From Mizuhopecten yessoensis (lineage: Eukaryota): DNA of 64,000 nt. Below the pieces are notes generated by a model. The model had not been told where the DNA came from, ran no database searches, and saw only the letters and a list, made by a program, of their open reading frames with translations. Each line of letters begins with the position of its first letter. Position 1 is the first letter of the stretch. Of this stretch, positions 1-64,000 are shown one piece after another. Made by a program: the position numbers and the translations under genes. The stretch is from NCBI RefSeq assembly GCF_002113885.1, contig NW_018404492.1, positions 6,553,255 through 6,617,254 of the forward strand. The letters are read 5' to 3'.

Positions 1-2197
1 AAGTACTGAGGATATGGAAGCTCTACCTGAAAGTGTAGAATTCGGGTTAGACCTGTTTTTCGAGTTTCCCTAAGCACCGTCCTTGTCTGTTTTTGACAGT
101 TTTATATGGTATTCCATACTGTATTTCAAACTCATAAGCCGTAATAACTTTTAAACCTCTTAGCCATGTACTCCATCTTCGAAGTCTTTTAGAATTTGAA
201 CTTTTTAGTTGTTTTACTCGAGCTGTATATTCATGTACTTAAATTTCATATTCATATACATGTACTTAAAACGATTGTCAAATACTCGAGATTCACAGTT
301 TACTCTTATTTTATAGTCATATACACCAGTATAATCAAACACCGTCGTCTTAATTGAACCGTTTATTCTAACAAGCATACATTGTACTCAAATCATACAT
401 TCTACTCTACAGTCATAAACTTAAAATCCATACTCATATATTTGAACCTGTTTAAGCAAATTCGCAGAGCAGGACCGCTGCCTCTTATTGAGAAGTGAGG
501 GTTTGCTTTATTTCCCCAAAGTATGCCGATATCAAATCGAATCTACAGACAAAAGTCACAGAAACGGCGGAATGGGGTAGTGACATGTTCCGACATTATA
601 CATGCGACTAGTATATAACGATGATTATATATCTGTAAGTAACACGCAGGTCTCGTCTCTCAAGGAAAGCGAGACAGCAAAGGTTAACATTATCGTGGTA
701 TTTCCGGTTGCTGTTGTTAAGTTTCACTGGTCACTGGCATCATATCTCGTTAATACTGGCATATCACTAAACCTGGCAACGCTCGGTGTCACCGTTGTAC
801 GGCTTTGACCCTGAGAATTAAACCAATTATCTCGATCGTTGACCTTTGTAGTCCTGTTAGGATGTGTTAAAACTTACAGTCTACATAGCTATGGTATACA
901 GTAATGCTGAATATTTACAAACTTCAAATGTGATATATATATAATCATAAAAAGGCACATGGAAAAGAAGACCATTGCATGCGTTCACGCAAGGACGGCG
1001 AACTAAATGCTCCCAAGCAATTTAATATACATAAGTCATGTTTCAGACATAATAAGCAAAGTTGGCAATGCATGTGCATGCACATCAAAGTACTTTGTAC
1101 CGGCTAGACTATTGTTCGGTACAATCTGGGTGGCATCTGGATTGGCAAGATATATTGTAACAAATCCAGCATCCACGTGCACCAGAAATAGGGCGATCAT
1201 TTCTAATTATAGCAGTGTAAGTAATTAAGTATAACCGATAATTGTGTTGTTAGTGTACAGCTTCATGTCGATTATGCTTTTCTTCACAGTATATAAGGTA
1301 CGGTTCGTAAACAATTGTTTGTTGTTCAAAAACTACATCAATAAAATGTGTATCTACATATACTTACGTACATGAGTTGGCCCAGCCTCAGTCATGACTG
1401 AATCATCATCGTCTCTGGTTGTTTGTACATTTAAAAGTGTAGACAGTAAACAAGTGTAAATAACAGTGTTTTCCTTTGTGAATATAAACACAAACAGACG
1501 CAAGTGTGTATATATGTATACGTACCAGAATCGTACGGACTTAGGGGTCGCGCTCGACCTCATGTCACAAAAGGCTGTGGCGGGAAAGTTGATGCATACA
1601 GCTCATATCATCCCTGCTTTTGTTTACTGATACTGTCGGCTATTGTTTAGATTGTTGATCGATGAAATATCGTGCTTTCTTTATAGATGTATTTTTTCCT
1701 GGTAATATTTTGGGAGGGTGAGTAATTACGTTGTATACGGTTTATCCTCCTTCACGTCACATTAATCGCTCCAGACACGTGAAACACGTGTGGTTATGGG
1801 ATATATACACAGTACATGTACGTACTAGCCTGTCCTAGGCACTTTAACATAAGTAAGATCAGACTAGCTCCGTATTACTTACTGTATATACACACACAGT
1901 ATACGTATACACCACCCACTATATCCCTGATCGAGTTATTCAATCCAGATGGTATTCTTTTGACGACACCACACACATATATGTCCTTGCGAATAACGAC
2001 GTTTCTCCTTTCAGACCTACAACTTTTAAATTGTTGTAGATTTTATAAATACAATTGTAAATATTTAAACTAGTTTTAACGGTTTCACCAAATAATAGAA
2101 CTACATAGTTCAACAGTTTCGAGCCCTTTAAATGTATTGAACGCATAGCAAGGCAATGATGTTCGTTTGCACGGTATAGAGTACCCGTGTACCGTAT

Positions 2198-2396
2198 TGG
2201 GGAGCTAAGGCCCGAGTAATATGGGGGTTGGGGTGGAGGGGATAGGGGATCCCCCGGAGTTACTAACTTAGAGTCGTGTACATACTACAGTGGGGAGCTA
2301 AGGCCCGTGTAACATGGGGGTTGGGGTGGATGGGATGGGGGAGTTACAAAAAAATGTACTAACTTAGGGTCGTGTACATACTACCGTGGGGAGCTA
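2198..2396 (+). repeat. G-rich tandem repeat, ~93-96 bp unit, 2+ copies
   Basis: TGGGGAGCTA recurs at 2198, 2291 and 2387; units share GGGGGTTGGGGTGG and TACTAACTTAG.GTCGTGTACATACTAC. Confidence 0.85.
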
Positions 2397-3659
2397 TCAT
2401 GTGCAGCTAGCAGGGGCCGTGTTCTACATTGAGGAGCTAGAATACCGTAAAATGGGACTGGGACACCAGTTATAACGTCAGTAATTGACATACAATCAGC
2501 ACTCATTAATATTTCACTGTTATGTCTTCACTATCCCTTAATATCAGTTACCTACAAACTATGGATTTAAAATCCAAACAAGATTTGACCTGTGAGTGAA
2601 CAATTACCTAGGGTATGCTTCTGCATTTAAATGTCGTTTTCGTTATACATCATAGACTCTAGTTTTACATTTTGTAACTGAGCACTTATATTTTGTACAA
2701 ACAATCATAACACTTTGACATGTCTCGACTGGACGCTATATAACTATTCGTGTTTACACGATATACATTTTATAATTAATGCTAATTAAGATATGATTTG
2801 TCGTTCAGTAATAATAAAAATAAAATATAGTGAATAATTTCACGTGACAGTGTCGTTGTTGATGTTGATAAATCAATATTTCTGCTCTAACCCCTTTGCA
2901 TGTGATGATGTGAAATTATTTTGTCTAACTTAGATCAGGGACGTGTTTATTGTGTATACGTCTCCGCTTTTATATAGACAATGGTTTATTGTGATCGCGT
3001 ATCAATACACGTAGGATAATAGCAATTTAAGGAAGTGTGATTCAAACCAAACATCAGCTCCGCCCAGCGTGCCGACAGCCCTGTCCGGTTTACGTAGCAT
3101 AGTATTGGACTTTATATTTCCCATTAATGTATGCATTAATTAATTTAATAAAATGCTTCCTTGTTCATACGAAAACAAATTATTGTCTCCTCTACTTAAT
3201 TTTATGAAATAATGACGAAACAGTAGCGATATGGAAAAAAAGGATGAACAAACTATATCTCTAATACCGACTGGCTTACACACACACACACATATATATA
3301 TATTAGTTGAATGCTGAGATTTAGACATATAGGTACGGATGTCGATAATCAACCGTGCTGTAATCATATACTCGGAAACATGTAGATGTGACTGAAATTT
3401 AATTGAAACAACAGTTCATTTCCTTATTTTTTCTATGTAACTTTATGACATTGGGCATTTTTTTTCTGAAGATGGCAGTTCAACATTATATAGGCGATAC
3501 CATGCATACAAGGTATCGTCATCTGACGTCTCATGTTGAACACGGGCTTTTCGCGTATATATTTATTTCAGGAGGGTGTTACTACTACATGCATACGATT
3601 TTCCTAAAATAATCAAGAGCTATTTGCGATAATAAAAACTGTTCCCGTCATAACCCCGT

Positions 3660-3745
3660 AATTTGAATCCCAAAAGTTTGAATCAGCAACAATGGCGGAC
3701 TAAACGACGTCGAGGTCGTAACAAAGACGTCACGACGCAGAGAAG
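3660..3745 (+). promoter_or_regulatory. Putative TSS region / non-coding first exon of the FEM1 gene
   Basis: CpG-containing patch with YY1-like CAACAATGGCGG (ATG at 3692), CRE-like GACGTCA, and donor AAG|GTATGA at 3746. A candidate acceptor CCAG|G at 6567-6568 lies 49 nt before the FEM1 ATG. The start coordinate is approximate. Confidence 0.45.
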
Positions 3746-5019
3746 GTATGAATAGTCGATAGTGTAACCTTTGGATTTCGAACATGGTAGGTTCTGGAAT
3801 TAAAGTGATTTTGTTAAGTCGAAGAAAAACGTGGATAGATTTAAAAGGATATTGTTTTGCGATATAAACATTGAGTTTCTATACTTACTGTCGATGAAAT
3901 CAAACAATATATCGCCTTTCATGACAGTACTGATATATTGTCGAGTCTTGCGTTTCCTCTTTCAAAGAAGAACCTACGCTAGGAACTAAAATTTATATCT
4001 GCTGCCCCCTATTACGACACTTGGGACTTTTATCTTTTCCCTGCAGTACATACACATTGTTTTCGGCGGTGTACCTTTAGGCATCCATCGCCGTGTCACC
4101 TTATGAATATTTTGAGGACGTAACCCCCACCCACAAACACACACACACACACCCACACACCCACCACACACCCAAAAGGTAAACTAAAGATTATTAACCT
4201 ACGTAGAGAGATCAAATATGAAGAAAATAAAGCATTTAAATATCACCATCATAAAACATGCATCTGAAAACAGGTACAAGTAAATATCTGTGATTAATGA
4301 GATTATATCAGATTTTTACTTATAATCAGAGACGTAAAAAAAACGTCTCTGATATAATTATTGCACAGATACATTATAAAAAAATGATGAACGATCGGGA
4401 CATAAAGATTGAAACTGCTATGCATTTCAACTATACATACAAAATATTAGGTAATGATAAGTTGCTGCACGAGAGGAGCAATTCTATATTAGTATATACT
4501 TCTTCATAACATTTATTATCGTTATGCAAGTTCATCACGAATAAATAGCATACAAATCTATATGCTAATCGGTTTTACGGTATTAGTTATCATGCAAGAC
4601 ATTATAGTGGCTGCACGATTGTTTAAATATAACTCATATTTACTAGTTCTGTACGTGGCACATGTTGCAGCTTGGTATTACTTCCGTTCCCAGGTTGTGT
4701 TCACACCGATTCCGATGCTTAGGCCAAATAAAAATAAATCTTGTGTTTCCACTAACCCTTCTTACCCTACATGTTTCGGCCTATACCCTAAAGTTGATAG
4801 TTGCATTTCGTGATATCCACTATTAAAGTCATAACCCCTGCTTTATATAAGCACAATAAAACAATTTCCAAAATAAAGAAAATTCCTTTACTACCTACCT
4901 CTTTGTTTGAAGATGATAGCGGAAACATAACTTTTTTTGGTCTTATGTAAACTAGATATTTTATAACTGTACAGTAATGATGTGCTGTAAATGATACTTT
5001 GATAGGCCCACAAGTTATA

Positions 5020-6240
5020 ATATCAGAAAGAAAACAACAGATAAAATTAAATTCTGTTCTTAGTAGCTGGGCTGACATCCAGAAAGGGGTACCTTGGGCC
5101 CCTTTTATTTAACAGTTTTATAAATGACATTTTTATTTATTAAAAAGGGTTCATTGTACAAGTATGCAGATGATAATACCCTTTCATTCTGTAGTCCTGA
5201 TTACGATATTTTTAATTTCAACATTGGAATCTGAGTCACTTCAACTAATAGATTAGTTCAGGGTGCATACGATGCAAGCAAACCGTGATACATTTCAAGT
5301 TTTGGCTGTTGGTAAAAATACTTATTGTAAAAATCCTTGTATTCTATTCAAAACACTGAACTGTCATGCGAAAAAAATGTTAGATTGCTTGGCATAGATA
5401 TTGATTACCAATTCTGATGCACAAATAAGGAAGATTTGCAGGAAGGCATCCAAGCAACTGAATATTCTCAAACGTTTGGGCACTTTTTCGAACAGACTGA
5501 GTAAATTAACCATCTTTCATTCATTTATTTTAGATAATTTTAATTTTCGCCCTTTGGCATGGCATTTCTGCACAGCGAAAAATTCTATTTTTTTTTTAGA
5601 AAAAGTGCAAGAAAGAGCACTCCGTTTTGTATATGAAGACTTTTCAAGCTCGTACGAGAATTTACTTGAAAAGGCGAAGATGCCTTCTCTGCAGGTCACA
5701 TGAATGAGAACAATGGCAATTGAAACTTTTAGAATTGTTAATAAGCAATTTAGCTGGCACCTGTATGTTTACAAGATTTATTTAAGGTAAAACAATCTAA
5801 ATATTTTGTCAGATATAATAATATATTGGACATTCCAAATGTAAAAACTACAACTTATAGTAACATTTTTTTTTTTTAAATTTGATACTGCTACATTGTG
5901 GAACAGTCTTCCGGACCATTTCAGGACGGACAACAGTTTCTCTCATTTCAAGAGTCTTATACAGTCCTTGAATGGTTCGGAATGCCGCTATTCTGTATGT
6001 AAATAAGCTTTCAGTTAATTTCAATGTGCCTTTTTTTTTTTTATTGCATATGCTTGCATATGAATTGCTCTGCCATCTTGCTTACTTTTATGTGTGCTTT
6101 CTCTATTTTTAGTTTGCTTGCATGCTCCTGTTTTTATGTTGTTGTTTAATTATACTTGTATGTATTCGGTTAGAGCATTAGAGCTTATGTTTTGACGTTT
6201 GTAACTATACCGAATTTGAATAAAGCTTTCATATTCATAT
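5020..6240 (+). mobile_element. 5'-truncated, degenerate non-LTR retrotransposon (LINE, CR1/L2-group-like): RT C-terminus plus 3' UTR
   Basis: RT motifs read across frameshifts: RKQQIKL..SSWADIQKGVP, FINDIF, YADDNT (5163-5180), and ORF 5401-5703 ICRKASKQLNILKRL...LEKVQERALRFV. It ends with AATAAA (6219) and a short TTCATA repeat tail. Confidence 0.85.
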
Positions 6241-6617
6241 AATAATAAAGAAGAATTACATAATAATTCAGAAAAATAAGTTAACCATGACATGTATGAA
6301 TAAAGAGCATATAAACAATATATTTAAATCAAAAAGCCTATTCGATGTTATTAGAAAGACCACGGACGAAGACAGCAAAATAGAATTCCGTATCGCATGT
6401 GTTAGTTGCAACATACCAGCGTGGTTACACGTAGTTCATTTTTTAAATGGGAGTTGTCGTTCTTACACGTGTATAGGAAGCGCCACCGTAGACGTCAGAC
6501 GCCATATTGGAATGAATAACCATGATTTTCACCTATCTTTCCTCAACTTTACAAATATTGTGATCCAGGAAGCTACGACAATGATGTAGGGGAGTTCGCT
6601 GCCTTCCCACGAAGGCG

Positions 6618-7161
6618 ATGGAGTACAGAAGTGTTGTTTATAACGCCGCAAGAGACGGCAAGCTCAACAGACTTAAAATATTTCTCGACCACAAGTCGAA
6701 AGAAGAAGTGGCAAAACTTGTCCATGCTAAAACAAATGGGGCTACCCCTCTGATTATGGCCTGTAGAAACGGTCATCAAGATGTGGTGAAGTATCTCATC
6801 AATACGTGTAAGGTTGACAACGAACAGGTGGGCTCTGTAACGTTCGACGGCGAAACTATCGAGGGTGCGCCCCCTCTGTGGTGTGCTGCTGCGGCAGGAC
6901 ATCTTCAAATTGTGGAACATTTAGTGGAAAAAAATGCAGGAGTTAACAAAACAACATTTACAAACTCTACACCTCTCAGGGCTGCGTGTTTCGATGGCCA
7001 TTTTGAGATAGTGAAATTCCTTGTTGAGCATAAAGCCAACATCGAGATAGCTAACAGACATGGTCACACATGTTTGATGATTTCCTGTTATAAAGGACAC
7101 AAAGAAATTGCTCAGTATTTACTTGAATTGGGTGCTGATGTAAACAGAAAGAGTGTGAAAG
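6618..7161 (+). CDS. fem1c: Protein fem-1 homolog (FEM1A/C type), coding exon 1; ankyrin repeats
   Basis: VYNAARDGKL, GATPLIMACRNGH, FDGETIEGAPPLWCAAAAGH, NSTPLRAACFDGH and GHTCLMISCYKGH are FEM1A/C signatures. Donor AAG|GTATAA at 7162, phase 1. Confidence 0.95.
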
Positions 7162-7837
7162 GTATAATAGATTCTAACATTTTGATACTAACCGTCGTTT
7201 CATATAAGAAATAATTAGATTTACATAATAATTGCAGTCATTCAAAAAGGACTTTGTAATCGGTGGGGTAAACTATAAAAGAAAAGAGTAGAAATATGAA
7301 AAGGAATATTAAATTGGGTATTTTCAGACAAAAGGACCATGCTAGAAAGTTGTAGTATACTAAGGTATATAATTACATTGGTGTACAATCACACATTGAA
7401 AAGTATACTTCCATCTTGAGGTATATGTATATCATTGCTACTCCAACAGTGTTAGAGGTTTACACGGCGAGATACTTTTGACAGGCGCCGTGTTGTAGTT
7501 GACGAAATCAAGGATAGAAAAAAGTCGTCCAGTGGCCTCTTTATGTTATTAGAGTGATATTACTGCATGCAGATGTTGTTACTTTGGTGTCCGCACTTGG
7601 ACCTGGGTACCCTGTAAGTCAATGTCCTAATTAGCCTTCATCTCGCAAACATGTACTCTGGAAGACACAAAGTCATGTTTTTTCCATGCCGGGGAGGTAT
7701 GCCACAGTGGCGAACCACCTTATTGACTTGTTGGTAGTTGGAGGGAATTTGTTATCTTAATCAATCACTCGTTCAATTCAAATAGTTACAAATTTATAGA
7801 AACTGTCAACAGTGACAATTTCATTCAAGCAGTCTGC

Positions 7838-8533
7838 TAGTCCGAATTATTCTGACGTTTTATCGACTTTTTTCATATCGGTCTGTCGTCGATTAACGTC
7901 AGAACTCCGGCCCTCTATAATATGCGGGAAATATGCGACCTGCGCCCGGAGCGCACTTCCAACTGATATTTTAGAAACAAATCGTCACTTTCACACACAT
8001 GTCGCACATGGATCGAAAGACCTATTCTTTATGCACAATATGAACATACATAACATGCCTCAAACAACTAATACAATCACTGAAAACATATTACTGTATT
8101 TCAAACTTACTCTGTTTTACTCTAGTTTTTTGATAGCCCCGCCTTCCAATGCCATATGACTAAAATCTCGCCGGCCTACCGTCATAAAGTTGGAAAATAC
8201 CTTCGGTAACGTGAGATCTCGTCAAGTCATATGACATTTCTCATGGCCTAATTTCCATAAAAACATGGGTTGGTATAGAAAACGTTGGAAAATACTTTTC
8301 GTAATGATCTTTGAAACATGTTATTGATCCCACCTAGTGCATAAAGAATAGGTCTTTCGATCCATGTGCGACATGTGTGTGAAAGTGACGATTTGTTTCT
8401 AAAATATCAGTTTGAAGTGCGCTCCGGGCGCGGGTCGCATTTCCCGCATATTATAGAGGGCCGGAGTTCTGACGTTAATCGACGACAGACCGATATGAAA
8501 AAAGTCGATAAAACGTCAGAATAATTCAGACTA
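7838..8533. mobile_element. Non-autonomous DNA transposon (MITE), 696 bp, ~200 bp TIRs, 9 bp TSD
   Basis: 7838-8036 is the near-perfect reverse complement of 8337-8533 (TAGTCCGAATTATTCTGACG... / ...CGTCAGAATAATTCAGACTA). GCAGTCTGC is duplicated at 7829-7837 and 8534-8542. Confidence 0.92.
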
Positions 8534-9210
8534 GCAGTCTGCATGCCAAGTTTTGAGTGTCATCTGATTTCAAATCCAATGGGGCGAAATGCTGTAATAT
8601 GTAATCTTCAGTAATTAGTAGTTGTCAGGACTAGATCTTGAGTTAGCTACAGAAACAAACACTAGCTACTACATCATGTAGATAAAAAAGAAATTGTAAT
8701 TTAGTGTACTTTTGGATACAAGTTCAATCATGTCATGTGATATATGCAACAATTATGAGGATTCCGTTGCTCAAACCAGTACAATTCATGATCAGCCCAC
8801 CTGATGAGGTAAAGGTGAATATAATGTTATTCCCTTGGAGCCAATTCAAACTGGTAAATTCTGTATATACCATAAATATAACAGTTGTGTTTTCAGTTAT
8901 GGATACATAGTAACATATTTTTTTACCACCTTATGGACATGGTTTCAAAATTTGATGTCTTTTCAAGTCTTGACCCCATGACTGGCCAGCTGAGGGCAAT
9001 GCCAGTCCTACATAATTTGTCTATGTTAATATAAAAATGTAAAATTCAGCAGCAATGTATATATCTTGAGATCATGGTCAAATAGTTTATAATCATTGTC
9101 AACAGTATGAAGCTTTTAAGGATCAAGAATAGAATATTAGCTCCGTCTTCTAAGTAAATCATTATGGAGTAGATATGGGCTTTTTGTTTGCTTATTTGAT
9201 GTATTTATTA

Positions 9211-11596
9211 CAAGGTCATATCATGTTGTTCACTTTTACATCCTCGTAGCACTAACAGACAAACAGATAGAAAGATGTTCACTTTTCCACCCTTGTAGCA
9301 ACCAAGGTCATAGAAAGACGTTCAGTTTTACATCCTCTTAACAGTCAAGGTCATAGAAAGACATTCAGCTTACATCCTCCTAACAGTCAAGGTCATAGAA
9401 AGACGTTCAGTTTTACATCCTAGTAACAGTCAAGGCCATAGAAAGACATTCAGTTTTACATCCTCATAGCAGTCAAAGTCATAGAAAGACATTCAGTTTT
9501 ACATCCTCGTTACAGTCAAGGTCAAAGAAAGACATTCAGCTTACATCCTCGTAACAGTCAAGGTCATAGAAAGACATTCAGTTTTACATCCTCATAGCAG
9601 TCAAGGTCATAGAAAGATGTTCAGTTTTACATCCTCGTAACAGTCAAGGTCATAGAAAGACATTCAGTTTTACATACTCGTTAAAGTCAAGGTCATAGAA
9701 AGACATTCGGTTTTACATCCTCATAGCAGTCAAGGTCATAGAAGGACATTCAGTTTAACATCCTTGTACAGTCAAGGTCAAAGAAAGACATTCAGCTTAC
9801 ATCCTCGTAACAGTCAAGGTCATAGAAAGACGTTCAGTTTTACATCCTAGTAACAGTCAAGGTCAAGAAAGACATTCAGTTTTACATCCTCATAGCAGTC
9901 AAGGTCATAGAAGGACATTCAGTTTAACATCCTTGTACAGTCAAGGTCAAAGAAAGACATTCAGCTTACATCCTCGTAACAGTCAAGGTCATAGAAAGAC
10001 GTTCAGTTTAACATCCTCTTAACAGTCAAGGTCATAGAAAGACATTCAGCTTACATCCTCGTAACAGTCAAGGTCATAGAAAGACGTTCAGTTTAACATC
10101 CTCTTAACAGTCAAGGTCATAGAAAGACATTCAGCTTACATCCTCGTAACAGTCAAGGTCATAGAAAGACGTTCAGTTTAACATCCTCTTAACAGTCAAG
10201 GTCATAGAAAGACATTCAGCTTACATCCTCGTAACAGTCAAGGTCATAGAAAGACGTTCAGTTTAACATCCTCTTAACAGTCAAGGTCATAGAAAGACAT
10301 TCAGCTTACATCCTCGTAACAGTCAAGGTCATAGAAAGACATTCAGTTTTACATCCTCCTAGCAGTCAAGGTCATAGAAAGACGTTCAGTTTTACATCCT
10401 AGTAACAGTCAAGGCCATAGAAAGACATTCAGTTTTACATCCTCATAGCAGTCAAGGTCATAGAAGGACATTCAGTTTAACATCCTTGTACAGTCAAGGT
10501 CAAAGAAAGACATTCAGCTTACATCCTCGTAACAGTCAATGTCATAGAAAGACGTTCAGATTTACATCCTCGTAACAGCCAAAGTCATAGAAAGACGTTC
10601 AGTTTTACATCCTCATAGCAGTCAAGGTCATAGAAAGACCCTCAGTTTTACATCCTCATAGCAGTCAAGGTCATAGAAAGACGTTCAGTTTTACATCCTA
10701 GTAACAGTCAAGGCCATAGAAAGACATTCAGTTTTACATCCTCATAGCAGTCAAGGTCATAGAAAGATGTTCAGTTTTACATCCTCGTAACAGTCACGGT
10801 CATAGAAAGAAATTCAGTTTTACATCCTCGTAACAGTCAAGGTCATAGAAAGACATTCAGTTTTACATCCTCGTAACAGTCAAGGTCATAGAAAGACATT
10901 CAGTTTTACATACTCGTTAAAGTCAAGGTCATAGAAAGACATTCGGTTTTACATCCTCATAGCAGTCAAGGTCATAGAAGGACATTCAGTTTAACATCCT
11001 TGTACAGTCAAGGTCAAAGAAAGACATTCAGCTTACATCCTCGTAACAGTCAATGTCATAGAAAGACGTTCAGATTTACATCCTCGTAACAGCCAAAGTC
11101 ATAGAAAGACGTTCAGTTTTACGTCCTCATAGCAGTCAAGGTCATAGAAAGACACTCCGTTTTACATCCTCATAGCAGTCAAGGTCATAGAAAGACCCTC
11201 AGTTTTACATCCTCATAGCAGTCAAGGTCATAGAAAGACATTCAGTTTTACATCCTCGTTAAAGTCAAGGTCATAGAAAGACATTCGGTTTTACATCCTC
11301 ATAGCAGTCAAGGTCATAGAAAGACATTCAATTTTACATCCTCGTAACAGCCAAGGTCATAGAAAGACGTTCAATTTTACATCCTCGTAACAGTAAAGGT
11401 CATAGAAAGACGTTCAGTTTTACATCCTCATAGCAGCCAAGGTCATACAAATTACGAAGATGTTCACTTTAACACCCTCGTAACAGCCAAGTCATAGAAA
11501 GACGTTCACTTTTACACCCTCGTAACAGCCAAGGTCATAGACAGACGTTCACTTTTACACCCCCGTAACAGCCAAGGTCATAGAAAGACGTTCAGT
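9211..11596 (+). repeat. Intronic minisatellite, 42-43 bp unit, ~55 copies
   Basis: Consensus AACAGTCAAGGTCATAGAAAGACATTCAGTTTTACATCCTCGT, head-to-tail with degenerate edges. Confidence 0.97.
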
Positions 11597-11679
11597 ATTC
11601 ATGGATGATGAGGCAATTCCATGCCAACTTTAAAGTGTCATCTTATTGAAATTTCATGGCTGAATTTTTGACACCACTG

Positions 11680-11850
11680 CTCCTAGCCTGGTTATGTTAT
11701 AATCGCAACCGGCTGACCAGTCCTAATTAACTCATTTAAAGCTAAACTTCAAGCAAAGGACAGTCAACTCCAACTATAAATGACTGTCTCGGCCGGGGAA
11801 CAGTACCCATATGTCTTTGCTTGGGCGACCGCTTAACACCTAGGCTAAAA
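11680..11850 (-). mobile_element. Degenerate tRNA-derived SINE remnant
   Basis: Reverse strand shows decayed A/B-box-like head (TAGCCTAGGTGTTAAGCG...GGGTACTGTTCCCCGGCCG), followed by a core-like segment resembling mollusc SINEs (recalled, not searched). Confidence 0.45.
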
Positions 11851-13036
11851 GTGATGTATTCATCAATGCCAAGTAAGACATTAGGAGAGGTGAAAAAGAT
11901 ATGAAATGTTGTAATGGGTCACAGTGCAGCAGTTTTATTTTGGTCACTTTCATTTGTGTCCCACAGCAAAAAAAAGGGTTTACCACAGTAGTCATCACCA
12001 CTTAATACTCTTAGGTAACTGCTAGCAGGTAAATTCCCTGCAGGGAATTGTATTTTACGGTAAAACTTAAAAGGCTGACCATAAAGAGTTTTTTTTTGTG
12101 TGATGGCTTACAGGTTAGATTATTTTACAAGAAGAGTCATGATGTATGGTGACTGACAATTGTACGTCATGTATACATTGTATTTTGGCACTTTGCCAAA
12201 TGTACCCATGTACTCCTGCAGAGTGATGAAAAGTGCCAACAGTAATAATATACTGCCTGTCGACTAACAAAAGGTTACCAGAAATATCAACTGATTGTAC
12301 ATGTAGTATTATGAATATATGTCCCAAACTCACACATCCCATGTCAGTCAGTACATTTATTTTAATGGGTTGTATTGGTGTTGGTATTACAAGGAACTGA
12401 TGAGCACCTGTGAACAGGTATACCTTTGAAAATCTATGTGTTTTTTTACTTTTCAATTGTACATGATGACGCTGATCTGACATGCATCAGCCACTAAATG
12501 TTCGCCAGAACATTATAACTCTTATGAAAATGAGGTGTTGCTGGCTCCAAGTTCAGCCAATATGGGCTACGATATATTTTTCATGTTTATTATGGTTATA
12601 GATAGTTATTCTTACTACTATACTCGTAATCCAACTGTGGAAGCTGTGAATCAGATGCTCAGATTCTGTTCCATTGGATAAACACTCTGGGCATATAATT
12701 ATATTTATAAATTCATATGTAATCCGTGATGTCGGATATATATTACCTCGGTGAATTAAATTTGCTCCTAAAGAGGATTATAGAAATTAGAAACGTGTAC
12801 AGAAATCTATATATCCAGATTTACAAACAATTATAGTAAGTAAGAACTCTCTATAACCTACAGCTACTTTTACCCAACTCTTAACTGATGTTATATTGTT
12901 GGGTCAACATGTAATCGTGCACATATGTATAAGAGCTGATTTACAAAAACCTAGGTACAGTATGTGAAATATCATGCATATATATCAATTTTGTGTATCA
13001 AGGAAATCATGTCTGATATTCTATTTATATTTGCAG

Positions 13037-26100: not shown

Positions 26101-28156
26101 ACGTAAAGAAAAGTAATTTATTAGCAAAAAATAATGAAAATAAAGCATATTAAGGATGAAATGAAAAATCGGGCACTTCATTTACTATATATTATATTGT
26201 AAATATGTTTCTCTATACAATGTATTGTGAAAGAGAATAAAGTTGAATTGAATTGGCGTGTGCATTCTCTTTTCTTCAATAGTCGCAATGATCGGCTAAA
26301 TTTTGTGCACATTTGATAACCATAGGGGTATTGATAGTCTGGTGAAATGTTCTTCACTGAAAACAAGGATGTAAACAAGTACTTGTATGGGATATCAAGG
26401 TAGCAAATTGTTGACATATAATATGAATGTTTGGGATCGTCTTGATTATTCAGTCTGTTATCTCTTACGTTTGGAACCAAGTGCAGGCCATCAGGTACAT
26501 TGTAATTAAGAAGGATCGTGTAGGGTTTGGGCGTATGATTATTGTAGTTCCTGTTGGCTGTTTTCTGACCAAAATAGTTGACATGTTTGTATAATCGCTT
26601 ACATACGTAAATACTGTCAAAATCGTGATTAATAATACAACGATACGTTTGCTATGAAATCAATACATTCACTCATATATGATTGGTTCGAAGTATGATA
26701 AGATGACCCTTTGTCTGCTGAGGGTAGGTATTGTCATTGTACTGAATAAACTCGGTATTGTGAATGTTCATTGTATAAATACCATAAGTGTCAGGATGAC
26801 TTGGGATTAAGAATTTCCTATGATTCATTACTATTTATATTCGTGAATGATTGTAACCTCTTACACAATATACATAGTAATGTTTATCATTTTGTAAAAG
26901 TTGACGCACTTTGTATTTTCTTTTATTTCAGAAGCATTTTTTTTAAGATGATATCGTAAAGTACTTGTTTTCATGCTTCATTAGGGAAATCAGGAATTAC
27001 CCCACCCCAATGAATAAACCATGTTTCCTCTTGTGATTTTCCTTAGCAAAACTCACTATCTCTAGTGTTGGTGAAAATACAAATATTTATAATACCAAAA
27101 AATATTTATCTGTTCCTGCTGACCTACTCTATTCAGCATTCTCAAAATGACCTTGTCTGATATGCTACGGTCAGAGACAACCGCTAATATATACGTGAAG
27201 GTGACATTTTCTCTCCCTAGGGTTGATGTGTAGGATCAGACACGCGATGGTCAAATTTAATCAATATTTAAAGTTTTATACCAGGACGTATCAAATTTGC
27301 CTTATAATCTTCGACATTACATATGGTCTTCAGTTAAATTTCGCCATTTTTCAATCACCAGTACAACCTACTGACCTGGTTAGTGATAGATAGAGGGTGT
27401 GGGGTTTCCTTATATGACTGATGCTGGTTTGATTCCTCCTTACCTCTATGTATTTCATTTACAATGAACAACTTTCTCCCCACCGAAGGTATTCAGACAT
27501 ATTAAGTAAGGTTCCATTTATCGGACCAGTGTTATAAGTAGCAGCATTATGGACATGTCAAAGAGCGCGTCCTCTATGGCTTATCGGACAGTGGCAATAT
27601 CAATTAGGATTTTATCGACGTTTTCGTTCCGTCGATTATCTCTAATCTGCCCCCGGTTCAACAATATATATAAACGTCAACTTATGTATTTCTGAATACA
27701 CAGCGGTTATCTATGGAGTTGTATATCAGTGGCGTGTCATAAAAGTTACAAATGGTTTGGCAGTGTTATTGTAACTTATTACAAATGTTTCTTAAAGCGT
27801 CAACACAGACCGCGTTCGAGCCTGAACAGCGTTGACATACTATGATGTAATCGACGCAAGTTTTCTTACGGAGATGTTTTTTATCCTGCCATGTATAAGG
27901 AAGTTGTTTAAATGTAATTTATTTTAATAGGATAAGAATACATTTCAATATTCATCATTTCTACATAGCTAGCTAAAACCACCTCTGGTGCAAATAATTA
28001 TGGACGCATTTCTTCAGTGTTTGTGCGATTAGGAAAAAGGTGTTTGTGCGATTAAGAAAAGGAAGAGCAAATTCGAACAATAACTTCTATGGATTTTACT
28101 GTTTATGCTCAATGGAATGAATAGTAATTGTGTATATAGGAAGACCTCATAAAGAC

Positions 28157-28256
28157 ATGGATACGGAGCGGAGAAGACGTTTACAGACTGATGGTAGGCC
28201 GTCTCGTGTAGCCGCAGCCTTGGTGTTGGGGATCATACTTCTCCCTGTTATACACG
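28157..28256 (+). CDS. FN3/mucin type I membrane protein, exon 1 (signal peptide); whole model 7 exons, 2718 nt = 905 aa
   Basis: GACATGG start; MDTERRRR...VAAALVLGIILLPVIHG has basic n-region and hydrophobic h-region. Donor ACG|GTAAGT, phase 1. Confidence 0.7.
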
Positions 28257-30880
28257 GTAAGTACATCAGCAGCAGGTTATACCAGCGAGTGATATGTCAT
28301 AAATTAGATAATTTTATTTCAACAAAACTAAGAATGCATTCTTTAAAACATGTTTATTCTTTCGGGACACTAATTTAATATCCCTTCTCTATAGAATAAG
28401 TGGACGCCATATTGGGCCCGAACTCCTTATATAATTTTATTTAATCGTTTTTTAATTCATTAATTACAATGTTCTCAATAAAATGACATAATTGAATGAC
28501 TTTGCAGTTCATGTCATTTTCCTGTTTTGCTATGGACATTCATATTGCCAAAAAACTAACTGAATTTGAAAGCAATTTAATGCTTGATTATTGTTTGGGA
28601 CTTCCATGATGTACATATCTATATAATCATTATTTATCCGAATTTTCCCCCTTTTTTCTTAAGATTTGTACTTGATTTAATGACAGTTAAGCTTTAAAGT
28701 GAAATAGATACAGACTAAACGAAGCAACAAGGCCAAAAAATTAAGATATGTAAAACAAAAAATCATAATAAGGTACCATCACGTTTGTCACTCATTTCAA
28801 TGTTTTGTTTATATTATTAAACTTATAAATTTCTATTACCCAATACTGGTTTTAAGTTTCTTTGATGATGTCAATATTCTTCATTTATAATATGCGCTTT
28901 TTTAAGACTTTTTTTTCAAAATCTATCTATTCTTGAATTTTTTAAAGCTCGTAATTTACTAAAGCGATACTTTTGAAATTGTATTATGCACTTTGGTATT
29001 TCGAAGGATAATCACAGATTATTTTTGAAATAATGCAATTTGTTGACATGAAATATAAAAACATCATAACGTCAACATACAAACCCGAAACTTAAAATAG
29101 AAAGGAAAAGACAATAAATGTGATAAATAGTTTTGTTATCCGTTTATTTATGAAAATATATTGTAGAGAGTGCTAATTTAATGTTGAAATAACCAATGCC
29201 AAATCCGTTCGCTTCAGTTTAACAACTAGATAAATAGAAATACCGAATTTCAAATGTTACTACTTTCAGGTGGATTTGATAAGGAATTTTAATTCTTATT
29301 GACGATTATGTTTTGGGCTTTTTATATCGACCTAATCATCTTTAAAAGTTGGTGCAATTTTTCTTTGTACATCTAGTGATTACGAGCAATAATATGCTTC
29401 CTGAATGGTTCACTATTAATAACACATTGCATCATCTTATCATTTTCTTTGGTCATTACATTGTTGAATAATGTGAAGTCAACTGTGTAAGCTACATGGT
29501 CTTAAGCTTTACCACGTAGTCCGAATGATATAAGTCATATGATGCCCCTTATTTTAAAACAAATATGATATCCCTTTTAATATTTTAAAGGCGAAAAATG
29601 ATTTAATCAATTATTTGACAGGACGGGGACGAATGATATTAGTTACAGATTAAGTTAATAGTTTAGTTATGGTGTTGCGTACAATGTAGGTAACATATAT
29701 TTAACATTCAAAATGATTTGACGATACACCATATTGTTCTGCATAATGTTAATTATTCGTGATTTTTTTTTTCAAGAACAAATACAATATCAAATGTAAG
29801 ACTATGTCAAATTTTCTCCCTGTTTAAATCTATTTTACACCCAACATAGTGTTTAATAAATGTTACAAGTGACTATCAATTTAGAACATGTTTTGATAAC
29901 GTCATACTCAAAAACGTTCTTTTCCAAAAAAGGTGATCATCGATACAATTAAACACAACAGAGGCCTAAACGAAATATAATGACGACAAAATTGGGAAAA
30001 TAAATGAGTCCCTGATGAAATCATTCTAATTGATGGCAATATTTTTCAGCAGACTATAGGCATTCCTATATGATCAAACTACCCTCTTCTGTCCGACTGT
30101 TTTGTTCTCATAGGTGTTTGAGTTTATTGAATAGCTTATTAGGACTGATGACAAAAACCACGCCCTCACGTTCTCTGTCAGATATATAGACAATTAAATA
30201 GCAAGAAATGTATCGATCGTATATACCCTATTGAACTTGATTAAAAGAACACTATATATTCGTCTACTTCAGCTGTTTCCTCTATCATAACTTGCCAAAT
30301 GAAAAACAAGGACGTCCTATATCTTAGCTGTACAATAAGCGTGACGATTTCGATTTCTGTTGTGATCTTTCCCTTTCTTGTTAGTAATATCTCTGGTATA
30401 ATATATTATCTTTGTACTTTTCAAGTGTCTCGATGTTATCATGTCTCTGTTCATATTTTGCCCTAGTTTGATCAATTTTGAGAACGAATTGCGTTTTTTT
30501 AACGATTCGATATTCTCTTGAAGTCTGTAGAATATGACACGATCACCACAGATTACGCTACATATTCCCGCACTTTCTTGATGAAAACATGTTCTCTTCT
30601 TCGTACTTCAAAAATGTTAAGAAACATAATTAACACAAGAATATGTGGTACTCAACAGTAAAGATTTAAATCTTCTCTTTATCTGTGCCTGGTGTAATGA
30701 TAAATAGTTTCTCCCTCTAAGTCATGCCGATAGCTATTTATCCATTCACGCTGATATAATACCCATACCCGTCACTCGGCCTGATATCAGGATCTCAGGA
30801 TAATAAAGGATATATAAAATAACATTTTCACTTCGTAACTCCCAATATTCTTTTACTGTAATGTCTTTTTTTCTTGATAG

Positions 30881-31171
30881 GAGCCTGTTTAAGTTTAACC
30901 AGCACTAAAGCAGAACCCTTCAGAACATATGCAAAAATAACATGGAGTATAGCTGGTATAACGCCAGGATGCTCCGTTTTGAACTGGATGGTACACTATG
31001 ACTCGTCAAAACCAGTTCACATTTACCAGAACCGAAATAACACAGGCAGCTATGTGAATCAGTCCTTTGTTCGAGTTTACCCTAACTTCGAGTACAACGT
31101 GTTTGTGGAAGCATTCACCAACCAGGGCGTGGTGCGCTCGCCAATGTTTGTGTACAAGGCCCCGAAAACAA
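30881..31171 (+). CDS. FN3/mucin membrane protein, exon 2 (divergent FN3-like domain)
   Basis: Polypyrimidine plus GATAG acceptor; 291 nt phase 1-1 exon. AKITW ... VYPNFEYNVFVEAFTNQG matches the FN3 W and Y-corner pattern. Donor A|GTGAGT. Confidence 0.8.
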
Positions 31172-31487
31172 GTGAGTAAATTATATTGATAAATATAGAT
31201 GATCAGTTATTATTGTGGACCACGAAAGTTTGTAGAAACACACTCTACACACGAAACTGCGCATTACCAACCATGCTTTGTGCCTTCTTTGTGGTACGCT
31301 TTTAAAAACATCCGTGTGTGTCTAGTGGAAATATTTTCTTAATATCTTTTGAGGAATATTGGGTTTTGAATAAAGGTCCCACCTCCTCATATTTCATCTC
31401 AGTTTTATTTCCACTTTTAGTTAACACGTTAAAGCATAGATACGTTACAAATCACTGACGACTGACTGTTGTTTCTTTGTTCCATAG

Positions 31488-31602
31488 TTCCCGGGAGTGC
31501 TCCGGGTAAGTTACATATGTTGTCAGCCACGCATGACAGTGTCACCTTGGAGTGGGACGCGCTCAGCCTTTTCTACAAGAACGGGAACATCTTAGGTTAC
31601 AA
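31488..31602 (+). CDS. FN3/mucin membrane protein, exon 3 (FN3 N-half)
   Basis: Acceptor TTCCATAG; translates IPGSAPGKLHMLSATHDSVTLEWDALSLFYKNGNILGYK. Donor AA|GTAAGG, phase 2. Not in the ORF track. Confidence 0.88.
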
Positions 31603-31953
31603 GTAAGGTTAACCCTGCTCACTCAATTGCTTTTTTAATGAACTAATATTTTACGTTTGAATCGTATGTTTTGCGAGATTTTTCGTTTTGCTATATTTGC
31701 ATCTTCAAAACTGCGAAATCTAAATGAAAGGATTCCATTGCCATTCTTATACGTTTTATAAGAGTTAATCAGAGAAAAAAAGTGAGAACTTAATTCCGCT
31801 AATTAAAGCGCTTTATGTTATAATTTGTACAATGTGTCGTGTTTAGTTGTGTGACTTCTAAATTTGATTTCATAATTAATCAGATTAAACGTTTACATAG
31901 TGAGCGTACTAGATATTCTTAATGGAAAAGCACATGCTAATTATTGAATTCAG

Positions 31954-32141
31954 ATTGACATACAGATTGCCGGGAAATAGCACAGTAATGTCTACCAGTG
32001 TGTCGGGAGAGAACACCCTGACCGGGGTCATTCGGGGTCTACAGCCCTCAACACACTACCAGATACAGGTGCAGTGTCTTAATGACGTTGGTTTGGGCCG
32101 TCCGAGCAGTCCCTGGCTTGATGTCACCACCAGTGCACTAC
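31954..32141 (+). CDS. FN3/mucin membrane protein, exon 4 (FN3 C-half)
   Basis: Acceptor TTCAG in matching phase; LTYR...IRGLQPSTHYQIQVQCLNDVGLGRPSSPW is canonical FN3. Donor C|GTAAGT. Confidence 0.9.
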
Positions 32142-32448
32142 GTAAGTTCAAGATTAAAAAGTATGTCAATTTCCTTTTTATCTGCCTTTTAAAAACATGT
32201 ATGGTTTGCAGTTATGCAAATACATCCATGCAGTTATCAGTCTGTTGAACACAAATAACAGTAAAAAGAAGATGATGACATTAACAAATAAATATATCGT
32301 GGATTTCAATTACTCAAGACAGTTTAAATTACAGCAATTCATCAGAATAAAAATTCATAATATTCCAAATTAATCTACATTAAACATTGTTTACAATGTC
32401 TTTAAAGCAAAACAGTAGTATTTCTTTTACAATAATATTTAATTTTAG

Positions 32449-32934
32449 CTACTACAACTTCCACTTCAACAACCATTACTACTACGACCACAACGACGAC
32501 CACCATCACCACTCCCACCACCGTCACCACTCCCACCACCGTCACCACTCCCACGACCACCGCCACCACTTCCTCCACCACCCCCACTACCACCACTGCA
32601 TACACTACTACTCCAACAACGACGACAGTTAAAAAGCAAACAATTACTTCGTTAACGACATCAACGCCTACCACAACAAAAACAACACCAAAACAGTTGC
32701 CAATCTCTGTTTCTATCACACCTGCTGCATCGAACCAGAAAACGTCAACACCAACGACTAAGTCAAACCAACCGTCTCCACCAGTCACAGTACACCTAAC
32801 AGCTTCCGGTGCAACATCAGCGCCAAAGTCCACTACCGGTAGATCCGTGACGTCACATGTAACAAAAAAGCTTCCTGCAAACCATTTGACCAACTTGATA
32901 CACACAACGACGCCATCAGCAACGACACGCAAAG
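32449..32934 (+). CDS. FN3/mucin membrane protein, exon 5 (Thr/Pro/Ser-rich mucin-like stalk)
   Basis: Acceptor TTTTAG; open ACN-codon frame PTTTSTSTTITTTT...; 486 nt phase 1-1, ending at GC donor AAG|GCAAGT. Confidence 0.82.
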
Positions 32935-33518
32935 GCAAGTATACACAAACTTTACGTAGAGAAGCATGTTTTATAATGTATCATGTGTCGGATAAATCGT
33001 CACTGATATTATGTATTACGTACTAGCTTACTTCCTTTGTATTACATACATGAGGGTAGAATTAACCGATGTTTACAGTAAACCTGTCAGCGTTTAAGTT
33101 GTGGATATCTCCCGATACTGCAATGGCGTCAGATAAACGATAACACTTTCAAAAGATTTCACCCTCGGCCATACATCGTGGTTGTCCACTGCTTTCTTAC
33201 TTATCTCGTTGACAGGAGTTATTTTGATAAACGTTTACACTGTACCACAGAGACATTTGATTAATCCATCTCTACCTTAAACTTGACCAACGGGAGCTAA
33301 TTTGATGTTGTGGAATTGCTTTAGTTGGCTGGAATAATTCATTGGCGAGGTATTGTGTGCAGGTAAAAGTCGAATAACTCAACTTCTGTCATTCAATTTA
33401 TCGATTAATGAAATCTGCGAAACCGATAAGAACAAGGGGATATAATGACAACTTTCTTGCAAACTTCATTTTATTGGAATTGTTATTTAAGTGTCTCGCC
33501 AAATCTTCATTACAACAG

Positions 33519-33700
33519 ATCCGGGTGACGACAAGATCCTCGGCCTTGACCTATGGATGTTAGTGGCCATCGCTGCCGGCACCTTACTGTTATTATTGCT
33601 GCTTTCGGTGTTGCTTTGTTGCTGCTGTCGGTGCTGTTGCTTCGAGGAGGCAGCTGTTGGGGCTAAGACGAGGGGCGAGGAAAGAGTCTTTGACAAAAGG
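33519..33700 (+). CDS. FN3/mucin membrane protein, exon 6 (TM helix plus juxtamembrane Cys cluster)
   Basis: DPGDDKILGLDLWMLVAIAAGTLLLLLLLSVLLCCCCRCCCF; acceptor AACAG, donor AGG|GTATGA, phase 0. Confidence 0.88.
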
Positions 33701-34001
33701 GTATGAAATTGTATAAGCTTTTCCAGATTGAGTTGACATAAGAAATCATTCTTATTATACTAACACGCATTCAAAGCGTGTACAATGCGTAAAATCTGTC
33801 AATATATCGGTGCTTTTGTCTTTGCTTTTAAATTGTGAAGTTATTTTAATGCTCCTTGTACACTGCATAGCGGAATGGAATTAAGTGGATAAACTAGCAT
33901 GTTTAACATTTCAAACACCCAAATAACAATTTACATTTTAATACTGAATTCAGGATTTCTTGACATTTTCTATATAACATTTGTTTACCATCATATTTTA
34001 G

Positions 34002-35357
34002 AGAATGGACGGCGTCTTTATGGAAAAGGATGCAAGGAGAGACGATATGAGCAGGAAAACACGAACAAGGAGCGTGGTATCTATGGAATCTCTGGACGGA
34101 TACGGAGTTAATGAGGTCAAACCCCGGGCGATGCGACTGGTTAGTGTCGATAGTCACCATTCATTGGACGCAGTCCCGATACTAATACCATCTTCCGCGG
34201 GTAGATACTCTACTAGTCACAACACACCGATGGCCAAGTCCATGGGGACTCAGTATGAACGGATCCATACCACTCCTAGGGCTAGGGCTGCAGGAACCCA
34301 GTACGAGGACGTTACAGAGCGCGTCATATACCCCTCGCCGAAATCTAAGACGTTTGGTACACAGTATGAAAGTATCGCGGAGGAAATATCAACTAAAGAT
34401 GTTGGAACCGTTACAGACAGACGTGGCTCCTTAACATCTTGTGTGTCCCCATTTCCGCCAAACACATGGTTAGCAAAAACGCCGAGAACGCTCAGAGCAG
34501 TTGCACCGATGTATATTAATCCGGATTCGCTGAACCCTATAGTGATGACGACAATGAACGCATCCACTTCCGCTATGAGTAGTCCAGAGCGGAGGTTTAA
34601 ATCGGCAAACGTCCAGACGGATTTGAGTGTATTGAAACCACCAACCTCACTTCCGCAAAGTTATTCTTCTAAATCAGAATCTACCGGGTATCCGTCGTCA
34701 TTCATGTCTAAGAACGATGAAGCTGAAATAGAAATGTTACCTCCGGGTCCCTTAGATGACACAACTAAATCGGTAGGTGCCAGTAGTGTTAGCATTCCGT
34801 CAACAGCAATAGGCGACCGCAAGGTGCCGTTCAGTGATATCGCTAGTTGTCCCACGGCTGTTCCTCTCCGGCCGCAAGACATGCCAAGAACTCGAGATAC
34901 TTCTTTTCTACGGTATCCATCTAAGGCCGCCAGCCATCCCATCACACTCTGGGATATTCCCCTGAAGAGTTATCCAGACAGTATCACATATCCCAGCCAA
35001 GATAGCTCGGGTGAGGTCACTCCTACCCCTATTAATCGTATTGAGTATAACACGATATACGACAACCGTGTCAGCAACACAGATAATACCTACATCCACA
35101 ACTTTCTCGAGGATGCCAAGAGAATGGCGCGCAAACCTAAAGTCTCGCGACCGCCGAGACTTGCGGCGATACCGGCCAATGCTGAATCGCCGGTAGGTTT
35201 GTATGATCCGTTTCCGGAGGAGGGGGGTGCACATAACCTGATAAAACCTGGACTTAGTAAACAAACAACATTTAATAACATCCCAGCAGTGAAAGGTCCA
35301 GAGGTGCGAGCGATTTTATATGAACCACATCGTCTTAAGGATTCTACTGATTGTTGA
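34002..35357 (+). CDS. FN3/mucin membrane protein, exon 7 (451 aa disordered cytoplasmic tail)
   Basis: Acceptor TTTTAG at 34001 is in frame with the 450 aa ORF 34005-35357. Ser/Pro/Thr-rich; GC content above flanks. Confidence 0.88.
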   Translation, partial: RMDGVFMEKDARRDDMSRKTRTRSVVSMESLDGYGVNEVKPRAMRLVSVDSHHSLDAVPILIPSSAGRYSTSHNTPMAKSMGTQYERIHTTPRARAAGTQYEDVTERVIYPSPKSKTFGTQYESIAEEISTKDVGTVTDRRGSLTSCVSPFPPNTWLAKTPRTLRAVAPMYINPDSLNPIVMTTMNASTSAMSSPERRFKSANVQTDLSVLKPPTSLPQSYSSKSESTGYPSSFMSKNDEAEIEMLPPGPLDDTTKSVGASSVSIPSTAIGDRKVPFSDIASCPTAVPLRPQDMPRTRDTSFLRYPSKAASHPITLWDIPLKSYPDSITYPSQDSSGEVTPTPINRIEYNTIYDNRVSNTDNTYIHNFLEDAKRMARKPKVSRPPRLAAIPANAESPVGLYDPFPEEGGAHNLIKPGLSKQTTFNNIPAVKGPEVRAILYEPHRLKDSTDC

Positions 35358-36877
35358 ATATCATTAACCTATCACATTATCATAATTGTGCTCTGACTTA
35401 TGCATAAATCTTGTATACATGATAATTCGACCATGTATAGGGCAGTTCACGTTTTGTTATATTATGACATTATCACATCATTACATCTATATATATATTA
35501 TTGGTATTATATGCCTTTAACTGAACAGTGGATTTATGTTACATGTAGCATGTTAATGTTCAAGTTCTAAGTATAAAATTACATTTATGACCTCAACTTA
35601 CATATTGTATCGTTTTATCAGAGTTGGTCATATACCAGGTTTGATATAATATGATATCTTTATAATTTTAAGACATGGATATCAAATACAGAAAATTATC
35701 ATTGACAGCTACTATTCGCATGTTTCAAACGTGACAATAACACTTTCCTGACAAAAACCTATAAAAACACAGAATAAAGTTTGGAGCATTAAATTATATC
35801 GCATTCTCAAAACGAAAACCGACTGAAATCTTTAAATATCTCACCATGTCTTCTAAGCAAACTATTCAGCAATATTACCAATTGAGGGAAGGACGTAGTT
35901 AAGACCAATATCACTGACTCCCAACCTTACTGTCAATATATGACGTCACAGAAAATTTACATGATAATGGTCAGGATAATTTTAAGTGACGAAAATGGAT
36001 TGAATAGATTATTAAATTATTTCTTTTTGAATTCCATAAATATTCAACCGGTAATTTATTTTTGTAATGTCATGGTTGTGAACTGTATATAGTATTCAAA
36101 TGGTAAATATAACATATTCTGTTATTACATAACTCACGTGTTGTGTCAAAGACCATACATTAGTATTCTAATGTTATCGAGTGGTTTCTTTTAATACTGA
36201 ATATTTAATACAATTACACTAATGAGAGTTTGATTGGAAGAAATGTCCAAACATAGAATACGATGTCGTAAACAAAATGATTTAAAGATATTACCTAGTA
36301 GACTTTTTAATGGTGATTTAAAAGATTTCGAAGATTTTCCGATGTCTGAAAAAAATCACAATGATGCCATACTAAATGTCTGCGTAAACATATAAAAAGG
36401 ATATATTCATTTCTTTTCATATTTCATATGAGATATTTGAAAGAAATTCTGCCAAATATTTATAAATATATAAATGTCTTTATTTTTTTTCAATAAAAAG
36501 GGAGAATAATTTAGAAATTAAAGTTTCATGTTAAAGTCCGTCCATGCATGATCAATTGGGTGTTTTTTTCCTGTATATCTTTGTGATAGTCCATGTTTTT
36601 GTTATCATAATATACGATAGTTCATCAATTTTCAATAGAATATTTTTGTCAGTTTAGGTATGTGATAGGTTGTCCATGTTTGATGGTTGCTTTTATATTA
36701 ATTTGCCTGTATATGATAAGTCATCATTATTCAATAGGATGCCTTTGTTTTATGTGTGTGCGATAACCTGTCCATGTACAATGGACTGTATTTATGGGTT
36801 AGTTTGTCCATGTTCAACGGTTGCTTCTATATTTAAATGTTTATTATAATCCATCATTATTCAATATGGTGACCTTT

Positions 36878-37168
36878 TATGTATATGTGATGATACGTCC
36901 ATGTTCAGTAGTTGTTTTTATGTATATGTGATGATATGTCCATGTTCAGTGGTTGTTTTTATGTATATGTGATGATACGTCCATGTTCAGTGGCTGTTTT
37001 TATGTATATGTGATGATATGTCCATCTTCAGTGGTTGTTTTTATGTATATGTGATGATATGTCCATGTTCAGTGGGTTTTTTCATGTATATGTGATGATA
37101 TGTCCATGTTCAGTGGTTGTTTTTATGTATATGTGATGATTAGTCCATGTTTAGTGGTTGTTTTTATG
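36878..37168 (+). repeat. 41 bp minisatellite, ~7 good copies with degenerate flanks (~36540-37290)
   Basis: ATGTATATGTGATGATATGTCCATGTTCAGTGGTTGTTTTT in tandem. Confidence 0.92.
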
Positions 37169-37910
37169 TTTAAATGTATATGTAAACACGTAATTATTCA
37201 ACAGGGTGCCTTTGATTTATGTATATGTGATAATGTTAAAGAACCCGTATTACTTTATTGGTATGTGATAGTCCGTCCATATTAATTGAATGTTTTGGTT
37301 TATTCTTGTATGTAACATTTCGTTTATAATTCATAGTTTCCTTTATATATATGTACATGTACATATATGTTAGTTTGTTTACGTTTAAAATTATATTTTC
37401 GTTTTAGAGACAGTAGTGACCTCACTGACTTTCATAACATCAATATTCTCATCATATGTATATATATTTATTGACAATTTTACATTCATTGAATTATGTA
37501 ATAATACATGGTCTTTTTTTTAATTATTAACACGAATTAAAACATTAATATCAAATCGTGAATTTATATTGCATGAATATATATCATTATCATCTCGATA
37601 TTGTTCTTGTCCAATATTATTTGACAATCTTTGCTGTCTATCGTTGTATAGTCCCATAAGTAATATGTCAATTCCGTCATATTTTTCTTAGAATTTCCAT
37701 TCCGAAATATTATTGTATCATATTTATAGAATAAAAGCAAGGTAATTATATTATCCTCAATCACATGTAAATATCCGAGTTTAGTTTGTGTACAATCATT
37801 GTTTTAACGTTGTCAACATTCTGTGTTTAGTTTGTATTGAATTAAAACTACAAGGATAACACAATATTTTGCTTTTCCAAAATGTAGAGTTTTATTTAAG
37901 CAATGAAAAA

Positions 37911-38043
37911 TTTAGCAAATGTTGTTATGGTCCTATAACACTCATCGCTATTGATAAAAAAACTTAATAAAGGTGTTAGGGTTTTATGTAAGTTTGTCAG
38001 CAATACAAAGGTGTGTTATAGGACCATAGCAACATTTGCTAAA
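37911..38043. repeat. Inverted repeat / MITE-like hairpin
   Basis: TTTAGCAAATGTTGTTATGGTCCTATAACAC versus GTGTTATAGGACCATAGCAACATTTGCTAAA (31 bp, 1 mismatch). A partial third arm lies at 38161. Confidence 0.8.
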
Positions 38044-39050
38044 ATACTCATTATTCATATTTACATTTCGATAGAGTAGTTACGGGTTGTTAAGTTATTT
38101 CAAACTGTTCTTTGAACAGTAAATGAAATGTTGACAACAATGAAATTGATGACGTCACAATAGCAAATGTTGTTATAGTCTCACAACAACATTTAAGTTC
38201 TCAATGCATTGAAATGGAAGGATGCAGAGCAAATTTAATTATTCATGAATAAATAAAACAGTAGAGACAGCATTGGATAAAATCGTGTTATCTATGTAAT
38301 TATAAACCACAATGATCTATTATATTATTATATAACACATACTAAACACAACACATGGACGAAATGGAAATAAAACTCAAAAAGAAAAGGATAAAAAGGA
38401 ACAGAGACACCAATACAAAAGGACAGACAACAACCGGAGCCGATAAAACAATTACAACATGGGAAAGACATTGTTGATCAAAACATGATCGAGTTTTAAC
38501 CAGGTTTTGTTCTGGAAAGAATATGGTTTCCAGTACAAACTGTAGCATCTGCTATGATGTTGCCAGGCAATGCTGATAGACTCTGAAATCCCAGTAGTCT
38601 CTTTTTTGCGTTTTTATTTTAGCGTCATTATATAAATTGCAGTGACGGGCTCTTCTTTAGTTAATTAATACTAGATATTCATGGTATTTGGAATTTAATT
38701 ACGTAATCGAAATATTTTGAATAAATCAGAAACCCTGTAAACTATTTTTATATTTGGAAGAGCAAATAATATTTCGGTTCAAAGTTCTCTAATTTGTTTC
38801 CCGGACTTATTGTTTATTTCGCGTCGTAAACTATGCACGAGGTATGTGTATGTTTTTATATTAGGACTTGATTTATGTTTATATTTGTTTATATTGGACA
38901 CTTTGTTACATATGTTATAACAACGCTGAGCGAATACTTAAATTATCAGGATTATAAAACCGGATTATACAAGATTATTTTATTAAGATTTAGCATACTG
39001 ACCGGGATCAATGTTTACTGGTGCTATACGTCGAGTCGTTACACAACAAC

Positions 39051-39149
39051 ATGGAGGATATAACTTGACGCGGGACAATCAGACTGATTCTTGTTGTTAC
39101 ATTCAGTATAAAATTGGACACATTTCCTAACGAAGTACAGGGATTACAG
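39051..39149 (+). pseudogene. Candidate disrupted signal-peptide exon upstream of the 41056 gene
   Basis: Strong context AACAACATGG; reads MEDIT*RGTIRLILVVTFSIKLDTFPNEVQGLQ with TGA at 39066-39068. Perfect donor CAG|GTAAGT at 39150. Confidence 0.4.
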
Positions 39150-40479
39150 GTAAGTGAATTACAATAACAGATATTACGTAAAATAACCAAGCCGTATGTG
39201 TAACCTGCGGTTTTCCTTTATCGTTATTAAGTAGGGGTCTGTAACGAATATTAACGTGAATCTTTAGTTGAAAGGTAGTCGAAACGGTCTGATGAATATT
39301 ACATTGTATTCCTGTGATCTAGTAGAATATCAACGGGGTTCTTTGCCTGTACGTTAATCGACACGGTCTGATGAATATTTCATTATTCCTGTGTAACTTA
39401 TTGGGGATGGCAATGTATATTACCGGGTTCCTGCTGTTATTTTGTGGGGCATTGTCATCAATTTTATCTGGTCAATATACATGTATTTGTTTCTTATTTT
39501 ATGGTGGAATTTCCTGGGTTCGCCGATGTTATTTAAGGTTATTATATAAAATTTTATATGAAGTCATAATTATTATAATTACTGAAATAAAGCTTTCTAA
39601 ATTTGTTTATATTTGTTCCCCTATGAACTCTATGTCTATTAAATCGAAGGGGAAATTCAAAAATAAACTAACCCTGTTAAAAGGAGGATAACTTAAGTAA
39701 AATATTTAACTTTTTTAAACTTGACAAAATGTATTAGGTTCATAACACAAAACGATGAACTTTTTTTCCTAACAACTATTTTTTTTCATTTTAAATTATT
39801 CAACAATTGTAATTATCTATCGGTTACTTTAAATCAACAGATGAAGCACTTAAAAGATGATAATATAATTATTGTTTTTATGAAGTCTTTTTATCGTAAT
39901 TGTAAAAATACCAACTGAAAATCTGAAATAGTACGATTATGTACATAATTTGAAAATAAACAAATGTTCGATATTCATAAAACCTTATTTGGATACATCT
40001 AGCAACAAACAAAGATATTCCAATCGTTTTCATTTGGTGGTTGGGTTCACCTGAACTACTTTATGTGTATTATGATATAAAAGTAGATTAGCCAAACGTC
40101 GACAATCGCTTAACCTTATTTAGCCTTTAGACTAAGTAAGCTGATATCATTCAGTATACTACAATTACATAGGGTACAGTGTACAGCTAACACATATACA
40201 GTGTACATAGCCTGGCTTTTGTCCTAGAACACAAGAATCATAAACTACTTTGAACCTACAGATACAAGTAACGTTTTTTTTTATTACGCTTGTCTTATAA
40301 CTTTGTTCAGACAGAATTAGATAAATACATACGTAAATATAAAATCAATTGCGACAGTATGAAATACATTTCATAGGGTACATATATACAAACATATGGG
40401 TCAAAGAAGTAATATAGACGGTAAAATCCCATATAACACTGGATCCTAATGGAGGTATGTCCGTAGGATACGAATTACT

Positions 40480-40980
40480 ATTCTATATCCCGTAAGTAAT
40501 GTGCTATTGGAAATTATGAATATTTTATATCCTATATACAGTATAATGTTGAACCTGTCAATATTCTATATCCCGTGTACAGTATACTGATGGAAATGAT
40601 CAATATTCTAATATCCTGTATACAATGCACTGATTGAAATGTTCAATATTCTATATCATGTATACAGTACTAGTACACTTATGGAAAGGGTCAATATTCT
40701 ATTTCCTGTATACAATTTACTGCTGGACATATCCAATATTCTATATCATGTATACTTAACTGATGAAAATGGTCAATATTCTAATATCCTGTATACACTA
40801 TACTGATGAGCATGATCAATATTCTATATCCTGTATCCAGTTTTCTGATGGAGATGGTTAATATTCTAATATCCTCTTCACAGTTTACTGATGGAAACGT
40901 TCCATGTTCAATTTTATATACAGCATCCTAAAATAATAATTATGATATATATTATATATATACTGATGGCAATGATGAAT
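40480..40980 (+). repeat. Degenerate ~43-45 bp minisatellite, ~10 copies
   Basis: Recurring CAATATTCTATATCCTGTATACAGTATACTGATGGAAA. Confidence 0.85.
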
Positions 40981-41055
40981 ATAGTCTAGAGCTACATACG
41001 GTTAAACCTTTAGTCAACCTTAAAGCTGAACGTAATAATACATTTCAGATGAGCC

Positions 41056-41301
41056 ATGTTCGGATCCGTTCCCCTGTATTTCGTCATTGCAATAATAGCT
41101 GGGATAGGTGTTGTCGGCATCTTGGTAGGTTTCTGCTCATGTTGGATGTGTAAGCAGTGTTACTTGTGCTACGAAAAGAAGAACGAAGCTCGACAGCGAC
41201 GACGTAGAAAACGAAAACGTCGTCAACAACAACAGTATGATGAGTATGACGATGACGACGAGTATGATGAATTCGATGACAACATCTATTATTCCAAACA
41301 G
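41056..41301 (+). CDS. Uncharacterised single-pass membrane protein, TM exon; model 2 coding exons, 4380 nt = 1459 aa
   Basis: GCCATG start; MFGSVPLYFVIAIIAGIGVVGILVGF TM, then CSCWMCKQCYLC, polybasic RRRRKRKRR and an acidic Tyr run. Donor CAG|GTAGAT, phase 0. Confidence 0.8.
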
Positions 41302-41496
41302 GTAGATATGAGCTTCTTCTGTTCAAATATATCAAATGTCAACGTTAAATATTCATAGCAAAATATATATTTAGAAACAATTATTGTGCATTCTATTTCG
41401 GAGAAAATACAAAAAGCTTAATCCATGCCATTTTTTCTTATTTTGGGGAAAAGTTTTTCGGAGATACAATTTTGAAAACACTTCTTATGTTTTCAG

Positions 41497-44400
41497 AACG
41501 CCAACGACAATCCAAGACATCAGCGACCTAGGCTCGAATCACATGCCGTACCAAGAAATCCCACTAAAGGTGGTGTAAGTGTATTCCCTTCACGTAATAA
41601 TGATAGACATCACATTGAAGATGAACGCGGACCGACCAGAAGTAAAACTAGACAAGCTGGTGACGACAGAAACACCTCAGTTGCTGGGAGATCTACATGC
41701 GCTAGACGCCACTCTCCTAAAACCATTGATAACAACGAAGACGAGAAAAAAGGATGTGCTTTGTTCTGCACCTATTGTTGCTGTTGTTGCGACTCATTGG
41801 ATGATGCATACTATTACGACTCCGATGATGAAGAAAGCGAGGACGATGAAAATCCAAAAGAAAGGGGCACATCTGCGAAAAAAGGCCATGCAGTTGCAGC
41901 TGTATCTCAACACACGTCTAGTGGTGACAAAAATATTGACAAAAATATATCAAACGATAAAAATAGGGAAACATCAAAAGAAAAACCGAAAACACAACAA
42001 GGTCCAACAAATGCTAAAGAACCCGAAAGTAAAGAAGTGAAAGCAAAGAAGAACAAAGAAAAAAACCCCAAAGAACCAAAAGATAAAGAAATGAAAGAAA
42101 AGAATAAAAAAGATAAGAGAAACAAAGGAAATGCATGTTGTGCAGGTTGTATAATTCCATCGGACAGCGATGATATCGAAGATTCAGATTATGAGGAGGA
42201 ATGGGATTATGATGATGACGATGAAGGAATCAAAAGATCTCCAAATAGTTGTGACAAAAATATTGACAAAAATATATCAAACGATAAAAATAGGGAAACA
42301 TCAAAAGAAAAACCGAAAACACAACAAGGTCCAACAAATGCTAAAGAACCCGAAAGTAAAGAAGTGAAAGCAAAAAAGAACAAAGAAAAAAAAACCAAAG
42401 CACCAAAAGATAAAGAAATGAAAGAAAAGAATAAAAAAGATAAGAGAAACAAAGGAAAAGCATGTTGTGCAGGTTGTATAATTCCATCGGACAGCGATGA
42501 TATCGAAGATTCAGATTATGAGGAGGAATGGGATTATGATGATGACGATGATGGAATCAGAAGATCTCCAAATAGTTGTGACAAAAATATTGACAAAAAT
42601 ATATCAAACGATAACAATAGGGAAACATCAAATGAAGAACCGAACACACAACCAGATCCAACAAATGCTAAAGAACCCGAAAGTAAAGAAGTGAAAGCAA
42701 AGAAGAACAAAGAAAAGAAAAAAAAAGAATCAAAAGATAAAGAAATGAAAGAAAAGAATAAAGAAGAAAAGAGAAACAAAGGAAATGCATGTTGTGCAGG
42801 TTGTATAATTCAATCGGACAGCGATGATATCGAAGATTCAGATTATGAGGAGGAATGGGATTATGATGATGACGATGATGAAATCAGAAGATCTCCAAAT
42901 AATTTAAACAATAAAAACGGAATAATGCCAACGACTGCCGGTAATCAAAAGAGGGGAAAATCCGTAATAGGCCGTCCTAAAAGTAACAAAAACTTCATAG
43001 ACGAAAGGCAGAAAAAAAATAATGAAATACCCACTGCAAAAGACACACGTAGCAATCAAATGGTGTGCTGTTGCTTTGGTTATGAAAGTGACGACGAGTA
43101 TTTCGACGATTGTGATGATGAGTATAGTGAGGAGGAAAACTATGACTCTGATTCACTCGAAAGCCCAGAAAATAAAGGAGCAACAGCAATTATTGGAACC
43201 AATACTGCTGCGAGAACGGAAGGGAAAGGCGGCCGAAAAACTGCAAAAACACCCCGCCCGCGATCGGGGAAACGGAGTACATCGAAGAAATCAAAAGACA
43301 ACAAAAAGTGCAAAGCTTGTTTTCTGTGCAGGATAAAGTGTATTGGATGTGCAGCGTGTTGCAAAAAGAAACAAATGGGCGAAGAAGAAAGCAATTACGA
43401 TTCTGACGACGATGACCTCTATGACAGTGATGATGATGAAGATGCAGCAGATGATTACACGGTGATTGCGGCCGGAGGAGCCGCCGCATCGGTGACAGGG
43501 GTGCATGCTTCTAAATCAGGAAAAGCTAGAGTGTACAGATCGAAACGCAAAGCAAAACCCAAGAATATTCCAAATTATATGAAAAAGAAAAGAATCTGCT
43601 GCTTTGTTATCAAACGTTCTGAAAAAAACTGTAAACAAAATACCAAAAAAGCGAGTAAAATATCTAAAAAGAGAAAAGTAAAAGAAAGTACAGCAAATCA
43701 AAACAAAACAGACACAATAAACATGCCAAATGAGAACATCGACGTTGCTGACAAGAAAACAACAAAGCCACCGATACTGGTTGCATCTGCATTAGAAGCG
43801 ACGCCGGAAGAATATAACAATGTGCGTAATGATGAAAAGATAAACAATGCACTTGACTCGTCTACGACAAATAACCGAATATTCAATGAAAACAGAACTA
43901 ATACTTATGCTCAATCAGGCGCCGTATCTGGAACACAAACAATCCAAAATCAAGGAACGCGAACAAACCAAAATGTCACAGAGAAAAATCCACTGACGAA
44001 AACCAAACCCGTGGAGTCGTATATGGACGCAAAATACGGCGCAACTAAACCCAATGTTACTTTTGCTGAAGATGTTAACCGGGGCCAGAGTTATCTAAAC
44101 CAAAGCAACATTGGCAAAAATTATGATGGTTCGAGCAACAGTACAAAAGCAAAAACTCCAGAACCTGTTCTTTTGACCAAGAATACAGCAGAGAAAAGGA
44201 ATGCGGCAGTGTCTGCCTTGTTTGCATCAAGCAATACTGCAGTTGAAACAAGTAAAGTGACAGGTGTAAATAGATCTGCAAATGAAATTACAAAAAATGA
44301 AGACCAACGGTCAAATGCTAATAATCGGCGTTCTGACGATGCGACTAGTGATGTTCCTTCGGAAACGAAGAAAACACAAGAGGAAAGGAAGACAGAACGA

Positions 44401-45630
44401 AAGGAAAAGAAGAAAGAAAAAACAAAAGCGGTGATGACTTTGTTGTCAGGAAGCCTTTTCCCCAAAAGTAGCGCGAGTTCAATAACATCAATAACGAACC
44501 AGACAACTAGAAATGGTGGCCAATCATTGAACCATCAGACTACATGGACAGCTGGTGCTCTAACGGCCGCTGTACCCGTGTCGTTATACAAAGATCGAAA
44601 CACCAGCAACAATAATATAACTGATGGACCTGCTGAGCCCGAACGGCACAATTCAAATAACCCAAATGAATCTCTACATAACACTGTGCCGAACGGAGGA
44701 GCGATATCCAGCACTAATGGGTATAACCCTATAAATATTGACGACAATCAATCAAATAACCATCATTTAAGTGGCTCCGAAAATAATGGTATGCAAACGA
44801 CTGCACTATCTATGCTTGATTCGCAGCACACCGACCGGAAACCTATCTCAAATTCAAATCAAAACCAATCTGGATACAATCAACCAATCAGAAATGATCA
44901 TTCTTACTATTCTGTTGGTGATAATGCGGTGACTGCAATGGCTGCATCGACAGCAGTCAATCAAACAAATGGAATAAACACGGGCCAGAATAGTAGTCTA
45001 ACAGCGGCAAATCAAACCAAACCGCCCACAATCCCGGTAAAGAGCGATGGAATCCCTCCCCAAGGAGTTGGCATGAAAGCAAGAGGTCGTAAAAACTGGA
45101 AGGCAGTTGCTTCTTTGGCAGTAGCGAAGGAATTTACGATGCCCAACATGAAGGCAGATTGGGATGTAACGGGAGGTAACTCGAACAAAGGGGTCGGACA
45201 AGATAAAAGAGAACCTACATCTAAGTTTGCAGCAAGTGTCTCTGCCATGATGGCGAAACAACACTTCATTAAGGCAAGAGAGCCTCGTAAAAACGAGCCT
45301 GCATGGGACTTATTGGAAGGAAAACCAAAAGACATGCAAACAGAAGAAATTATTCCTAAAACAACTATGCGTAAGAGCAGGAGCTTGAATACGCTTTTTG
45401 AGAATGAAACGGACATATTTTCCGTTGATCTACCAACAAAACGACGAAAAAAACGCCAAGAAGATTTTGATTGGGATGCAATCTCTTCAATGGCAAGTGA
45501 ACGAGGAGCAAATCGCCCACCTCGCTTCAACCAGCCTAGTATATTGATGGACGATAGCAATCCCATTACAAACACGAGGTTCCAAGGAGGGCCTTCACGA
45601 CGGACTTCGCTCACAAATATACGTCATTGA
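41497..45630 (+). CDS. Uncharacterised single-pass membrane protein, 4.1 kb terminal exon (low-complexity cytoplasmic region)
   Basis: Acceptor TGTTTTCAG at 41496; the frame is open from 41497 (NANDNPRHQ...) and continuous with the 1289 aa ORF 41761-45630. Confidence 0.88.
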   Translation, partial: NANDNPRHQRPRLESHAVPRNPTKGGVSVFPSRNNDRHHIEDERGPTRSKTRQAGDDRNTSVAGRSTCARRHSPKTIDNNEDEKKGCALFCTYCCCCCDSLDDAYYYDSDDEESEDDENPKERGTSAKKGHAVAAVSQHTSSGDKNIDKNISNDKNRETSKEKPKTQQGPTNAKEPESKEVKAKKNKEKNPKEPKDKEMKEKNKKDKRNKGNACCAGCIIPSDSDDIEDSDYEEEWDYDDDDEGIKRSPNSCDKNIDKNISNDKNRETSKEKPKTQQGPTNAKEPESKEVKAKKNKEKKTKAPKDKEMKEKNKKDKRNKGKACCAGCIIPSDSDDIEDSDYEEEWDYDDDDDGIRRSPNSCDKNIDKNISNDNNRETSNEEPNTQPDPTNAKEPESKEVKAKKNKEKKKKESKDKEMKEKNKEEKRNKGNACCAGCIIQSDSDDIEDSDYEEEWDYDDDDDEIRRSPNNLNNKNGIMPTTAGNQKRGKSVIGRPKSNKNFIDERQKKNNEIPTAKDTRSNQMVCCCFGYESDDEYFDDCDDEYSEEENYDSDSLESPENKGATAIIGTNTAARTEGKGGRKTAKTPRPRSGKRSTSKKSKDNKKCKACFLCRIKCIGCAACCKKKQMGEEESNYDSDDDDLYDSDDDEDAADDYTVIAAGGAAASVTGVHASKSGKARVYRSKRKAKPKNIPNYMKKKRICCFVIKRSEKNCKQNTKKASKISKKRKVKESTANQNKTDTINMPNENIDVADKKTTKPPILVASALEATPEEYNNVRNDEKINNALDSSTTNNRIFNENRTNTYAQSGAVSGTQTIQNQGTRTNQNVTEKNPLTKTKPVESYMDAKYGATKPNVTFAEDVNRGQSYLNQSNIGKNYDGSSNSTKAKTPEPVLLTKNTAEKRNAAVSALFASSNTAVETSKVTGVNRSANEITKNEDQRSNANNRRSDDATSDVPSETKKTQEERKTERKEKKKEKTKAVMTLLSGSLFPKSSASSITSITNQTTRNGGQSLNHQTTWTAGALTAAVPVSLYKDRNTSNNNITDGPAEPERHNSNNPNESLHNTVPNGGAISSTNGYNPINIDDNQSNNHHLSGSENNGMQTTALSMLDSQHTDRKPISNSNQNQSGYNQPIRNDHSYYSVGDNAVTAMAASTAVNQTNGINTGQNSSLTAANQTKPPTIPVKSDGIPPQGVGMKARGRKNWKAVASLAVAKEFTMPNMKADWDVTGGNSNKGVGQDKREPTSKFAASVSAMMAKQHFIKAREPRKNEPAWDLLEGKPKDMQTEEIIPKTTMRKSRSLNTLFENETDIFSVDLPTKRRKKRQEDFDWDAISSMASERGANRPPRFNQPSILMDDSNPITNTRFQGGPSRRTSLTNIRH
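41924..42900 (+). repeat. Three in-frame 327 bp (109 aa) coding tandem repeats
   Basis: GTGACAAAAATATTGAC at 41924, 42251 and 42578; units are near-identical. Confidence 0.95.
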
Positions 45631-46826
45631 AAGTGATATCACCAAATTTCAGCAATGACAGAGGCTTCACCAAACTTAGTTCTTCCGGAACTGACGTGGA
45701 CGTCACCAACATTCAACATTGAGATGGGAGTTATAAACATTTGTCATTCTTTTATAATTGGTGACACGAGTATCCGGAACTGTGGACGACGAATATCCTT
45801 TTTTTTTAATAGACATTATATTGTAAATACCTTGGATAAATCCACTCTGGTAGCATTCCATCGATGTATGTAGGCAATTGCGTACAAAAGGTAACACATT
45901 ACACAGTTAACGTAGGTGTTATGCATGTGTATGGCATGATTTATTAAGAATCTAAACATAATTGATCATCAACTCAACTTGTCAGTTGACTTCAAACAAT
46001 CGTTGTATGCATAATGCACTTATCATACTACTTGTGAAATATTAAGATTTTCTTAAAGATTTCACAGCAAGAAGCAATACAAACGATGTGTAAGCATTAA
46101 TCTACAGTGTTAAATAGTGTTGGGTATCAGAAAGCAATAATCAGTAGACTATCACTAGGCTACATGGTTGAAAATATATCGAAAAAACCTCGTAGTGTTC
46201 ACCTCTCACCTGCGATAAATTTGTTGATAACATCACAGACATTCATTGTGTAAATATATGGTGCTTTATACAATCTGGAAATTAAAAACCGAAGAGCGCT
46301 CGCAATGTACACATAGTAATAAATCACGTAACCATTTACAACTGTGATAAATAAACGAACTTTGTTTTAACTTCTGACGATGTCAAACGATGTTTTTTAG
46401 CTAGGATAAAGAATTTATTTATTTAATGATATGAAAATGCATTTGATAGGGCAATATATTGTTATTTTTTAATTGTGCGGCCATGTCTATCACAAATTGG
46501 GTGCAACCTATATCGATTTGTTACTCATATCTACCCATACCAGGAAGTAAGGAACATTCGCCTTATCTATACCTGAGACAAAGGTACATAGTATTGTGTC
46601 GAGTATTACTCACTGGATCGTTTTATATGAATAAGTGGGCTCCTAGGGTTCTTTGATGTTTGTTGTAATGCAAATATTCAAACTAGCATTTAATTAACAA
46701 TATAAAGGTTCATTTGTACAAGACACTTCAGTCGAACAAAAAAAAGCGTCATTTATTGAGGAAATAAGTAACTGGCATTAAGAAAACAAAACGACAGATT
46801 TCATTGATTTTAAGAAGAAATCGAGG

Positions 46827-47354
46827 ATGGCTGCCGTCATGACAAGACATGAAGTTGGCGTTTGTGATGTGGGATCCGCCGTGCGCGTGCCGAATAACGC
46901 GATAGCAAAGCTGATGTTTTATACGAAATGTATTTGCGACCTCATCAACCTGTATGATATGGACGAGATTTTCAAAAGACTGACTGATTTCGAGAGATAT
47001 TACCTTCTAACGGAGCTAGAAATAGATAAACTTATCATCTTCTGCATGAACTATTCACCGGAGGTTTTGGCGGACAAGTGTTTGTTTCACAACGAAGATA
47101 TTTGTGGCGATTCCATTAACAAGTTTATTGAATTGTCCTCGGTTGATCGACAGCTGATCGTGTCAGACGACATCATGCTTGGTGGAACGCAAACACGTGT
47201 CAAACGAATCATGTGTTACAAAATGGAATGGCTGATGGAGTACTATCTGGCACCGATGTTGGTAATGAAGAGAAGACACGATAAGATTATGAAAATCATT
47301 GCAATGCACAATAGGGAGGTGGCAAATGCTGACTGCTGCTGCATTATATTGTAA
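46827..47354 (+). CDS. Uncharacterised intronless 175 aa protein with C-terminal CaaX (CCCIIL), paralog A
   Basis: Intact ORF with AGGATGG start and TATAAA at 46701; ~72% identical to the 50968 ORF over the first 150 aa (hand count, 42 mismatches). Confidence 0.9.
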   Translation: MAAVMTRHEVGVCDVGSAVRVPNNAIAKLMFYTKCICDLINLYDMDEIFKRLTDFERYYLLTELEIDKLIIFCMNYSPEVLADKCLFHNEDICGDSINKFIELSSVDRQLIVSDDIMLGGTQTRVKRIMCYKMEWLMEYYLAPMLVMKRRHDKIMKIIAMHNREVANADCCCIIL

Positions 47355-48802
47355 GAAGAAAACACACAGTGCTCATATTCAAGTGGCATTCCCTAACAAA
47401 TTATTCGCATTATGAAGTTTCGCCAATATTTGTTTTTCTTGAAAAATGTTACATCAATTATCATAATGTTACAGTGATTAATATATCATTTTGAATAATC
47501 CTTGTTGGGAGACGTCATGACAACACGGTGATTTGTCGCTATATATCAACAGAGAATGATACAGCAAAGTTGTATACAAATGTATATAAAGATTTATCGT
47601 TATTATTAGTTTCAAGTGTTCAGCAAAATAATGTTAACATTTAGACGTTATATCACGTAGTTGGAATACATGTGCATTTTAAAATCAACTCAAGGAAAAA
47701 CGCCGAGATATCCATGTATGGAACTGCTATGAGCCAGATTACTTAAGCATTTTTTAATTTGGTAAATGCAACCTAGTCCATGTCAATTGATAGAAGCATT
47801 ATTGGCTGTAAACCGACTAACAAATAAATAAAACAGACTGCCTTTCTTCAGGGATGATATGACAGTAAATAAAATCATCACGTTAACCTTTACTTGACGA
47901 GAAGTCTTTTTTATGAGGTATCCTTATTACTGCAATTTGACTCGCTCATCTATGTTCATTTATATCAAATAAAATCGTACAGCTATACTTTAATCAAGTC
48001 AAAAACATTTCCTTGTTGGAGTTCCGACCCTTGTTATTTTTATTTATTTAAAATTGAATGCCGTTGAACCAATTATGGATAGAAATTTCATTTAATATCC
48101 ATTTAGGCAATTTTGAAAAGTAGTCTTAACTTTGAGGGAAAATATAGCAATTGCTAAACATCATTGGCTGACAAATATTTTAACTTTTGAAAAGATCTGT
48201 TTTATATGAATTACGTGAAGTATATCAATATAAATCATCAATACAAATCATCAATACAAATGGTCTCGCATTTTGTCACACAAAATATGTATTAATTTTA
48301 TACGAGGTCATAAATGCGTAGCAATACGTTGATCGTACATGCATTAAACAGTGTAGTATTCATGACAATTTTTTTTTAACCATTTTCCTTTTTGATTTTT
48401 TGACAGATTCCAAGCTCTCCGCACATTTTCCAGCAAGTTATATTGTAGTATTAATTTAATTATCTATGTACAGTTTTGTTCACATAATTACCTTACATAA
48501 TGTATATTTTGGGCCATTTTACTGGCTTGTATATCAAAAACATTAAACCACGACCTTGTCCTCACTAATGCAGAAATTGTGATCATTTCTCTTTCTCCAA
48601 TTCCTTTATTGTAAATTTTGTGACAGTATTTTGAATACCCTAGTGAAACCTGCTCAATTAAAAACAAAATCAACCCTTCTGTTAGATGAGGCTCGTAGAT
48701 TCCTGGCAAAACAAACATACTAGAGAATAGTAGTTGTAAAAGATGCACATTGTGCATAGCTTCAAAGTCTCTTTACAAGCTTCAGCTGAGAGAACTTCCC
48801 TT

Positions 48803-48860
48803 TATTTCAGCGGTAGAGCGTTCAACCAGAAAGTCTGGGGTCGCAGTTTTACTCCCCAGC
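48803..48860 (+). mobile_element. tRNA-derived (SINE-head-like) remnant; related copies at ~49105-49160 and ~56030-56088
   Basis: A-box-like TCAGCGGTAGAGC and decayed B-box; the 56030 copy keeps GGGTTCGTTCCCC. No intact cloverleaf. Confidence 0.5.
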
Positions 48861-49244
48861 GAACGTACATATTATTTCCACTGCAACTTTTCTATAACAA
48901 AATTGATGCCGTTGACCTATCTAACTCCAGATAGTGCAAAGCCCTTTGGTGTGAAGTAAATTAACCTGGCTTTCAGTAGTCTTTGAGGGTGAAGACTAGA
49001 TAAAATGGAGAGTGCTATATAAGGATGTGCCTTGTACAATGTTTAGTGTGAAAGTCATCTCACAAGTCCAAATCATTAGCTTCGGCTCGAGGAAAGTTTC
49101 CTTTATCTCAGCGGTAGAGCATCCGACTAGAAAGTCTGGGAGTCTGGAATTCCCCAGCGAACAAATATCCTTTACGCTACTTCGTTTCCATTACATAAGG
49201 ATGAAACATATTCAGTTCACATGTAGGATTGCTCAAACCTTCCA

Positions 49245-49330
49245 TTAACTCTTTGATCCTTTTCTCATAAGTTAGTATATTGTTATTTGTACAAAAGAAT
49301 TTGTATCACTGCTGAACAAATCCTGATTTC
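49245..49330 (-). pseudogene. Decayed duplicate of NR2C2AP last exon
   Basis: Reverse strand reads FSSDTNSFVQITIY*LMRKGSKS* versus FTNSTDFFGRITIYQLMILGSKS* in the real exon; it has a frameshift and an internal stop. Confidence 0.8.
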
Positions 49331-50967
49331 TTTAAAGCAGGGAGCTTACTCGTGAACGAATCATCCACACATTAAAAATATCTAGTGTAATCCTACAACA
49401 AAAATCGACATGAAAAGAGGGATATAAGACTTAAGAGGCACACCTTCCAATTTCAATTAGCTGAAGTAAAAGGATCAAAGATTAGAAAAACAAGAATTGT
49501 ATATTTTACATGACGTAAATTGATCGACAACACTCTTCAGTCATAGCAATCTGTGATTTAAAAAGACATTACGCCATTGCGATTATTTTTGATTTTTTTT
49601 TTATCACAATCAGTTGGTAGTATTTAATTATCCTAAAATATACTTTCCAAGCGAATACTTTAAATATCAATTGGAAATACATTTCAATAAGAACCCCCTC
49701 ATATGGACCTGATAGTGATCTGATATGGTCACGTGCACGCCAAAATAGAAACCTTGGGTCGATATGTCATATATCAGCGAACTTGAGATAAAGGATTAGC
49801 CAATTGGAATCAAGGAAAGTCGGACTATTTGTAATAAGATATTTTAGTGTTGATTTCATCATATTGATCAATGATTAGTGACATAATACTCAGACCTTTG
49901 GGTAGCTATCAACACATTTTGAATAGTCATTCTTTCTGTAGACGTCTTGGGTAACCCTCTCTGGCAGCATTCTTCCAATAACATTGCATCAAAATATGTC
50001 ATCAACCGAGTGACATCAGAGAAATTAACCCATAGTATCATCAAGACTGATGACTTTTTACACACTTAACGCTTATATGGTTATGTGCATGGTGTGATTG
50101 ATGTTTAACAAGCTACTAATTTAACAGAACATCTACCCAACTTGTTGATTGACTTGCAAACCACGTGGTATTCATCAAGATTTTCTAAACAATTAATAGT
50201 AAGACGACATAAAAATTGGCCTCCAGTTTGTAAACACCACATACCATGTTAAAGACCGATGTGTACATGATATCGGTAAGCAATAATCAATGGGCTATCA
50301 CTGGACTTTAACACACCACGTGGTCCTAAATACATCTATATATCAAACACAGTGTTCACCTGTCACCTGCGGTACACTTGTGTGTGATAAAAACACAGAC
50401 GTTCATTGTGTATATACTAGGAGCTGTAAATACTAAATATATTTATGTAACCAATTATATTTGTGATTTAAAAAACACACACGAACATTGTAATAACTTA
50501 ATATAACGACGTCACAAACTTTTTACATTTAACAAGTAGTGGGTTATTTAATATGAAATCACAACGCATCGGATACACTGTAGGGGAGTATAATGCTACT
50601 CTAAAATTTTGTGTAGTATTGAGTCTCTGTAATGGACGGGTGCAACGTGTATCCACCTGTTACCCATATTTGCCTATAGCAGGAAGTAAATGGATTTAAA
50701 AATATGCAGATAGAAGGAACATAATCAACAATACACGTACCTGATATAGAGGTATATATTATTTCGTCGAGCTTTACATACAGGATTTTGCACATTAAGT
50801 GGGCAGTATCAACTGGAATTCTTTGTGGTAATGCTGATCAGCAAACAAAGTTTTAATCATCAATATATAGGGTTCAAACCCGAATTGGTGTCATTCAATA
50901 AGGACACAAGTTACTGACATTACGAAAACGAAACGACCGATTTCAAAGACATCAGAAGAAATCAAAG

Positions 50968-51507
50968 ATGGCTGCCGTGATGACAAGGCGCGAAATGGGC
51001 GTTCGTGATGTGGGATGCTCCGTGAGCGTCCCGGAAGACGTCAAAGCAAAACTGATGTTCTACTTGAAATGTATTTGTGACCTCATCAGTCTCGATGACC
51101 GAGACGAGGATATGAAGAGACTGACAGATTTCGAGAGATATTACGTTCTAACGGAACCAGAAGTAGATCAGCTGACCGTCGTCTGCATTCTCATTTCACC
51201 AGACCTTTTGGCGGATAAATGTATATTTCACAGTGAGGATATGTGTGGTGATTCCAGGAACAAGTTTTTCGAATTGTCCTCAATTGATCAACAGCTGATC
51301 GTGTCAAACGACATTCTTATTGGCGGAATGCAAACACGTGTCAAAAGAATAATGTGTTATAAAATGGAATGGCTGATGGAATACTATCTGATACCAATAT
51401 TGGTACTGAAGAGAAGGCTCGAACTGAAAATGGCATTGGCACAAGAAATCGTGGCAATGCATGAAAGGGAGGAGGCAGATGCTGGATGCTGCTGCACTAT
51501 ATTGTAG
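50968..51507 (+). CDS. Uncharacterised intronless 179 aa protein with C-terminal CaaX (CCCTIL), paralog B
   Basis: Intact ORF with AAGATGG start and TATA-like TATATAG at 50864; shares AKLMFY.KCICDLI, RLTDFERYY and QTRVKRIMCYKMEWLMEYYL with paralog A. Confidence 0.9.
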   Translation: MAAVMTRREMGVRDVGCSVSVPEDVKAKLMFYLKCICDLISLDDRDEDMKRLTDFERYYVLTEPEVDQLTVVCILISPDLLADKCIFHSEDMCGDSRNKFFELSSIDQQLIVSNDILIGGMQTRVKRIMCYKMEWLMEYYLIPILVLKRRLELKMALAQEIVAMHEREEADAGCCCTIL

Positions 51508-52284
51508 CGAGTCAACACACTGTTGCTAAAACTCAAACATCATTCCCTCATTAACTAGACGCATGATGAACAGTTTTGCCAAACTTGGTTTTTCTTGAAG
51601 TGTTATCGTCTCCAATTGGTTAGGAGATGATACACGAATATTTGCTAACAATGGTACAAACACCAATTGTGATGTCATAATATTTACATCTCTCCCTTCT
51701 TCAGCTTAGTAAACTCTGGCTGTGCATAAATAAATGCATACGCAATGAAAAAAGGCTAGACGGATTGATACCTGTTTCAAATGTGGCGCCGTTCTCGCTT
51801 CAGCTAGATAAGTGTTCGATGACAGCTATTGTTTGGTCTTCAATATCTAAACACATGAAACATATTCGGGATCCATTATGTCTGATTATACACAATGAGA
51901 TGCTGGCCAACGTCTTATGACATGGATGCAGATTCAAAAAAAATTGACGATAAAGTAAACAATGGAGGCTTCCTTTTACGACGTTCGACCGCGTCACTAC
52001 CAAAGAAGTGTGTCAATGCGTGTACATAACGACCGTCATAAATGAATACAAATGTTCCAAGTGCTAAGAGTAGTACTTCATTAAAAACTTAAAAGCGATC
52101 AAAAGAAGTAAAATAGTGTTGTGCACTGCGTATTTTCTAAATTTACCCATATATCGATGTAGATTCACCGAAACTATATTATCTTAGCAAAAACGGCTAC
52201 CGTAGTTACCATCGTAGTAACCCGCTTCAGCTGTTATTTTCTTTGTTTACCATTTGAACATTATTTATGATGTAAATATAAGGA

Positions 52285-52418
52285 TTGACCTTCATTTTGA
52301 CGGCGTATACGGTAGTGTGAACGCAGTTGACAACGGAACATATTATATGGTGCGCTAGAATATGTTCCGTTGCCAACTGCGTTCATACTATCGTATACGC
52401 AGGCAAAATAAAGGTCAA
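52285..52418. repeat. Long hairpin (60 bp arms, 14 nt loop), probably the end of a non-autonomous element
   Basis: 52285-52344 is the imperfect reverse complement of 52359-52418; the segment is absent from duplication copy A. Confidence 0.85.
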
Positions 52419-52425
52419 ACTTTAA

Positions 52426-53811
52426 ATATATCAACAGAGAGTGATACAGTGATTATTAAATCATTATTTATCAACAGAGATTGATACAGTGATTATTATA
52501 TCTGTATTAATCAACAGAGAGTGATACAGCTATAACTATATCATTATATATCAAAAGGGAGTGATACAGTGCACGTGGTTACTGTATCTTTATAAAATGA
52601 TAAATCAACAGGGAGAGATACAGTGATTACTATAACGTTATAAATCAAAAGAGTTTGATACAGTGGTTACTATATCTTAAGGTATCAACAGAGATTGATA
52701 CAGTGGTTATTTTATATTTATTTAGGTATCAACAGAGATTGATACAGTGGTTACTATATATGTATGTATCAACAGAGATTGCTACAATGGTTACTATATC
52801 TTCAGGTATCAACAGAGATTGATACGATGGTTTTTTTATATTTATTTAGGTATTAACATAGATTGATACAGTGGTTACCATATATTTAGGTATCAACAGA
52901 GATTGATCCAGTGGTTACTATATATTTATGTATCAACAGAGATTGATACAGAGGTTACTATATCTGTATGTATCAACAGAGATTGCTACAATGGTTACTA
53001 TATCTTTAGGCATCAACAGAGATTGATACAATGGATACTATATCTTTAGGGATCAACAGAGATTGATAAAGTGGATACTATATATTTAGGTATCAACAGA
53101 GATTGATCCAGTGGTTATTTTATATTTATTTAGGTATCAACATAGATTGATACAGTGGTTACTATATAATTAGGTATCAACAGAGATTGATCCAGTGGTT
53201 ACTATATATTTAGGTATTAACAGAGATTGATACGATGGTTTTTTTATATTTATTTAGGTATTAACATAGATTGATACAGTGGTTACCATATATTTAGGTA
53301 TCAACAGAGATTGATACAATGGTTATTCTATATTTATTTAGGTATCAACATAGATTGATACAGTGGTTACTCTATCTTTAGGTATCAACAGAGATTGATG
53401 CAATGGTTATTTTATATTTATTTAGGTATCAACAGAGATTGATCCAGTGGTTATTTTATATTTATTTAGGTATCAACATAGATTGATCCAGTGGTTACTA
53501 TATATTTATGTATCAACAGATATTGATACAGTGGTTACTATATATTTATGTATCAACAGAGATTGATAAAGTGGTTACTATATATTTATGTATCAACAGA
53601 TATTGATACAGTGGTTACTATAACTTTAGGTATCAACATAGATTGATACAGTGGTTACAATATCTTTAGGTATCAACAGAGATTGATGCAGTGGTTACTA
53701 TATCTTTAGGGATCAACAGAGATTGATAAAGTGGTTACTATATCTGTAGGTATCAACAGAGATTGATACAGTGGTTACTATATCTTTAGGTATCAACAGA
53801 GATTGATACAG
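52426..53811 (+). repeat. 40/44 bp minisatellite, ~33 copies
   Basis: TATCAACAGAGATTGATACAGTGGTTACTATATCTTTAGG head-to-tail; the 44 bp variant carries TTTTATATTTATTTAGG. Confidence 0.97.
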
Positions 53812-54021
53812 CAATGCTGTATATATCTCCATCGTTACGGTTTGGTATTCTGGTTTCAAAAATAAAATGTTTATATTTTCATTGTTTTCGTTCAATTGAA
53901 TATAGACATAGTATCACATAGTTGGAAGACGTGCATTTTTAAATCAACACTTTGAAATATACTTCCAAAAAAAAACTACCAATACAAATGGAACTACACC
54001 AACTGACATATAACCAGAACA

Positions 54022-54195
54022 GACTCCCTTTTCTCAGGGATGTTATATAATAAATTAACTCCCTTTCCTCAGGTACTTTTCATTATAACTTAATTTCCTT
54101 TCCCCAGGAATATGATATAGTAAAATAACCTCCCTTTCCTCAGGAATGTTATATAATAAATTAACTCCCTTTCCTCAGGGATGTTATATAATATA
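54022..54195 (+). repeat. ~35 bp minisatellite, ~5 copies
   Basis: ACTCCCTTTCCTCAGGGATGTTATATAATAAATTA repeated. Confidence 0.85.
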
Positions 54196-54838
54196 TATCA
54201 ACTAAACATGACACATTAATTGATGCATCCCTATTTCTCCATCTGGACTCATCCATCTTCTTTCATTTAAACAACAGTAAATCACACTGCTCCATGAATG
54301 TCGTATACAAAATCAACTCAATTGTTTTTCCCTTTGGAGCTCTGACATCTGCCACTTTCATTTACGTAAAATTGAATCTTGTTGGTCCTTAGACTGATCA
54401 TACCAATTTCATTTAATATCCTCTCAGGTGATTTCGAGAAGTAGTCTTGTCTTTTAAGGAATGACAAATGCAAACCACCAATGGCAGAATAGTGTTCTTG
54501 TTTTAATTTTGTTTGTTTATGAGCTATGTATAGAATACATATTTATATCATAAACACAAATGATCTTACCAGCTTTTTCACAATTTGTCATAATAAATAG
54601 ATATTATTGGTTTACACAAATGTTTTTCAATGAAACGGTATTTTGTTCCTGACAATGTTGTCAAGTACCCCATACTAATTTTTTCTTTATTGACAGATTG
54701 CATAACTTAAATGCATTCTCCAGAATATTTGCACTTTTCTTTCAACAAGTTCTCTTTTACTTATTTTTGTCATATTTAGACATGTAACATTTTCATTTAA
54801 AATTCTCTAAGCAAATCTTAGGTAAGAAATTTCCTTAA

Positions 54839-55154
54839 GGGACCCTACCGCTGCCAAAAACTGTAGCTTCACTACACATTGGAAACCGTTTCTCTGGCAT
54901 TGATAAACATGTAGCTTTGATCAATCAATTCTGAAAAGAATATTGCATCTAATTGGACTTTTATGGGAAAAAAGAAAGAAAAATGAAATAAACGAAATAT
55001 AAAGATTCAAACCCTGAACTTAGATGGTTGTACTTGCGCTCTAACCGACTGACATACACGTACCTAGTCATTGGAAGAGTCTTGGCAAATTTATCTTAAA
55101 TGAAATTAATAGAGGTTACTATACAAAAAGCACAGTGCAGTGGGATAGGAATCC
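54839..55154. mobile_element. Kolobok-like non-autonomous element, copy 3
   Basis: TTAA|GGGACCCTACCGCTGCCAAAAACT ... GTGCAGTGGGATAGGAATCC|TTAA; ends match copy 2. Confidence 0.7.
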
Positions 55155-56130
55155 TTAAGCTAACGCTGTTTTGTGAAACTTGAACCAAGCTTTTATATTG
55201 GTTTTCCTAGTGTTGAATTCATTTACACATATACCTATCAGTTCTACTTACCAAACATGAAATATTTCTACCCAATGTGGAGTTAAATTTCCTTTCAATG
55301 GGACAATAGGAACGAAATAAAAGAGGACAAAAACTTTCCATTTTACAGTAGGTATTTAAACTCATGACCTATGACCAGCTGTACCCAATCTAAATCACTG
55401 GCATATAAAGCTGGGTAAGGATATGTGCTTCCTTATTTATCTGGGTATATATTGTTCACATTTTGTTTACAGGCATAACAAAGTGTTTGGATCCATTATC
55501 CAGCCTAGTAGATTGAATTTCATGACACTGGAACCTCTTTCTCACAAATGCAGAAATGTTGAACTGGGATTGGTGATCTTCTTTTAATCAATTCTTTGCA
55601 AGGAAGTAATATTATTCTGATTACAAAAGTAAAACTCTGTATTTAAAATGAATCTAAGAATGCTTGTGTGAAAAGCAATTTGTAGATTCCTGGCAAAAAA
55701 ATTCCACAGAATATCTAGATCTGTAAATCAGTGTAATTATAAATAATGGTGTGCTGTACATAGTGTCAAAGTCTCCTTGCCAGCTTCAGCTAAGGAAATT
55801 TCCCTTAATTTGTCTGCTGTCGTGATTTTGATCTTCAGGGAATGCATGTATTATTTTCTCTTCTTTCTTTCTATTACAAATTGGTGCTGTTGACCCTTCC
55901 AATTCCAGGAAGTGGAGTAAATGAATCTGAGTTGCAGTAGTCTTTGACAGTGAAGAGTATATTCATTGTCTAGTGTGAAAGTCATCTTACCAGCATAAAT
56001 TACTAGCTTTGGCTAGAGGGAACTTTTCCTTAGATCAATGATAGAGCATCTTACTAGAATGTCTGGAGTCTGGGGGTTCGTTCCCCAGAGAATTGGCATA
56101 TTCTTCTTACTAATTCCTTCCCATTACATA

Positions 56131-56159
56131 ATGATGATGATGATGATGATGATGATGAT
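56131..56159. repeat. (ATG)n microsatellite in the NR2C2AP 3' UTR
   Basis: Nine-plus perfect ATG units just past the minus-strand stop codon. Confidence 0.95.
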
Positions 56160-56176
56160 ACCTATTCAGTCTTCTG

Positions 56177-56296
56177 TCAACTCTTTGATCCTAGTATCAT
56201 AAGTTGATATATTGTTATTCTTCCAAAAAAGTCTGTACTATTGGTGAACACAATCCTGAAACTGGACATCTTCAAAGGCTGTGGAAGTTTGAATAT
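56177..56296 (-). CDS. NR2C2AP: Nuclear receptor 2C2-associated protein (TRA16), exon 4
   Basis: IFKLPQPLKMSSFRIVFTNSTDFFGRITIYQLMILGSKS*, preceded by a U12 branch site TTTCCTTGAC and an AC acceptor. Confidence 0.92.
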   Translation of the reverse strand: MFKLPQPLKMSSFRIVFTNSTDFFGRITIYQLMILGSKS

Positions 56297-57397
56297 GTAA
56301 ACAGGTCAAGGAAAGATAAAAATAAAATTAAAAAAATAGCGGAATTAAGTTTAACTGGAATTAAAATGGACAAATGTTCAATGATGAGACCACACCTTAG
56401 AAAAATCTAACGTAGTTTTACAATTTTGGACATAAAAGAGGGAGATAAGGGCTCCAGTCATCCCCCTCCCATTACAGAGGCAAACATTGTACCCATGACA
56501 TTTAAAGGCAGGTGTATTGCCAAGATAAAATTGATGAAAAAATCTGTTTGTACATGACACGATACTAATTAAGTACATGGACAACATGTATAGTAAGAAA
56601 ATATACATTTAATTATATGACGGACTTTAAAGCCATAACAAGATTTTCCCCGACATCTGGAACTTGGAAACCAAAACTTGTTCTAGAATCATCAGAGGTA
56701 CTGTTACTAAAACAATAACTATACATAGATCTATGGATATTTATGAGTCCTATGTTTCTAAACAAGAATGATATCAGATAAATATTATTTTTCTCTGTTA
56801 TTCAACCTCAGTACTTACCTTTCTTAACAAACAAAGAAGGGCAACTCATATTGAGGAAATGATATCCAAGATAACCAAAGTTAGGTTAGCCTTGTCCAAA
56901 AATTTCTATATAAAGCAGCATGTTTAACAGGGTATGTACCCCCACTTCACCAAGACAAATTTACTTCACTTTACTTTCATTATTTCAATTCTTTATCATG
57001 AAGGCAAAGTCCCCATGATCTCAAGAGCATAAATAAAGTTTAAAAACAGTTTAATACTGTAATTGACTGCAAATAAGACCCTCCTCACCTTGGCAGTTGT
57101 CCTAGGAACAGGGTGTGTGCCTGCAACTAATCCCCCTCTCTACTTTTGATCAATCTTTCTTTCATTAGGGGTGGAAGCTTATTTGTCATCAAATATGGTA
57201 TACTCAGGGATTCTATTGTGAAAAGCGAAATTAACAAGGGGTGAATGTGGATTTTACAACTGATGCGTAAATATTTTACCAGTCAAAATTTTCTAACATA
57301 CAGTTTATACATGTGAATATTACCACAGGTAATTGATCTTTCACAGAAACTGTTATCTAAAAAAATTCTAAAGTTGAATTGAATTTTGAAAGGATAT
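56297..57397 (-). other. U12-type (minor spliceosome) AT-AC intron
   Basis: 5' site ATATCCTTT (57397-57389), branch TTTCCTTGAC (56314-56305), 3' AC (56298-56297); joins exons in phase 0. Confidence 0.93.
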
Positions 57398-57568
57398 TTG
57401 TAAAGAGTTGATATCCTCTGGGTAGAAATCCATGATTTTCTGTATTTCTTCCCCGTTATGGGCCTCCAAACAGCAGTCTTTACCAGCAAATCCTCCCTGG
57501 AACTTGATCTGTACCTCCTCCACATTGCAGTCCGAGTCCAAGTTTATATGAATCCATTGTGGTGAACC
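57398..57568 (-). CDS. NR2C2AP: NR2C2AP exon 3
   Basis: GSPQWIHINLDSDCNVEEVQIKFQGGFAGKDCCLEAHNGEEIQKIMDFYPEDINSLQ, 171 nt. Confidence 0.93.
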
Positions 57569-58019
57569 CTACAATAATGAGTCAATTTGTCAATCAAAAT
57601 AAGACATATACATGTTCAATGAACACTAAAGAATATCAATAGCAGTTTTCTTTTCTTCCAAAATTTATTCACTTTTAGAAAGAATTTAAATTAAGGCAAA
57701 CAATATGCTTTTAAAAATTGGAGAAAAATAAGGTTATCAAATAGTTTGTAATATAATAAATTAAACCACCAGATTTTCATTACCATTTTACATGGTGATA
57801 AGGGAATTAATGGCAGAGTTTGCCATGCCATCTAAATGTAAGATGGAGTCCTGGAATTGTGTTCGAACAATATAAAGAACTTACACAAAATCATGCAAAA
57901 AATGGGAAGAGGAAATACATGAATTAAAAGAGGAGGAATCCTATTTCTGTTAAGCTGAAATTTGAATGCCATTTTGCTGTTACAGTTAAGTATATGTACT
58001 GGCTACTGGTAGAAATTAC

Positions 58020-58110
58020 CTGGTCTGAATTCCAACACGTGTCTTCCTCTCCATCAAAAAGATATTTCTTACCAAACTGTTTGGTATCTCGATTCAGTAC
58101 AGAACTCACA
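58020..58110 (-). CDS. NR2C2AP: NR2C2AP exon 2
   Basis: RVSSVLNRDTKQFGKKYLFDGEEDTCWNSDQ family signature; TTACAG acceptor and CAG|GTAATT donor. Confidence 0.95.
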
Positions 58111-59023
58111 CTGTAATGGAAAAAAGTACATGTACAAAGAAAATGTTACATCTGAAATGTATTTATCACCTCTTTCTATTATAGTGATAGTTATAGCCAA
58201 ATCTGCTCACATTGCATGTTTTGCCCAAAGGGGTATATATGTTACAAATGTCTTAAATACACAAATACTATATGTACTTATCACTTACACTGTATATTTA
58301 GGTGTGCTGTGACCCATACCAGTATAGCATACATCTATGAGTTATTTCAGACACATTGTAACAAACCCCTGTGATCTGCTGGTACTCTAGTACCTGCTCT
58401 GAGAAAACAGGTGCAGGGAGAGTTAGTTTACAAAACAAGATACAAGAAACTTTATTTAACGTCGCATATATCAAACATAGAAACATTAGCGCTATTTTTG
58501 CGACAAACATGATAAAAAGCAAACAGAAAACAACAAAACAAGCTATACACTATCACAGAAAGCTAGCACATAATCAGCGAGTAAAACATACAATAATATA
58601 GCAGCATATACATAGATAGCACAGGCACTAAATTTAAAGTACTATCTTAAAATGATGTAAAGTGATAATAGTGAAACACCTGCATATCACACAGGTGTTG
58701 TTATATGATAGGAGGGTTAAAACACTTCAAGTGTAATGTACATACATGCTAATATAGCACAAGAGTAAAAATTGACATATTATACAACCATAAGATAATG
58801 GTTCATATTACAATGTATGAATGTACAGGTGTTAACAGATGAGGCTAAAACCTGTGAACCAACAGGGACTTGAATGTACAGTAGCTGGCCTAGCATTTGT
58901 TCGGAATGAGTTGATTTAAGAGCGGATCCAGGACAGGGTATTGGTAGGGGGACAAGGGGTTACAGCAAAAATTTGGTGGATCCACTTGCGTATCAACGTA
59001 TATGCAGCTACAAGCCTGTACCG

Positions 59024-59060
<37 letters not shown>

Positions 59061-59192
59061 NACTTATTGTCTAACGGATAGACAGCTGAAATCACAATCT
59101 GAATTTGTCTTCCACAGTATATGATGATTATTATAAAGTGTGGCACAACATTAGCTGTTAACACAGGCTCGAGGACCAGGAAACATGCTTAC

Positions 59193-59227
59193 CGTACACG
59201 TGTGCTTCCATCAACAACTGCTGTCAT
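59193..59227 (-). CDS. NR2C2AP: NR2C2AP exon 1; spliced CDS 417 nt = 138 aa
   Basis: ACAATGACA start, MTAVVDGSTRV; donor CG|GTAAGC in phase 2 matches exon 2. Confidence 0.85.
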
Positions 59228-59480
59228 TGTTATGAATGCCTTGCAAACGCCTGAGTGCATAGATTACGAGAGTCGACGTTATTGGAACGCTTAATGTTTA
59301 TACTACCGGTCGTCTAACGACTCTAACCCTCCAGCATGTGTGAGCTACACGTTACCTGTAAATGGAGAAAACCGTGAAACTTTAAGATTGTTAAGTTGAA
59401 AGTATTCATTCAAAGAATATGTGTGTATCATGCGCATTTGGAGTTGAACCATTATTTACAGAAACGTGGCATTGCATGAA
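59228..59480. promoter_or_regulatory. Probable bidirectional promoter between NR2C2AP and the C15orf40 homolog
   Basis: Divergent start codons are separated by only 253 bp; locally CpG-containing. Confidence 0.65.
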
Positions 59481-59636
59481 ATGGACGGTGTGCCTCTCAT
59501 CAAATCTGTTTTGAAAGTCTGTAAGAGAGTGCCAACACATAAACAAGGAGAGTCTATATGTGTTTCTATATATAGACACATTTCTTCAACCAGTCCATGC
59601 AGTATGCCCTCAAAGAAACAAAAGAAAGGTGGCAAG
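59481..59636 (+). CDS. C15orf40: UPF0235 protein C15orf40 homolog, exon 1 (ATG 59481, or downstream ATG 59604)
   Basis: ...RHISSTSPCSMPSKKQKKGGK; donor AAG|GTAAAA, phase 0. The MP(S)KK segment resembles the vertebrate protein (recalled). Confidence 0.7.
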
Positions 59637-60038
59637 GTAAAAAGTATTTCATTACAGAAGTTATATGCTAATAAGTGGCTCCTGCAGGATTTTCCATACA
59701 GTTTCTGTGTGACTTATATTATTCCTGTGTGCAAGCAGAGACGTTTATACGTCTCTGGTGCAAGTAAAGTGTATATGCAGACAAGAAGATGATCACCAAA
59801 ATGTTACAAAAACGATGGTTTACCTGGAGTCGTTAAATGATGTAAATTGTATCGATCATGATATGATTTTTCATTAGGGAAAGATTTTGTATTGGTATCA
59901 CGTGCATAGATCCTTAAAATTATCAAAATTGCGTGTTTTTTTTTAGATTTTTAAATCCTAAACAATTACCTTTTAAAATGAGATGGTTTATTAATTTATA
60001 ATTACACATGTATGTCATTCATCATCACTTATTTACAG

Positions 60039-60171
60039 GGAGCGTCTTCCTCTGAAATGGATACTGGAACACCAGAAGGAGAAAACACAAGAGCTGTTGT
60101 CGCCAATCCTGATTCAACTGTCACTATCAAAATATTGGCAAAACCAGGAGCAAAATTCAATGGAATAACAG
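60039..60171 (+). CDS. C15orf40: UPF0235 protein C15orf40 homolog, exon 2; later exons not found in window
   Basis: Acceptor TTTACAG; AVVANPDSTVTIKILAKPGAKFNGIT matches the YggU/DUF167 N-terminal motif (VxIxxKPGAK). Donor CAG|GTATTC. Confidence 0.85.
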
Positions 60172-60437
60172 GTATTCCGTGATTTGTTTTAGAGCTGTCA
60201 TTCGTTTGAAAAGAGAGATGATTTGTAGGAGTTGTCCCCCCTACATCTCTGTAAATGTTTGTGGTCAAAACAAACTTAGCATTTATATATTTTTGATTTA
60301 AACATATTTTATTGTAATTTATATACAATGGGAGTTGGGCACAAGTTTTACAACTTATATTAAGCCCTTTCCCTACAATATATTACTACAAATTATCAAG
60401 ATGGCATATAACATATATATTCACATTTGCTTTAATT

Positions 60438-60473
<36 letters not shown>

Positions 60474-60530
60474 GACGGGGGGGGTGAAGAGAGACAGAGA
60501 GAGAGGAGAGAGAGGGAGAATGAGAGAGAG
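60438..60530. repeat. Interrupted (GA)n microsatellite
   Basis: GAGAGA/GACAGA runs. Confidence 0.9.
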
Positions 60531-61906
60531 CTAGATTCGGATTAGTTAGTAAACATTAATATAAGAAGTGCAGGAAAATATACTCAAAATCTGTTAGTAT
60601 CTAGAATAAATTGCTAAATTTATATATATATACTTATCTATGGAAGGGATTCAAGTACGATTTTAAAAATGGGTTCCCCTGATATTTTGCAATATTTCAC
60701 TATTTAAAAACTTAATTTTCTAGTATCAAAAAAACTACAAAGGTCCCAATACCTTTGAAAGATGAAAATCTGAATACAAACTTAATTTCACTATTTAGAA
60801 ACTGTATCAAATAAGTATCCAGTAACAAAAAGTTACGAATGTCCCGTTACTTTTGGAATGATAAACAATTGCAACTTTAATTGTATCAAAGTAGTTATGA
60901 TGAAATCTTGCAAATGAGACATATAATAAAAAAATATTGCAAAATATATTTCACTATTTAAAAACTCTATTTCCCAGTATCTAATAAAGTATGAAAGTAC
61001 CATCACCAGCAAAAGAAAATTCTAAAGATGAGCTGTAGAATGAAAAATAGTTACAACCTTATTTTATTTCGGCCTATAGTAATCCGTTGGATTGGACTTT
61101 GGAGTATACTCATGGGCAAAAATATAAGATATACAATGTAACGAATCTTCGAAAATTTCCCCTCGCATATGTTTTGATCAATTTTCGGGAGCATAAATAA
61201 CCACGTTTATAGTATATAACGCAATGAGATTGCTTCATTATATCAAAATGTTTGTATATTGTTGCAATTTTAATGCATGGCGAAAAGAATGTTTTCCAAT
61301 AATGCTGAAAAATACCGGAAATGTGCGGGAACCCGCCTTCAGAAAACGTTTCAAAATTGTACTCCTTTTTTTTCAAGGATATATTTCTCCAACTGTCTTA
61401 AGATTGATTATTCTAAGTGGACAAGGTGGACTATCTAGATAAGGAAAAGTCATTTCTGTGACATTTAACGAAGTCCCATCAATCGTATTTTGCTATCTTT
61501 ATCGAAGCAGGGCAGGATACGAAAGTGATCGTATGAGCCGAGAAATGAAGGGGTCTTCTGCAGGGTCGGATGAGGGTGCAGGGAAGAGGTTGGGGTCGGT
61601 TTTCTGCTAAGGGGACATCAGGGAGACCACATTTATTTGCTGCCCCCGTTGCAAACTCGTGTGACCTTTATCGTTACTTTCCTCCCCTACCAACTTTCCC
61701 CGTTTTTCTGTGACCTTAAACTGTAGCAAGGAAGTAAAACCATTAACAAAACAACATCAAGGTATGGAGCTGATTTATTCAAATTTTCTCCTTGAACTCT
61801 GATCTGGTCATGGTGAAAGCCCGACAGTTTCTTTGTCCCAATATAGTAAGTATTACCTAAGGTGGGGATTGGATTCACTTGGTCCGTTGTGAAGACAGAG
61901 CAGGCC

Positions 61907-62008
61907 AGACCACTAGACCAACCCATCATCGATCTCTCACAGACCACTAGACCAACCCATCATCGATCTCTCACAGACCACTAGACCAACCCATCATCGA
62001 TCTCTCAC
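61907..62008 (+). repeat. Perfect 34 bp x3 tandem repeat
   Basis: AGACCACTAGACCAACCCATCATCGATCTCTCAC at 61907, 61941 and 61975. Confidence 0.95.
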
Positions 62009-64000
62009 TGACTGATCACTCCTCTGATATCTTGACAGTCTCGCTGATGACCTAATTAGTGTGAGCAGACTATACCAGTTAATGCTTGTCTTCCCTACAT
62101 AAAACCTGGAATGTCAGAACTTCATAGATAATGGAAAACATGTGTGCTATGTGTCTCTCTCTTGTCTCAAAACGGTACTTGGATTTCTCCATATAGCGAA
62201 ATAGGTGTTGCTTCGATTCTTACTCAAATTCAGACCATTGCAATTAATACCTTAATTTACATTTAGTCCTTAATAATGATTTTTTTAATTGTAAATATTA
62301 GTTGCGGGTAATAGATGTATGTGTAACTTTGCAATACCAATATATTACGATATTTGTCTGGGTGTATACTGTCTAACAAAATGTATGTTGAAATGCCAAT
62401 ACATTATATCAACTACTTTTTTGGAGTTTAAGCACAGTTGTAAAATAATTGCAAAGAAATAATACTTCAAATCATTTAACATCATCAAAACTAAGCTTGT
62501 TTGGTTTGGTAACTTCCAAAATTGATTTCAAATACACTAATTTCTAGGGATACATTGTGATATATATATTGAAATATTTGCCTATATTGCAATATAAAAA
62601 CTGCTCGCATCATCCACTCCAGAGGCACATACAGAATATACAACCGAATAAAGGGGTCCTAACCTTGTAAAACTTCATTTGAACCTTCACTCTTGTGTTT
62701 GGAGGACGAAGACCGAGTCCGAAAATTGTTATTTTTCTAGGCATGGTAAAATGTTTTTGTGAGCAGCAAAATATATCTGACATTCTTACAGGACTTCATA
62801 AAACTTTCTTCGACCAGCCCCATTTTACTGGCTGTCTGATACAATGGAAACATTGGCTTCCACTAAATTTACACTAAAGTTGAAGACATACCACCATTTT
62901 ATGTGTGAATATCTCACTAATATACGCTCTAGGGGGCAGATAACGCTGCAGTAACAGTTATACTCACTTCCTGGTCTAGATGTGGAATTACCTCACAGTC
63001 TGAAAGATACTTTTATTACATTACAAAATGTATATATAGTATGCCTTAACTTAATCTAGTCGCTTTGATTCAAGTCTGTTTTACTCGTTGTACCATAAGG
63101 ACTATGATTATTTATATTATATTATATACATTCAGTGTAATTCCACAAGGCTTTAAATAAATGTTAGTGAAAAAAAAAAAAAAATAAGAAAAATAATCAG
63201 AAAACATCCGTGCAATTCGAGTTCCTTTATATCTCATTGGTTGACTTTTCTTATCAAAACGCATCGGAGTTTCAGCACCCGTTTCAGTCTACGTAAATGT
63301 TGTGAGGATTTTTGGTTTACATCATTTATCTCAAATTAACTGAGAAAATCCACAGATTAAATAATTCCTTTTGAAATATTGATGTGGAAACATTAGAGTT
63401 TCTTGTTCGTGAAATTATCGTAACCGGGCCGTTTTATTGAGGCATTCCCGCCACTAAATGGGAATTTTGAAAAATGTAGAAATAATTAACCATATAAAGA
63501 CATATCGATTTTCCATCTATACGTTTTCAATATTTGGTGATATTTTTTTCTCTCTTGCTATTCCAAATAAAAATGAGTAATGTGTGAAACACGAATCTCT
63601 CATGCTTAGCCTATTGATGATTAAACAAGTTTGTATCTGTGATTTATGGTAAGATGATTGTAGCGCTGGGTCGAGGCTGTGTTTACCGGGTTCCCTGTCG
63701 CTGGGGACAGAAGAAAGACACCTCCAATACGTCAGCCATCCACAAGGATTAATCTTATTAAATGCATTATACCGACACAAACGCTTCCTTATGAAATATT
63801 GCCAAGTAATCAATTGTAATTTACTGCTTCTTTGTAAACGAGGCGCGAAATATTGGTGATAATTTATTGCAACGAGTTTATCTTTTGAGAAATTTGAGTA
63901 TCTAGTTCCCTCACAAAGGAATTGAGTTTAAACCATTCCGTTTTAGTGGTTGGTTTTTAGGCTTATATTGTCGCCGGCAGAAAGCGTTTGATTTGCTACG

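Follow-up and report, generated by a model that had tools for sequence, protein, structure and literature searches.

Four neighbouring genes of the scallop Mizuhopecten yessoensis carry runs of cysteines next to a predicted membrane anchor, which raises the question whether they work together as one membrane signalling module or stand side by side for other reasons. The genes, here called G1, G2, G3 and G4, lie in a stretch of 64,000 nucleotides (the window) and are all encoded on the + strand, from an ATG at 28157 to a stop codon at 51507. They are flanked by FEM1 and NR2C2AP, and the coordinates and the common strand given for the four genes in a preliminary description of this DNA could be verified. 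The flanking genes are represented by the following features:

6618-14361: open reading frames of FEM1-type with ankyrin and TPR repeats
56177-58113, - strand: exons of NR2C2AP, collinear with the 138-aa F5_F8_type_C genes of Pecten and Ylistrum

Among the open frames with 50 aa or more in the window, five contain the motif CCC, and four of these five belong to the block genes. Control DNA of the same genome (140 kb) had CCC in 4 of 824 frames, all of which were short and not gene-like. The density of poly-Cys anchor genes at the locus (four per 23 kb versus none per 140 kb of control) is therefore unusual. None of the four genes could be assigned to a named family, as had been stated before: no Pfam family matches G2, G3/G4 or the tail of G1. 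A literature search, which included the accession numbers, found no paper that names the block genes.

G1 has the organisation of a type I receptor, with a signal peptide, an FN3-like and an FN3 module, a Thr-rich stalk, a transmembrane segment (TM), the run CCCCRCCC and a tail of 450 aa. A splice scan joined its exons into a phase-compatible chain from the signal peptide through the tail, which bears out the earlier description of a receptor-like protein with juxtamembrane poly-Cys:

28157..28256, + strand: exon 1 with start codon and signal-peptide-like segment MDTERRRRLQTDGRPSRVAAALVLGIILLPVIHG, donor ACG/GTAAGT (open reading frame and splice scan)
30881..31171, + strand: FN3-like exon with phase 1-1 boundaries, recognised by pattern only, without Pfam match
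31488..32141, + strand: second FN3, in two exons (~31488-31602 and ~31954-32141), from Pfam fn3 and splice scan, conserved in L020 and L021
32449..33023, + strand: mucin-like stalk exon rich in Thr, Pro and Ser, with an approximate 3' boundary
33519..33700 (also given as 33491-33703), + strand: TM exon, which reads ...LLLLLLLSVLLCCCCRCCCFEE, with LWMLVAIAAGTLLLLLLLSVLL followed by CCCCRCCC
34002..35357, + strand: exon of the cytoplasmic tail, 450 aa, single copy in the genome, without Pfam match

Exon 1 matches a Ylistrum locus (L021:1808-1894) at 66%, and the FN3-like exon shares 81% identity with L021:3617-3913. For the second FN3, the second half (31922-32245) reached 28.8 bits with Pfam fn3 (PF00041; E 1.4e-6) and the first half (exon 31466-31603) an E-value of 0.004. 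As the former score exceeds the gathering cut-off of 25, G1 belongs among the fibronectin type III domain proteins. Another small exon of the gene may correspond to a conserved block at 33078-33211. The TM exon shows 84-85% identity in Pecten and Ylistrum, even upstream of the Met that starts their truncated NCBI models, and the Cys run immediately after the TM is kept in both. Compared with Pecten P0177 and Ylistrum P0178, the tail has 78-80% identity, and it is under purifying selection (omega 0.11-0.14). It contains three GTQYE[RDS][IV] motifs, which are conserved as T-x-Y-x-x-[IV] (GTQYERI, GTQYEDV and GTQYESI), as well as NRIEYNTIYDNRVSNTDNTYIHNF, and it ends in ...RAILYEPHRLKDSTDC. A search of the 4-5 kb that precede the G2 orthologs in L001 and L002 did not find the tail, which is present at the P0177/P0178 loci. 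G1 is single-copy in the genome.

G1 would thus be a single-pass protein of type I with a receptor-like or adhesion-like character and an O-glycosylated-type stalk, and its strongly conserved tail, rich in Tyr motifs, probably recruits partners of SH2/PTB-type. In its FN3 modules, single TM and T-x-Y-x-x-[IV] motifs, it resembles single-pass FN3 receptors with Tyr tails of ITIM/ITSM-type. It differs from these by its mucin-type stalk and the eight-residue Cys run after the TM, and by a tail for which neither a Pfam family nor a named homolog was found when the exons were searched singly and the tail was compared with proteins of up to 787 aa.

The second gene, G2, corresponds to the NCBI model P0176 (1459 aa, 100% identity to the window) and is composed of an N-terminus of four residues, one TM and a disordered tail with eight Cys clusters:

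41056..41301, + strand: exon 1 with the 4-residue N-terminus, the TM VPLYFVIAIIAGIGVVGILVGF, the juxtamembrane CSCWMCKQCYLCY, and then polybasic and acidic runs
41497..45630, + strand: exon 2, 1377 codons, encoding the polybasic, Cys-cluster and acidic-Tyr modules of a disordered tail, without Pfam match
41919..42901, + strand: internal tandem repeat of three 327-bp units, 96% matches

The eight clusters counted in P0176 are FCSCWMCKQCYLCY adjoining the TM, CALFCTYCCCCC, three copies of ACCAGCII, VCCCFGY, CKACFLCRIKCIGCAACC and ICCFVIK, in line with the earlier estimate of about eight clusters in an adaptor-like protein. ACCAGCII stands together with a K-rich stretch and an acidic run in the translation of each 327-bp unit, of which Pecten and Ylistrum have one copy compared to three here. 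Exon 1 shares 71% identity with Pecten (L001:4273-4515), CSCWMCKQCYLCY directly after the TM is conserved in Pecten and Ylistrum, and the C-terminal ~220 aa of exon 2 are better conserved. In an alignment of the three species, Cys is the best-conserved residue type of G2 (65% versus 31% overall). G2 is single-copy in the genome and all homologs detected were from scallops, with the restriction that the database search, capped at 8000 candidates, was dominated by low complexity and listed only G2 itself, missing even the Pecten ortholog. The database name 'DDB_G0283697-like' is a compositional artefact, and a match of the TM exon to FAM176 (E 2.6e-4, 21.3 bits) was rejected because it lies below the cut-off of 31.5 bits.

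From this architecture, G2 may be a signal-anchored protein without ectodomain, the long disordered cytoplasmic tail of which is probably pinned repeatedly to the membrane via S-acylated Cys clusters. As each cluster stands between polybasic and acidic/Tyr stretches, the protein could be a scaffold that hugs the membrane. A near-absent ectodomain, one TM, juxtamembrane Cys and a long disordered tail with Tyr residues are also found in the vertebrate transmembrane adaptors LAT, PAG1/Cbp, LIME1 and LAT2. However, G2 has no sequence homology to these (no Pfam match; the only match of the database search, which low complexity dominated, was G2 itself), it is with 1459 aa and seven further Cys clusters over about 800 residues of a different design, and its Tyr residues stand in acidic runs (YYYDSDDEE, DSDYEEEWDYDDDD) and not in SH2 motifs of the form YxN or YxxL/I. 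Judged by homology and SH2-type docking motifs, G2 would hence not be classified as a LAT/PAG-type adaptor. Its clusters, with 4-7 Cys within 5-18 residues and hydrophobic or basic flanks, are also reminiscent of the strings of the cysteine-string protein (DNAJC5) and of SNAP-25, but Pfam detects neither a J domain nor a SNARE domain in G2, which moreover combines several separate strings with a TM anchor.

G3 and G4 are small paralogous genes, and the earlier characterisation of both as small CCC-CaaL proteins is confirmed by their endings:

46827..47354, + strand: G3, intronless, 175 aa, ends in CCCIIL
50968..51507, + strand: G4, intronless, 179 aa, ends in CCCTIL
46499..49326, + strand: copy A of the segmental duplication behind G3, with a 3'-end fragment of NR2C2AP (blastn)

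Copy A is collinear with 50638-56259 in nine pieces of 66-96% identity (blastn). The two genes are 68% identical, and G4 is the ortholog of the single gene of Pecten (P0002, 74%) and Ylistrum (P0004, 66%). G3 is the younger and faster-evolving duplicate (omega 0.26-0.38 versus 0.15-0.21 for G4), with a dS to G4 of 0.49; with omega values of 0.15-0.38, the small genes are under purifying selection. Their CaaX sequences (CIIL in G3, CTIL in G4, CTIL in Pecten and CVIL in Ylistrum) follow the pattern of the GGTase-I class, and since X is Leu, a geranylgeranyl group is predicted on both proteins.

The family to which G3 and G4 belong extends far beyond this locus. The M. yessoensis genome contains at least nine copies at seven loci, and all intact paralogues end in CaaX (CTVM, CVIL, CCTIL, CAIM). 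The CCC second signal is present in few copies, including the local one; elsewhere its place is taken by one or two Cys or by a polybasic stretch. At E<=1e-3, 995 representatives (50% identity) were retrieved, with named members from sponges, corals, bivalves and a rotifer (Amphimedon, Sycon, Acropora, Magallana, Pinctada, Potamilus and Rotaria). Among the 158 best family matches, 96 end in CaaX, with X = L in 62 and an extra Cys in 55 of the 96; in a further 11 of the 158, a C-terminal TM takes the place of CaaX, often after a Cys run. A C-terminal anchor, as predicted from these endings, is hence the hallmark of the family. Long family members are tandem domain repeats, gene-model mergers or fusions with ZZ or SAP domains, and no fusion with a G1-like or G2-like sequence was found among them.

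Neither G3 nor G4 had a Pfam match at E<=1, and 122 family members showed no recurrent match. An AF2 model of G4 from nine sequences (pLDDT 53.8) was superseded by a run with 122 sequences, which reached a pLDDT of 89.5 and predicts a helix/sheet domain and a 40-residue helical stalk. A known fold was not detected by a PDB sequence profile, by Foldseek against PDB and BFVD, by VIA-align wide or in the ESM Atlas by shape and features. G3 and G4 were also considered as Ras-superfamily GTPases, which was rejected because both a Pfam Ras match (G domain, P-loop) and a structural match were absent. G3 and G4 are tandem duplicates specific to this lineage, and the animal family from which they come is large, intronless and without a name, with members of ~180 aa. 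In the model, a globular helix/sheet domain sits on a 40-residue helical stalk ending in CaaX, and the extra Cys by the CaaX may be palmitoylation-type second signals, as in the tails of RhoB or Ral. The family shares with the dual-lipidated Rho/Ras tails (RhoB -CINCCKVL, RalA/B, H-Ras) and paralemmin a CaaX, mostly with X = L, together with upstream Cys, which some paralogues replace by a polybasic run; these are the two classical second signals (PMC4160200). In RhoB, the prenylated and palmitoylated tail -CINCCKVL is a self-sufficient signal for membrane sorting (PMC4160200). The differences are that the globular part of G3/G4 is not a GTPase, and that some relatives exchange the lipid tail for a TM anchor.

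Since G3 and G4 arose by one duplication, the block comprises three independent families and not four, and we consider it probable that G1, G2 and G3/G4 are unrelated gene families. In G1 and G2, Cys residues stand within a few residues of the predicted cytoplasmic end of the TM, as is typical of S-acylation sites, and the alignments place both the Cys clusters and the tails under purifying selection. Each of the three families may therefore reside on the cytoplasmic face of a membrane via lipid-modified Cys. Three independent families of lipid-anchored proteins are thus the probable content of the block, with lipid modifications, topology and partner binding predicted from sequence features.

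Alternatively, metal could be bound by the Cys clusters of G2, and possibly by those of G1, in the manner of metallothioneins or zinc knuckles, and G2 would then buffer metal or sense redox state while tethered to the membrane. A CxxC spacing indeed recurs in CKACFLCRIKCIGCAACC and CSCWMCKQCYLCY, no residue type of G2 is better conserved than Cys, and scallops are known accumulators of heavy metals. However, the clusters are set in hydrophobic F, I, L and V after a polybasic run, which is the context of S-acylated segments and not of metallothioneins, Pfam shows no metal-binding domain, and the first G2 cluster adjoins the TM, the classical position of acylation. We regard metal binding as very unlikely. 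It might further be argued that Cys runs are common, that three families became neighbours by chance and that their runs have no shared meaning. The independence of the three families would fit this, as would the fact that the locus was picked post hoc among hundreds of windows scanned in the genome. The conservation of the runs contradicts the denial of their function; in other respects, coincidence is largely compatible with three separate lipid-anchored families. As a full explanation it appears unlikely.

The preliminary description had proposed the block as a candidate module of receptor, scaffold and effectors, possibly immune. In its fuller form, G1 would be the receptor, G2 the palmitoylated scaffold and G3/G4 the effectors within one membrane domain dependent on S-acylation, with selection for their linkage. 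In favour of this, the four genes are close together on the same strand and all have conserved Cys runs at the membrane anchor, the order is kept across three pectinid genera at dS 0.7-1.2, the local copy of the small family has the CCC second signal, unlike most paralogues elsewhere in the genome, and gene exons bearing CCC are rare in control DNA. Pecten maximus and Ylistrum balloti share the order G1, G2, small gene and NR2C2AP (- strand) with M. yessoensis, so that unlinked genes, which would have spoken against the proposal, were not observed in these relatives. The unrelated flanks, NR2C2AP and a PF02594 gene, are, however, equally collinear in both species. Linkage beyond background synteny was thus not found, and the four genes are probably adjacent because scallops kept this chromosome stretch in order. 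Furthermore, the small family has a much greater age and spread than G1/G2 and commonly occurs without neighbours of their type: at its six other loci in this genome, neither a G1/G2 paralogue nor a poly-Cys gene within 10 kb was present, and no G1/G2-like neighbours were found at the coral-like contig, rotifer and unionid mussel loci. The member families neither co-occur nor co-duplicate across the genomes and loci compared; only the small gene was duplicated here, and fusions of the small domain involve ZZ and SAP and not G1 or G2. Functional clusters of unrelated genes are also rare in animals. The module was thus left without specific support, and nothing points to the suggested role in immunity. 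That the locus encodes a receptor, scaffold and effectors with selected linkage seems improbable to us, and we are equally doubtful that a scallop FN3-mucin receptor, a disordered TM scaffold with multiple S-acylation and small proteins of a new fold that bear geranylgeranyl and palmitoyl groups act as one conserved unit of signalling in a membrane domain dependent on palmitoylation. In view of the unusual poly-Cys density and the local CCC second signal, the proteins might nevertheless share a membrane domain.

A receptor-scaffold-effector cluster would be notable if true, but the evidence here does not rise above ordinary synteny. G2, in which a TM anchors a disordered chain with eight conserved Cys clusters, is unusual in its architecture and could be used to study how a disordered scaffold is stapled by lipids at several points. 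More likely than a scallop signalling unit is that the small proteins represent lipid-anchored adaptors of a new family, found across animals and with a fold not seen before, and likewise that this family has switched repeatedly among CaaX plus Cys, CaaX plus polybasic and TM tail anchors. Having neither a Pfam model nor a detectable known fold, but a conserved C-terminal anchor that follows the two-signal logic of Ras/Rho tails, the family would be a new class of peripheral membrane proteins that is open to testing, and the small genes are the more durable result compared to the cluster.

The preliminary description had placed four co-oriented genes between FEM1 and NR2C2AP, and this arrangement was confirmed: the receptor-like gene G1, the gene G2 for a transmembrane (TM) protein with eight Cys clusters and the small CCC-CaaL paralogues G3 and G4 are all located on the + strand between FEM1-type open reading frames (ORFs) and NR2C2AP. 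The architectures assigned to them are likewise supported by exon chains, TM segments, Cys runs and CaaX ends. Splice sites are predictions, except for those of G2, which follow the NCBI model P0176 (1459 aa, named 'uncharacterized protein DDB_G0283697-like'). The large ORF of G2 is 100% identical to this Mizuhopecten yessoensis protein, in line with the source species of the window. A literature search found no papers mentioning any of the four genes.

Features of the block and its flanks (window coordinates, strand, description)
6618-14361, +, FEM1-type ankyrin/TPR ORFs (flank)
28157-35357, +, G1, phase-compatible exon chain with good splice signals
28157-28256, +, G1 exon 1, signal-peptide-like
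30881-31171, +, G1 FN3-like exon with phase 1-1 boundaries, no Pfam hit
~31488-31602 and ~31954-32141, +, G1 FN3 domain on two exons (Pfam fn3, 28.8 bits against a cut-off of 25)
from 32449, +, G1 Thr/Pro/Ser-rich mucin-like exon, predicted 3' boundary uncertain
33519-33700, +, G1 TM exon, reading LWMLVAIAAGTLLLLLLLSVLL-CCCCRCCC
34002-35357, +, G1 tail exon, 450 aa
41056-45630, +, G2, exons 41056-41301 and 41497-45630
41919-42901, G2 tandem repeat, 327 bp x 3 with 96% matches, giving two extra K-rich / ACCAGCII / acidic modules
46827-47354, +, G3, intronless, 175 aa, ends CCCIIL
50968-51507, +, G4, intronless, 179 aa, ends CCCTIL
46499-49326 versus 50638-56259, duplicated segment behind G3, including an NR2C2AP 3'-end fragment
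56177-58113, -, NR2C2AP exons, collinear with 138-aa F5_F8_type_C genes of two other scallops

G1 is single-copy in the genome, and its exons were searched singly. Collinear matches were obtained for all exons in Ylistrum balloti and for most of them in Pecten maximus. The database models P0177 (498 aa, Pecten maximus) and P0178 (496 aa, Ylistrum balloti) place the start Met inside the TM helix. As the coding sequence upstream of this Met is conserved (84-85% identity from exon residue 4), both models are truncated and the receptor-like reading of G1 stands. The exon of the 450-aa tail shows 78-80% identity between genera and an omega of 0.11-0.14 at a dS of ~0.9, a constraint far tighter than usual for a disordered tail. 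Conserved in it are three GTQYE[RDS/C][IV] motifs, NRIEYNTIYDNRVSNTDNTYIHNF and the C-terminal RAILYEPH..STDC; the distant ENA protein P0180 shares NRIEYNTIYDNRVSNTDNTYIHNF and this ending. The T-x-Y-x-x-[IV] pattern of the motifs suggests that they could serve as ITSM-type SH2-docking sites.

Several further observations concern the G1 locus. The Pecten and Ylistrum models (L020:10001-11869 and L021:10001-12563) omit conserved upstream ectodomain exons, part of the Pecten ectodomain being annotated as a separate 203-aa gene (L020:8468-9344). Between the stalk and TM exons, a block at 33078-33211 is conserved with Pecten L020:9434-9567 and may be a small G1 exon or an intronic element. The block 27200-27780, which precedes the G1 start, matches Ylistrum L021:877-1455 in several frames; the conservation is thus that of the DNA itself and could mark a promoter, a 5' UTR exon or a conserved non-coding element. 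The G1-G2 intergenic region, in which the scallop comparison revealed no conserved coding block, carries AT-rich tandem arrays at 36875-37169 (41 bp x 7) and 40508-40897 (~42/85 bp x 9).

The exon lengths of G2, which is also single-copy, tally with P0176 (82 + 1377 = 1459 codons). The protein begins with four residues and a 22-residue hydrophobic helix, followed by CSCWMCKQCYLCY and an Arg/Lys run, and the positive-inside rule would place its 1400-residue tail in the cytoplasm. The Pecten and Ylistrum orthologues use the same start Met, and no conserved coding block was found in the 5.7 kb upstream in the scallop comparison. The lack of an ectodomain is therefore ancestral to pectinids and does not mark a broken allele. 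Seven further Cys clusters are distributed along the tail, each with polybasic sequence on one side and acidic/Tyr sequence on the other. Across the three species aligned, no residue type is better conserved than Cys (three-way identity of 65% versus 31% overall), and the non-conserved Cys residues lie mostly in two extra copies of the 327-bp repeat that Mizuhopecten alone possesses. The unit is single in Pecten and Ylistrum, which indicates that the number of Cys clusters evolves by unit duplication. G2 has no Pfam family match. Both G1 and G2 are apparently confined to scallops, as judged from a G1 search of proteins up to 787 aa, a range that leaves out longer full-length orthologues, and a G2 search hampered by low-complexity words. 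At the end of the Pecten G2 orthologue (L001:8043-8108), the final 22 residues align with the window in another frame than the remainder of the exon does, which reflects either a real C-terminal frameshift or an assembly error.

G3 and G4 are 68% identical to each other, and Pecten and Ylistrum each have one orthologue at the same position. G4 is the conserved copy (74% identity to the Pecten protein, omega 0.15-0.21) and G3 the faster-evolving one (omega 0.26-0.38). The dS between them (0.49) is lower than that between Mizuhopecten and Pecten (~0.7), so the duplication occurred after the split of these genera. The NR2C2AP 3'-end fragment (49037-49326 versus 55964-56259, 71% identity over 300 bp) was copied along with G3 and left a dead NR2C2AP piece between the two genes.

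Both belong to an unnamed intronless animal family of ~180 aa, for which 995 cluster representatives at E<=1e-3, 110 of them at E<=1e-30, were recovered by an exhaustive profile search. The named members are proteins of sponges (Amphimedon, Sycon), a coral (Acropora), bivalves (Magallana, Pinctada, Potamilus) and a rotifer (Rotaria); no vertebrate name occurred in the small sample of ~40 proteins looked up. Among the 158 best matches, 96 have a CaaX end (X = L in 62, S in 10, Q in 8 and M in 6), with one to four extra Cys just upstream in 55 of them, and 11 terminate in a hydrophobic TM segment instead, often after a Cys run. The remainder look mostly truncated. The Mizuhopecten genome holds at least nine copies at seven loci, one a pseudogene. 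A CaaX end is present in every intact copy, the second signal being either Cys or a polybasic stretch (tails SCTVM, KKKDCVIL, SSCCTIL, KKDSCAIM and GTCCTIL). The property conserved across the family is thus a membrane anchor at the C-terminus, the type of which has been swapped repeatedly. The combination of CaaX with Cys or polybasic residues is the two-signal logic of Ras and Rho tails, and the small family follows the same logic. In RhoB, the tail -CINCCKVL suffices by itself as a prenyl and palmitoyl sorting signal (PMC4160200).

Individual members vary. Among P0109 and P0139 (both from Logan contigs), P0050, P0082-84, P0090, P0092 and P0136, some relatives lack a lipid tail and join the small domain to a ZZ zinc finger, alone or together with SAP, and in others a C-terminal TM helix after Cys runs replaces the CaaX end. 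One Mizuhopecten copy (L011, G000:C5240:1437031-1437561, -) lies 17 kb from an intact paralogue and is interrupted by an in-frame stop (...LINK*FFHDD...). The rest of its sequence, which has a CTVM tail, is intact, and the copy has probably become a pseudogene only recently. Two copies on different contigs (L007 and L008; G000:C4840 and C3248) share the KKKDCVIL end, the first 30 residues and, with one difference, the last 25; over these stretches they look nearly identical, and they may be haplotigs or the outcome of a very recent duplication. A coral-like ENA contig (L004, 1069-14322) contains at least three tandem family genes (tblastn matches at 1069, 4949 and 10001), and two further gene calls of about the same size on the opposite strand are candidate members.

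An AlphaFold2 model from a 122-sequence alignment is confident (pLDDT 89.5, pTM 0.83) and predicts helices in the N-terminal half, a small beta-sheet and, running up to the lipid tail, a C-terminal helix of 40 residues. Pfam gave no match for G3 and G4 and no recurrent one among the 122 members. The PDB sequence profile search gave no known match (best E 0.077), Foldseek against the PDB reached a best E of 1.2, BFVD contained no match to the model, and TM scores in the ESM Atlas did not exceed 0.36. The nearly invariant residues (M30, Y32, P78, N98, F100, M129, P143) are structural, not catalytic, and we therefore read the domain as a putative binding module kept near the membrane.

The preliminary description had further proposed that the block encodes a receptor, scaffold and effector set on one membrane domain. 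The linkage held, as G1, G2 and the small gene are collinear in Pecten and Ylistrum and their order is thus the same in three pectinid genera. Poly-Cys anchor genes are also unusually dense here. Five open frames in the window contain CCC, and four of them belong to this block, whereas 140 kb of control DNA from this genome yielded CCC in only 4 of its 824 open frames, each of them short and unlike a gene. The local small-family copy uses CCC as its second signal, which few other copies in the genome do. The step from linkage to a functional module is unsupported, however. The neighbouring NR2C2AP and PF02594 genes are equally collinear in the other scallops, and the conservation consequently belongs to the region and not to the three families. 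Furthermore, only the small gene was duplicated within the block, and its other loci are not accompanied by paralogues of the single-copy G1 and G2 or, in this genome, by any poly-Cys neighbour within 10 kb. Elsewhere the small family sits among its own tandem paralogues (coral-like contig), next to Raptor, LMBR1 and Hint-domain genes and a retrotransposon (Rotaria), or alone (Potamilus). No fusions joining the G1, G2 and small families were found, the few fused relatives carrying ZZ and SAP domains. We therefore regard a functional module of G1, G2 and the small gene as very unlikely and consider that the block probably represents three independent lipid-anchored families in conserved synteny, of which the unnamed small family is the most valuable piece.

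What the first reader, a model, noticed from the sequence alone, without database searches (positions are those of the whole stretch)
34248..34376. Three tandem ITSM-consensus motifs overlapping LC8-type TQ motifs in an invertebrate FN3-mucin receptor
Seen: GTQYERI (34248), GTQYEDV (34296) and GTQYESI (34359) all match TxYxx[V/I], followed by KDVGTVTD and KSANVQTD. Established: TxYxxV/I is the ITSM bound by SH2 proteins (SHP2, SAP family), while K/R-x-x-G-T-Q-T-like strings bind dynein light chain LC8, often multivalently in disordered regions. Inference: a tyrosine phospho-switch between LC8-driven dimerisation and SH2 recruitment. TQY is a non-canonical LC8 anchor.
Basis: partly seen in the sequence, partly recalled or inferred. 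Interest (0 to 1): 0.7.

Follow-up and report, generated by a model that had tools for sequence, protein, structure and literature searches.

The report
Conserved tyrosine motifs, scallop receptor tail
Three copies of the short motif GTQYExI/V really sit in the floppy intracellular tail of a scallop-specific membrane receptor and are kept by selection. They look like ordinary tyrosine docking sites, not a dynein-light-chain/SH2 switch.

Summary
GTQYERI, GTQYEDV and GTQYESI lie at exactly the stated coordinates, in the last exon (34002-35357, +) of a seven-exon, 905-codon gene. The gene encodes a signal peptide, two FN3-like domains, a Thr/Ser/Pro stalk, a TM helix with a Cys cluster, and a 451-residue disordered tail.

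Three TQY never arose in 200,000 shuffles. The motif residues are invariant in four scallop-type sequences whose synonymous sites are near saturation (tail dN/dS about 0.1).

The family is tiny: five sequences, no Pfam family, single copy in this genome. In the one distant homologue only the third Tyr survives (TQYDPM). The first becomes Phe and the second is absent.

The LC8/ITSM overlap is not supported:
- None of 79 validated LC8 binders has an aromatic residue at +1, a buried position.
- The conserved footprint runs from -3 to +3 around Tyr, not from -5 to +2 around Gln.

The separate downstream motifs KDVGTVTD and KSANVQTD are better LC8 candidates. They are kept in all five sequences, and the second has six copies in the distant homologue.

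Most likely reading (about 0.4): phosphotyrosine docking sites for SH2 proteins. This is an inference from motifs only. Interest is modest.

The parts
28157..28256 (+). Exon 1: start codon and signal-peptide-like N-terminus (basic stretch, then a hydrophobic run), phase-1 donor CACG|gtaagt
   Evidence: The peptide is 51% identical to a collinear stretch in Ylistrum balloti (tblastn E 1e-8). Signal-peptide character is judged by eye only.
30881..31171 (+). Exon 2: first FN3-like domain
   Evidence: No Pfam hit. The ten nearest ESM Atlas clusters with a Pfam family are all fn3, score 0.94. 81% identical to Ylistrum. Splice phases fit.
31488..31602 (+). Exon 3: N-terminal half of the second FN3 domain
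   Evidence: PF00041 E 0.0039, profile positions 1-33. Conserved in L002, L003 and L004.
31954..32141 (+). Exon 4: C-terminal half of the second FN3 domain
   Evidence: PF00041 E 1.4e-6, profile positions 29-80. The homologous exon in L002 scores E 2.9e-8.
32449..32934 (+). Exon 5: mucin-like stalk (161 residues, 65% Thr+Ser+Pro), ending in a GC donor AAAG|gcaagt
   Evidence: Pecten has a GC donor at the same site and Ylistrum a GT donor, with the same phase.
33519..33700 (+). Exon 6: short juxtamembrane piece, TM helix, CCCCRCCC cluster (candidate palmitoylation), start of the tail
   Evidence: The acceptor ...caacag| is conserved in three scallops. The exon is 84-85% identical in Pecten and Ylistrum and 54% in L002.
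34002..35357 (+). Exon 7: 451-residue disordered cytoplasmic tail plus stop codon
   Evidence: No Pfam family. AlphaFold2 mean pLDDT 38 with no secondary structure. dN/dS 0.09-0.14. Four RNA-seq reads in one of four libraries.
34248..34265 (+). Motif 1, (G)TQYERI; Tyr codon 34254-34256
   Evidence: Invariant in 4 scallop-type sequences with synonymous codon changes. It reads SRFENV in the distant homologue.
34296..34313 (+). Motif 2, (G)TQYEDV; Tyr codon 34302-34304
   Evidence: Invariant in 4 sequences and absent (alignment gap) in the distant homologue.
34359..34376 (+). Motif 3, (G)TQYESI; Tyr codon 34365-34367
   Evidence: T, Q and Y are invariant in all five sequences. The +3 residue is I in four and M in the distant homologue.
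34395..34418 (+). KDVGTVTD: LC8-like at every position except Gln0 (V/I here); followed by RRGS
   Evidence: [KR][DE][VIF]GT[VI]TD-x-RG is kept in all five sequences. It resembles the validated binders KDTGIQVD, KDLGIQVD, KDSYTLTE and DDKNTMTD.
34599..34622 (+). KSANVQTD: matches the validated LC8 anchor set (VQT plus D at +2, S at -4)
   Evidence: SAN-x-QTD is invariant in all five sequences. dN = 0 across the surrounding island among three scallops. The distant homologue has six SA[NKM]-x-QT copies. Compare RCVSVQTD and SAKATQTD.
35046..35099 (+). Deeply conserved Tyr island EYNTIYDNRVSNTDNTYIHN, including a Y-x-N site
   Evidence: Y348, Y352 and Y363 are invariant in all five sequences. The reading of Y-[DS]-N as a Grb2-type site rests on general knowledge.

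Best explanation
The finding lies in the last exon of a lineage-restricted scallop gene for a type I membrane protein. The protein has a signal peptide, two FN3-like domains, a Thr/Ser/Pro stalk, a TM helix followed by a Cys cluster, and a 451-residue intrinsically disordered tail.

The three GTQYEx[IV] copies come from an internal triplication of a roughly 14-residue unit and are held by purifying selection. That much is shown.

Inferred: they are tyrosine-centred docking motifs that are phosphorylated and then read by SH2-domain proteins. pY-E-x-[IV] fits the Src-family type. T-x-pY-x-x-[VI] fits the SHP2/Csw type. The Tyr-Tyr spacings of 16 and 21 residues would allow a tandem-SH2 protein to bind two sites at once.

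The LC8-type candidates are separate, older motifs further down the tail (KDVGTVTD and KSANVQTD). If LC8 pairs the tails at all, that happens beside the tyrosine motifs and does not compete for the same residues.
For: - Motifs are at the exact coordinates and are non-random: 0 of 200,000 shuffles give three TQY.
- G, T, Q, Y, E and the +3 I/V are invariant in all 12 instances (3 motifs x 4 species), although their codons differ synonymously.
- Synonymous divergence is dS 0.87-0.95 among the three scallop genera and is saturated against the fourth sequence. Tail dN/dS is about 0.1.
- The conserved footprint reaches +3 on the C-terminal side, while -4 and -5 vary. That is the pattern expected of a Tyr-plus-3 reader.
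- The tail is predicted to be disordered: pLDDT 38.
- TM exon and topology.
- Further Tyr sites invariant in all five sequences include Y-[DS]-N.
- The genome has at least 48 SH2 exon matches. One contig carries two SH2 exons upstream of PTP exons on the same strand, the SHP-type layout.
- SH2 specificities are taken from established knowledge, not from a test here.
Against: - There are no phosphorylation or binding data.
- The invariance of G(-3) and Q(-1) is not explained by typical SH2 reading.
- In the only distant homologue the first Tyr is Phe, the second motif is missing, and the third has Met at +3. The triple motif is therefore a scallop-lineage feature.
- Tyr is not significantly more conserved than other residues: 12 of 17 against 231 of 433, p = 0.12.
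- Only five sequences exist.
- Expression is barely detected: 4 reads in one of four RNA libraries, with no splice joints.
Confidence: 0.4

Rival explanations
1. Each GTQY is a non-canonical LC8 anchor overlapping an ITSM, so Tyr phosphorylation switches the tail from LC8-driven pairing to SH2 recruitment.
For: - G-T-Q-x-E matches the best LC8 binder VSRGTQTE at -2, -1, 0 and +2.
- The region is disordered.
- Two further LC8-like motifs follow.
- The genome encodes many canonical LC8 copies; one is 81 of 84 residues identical to mammalian DYNLL2.
- The invariance of G, T and Q is otherwise unexplained.
Against: - Position +1 is fully buried and needs a mid-sized residue.
- Of the 79 validated binders, +1 is only T, V, C or I, never aromatic.
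- LC8 positions -3 to -5 vary between species, while +3 relative to the Tyr (LC8 position +4, beyond the motif's last position +2) is invariant.
- The distant homologue, which is rich in x-QTD motifs, still keeps Y in TQYD. It has SRF in place of TQY in motif 1.
Confidence: 0.07
2. The motifs are YxxPhi sorting signals read by the mu subunits of clathrin adaptor complexes. They would control endocytosis or lysosomal delivery of the receptor, with no phosphorylation needed.
For: YERI, YEDV and YESI all fit Y-x-x-[LIVMF]. They sit in an accessible, disordered cytoplasmic tail. The rule itself is established knowledge.
Against: - The motif carries little information; five matches occur in the tail.
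- It does not explain the invariance of G, T, Q and E.
- Tyr to Phe in the distant homologue is poorly tolerated by mu2 (general knowledge).
- Three copies 80-120 residues from the membrane are more than sorting usually needs.
Confidence: 0.15
3. The motifs are phosphorylation-independent aromatic docking sites, for example LIR-type [WFY]-x-x-[LIV] sites read by Atg8/GABARAP-family proteins. Tyr phosphorylation would then be inhibitory if it occurs at all.
For: The Y/F exchange with E at +1 and I/V at +3 retained in the distant homologue (FENV) fits an aromatic-x-x-aliphatic reader. A Thr upstream could be a tuning phosphosite (general knowledge of LIR motifs).
Against: This is another low-information motif. 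There are no acidic residues upstream. TQYDPM in the distant homologue has Pro at +2 and Met at +3, which do not fit. Nothing in the gene points to autophagy.
Confidence: 0.1
4. Motifs 1 and 2 together form an ITAM-like pair (YERI-x12-YEDV) for a Syk/Shark-type tandem-SH2 kinase, as in Drosophila Draper.
For: The 12-residue spacer is the same in all four scallop-type sequences. It lies at the upper limit of the ITAM rule (general knowledge).
Against: The second site ends in Val, not Leu or Ile. The spacer is at the extreme of the range. The pair is absent from the distant homologue. No Syk-type gene was sought here.
Confidence: 0.05
5. The repeats are a neutral leftover of an internal duplication and have no function.
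For: The family is young and small. The distant homologue lacks two of the three motifs.
Against: There are 12 of 12 invariant motif instances across lineages with saturated synonymous divergence. dN/dS in the motif cluster is about 0.1.
Confidence: 0.03

Closest known systems
ITIM/ITSM-bearing single-pass receptors (PD-1, SLAM family, PECAM-1, SIRP-alpha; gp130 Y759), recalled from general knowledge and PMC6994217 / PMC8631942
   Same: Type I membrane protein with Ig/FN3-type ectodomain. Several T/V-x-Y-x-x-V/I sites lie in a disordered tail, spaced so that a tandem-SH2 phosphatase could bridge two. A Q-Y-x-x-V core also occurs in PECAM-1 and gp130 (from memory).
   Different: There is no sequence homology and the family is restricted to bivalves. 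The tail is far longer (451 residues). G-T-Q-Y-E is invariant beyond the ITSM rule. SAP-family partners are not known outside vertebrates. No phosphorylation data exist.
Multivalent LC8 clients (ASCIZ/ATMIN, Nup159, RSP3, KANK1, GKAP); PMC6607443, PMC10046861
   Same: Disordered region with several short beta-strand-type motifs. KSANVQTD and KDVGTVTD resemble validated 8-mers. The distant homologue carries six SA[NKM]-x-QT copies at intervals of about 15-25 residues.
   Different: The scallop protein has only one motif with a validated anchor. The TQY copies break the anchor rule at +1. No single-pass receptor with an LC8 ladder is known to me. Binding is untested.
Transmembrane adaptor proteins (LAT, PAG/Cbp, NTAL), from general knowledge
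   Same: A juxtamembrane Cys cluster follows the TM helix. The tail is long, disordered and rich in Tyr, with Y-x-N and Y-x-x-V/I sites. The NCBI models in Pecten and Ylistrum start inside the TM exon and so look like such adaptors.
   Different: Here conserved, phase-compatible upstream exons add a signal peptide, two FN3-like domains and a mucin stalk. There is no sequence similarity.
L1-family FIGQY ankyrin/doublecortin tyrosine switch, from memory and not tested
   Same: FN3-containing adhesion receptor in which a x-Q-Y tail motif is switched by Tyr phosphorylation. Motif 3 reads FGTQY.
   Different: Only one of the three copies has the Phe. The L1 architecture (6 Ig + FN3) and the rest of the L1 tail are absent. 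No homology was detected in any search.

Membership tests
ITSM (immunoreceptor tyrosine-based switch motif) | Sequence T-x-Y-x-x-[V/I] | tested here: met
   Three matches at 34248, 34296 and 34359.
ITSM (immunoreceptor tyrosine-based switch motif) | Located in the cytoplasmic tail of a membrane receptor | tested here: met
   The TM exon 33519-33700 lies upstream in the same open frame, and the ectodomain exons carry a signal peptide. Topology is inferred, not measured.
ITSM (immunoreceptor tyrosine-based switch motif) | Tyr and +3 V/I conserved in orthologues | tested here: inconclusive
   12 of 12 instances are conserved in four scallop-type sequences. In the distant homologue the three sites read SRFENV, absent, and TQYDPM.
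ITSM (immunoreceptor tyrosine-based switch motif) | Tyr is phosphorylated and binds SAP-family or SHP-type SH2 domains | not testable with these tools
   Only presence of partners could be checked: at least 48 SH2 exon matches and one SH2-SH2-PTP locus on contig C4099. SAP-type genes were not sought.
LC8 (DYNLL) binding motif, applied to GTQYE | Anchor at -1/0/+1 drawn from the validated set ([TVIS]-Q-[TVCI]) | tested here: not met
   Tyr sits at +1. None of the 79 validated binders has an aromatic residue there, and +1 is buried.
LC8 (DYNLL) binding motif, applied to GTQYE | Conservation footprint spans -5 to +2 around Gln | tested here: not met
   Positions -3 to -5 vary in motifs 1 and 2, while the residue at +3 relative to the Tyr (LC8 position +4, beyond the motif's end at +2) is invariant.
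LC8 (DYNLL) binding motif, applied to GTQYE | Disordered context, with a strand breaker (D/E/P) at +2 | tested here: met
   pLDDT is 38. Glu is at +2 in all copies.
LC8 (DYNLL) binding motif, applied to KSANVQTD | Validated anchor, D/E/P at +2, H-bonding residue at -4, disordered context | tested here: met
   VQT, D and S are present. The motif is invariant in all five sequences. The -3 residue is Ala rather than the preferred basic residue. Actual binding was not tested.
LC8 (DYNLL) binding motif, applied to KDVGTVTD | Gln at position 0 | tested here: not met
   V or I in all five sequences. Table S4 lists only rare exceptions: TMT, TLT and TNT. The other seven positions match nNOS/DNMT3A-type binders.
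YxxPhi adaptor-complex sorting signal | Y-x-x-[LIVMF] with a strictly required Tyr | tested here: inconclusive
   The pattern is met three times. Motif 1 has Phe in the distant homologue.
ITAM | Y-x-x-[L/I], then 6-12 residues, then Y-x-x-[L/I] | tested here: not met
   YERI-x12-YEDV: the spacer is at the limit and the second +3 residue is Val.

The most novel reading that the evidence does not exclude
The whole tail is a client of LC8. GTQYE (three copies), GT[VI]TD and N-V-QTD are all diverged copies of one ancestral G-T-Q-T-[DE] unit and still engage LC8 dimers, zipping two receptor tails together. Phosphorylation of the Tyr at the buried +1 position expels LC8 and exposes SH2 sites. This would be the first tyrosine-gated LC8 ladder on a cell-surface receptor.
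Probability: 0.06. Interest if true: 0.7.

Novelty: new member of a known kind. Interest (0 to 1): 0.3.

Why it matters
If the tyrosines are phosphorylated, this orphan protein would be a bivalve-specific surface receptor that signals through SH2 proteins. That gives a handle on lineage-specific adhesion or immune-type signalling in scallops.

The more testable by-product is the set of deeply conserved LC8-like motifs, six copies in the distant homologue. They predict that a membrane receptor tail is paired by LC8, an arrangement not known to me for single-pass receptors.

None of this changes current understanding unless binding is shown. As it stands, this is a well-conserved but ordinary short-linear-motif prediction in an uncharacterised gene.

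Tried and rejected
- **Homologue searches.** A word search with the tail found four proteins. One with the distant homologue found only itself. A profile search of 1.84 billion representatives gave only the two known representatives plus one spurious repeat protein, P0005. A metagenome contig scan found none. The own genome holds a single copy. Deeper orthologue alignment was therefore not possible.
- **Family and feature searches.** Pfam on the tail found nothing. The ESM Atlas gave no meaningful neighbour for the tail, best score 0.78.
- **RNA-seq.** Four libraries from four studies gave 4 reads in one library and no joints. The exon 5-6 junction and the expression level remain unconfirmed.
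- **Literature.** A search for GTQYE/TQYEDV-type strings found nothing relevant.
- **LC8Pred-type scoring.** This was not run. The scoring matrices are not available here, and I did not retype the binder table into a script. The comparison with Table S4 is by inspection.
- **DNA-level tandem repeat.** Sought under the SA-N-x-QTD copies of the distant homologue and not found. These are old, diverged copies.
- **LC8-peptide complex prediction.** Not possible, because the fold tool takes single natural sequences only.
- **Joined seven-exon model.** Neither searched nor folded. It was only checked inside a script for an open frame. All searches were exon by exon.

Full report
**Observation**

The + strand of 34002-35357 is one long open frame preceded by a good acceptor (ttttag|AGA ATG GAC). 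Its translation has T-x-Y-x-x-[VI] at nt 34248-34265 (GTQYERI), 34296-34313 (GTQYEDV) and 34359-34376 (GTQYESI). KDVGTVTD is at 34395-34418 and KSANVQTD at 34599-34622.

In 200,000 composition-preserving shuffles of the tail, three or more ITSM matches arose 91 times and three TQY never. Each copy sits in a longer repeat, [ST]P-x-[AS]-[KR]-x-x-GTQYE-x-[IV]. The three are therefore an internal triplication and not three independent coincidences.

**The gene**

Seven exons on the + strand fit together with matching splice phases and give one open frame of 905 codons with no internal stop:
- Exon 1, 28157-28256: start codon and a signal-peptide-like N-terminus.
- Exon 2, 30881-31171: FN3-like. 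It has no Pfam hit, but its ten nearest ESM Atlas clusters with a Pfam family are all fn3.
- Exons 3 and 4, 31488-31602 and 31954-32141: the two halves of a PF00041 FN3 domain.
- Exon 5, 32449-32934: 161 residues, 65% Thr+Ser+Pro.
- Exon 6, 33519-33700: TM helix followed by CCCCRCCC.
- Exon 7, 34002-35357: the tail.

Exon 5 ends in a GC donor (AAAG|gcaagt). Pecten maximus has GC at the homologous site. Ylistrum balloti has a canonical GT there with the same phase, which argues that this is a real donor. The exon 6 acceptor (...caacag|) is conserved in all three scallops.

The same exon order on one strand is found in Pecten (L003), Ylistrum (L004) and a distant homologue on a metagenome contig (L002). 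The NCBI models for Pecten (498 aa) and Ylistrum (496 aa) start at a Met inside the TM exon. In Pecten the FN3/mucin exons are called as a separate 203-aa gene. I read this as a split gene model, possibly caused by the GC donor. A short, ectodomain-less isoform cannot be excluded.

I did not search or fold the joined model. It was only checked for an open frame inside a script, and all searches were exon by exon.

Expression evidence is thin. Four reads fell on exon 7 in one of four RNA libraries, with no joints.

**The family**

The tail has no Pfam family and is single-copy in its genome. A word search found Pecten maximus LOC117335180 (80% identity), a Ylistrum balloti protein (78%), one transcript-like Logan contig (61%) and one distant protein (29%) on an ENA metagenome scaffold. 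A profile search of 1.84 billion representatives added nothing real. A second word search and a metagenome scan also added nothing.

The window genome is therefore a scallop. An assembly of 987.6 Mb in 82,659 contigs matches my memory of the Yesso scallop assembly, but I did not verify this.

AlphaFold2 on the five-sequence alignment gives mean pLDDT 38 and no secondary structure apart from one short helix. This is consistent with intrinsic disorder, with the caveat that the alignment is shallow.

**Selection**

Among the three scallop genera dS is 0.87-0.95, and it is saturated against the fourth sequence. Tail dN/dS is 0.09-0.14. In the motif cluster it is about 0.1. In the island around KSANVQTD, dN is 0 among the three scallops.

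In all 12 motif instances (3 motifs x 4 species) G, T, Q, Y, E and the +3 I/V are invariant, while their codons differ synonymously. The Gly codon, for example, reads GGG, GGA, GGC and GGA. The residues at -4 and -5 vary in motifs 1 and 2.

In the distant homologue the picture is weaker. Motif 1 reads SRFENV (Tyr to Phe, with T and Q lost). Motif 2 falls in a gap. Motif 3 reads TQYDPM. The homology of motif 3 is supported by its fixed distance to the invariant GT[VI]TD-x-RG.

Across all five sequences the invariant tyrosines are Y121 (motif 3), Y348, Y352, Y363, Y400 and Y439. Tyr as a class is not significantly better conserved than other residues (12 of 17 against 231 of 433, p = 0.12).

**Is TQY an LC8 anchor?**

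The LC8 motif paper states that positions -1 and +1 are the only fully buried side chains. It reports a strong preference for mid-sized H-bonding or hydrophobic residues there, and that anchor deviations give non-binders (PMC6607443).

In its Table S4 of 79 validated binders, +1 is T, V, C or I only, and no aromatic residue occurs. Position -1 is T, V, I or S. Position 0 is Q, with rare N, M or L.

GTQ-x-E does match the optimal binder VSRGTQTE at -2, -1, 0 and +2. All three point to a tyrosine-centred reader. I put the overlap/switch model at about 0.07.

**The separate LC8-like motifs**

KSANVQTD has a validated anchor type (compare RCVSVQTD, RHQSVQTE and SAKATQTD), with D at +2 and S at -4.

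KDVGTVTD matches KDTGIQVD, KDLGIQVD and KDSSTQTD at seven of eight positions but has V/I in place of Gln0. The only precedents for such an exception are TMT (myosin Va), TLT (MAG) and TNT (KIBRA).

Both motifs are kept in all five sequences. The distant homologue has six SA[NKM]-x-QT copies, four with validated anchors. There is no DNA-level tandem repeat beneath them, so they are old copies kept at the protein level.

The genome encodes canonical LC8. One copy is 81 of 84 residues identical to mammalian DYNLL2. I estimate roughly 0.3-0.4 that at least KSANVQTD binds LC8. IQT- and TQT-anchored non-binders in the same table show that this cannot be assumed.

**Most likely mechanism**

I favour phosphotyrosine docking for SH2 proteins, at about 0.4. 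The grounds from established knowledge are:
- pY-E-x-[IV] resembles the Src-family SH2 optimum.
- T-x-pY-x-x-[VI] is the SHP2/SAP-type rule.
- Q-Y-x-x-V cores occur in SHP2-binding sites of PECAM-1 and gp130 (from memory).

The Tyr-Tyr spacings of 16 and 21 residues would allow a tandem-SH2 protein to bind two sites. The genome has many SH2 exons and one SH2-SH2-PTP locus. A Y-[DS]-N site invariant in all five sequences would fit a Grb2-type adaptor. All of this is inference from motif rules.

The rivals are:
- YxxPhi sorting signals (0.15).
- A phosphorylation-independent aromatic docking site such as an LIR (0.10); this rival is favoured by the Tyr/Phe exchange.
- An ITAM-like pair formed by motifs 1 and 2 (0.05); it fails the rule at the second +3.
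- A neutral duplication remnant (0.03); it is disfavoured by the selection data.

**Verdict**

This is a new, uncharacterised member of a familiar kind, a single-pass receptor with tyrosine-based short linear motifs. It has a testable side prediction of LC8 binding to its tail. Interest is 0.3.

Noticed in passing
window 32935 (exon 5 donor); L003 about 9315; L004 about 9178: GC-AG intron. The donor is AAAG|gcaagt in this genome and in Pecten maximus, and a canonical GT donor sits at the same site and phase in Ylistrum balloti. The NCBI models in Pecten split the gene here into 203-aa and 498-aa products.
   Followed up: partly
own genome G000: C5510 682-725 kb, C5434 1.52-1.54 Mb, C4518 548-564 kb (loci L006-L009, L012-L015): At least 13 intronless, full-length LC8 (PF01221) matches lie in tandem arrays. 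The C5510 copies examined are nearly identical to mammalian DYNLL2; the others examined are more diverged. One copy (L015) ends in a double stop codon that removes the final Gly. This is an unusual expansion of a normally low-copy hub gene.
   Followed up: partly
window 41056-41358 and L002 4895-5167: The next gene downstream starts with an N-terminal TM helix, a CxCWMCKQC cluster and a polybasic run. It lies in the same position and orientation after the tail exon in the distant homologue's contig. The two genes are therefore old neighbours.
   Followed up: partly
L002 2603-4144 (protein P0004 residues 47-80): Where scallops have VSVDSHHSLDAVPILIPSS, the distant homologue has a run of more than 25 mostly Pro residues. 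This is a different kind of docking region (SH3/WW/EVH1-type) at the same place in the tail.
   Followed up: no
window 34419-34430 and 34587-34601: Basophilic kinase consensus sites flank both LC8-like motifs: RRGS directly after GTVTD, and RRFKS directly before ANVQTD. Both are conserved in the four scallop-type sequences. This suggests Ser phosphorylation could tune whatever binds there.
   Followed up: no
own genome G000: C4099 1,725,630-1,743,546 (- strand): Two SH2 exon matches lie upstream of PTP-domain exons on one strand within 18 kb. This is the layout of an SHP2/Csw-type phosphatase gene.
   Followed up: partly
window 6618-7214 and 12964-14361 (+): Large ORFs with ankyrin-repeat-like sequence lie upstream. 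By eye they look like a Fem-1-type gene. No family search was run on them.
   Followed up: no
window 46827-47354 and 50968-51507 (+): Two paralogous intronless ORFs of 175 and 179 aa end in CCC-x-IL.
   Followed up: no

What the first reader, a model, noticed from the sequence alone, without database searches (positions are those of the whole stretch)
46827..51507. Duplicated intronless proteins of unrecognised family with prenyl + palmitoyl tails
Seen: two intact ORFs with a compact Cys-containing core of ~150 aa (KLMFYxKCICD, SPxxLADKCxF, CGDSxNKF, IMCYKMEW), a helical linker, and C-termini CCCIIL and CCCTIL. Both stayed open while flanking duplicated DNA decayed, implying selection; substitutions cluster around residues 8-26, 41-49 and 64-80. 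Established: CaaL is a GGTase-I signal, and adjacent Cys are often palmitoylated as in small GTPases, but there is no P-loop here. Inference: a possibly undescribed membrane-anchored domain; intronlessness raises retrogene or horizontal origin.
Basis: partly seen in the sequence, partly recalled or inferred. Interest (0 to 1): 0.7.

Follow-up and report, generated by a model that had tools for sequence, protein, structure and literature searches.

The report
Unnamed membrane-tethered protein domain family
Two neighbouring scallop genes encode small proteins whose tails carry a textbook lipid-attachment signal and whose 130-residue body belongs to a large, unnamed family (corals, bivalves, rotifers, gut ciliates) with no recognisable fold that is almost always fastened to a membrane by one of several interchangeable anchors.

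Summary
ORF A (46827-47354, 175 aa, ends CCCIIL) and ORF B (50968-51507, 179 aa, ends CCCTIL) are intact, 68% identical tandem duplicates. Both appear transcribed as unspliced mRNAs and are under purifying selection (dN/dS about 0.4 overall, about 0.13 in the core).

They are not orphans. A profile search finds 1,053 clusters. This genome has nine loci, and every intact copy ends in a CaaX box.

Named or inferred hosts are scallops, a pearl oyster, the coral Porites, bdelloid rotifers and, on (CCCCAAT)n-capped chromosomes, trichostome ciliates.

No Pfam, NCBIfam or PDB sequence match exists. Confident AlphaFold models (pLDDT 87-90) match no PDB or viral structure (best Z 3.5-3.8).

Across the family the same N-domain precedes a CaaX box, a LITAF zinc ribbon, a hydrophobic tail anchor or an internal transmembrane helix, with at least 14 anchor switches on the tree.

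Best reading: a cytosol-facing module that must sit on a membrane. In the scallop pair it would be held by geranylgeranyl plus palmitoyl groups. What it does there is unknown, most likely non-enzymatic binding.

The retrogene idea fails for this pair, which arose by tandem DNA duplication. Ancient transfer between ciliates and animals stays open.

The scan had already noted one paralog elsewhere in this genome (s1-574246).

The parts
46125..47443 (+). Copy 1 of the tandem segmental duplication. It contains gene A plus decayed upstream remnants at 46125-46256 and 46499-46550.
   Evidence: blastn of the two halves: 46748-47443 against 50890-51599 at 77%, 46125-46256 against 50271-50416 at 71%, and 46499-46550 against 50638-50689 at 81%, all at a ~4.14 kb offset. 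The repeat finder family D4.
46676..47930 (+). Apparent unspliced mRNA of gene A: about 151 nt of 5' UTR, the CDS, and about 576 nt of 3' UTR.
   Evidence: One 1,254-nt contig of transcriptome-sized run X1 lies collinearly here with no joints. Depth is zero at 46000-46599 and 48000-50199. A few raw RNA-seq reads of X20 lie on the CDS.
46827..47354 (+). CDS of gene A, 175 aa plus the stop codon.
   Evidence: ORF list. 68% identical to B. Orthologs in Pecten maximus and Ylistrum balloti.
46881..47273 (+). Conserved N-domain of A (residues 19-149). It is alpha/beta: five helices, a small sheet with a beta-hairpin, and a closing helix.
   Evidence: AlphaFold2 domain-only model with pLDDT 89.5 and pTM 0.86. 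Conserved motifs VPxNxxAKLMYYLxCV, LxDYxNY, P78, F87, NxFY, IxIGG, VxKIM, W135, Y140, P143. No PDB match.
47268..47333 (+). Helical, fast-evolving linker of A (residues 148-169).
   Evidence: Helix 148-168 in the full-length model. dN/dS is about 1 in codons 141-170. Length and composition vary across the family.
47334..47351 (+). C-terminal CCCIIL of A: a CaaL box (C-I-I-L) preceded by two further cysteines.
   Evidence: Sequence. The CCC and the terminal I-L are invariant in four scallop sequences. A CaaX box is present in all eight intact paralogs.
50271..51599 (+). Copy 2 of the tandem segmental duplication, containing gene B.
   Evidence: same alignments as for copy 1.
50388..51888 (+). 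Apparent unspliced mRNA of gene B.
   Evidence: Collinear contigs of 1,495 nt (X1, 50388-51882) and 1,381 nt (X3, 50508-51888) with no joints. X20 raw RNA reads lie on the CDS.
50968..51507 (+). CDS of gene B, 179 aa plus the stop codon. This is the slower-evolving copy and the closer one to the Pecten maximus ortholog.
   Evidence: ORF list. B is 74% identical to P. maximus against 65% for A. B has 9 lineage-specific changes against 19 in A.
51487..51504 (+). C-terminal CCCTIL of B: a CaaL box (C-T-I-L) preceded by two further cysteines.
   Evidence: Sequence. The same CCCTIL ending occurs in Pecten maximus, and CCCVIL in Ylistrum.

Best explanation
Genes A and B are real, expressed, intronless tandem paralogs. 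They belong to a large and so far unnamed eukaryotic protein family.

Each protein has three parts. The first is a conserved N-domain of about 130 residues with an alpha/beta fold that I could not match to any solved structure. The second is a variable helical or disordered tether. The third is a C-terminal membrane anchor.

In the scallop pair the anchor is CCC-a-a-L. I infer the following steps. The cysteine at position -4 is geranylgeranylated by GGTase-I, because the final residue is Leu and the -2 residue is Ile. The last three residues are then trimmed and the new C-terminus is methylated. The one or two cysteines just upstream are S-palmitoylated. Together this fixes the N-domain stably to the cytosolic face of the plasma membrane or an endomembrane.

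Membrane tethering is the family's constant feature, and the anchor is exchangeable between CaaX, LITAF zinc ribbon, tail anchor and internal transmembrane helix.

The N-domain has no conserved His/Asp/Glu or metal-ligand set. I therefore think it is a non-enzymatic binding or adaptor module that acts at the membrane surface, rather than an enzyme.

Shown here: the genes are real, apparently transcribed and under selection; the family's size and spread; the exchange of anchors; the lack of any known family or fold match. Inferred: the lipidation itself, the membrane location, and the adaptor role.
For: Real genes: intact ORFs. Collinear gene-sized contigs in transcriptome-sized runs, with no coverage between the genes, plus raw RNA-seq reads. 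dN/dS 0.37-0.45 overall and 0.12-0.15 for codons 111-150. A neutral simulation keeps each ORF open only about 2-3% of the time. Orthologs in two other scallops. Unique flanks, so not a transposon.

Family: 1,053 clusters at E<=1e-3 and 113 at E<=1e-30. Nine loci in this genome.

Anchors: all eight intact paralogs end in CaaX (CCCIIL, CCCTIL, CCTIL twice, CAIM, KKKDCVIL twice, CTVM) despite 32-44% identity. Among the top 150 relatives, 84 have CaaX, 17 a hydrophobic tail, 10 a LITAF-like ribbon and 5 an internal TM helix. The X residue is mostly L, F or I. 69 of 103 CaaX members have extra Cys in the six residues upstream, and 8 are polybasic. Pfam finds LITAF PF10601 in 6 of 120 members. At least 14 anchor switches are needed on the N-domain tree. 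The CCC and the terminal I-L are invariant in scallops while the adjoining linker drifts at dN/dS about 1.

Unknown domain: 0 of 120 members hit Pfam over the N-domain. Nothing in NCBIfam or PDB sequence searches. Models with pLDDT 86.7 and 89.5 give a best Foldseek E of 0.69 to 1.5 and a best VIA Z of 3.8 and 3.5.

Non-enzymatic: the conserved positions are mostly hydrophobic or aromatic. The only near-invariant polar residues are K/R28, C/S35 and N98.

Cytosolic orientation: ciliate members P0087 and P0135 carry the domain at the N-terminus, then one TM helix, then BspA/PARCEL-type LRRs, which are usually extracellular.
Against: No experiment shows lipidation, membrane binding or any partner. 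The CaaX reading rests on sequence rules and conservation.

About 15-20% of relatives have no recognisable anchor. Some are fragments, and some have other tails such as the ZZ-finger fusion P0115. Tethering may therefore not be universal.

Cys35, with Ser as its main alternative, together with K28 and N98 could be a catalytic set, so an enzyme is not excluded.

The 'no known fold' result rests on predicted models. AlphaFold DB, InterPro and HHpred were not available.

Expression looks low in the two true RNA-seq runs sampled. Runs X1 and X3 are only presumed to be RNA.
Confidence: 0.7

Rival explanations
1. The N-domain is a membrane-bound enzyme. Cys35 (or Ser) would be the nucleophile, assisted by Lys28 and Asn98, acting on a lipid or on a membrane-proximal protein substrate. 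The anchor would serve only to place it next to that substrate.
For: Cys35 is 90% conserved and Ser is its main substitute. K/R28 is 95% conserved, N98 99% and Y32 99%. Small globular enzymes with C-terminal membrane anchors are known, for example the PLAAT/HRASLS acyltransferases and PRL phosphatases (from my own knowledge).
Against: There is no conserved His, Asp or Glu. Nearly every residue of the helix that carries K28 and C35 is conserved and hydrophobic, which looks like a buried core helix rather than an active site. The fold resembles no hydrolase or transferase. Copy A tolerates changes at otherwise conserved positions 33 and 101.
Confidence: 0.15
2. The genes came into animals by horizontal transfer or retroposition. 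The intronless state and the patchy distribution across ciliates, cnidarians, molluscs and rotifers would reflect transfer between ciliates and animals, not vertical descent.
For: Every locus in this genome has an uninterrupted coding sequence. Coral and rotifer members were also called as single ORFs. The family occurs in trichostome ciliates on (CCCCAAT)n-capped chromosomes (telomere identity from bioRxiv 10.1101/2022.01.05.474053). Among animals I could name only a few phyla.
Against: The A/B pair arose by tandem DNA duplication that carried upstream sequence with it, not by retroposition. Ciliate and animal sequences form two clades separated by a branch with support 99, and neither nests inside the other. 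No relatives turned up in prokaryotic genomes or IMG/VR, though those pattern scans have limited sensitivity. Only the best 150 of 1,053 clusters could be inspected, so the patchiness may reflect sampling.
Confidence: 0.2
3. The ORFs are chance open frames, decaying pseudogenes or transposon ORFs with no cellular function.
For: They are short, intronless, multi-copy ORFs. One paralog (L008) carries a premature TGA. Read counts are low in the true RNA-seq runs.
Against: dN/dS is well below 1. Neutral drift would close each ORF about 97-98% of the time. Orthologs are conserved across scallops, and homologs occur across phyla. The flanks are unique in the genome. Gene-sized contigs occur in transcriptome-sized runs.
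Confidence: 0.02
4. The core is a zinc- or disulfide-stabilised cysteine-rich domain, which is the reader's 'compact Cys-containing core'.
For: Copy A has seven cysteines in residues 13-130.
Against: Only Cys35 is conserved. Positions 37, 73, 85, 93 and 130 hold Cys in 9-52% of members and otherwise A, V, L, F or G. That is the pattern of buried hydrophobic sites, not of metal ligands. The cytosolic location implied by a CaaX box argues against disulfides (established knowledge).
Confidence: 0.03

Closest known systems
Dually lipidated CaaX proteins: C-terminal tails of RhoB, RalA/B, brain Cdc42, PRL phosphatases and K-Ras4B
   Same: There is a C-terminal C-a-a-L/X box with an aliphatic -2 residue. 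The 'second signal' is either adjacent cysteines (CCCIIL, CCCTIL, CCTIL) or a polybasic run (KKKDCVIL), as in small GTPases (comparison from my own knowledge).
   Different: The globular part is unrelated. It has no P-loop, no Ras or phosphatase Pfam hit, and no structural match.
LITAF/CDIP1 family (Pfam PF10601, LITAF-like zinc ribbon membrane anchor)
   Same: Ciliate relatives such as P0004 carry the same N-domain in front of a genuine PF10601 zinc ribbon. This is a module that embeds in the cytosolic leaflet of membranes.
   Different: The scallop proteins have no LITAF domain. The N-domain is not the Pro-rich N-terminus of LITAF proteins.
Ykt6 compared with transmembrane SNAREs, as an analogy for swapping anchors
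   Same: One conserved cytosolic module is fixed to membranes by prenyl plus palmitoyl groups in some members and by a C-terminal transmembrane helix in others (comparison from my own knowledge).
   Different: There is no longin or SNARE domain. The only SNARE hit is in 1 of 120 members at E 0.0036. The tether is 20-80 variable residues, not a SNARE motif, and no longin fold was found.
Uncharacterised NCBI proteins: Pecten maximus LOC117334756, Ylistrum balloti LOC132562083 and LOC132551096, Porites lobata CAH3117798.1, Pinctada imbricata KAK3088853.1, and unnamed Adineta and Rotaria proteins
   Same: All are true homologs of the N-domain.
   Different: None carries a name, a domain annotation or a paper.

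Membership tests
CaaX prenylation substrates (GGTase-I type) | Cys exactly four residues from the C-terminus | tested here: met
   A ends C-I-I-L and B ends C-T-I-L. The same holds for all eight intact paralogs.
CaaX prenylation substrates (GGTase-I type) | Aliphatic residue at -2, and Leu/Phe as the last residue (the GGTase-I preference) | tested here: met
   Ile at -2 and Leu at the end in A, B and the scallop orthologs. Family-wide the last residue is L 56, F 12, I 6 against Q 10, S 6, M 5.
CaaX prenylation substrates (GGTase-I type) | The motif is kept by selection rather than present by chance | tested here: met
   The CCC and the terminal I-L are invariant among four scallop sequences while the adjacent linker has dN/dS about 1. 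84 of the top 150 relatives end in a CaaX-type box.
CaaX prenylation substrates (GGTase-I type) | Actual attachment of a geranylgeranyl group, and of palmitate on the upstream Cys | not testable with these tools
   This needs metabolic labelling or an in vitro GGTase-I assay.
Ras-superfamily small GTPases | P-loop GxxxxGK[ST] and a G-domain | tested here: not met
   Residues 11-18 read GVCDVGSA. No Ras Pfam hit. No G-domain fold match.
LITAF family (PF10601) | C-terminal zinc ribbon: CxxC, then a hydrophobic stretch, then CxxC | tested here: not met
   No PF10601 hit in A or B. It is present only in some relatives.
Longin/SNARE (Ykt6-like) | N-terminal longin fold plus a SNARE heptad motif | tested here: not met
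   No Pfam longin or synaptobrevin hit. No longin structure among the fold matches.
Zinc-binding cysteine-rich domains | Four conserved Cys/His ligands | tested here: not met
   Only Cys35 is conserved (90%). The other Cys positions hold Cys in 9-52% of members.
Processed retrogene (for the A/B pair) | The copy is limited to the mRNA, with no shared upstream DNA | tested here: not met
   Collinear homology lies 280-700 bp upstream of the ATG at the same 4.14 kb offset. That is outside the transcript contig of gene A, which starts at 46676.
Any Pfam-A / NCBIfam family (N-domain) | A profile HMM hit over residues 19-149 | tested here: not met
   0 of 120 members hit in Pfam. 0 of 7 hit in NCBIfam over the N-domain. 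The family profile against PDB sequences gives a best E of 0.05.

The most novel reading that the evidence does not exclude
The N-domain is a truly new protein fold. It would define an unrecognised, ancient membrane-surface module shared by ciliates and by cnidarian and spiralian animals. Its function would require attachment to the cytosolic face of a membrane, and evolution has met that need at least 14 times over by swapping prenyl/palmitoyl, LITAF, tail-anchor and transmembrane anchors. It could be the cytoplasmic signalling or adaptor end of receptor-like proteins, as in the ciliate LRR fusions. Alternatively it could have moved between ciliates and animals by ancient gene transfer.
Probability: 0.4. 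Interest if true: 0.75.

Novelty: new variant of a known kind. Interest (0 to 1): 0.62.

Why it matters
Lipid-anchored and tail-anchored proteins are a well-known kind. Here the cargo is a conserved 130-residue domain that no family database names and that matches no solved structure, yet it has over a thousand sequence clusters in animals and ciliates.

The repeated exchange of anchors is a natural experiment. It indicates that being on the cytosolic face of a membrane is essential to what this domain does. That gives a concrete starting hypothesis for an uncharacterised family.

It also adds a clean candidate to the small list of geranylgeranylated and palmitoylated proteins outside the GTPases. 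In addition, it offers a well-defined target for structure determination and for a Pfam/InterPro entry.

Tried and rejected
- **Sequence and family libraries.** Pfam, NCBIfam, PDB sequence and PDB profile searches gave nothing for the N-domain.
- **ESM Atlas.** Two queries gave no usable hit and no stored model.
- **Fold searches.** Foldseek against PDB and BFVD, and VIA-align against 48,161 chains, were run on a full-length and a domain-only model. Only noise-level rows came back. ZDHHC9, macrodomain and POU-specific/lambda-repressor-like helices score Z 3.2-3.8 and stand no higher than unrelated rows. I rejected these as relationships.
- **Prokaryotic and viral relatives.** Pattern scans of GTDB genomes and IMG/VR gave no confirmed relatives. 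The wide alignment was too diverse for the genome scan.
- **Literature.** Searches by architecture terms and by accession numbers found nothing relevant.
- **Selenocysteine reading of L008.** Its TGA sits at a Cys position, but no SECIS element was found, so I treat it as a nonsense mutation.
- **Transposon origin.** The flanks are unique in the genome.
- **Zinc cluster.** The cysteines are not conserved.
- **First anchor classifier.** It was wrong because the HMM ran into the tails. It was redone with a domain-only HMM.
- **Taxon names.** Two cluster look-ups returned almost no names. Taxa came instead from the P0027 search, a third look-up, and telomere repeats on the contigs.
- **Model coordinates.** They were not available to scripts, so surface conservation could not be mapped.


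Full report
**1. Observation.**
The window is from a scallop genome, G000 contig C1165, 987.6 Mb in 82,659 contigs. From memory these figures match the Mizuhopecten yessoensis assembly, but I did not verify that.

A is 46827-47354, 175 aa, ending CCCIIL. B is 50968-51507, 179 aa, ending CCCTIL. They are 68% identical over their full length, and all the quoted motifs are present.

The DNA is alignable over 46748-47443 against 50890-51599 at 77%. Two short upstream remnants (46125-46256 and 46499-46550) align at the same ~4.14 kb offset. Everything else between the copies has diverged beyond recognition. This is a tandem segmental duplication that carried upstream DNA with it, so it is not a retrocopy.

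**2. Are they real genes?**
Two transcriptome-sized public runs of the same species hold single collinear contigs over each gene. These are 46676-47930 (1,254 nt), 50388-51882 (1,495 nt) and 50508-51888 (1,381 nt). There are no joints, and depth between the genes is zero. A true RNA-seq run contributes a few reads on both coding sequences. So both appear to be transcribed as unspliced mRNAs, probably at a low level in the samples tested. The caveat is that runs X1 and X3 are only presumed to be RNA.

dN/dS between A and B is 0.37 (NG86) or 0.45 (YN00), with dS of about 0.42-0.49. The core codons 111-150 are at 0.12-0.15, and the linker is near 1. A substitution-only neutral simulation at that divergence leaves an ORF open only about 2-3% of the time.

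B is the conservative copy. It is 74% identical to the Pecten maximus ortholog and has 9 lineage-specific changes. A is the faster copy, at 65% identity and 19 changes, including changes at family-conserved positions 33 and 101.

The flanks of A are unique in the genome, so this is not a transposon ORF.

**3. The family.**
The word-index search found orthologs in Pecten maximus (LOC117334756) and Ylistrum balloti (LOC132562083). It also found a 254-aa relative, P0004, in which the same N-domain precedes a LITAF-like zinc ribbon.

The exhaustive profile search then found 1,053 clusters at E<=1e-3, 664 at E<=1e-10 and 113 at E<=1e-30.

This genome has nine loci plus one fragment, all as single open frames. 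Eight are intact and all end in a CaaX box: CCCIIL, CCCTIL, CCTIL (twice), CAIM, KKKDCVIL (twice, 99% identical copies on separate contigs) and CTVM. The ninth, L008, has a TGA where its tandem neighbour L007 has a Cys codon. No SECIS element was found, so it is a nonsense pseudogene or allele.

That matches my locus L009.

**4. Who has it?**
Named members are:
- scallops
- Pinctada imbricata
- the coral Porites lobata
- the bdelloid rotifers Adineta steineri, Adineta ricciae, Rotaria magnacalcarata and Rotaria sp. Silwood1

The rotifer-type member P0027 lies on 19-52 kb contigs next to GPCR, MACPF, NHL and ART-TPR genes.

A FastTree of 243 N-domains splits into two clades, each with support 99. 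Clade I (119 sequences) holds all the scallop paralogs and the coral and rotifer members. Clade II (124 sequences) is rich in Ile, Asn and Tyr.

I sampled four clade II genes. All four lie on contigs of 0.8-2.3 kb with 21-25% GC. For three of them (P0209, P0087, P0064) the contigs are capped by (CCCCAAT)n/(GGGGATT)n, and L018 and L022 are capped at both ends. The fourth (P0004) has the same composition but no clean telomere.

Li et al. report (CCCCAAT)n as the telomere of all rumen ciliate morphospecies they examined (bioRxiv 10.1101/2022.01.05.474053). I therefore assign clade II to trichostome (gut) ciliates. This assignment rests on those four sampled members.

Pattern scans found no relatives in prokaryotic genomes or IMG/VR.

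**5. Anchors.**
I used a domain-only HMM to define the tails. The top 150 relatives divide as follows:

| Tail type | Count |
|---|---|
| CaaX | 84 |
| Hydrophobic C-terminal tail | 17 |
| LITAF-like zinc ribbon | 10 |
| Internal TM helix | 5 |
| Other tails (several Cys-rich and hydrophobic) | 22 |
| Fragments or no tail | 12 |

Pfam confirms PF10601 in 6 of 120 members and BRI3 in one.

The CaaX last residue is L 56, F 12, I 6, Q 10, S 6, M 5. Of 103 CaaX members, 69 have further cysteines within the six residues upstream and 8 have a polybasic run. This is the same 'second signal' logic as in small GTPases, a comparison I make from my own knowledge.

At least 14 changes of anchor type are needed on the N-domain tree. 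Ciliates alone have CaaX (P0064, ending CCCLIF), LITAF (P0004) and TM-tail (P0209) versions.

Longer members give further clues:
- P0087 and P0135 have the N-domain, one TM helix, then BspA/PARCEL-type LRRs. This is a receptor-like type II layout that puts the N-domain in the cytosol.
- P0115 has the N-domain followed by a ZZ zinc finger.
- P0025, P0005 and P0017 have two, three and four tandem N-domains respectively.

**6. The N-domain.**
None of 120 members hits any Pfam model over this region. NCBIfam, PDB sequences and a family profile against PDB give nothing.

AlphaFold2 gives a confident full-length model from a 120-sequence alignment (pLDDT 86.7, pTM 0.81). It also gives a domain-only model from a 129-sequence alignment (pLDDT 89.5, pTM 0.86). 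The predicted layout is a long, almost fully conserved first helix, four short helices, a small sheet with a beta-hairpin (IxIGG), and a closing helix. A helical tether follows.

Foldseek against PDB and BFVD has a best E of 0.69-1.5. Exhaustive VIA-align has a best Z of 3.8 and 3.5, with no row standing out. The tool notes that unmatched models typically still reach Z 7-8, so this model is unusually isolated. It also notes that a missing match does not prove a new fold. AlphaFold DB could not be searched.

The conserved positions are VPxNxxAKLMYYLxCV (21-36), LxDYxNYxxL (52-61), P78, F87, N98-x-F-Y, IxIGG (116-120), VxKIM (125-129), W135, Y140 and P143. There is no conserved His, Asp or Glu. 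Only Cys35 is a conserved cysteine. The others alternate with A, V, L and F, so this is not a zinc or disulfide domain.

**7. Interpretation.**
Shown:
- The genes are real, apparently expressed and under selection.
- The family is large and unnamed.
- A membrane anchor is the family's most constant accessory, and it is exchangeable.

Inferred:
- In A and B the -4 cysteine is geranylgeranylated and the adjacent cysteines are palmitoylated.
- This holds the N-domain on the cytosolic face of a membrane.
- There it most likely acts as a binding or adaptor module.

An enzymatic role using Cys35, Lys28 and Asn98 cannot be excluded.

An intronless coding sequence is a family-wide trait in this genome. 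The ciliate/animal distribution is compatible with either ancient transfer or ancient origin with losses. The two-clade tree does not decide between them.

**8. Limits.**
- Only the top 150 of the 1,053 clusters could be inspected, and most carry no taxon name.
- Lipidation, localisation and function are untested.

Noticed in passing
window 41761-45630 (+): A 1,289-aa open frame lies immediately upstream. It has three 327-nt repeats (41919-42872, 95-98% identical) that encode polybasic, Cys-cluster (ACCAGCII) and acidic/Tyr modules. There is no Pfam hit. It is separated from gene A by a stretch with no transcript coverage (46000-46599). The scan noted it already as s1-517226.
   Followed up: partly
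window 52378-53800: A long array of 40-44-nt tandem repeats (more than 30 copies) sits just downstream of gene B.
   Followed up: no
L008 (G000:C5240:1437037-1437504, minus strand): This paralog has a single in-frame TGA exactly where its tandem neighbour L007 has a Cys codon (LINK*FF against LINKCFF). It is otherwise intact, including the CTVM tail. No SECIS element was found, so it is probably a recent nonsense mutation.
   Followed up: yes
L005 and L006 (G000:C3248:17516-17956 and C4840:155083-155523): Two copies of the KKKDCVIL paralog are 99.2% identical in nucleotides but lie on different contigs. They are either haplotigs or a very recent duplication.
   Followed up: partly
L033 (G000:C4270:1096469-1096606): A 46-aa fragment of the domain lies about 7 kb downstream of the intact paralog L003. 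It is probably a decayed tandem duplicate.
   Followed up: no
L014 / L015 (ENA metagenome scaffolds, 2.3 and 1.8 kb): A ciliate gene-sized chromosome carries a receptor-like family member (N-domain, TM helix, BspA/PARCEL LRRs). In L014 a ribosomal protein S19e gene sits about 108 bp downstream on the same molecule.
   Followed up: partly
window 51679-51716: RNA-seq run X23 piles 21 reads on this 38-nt stretch only, with unrelated sequence on both sides. It looks like a short element shared with other transcripts, not expression of gene B.
   Followed up: no
L010-L013 (rotifer-like metagenome contigs): The tail-anchored member P0027 sits between a MACPF gene and a 776-aa ART (ADP-ribosyltransferase)-TPR gene, with NHL and 7TM receptor genes nearby. 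Identical contigs recur in many metagenomes.
   Followed up: no
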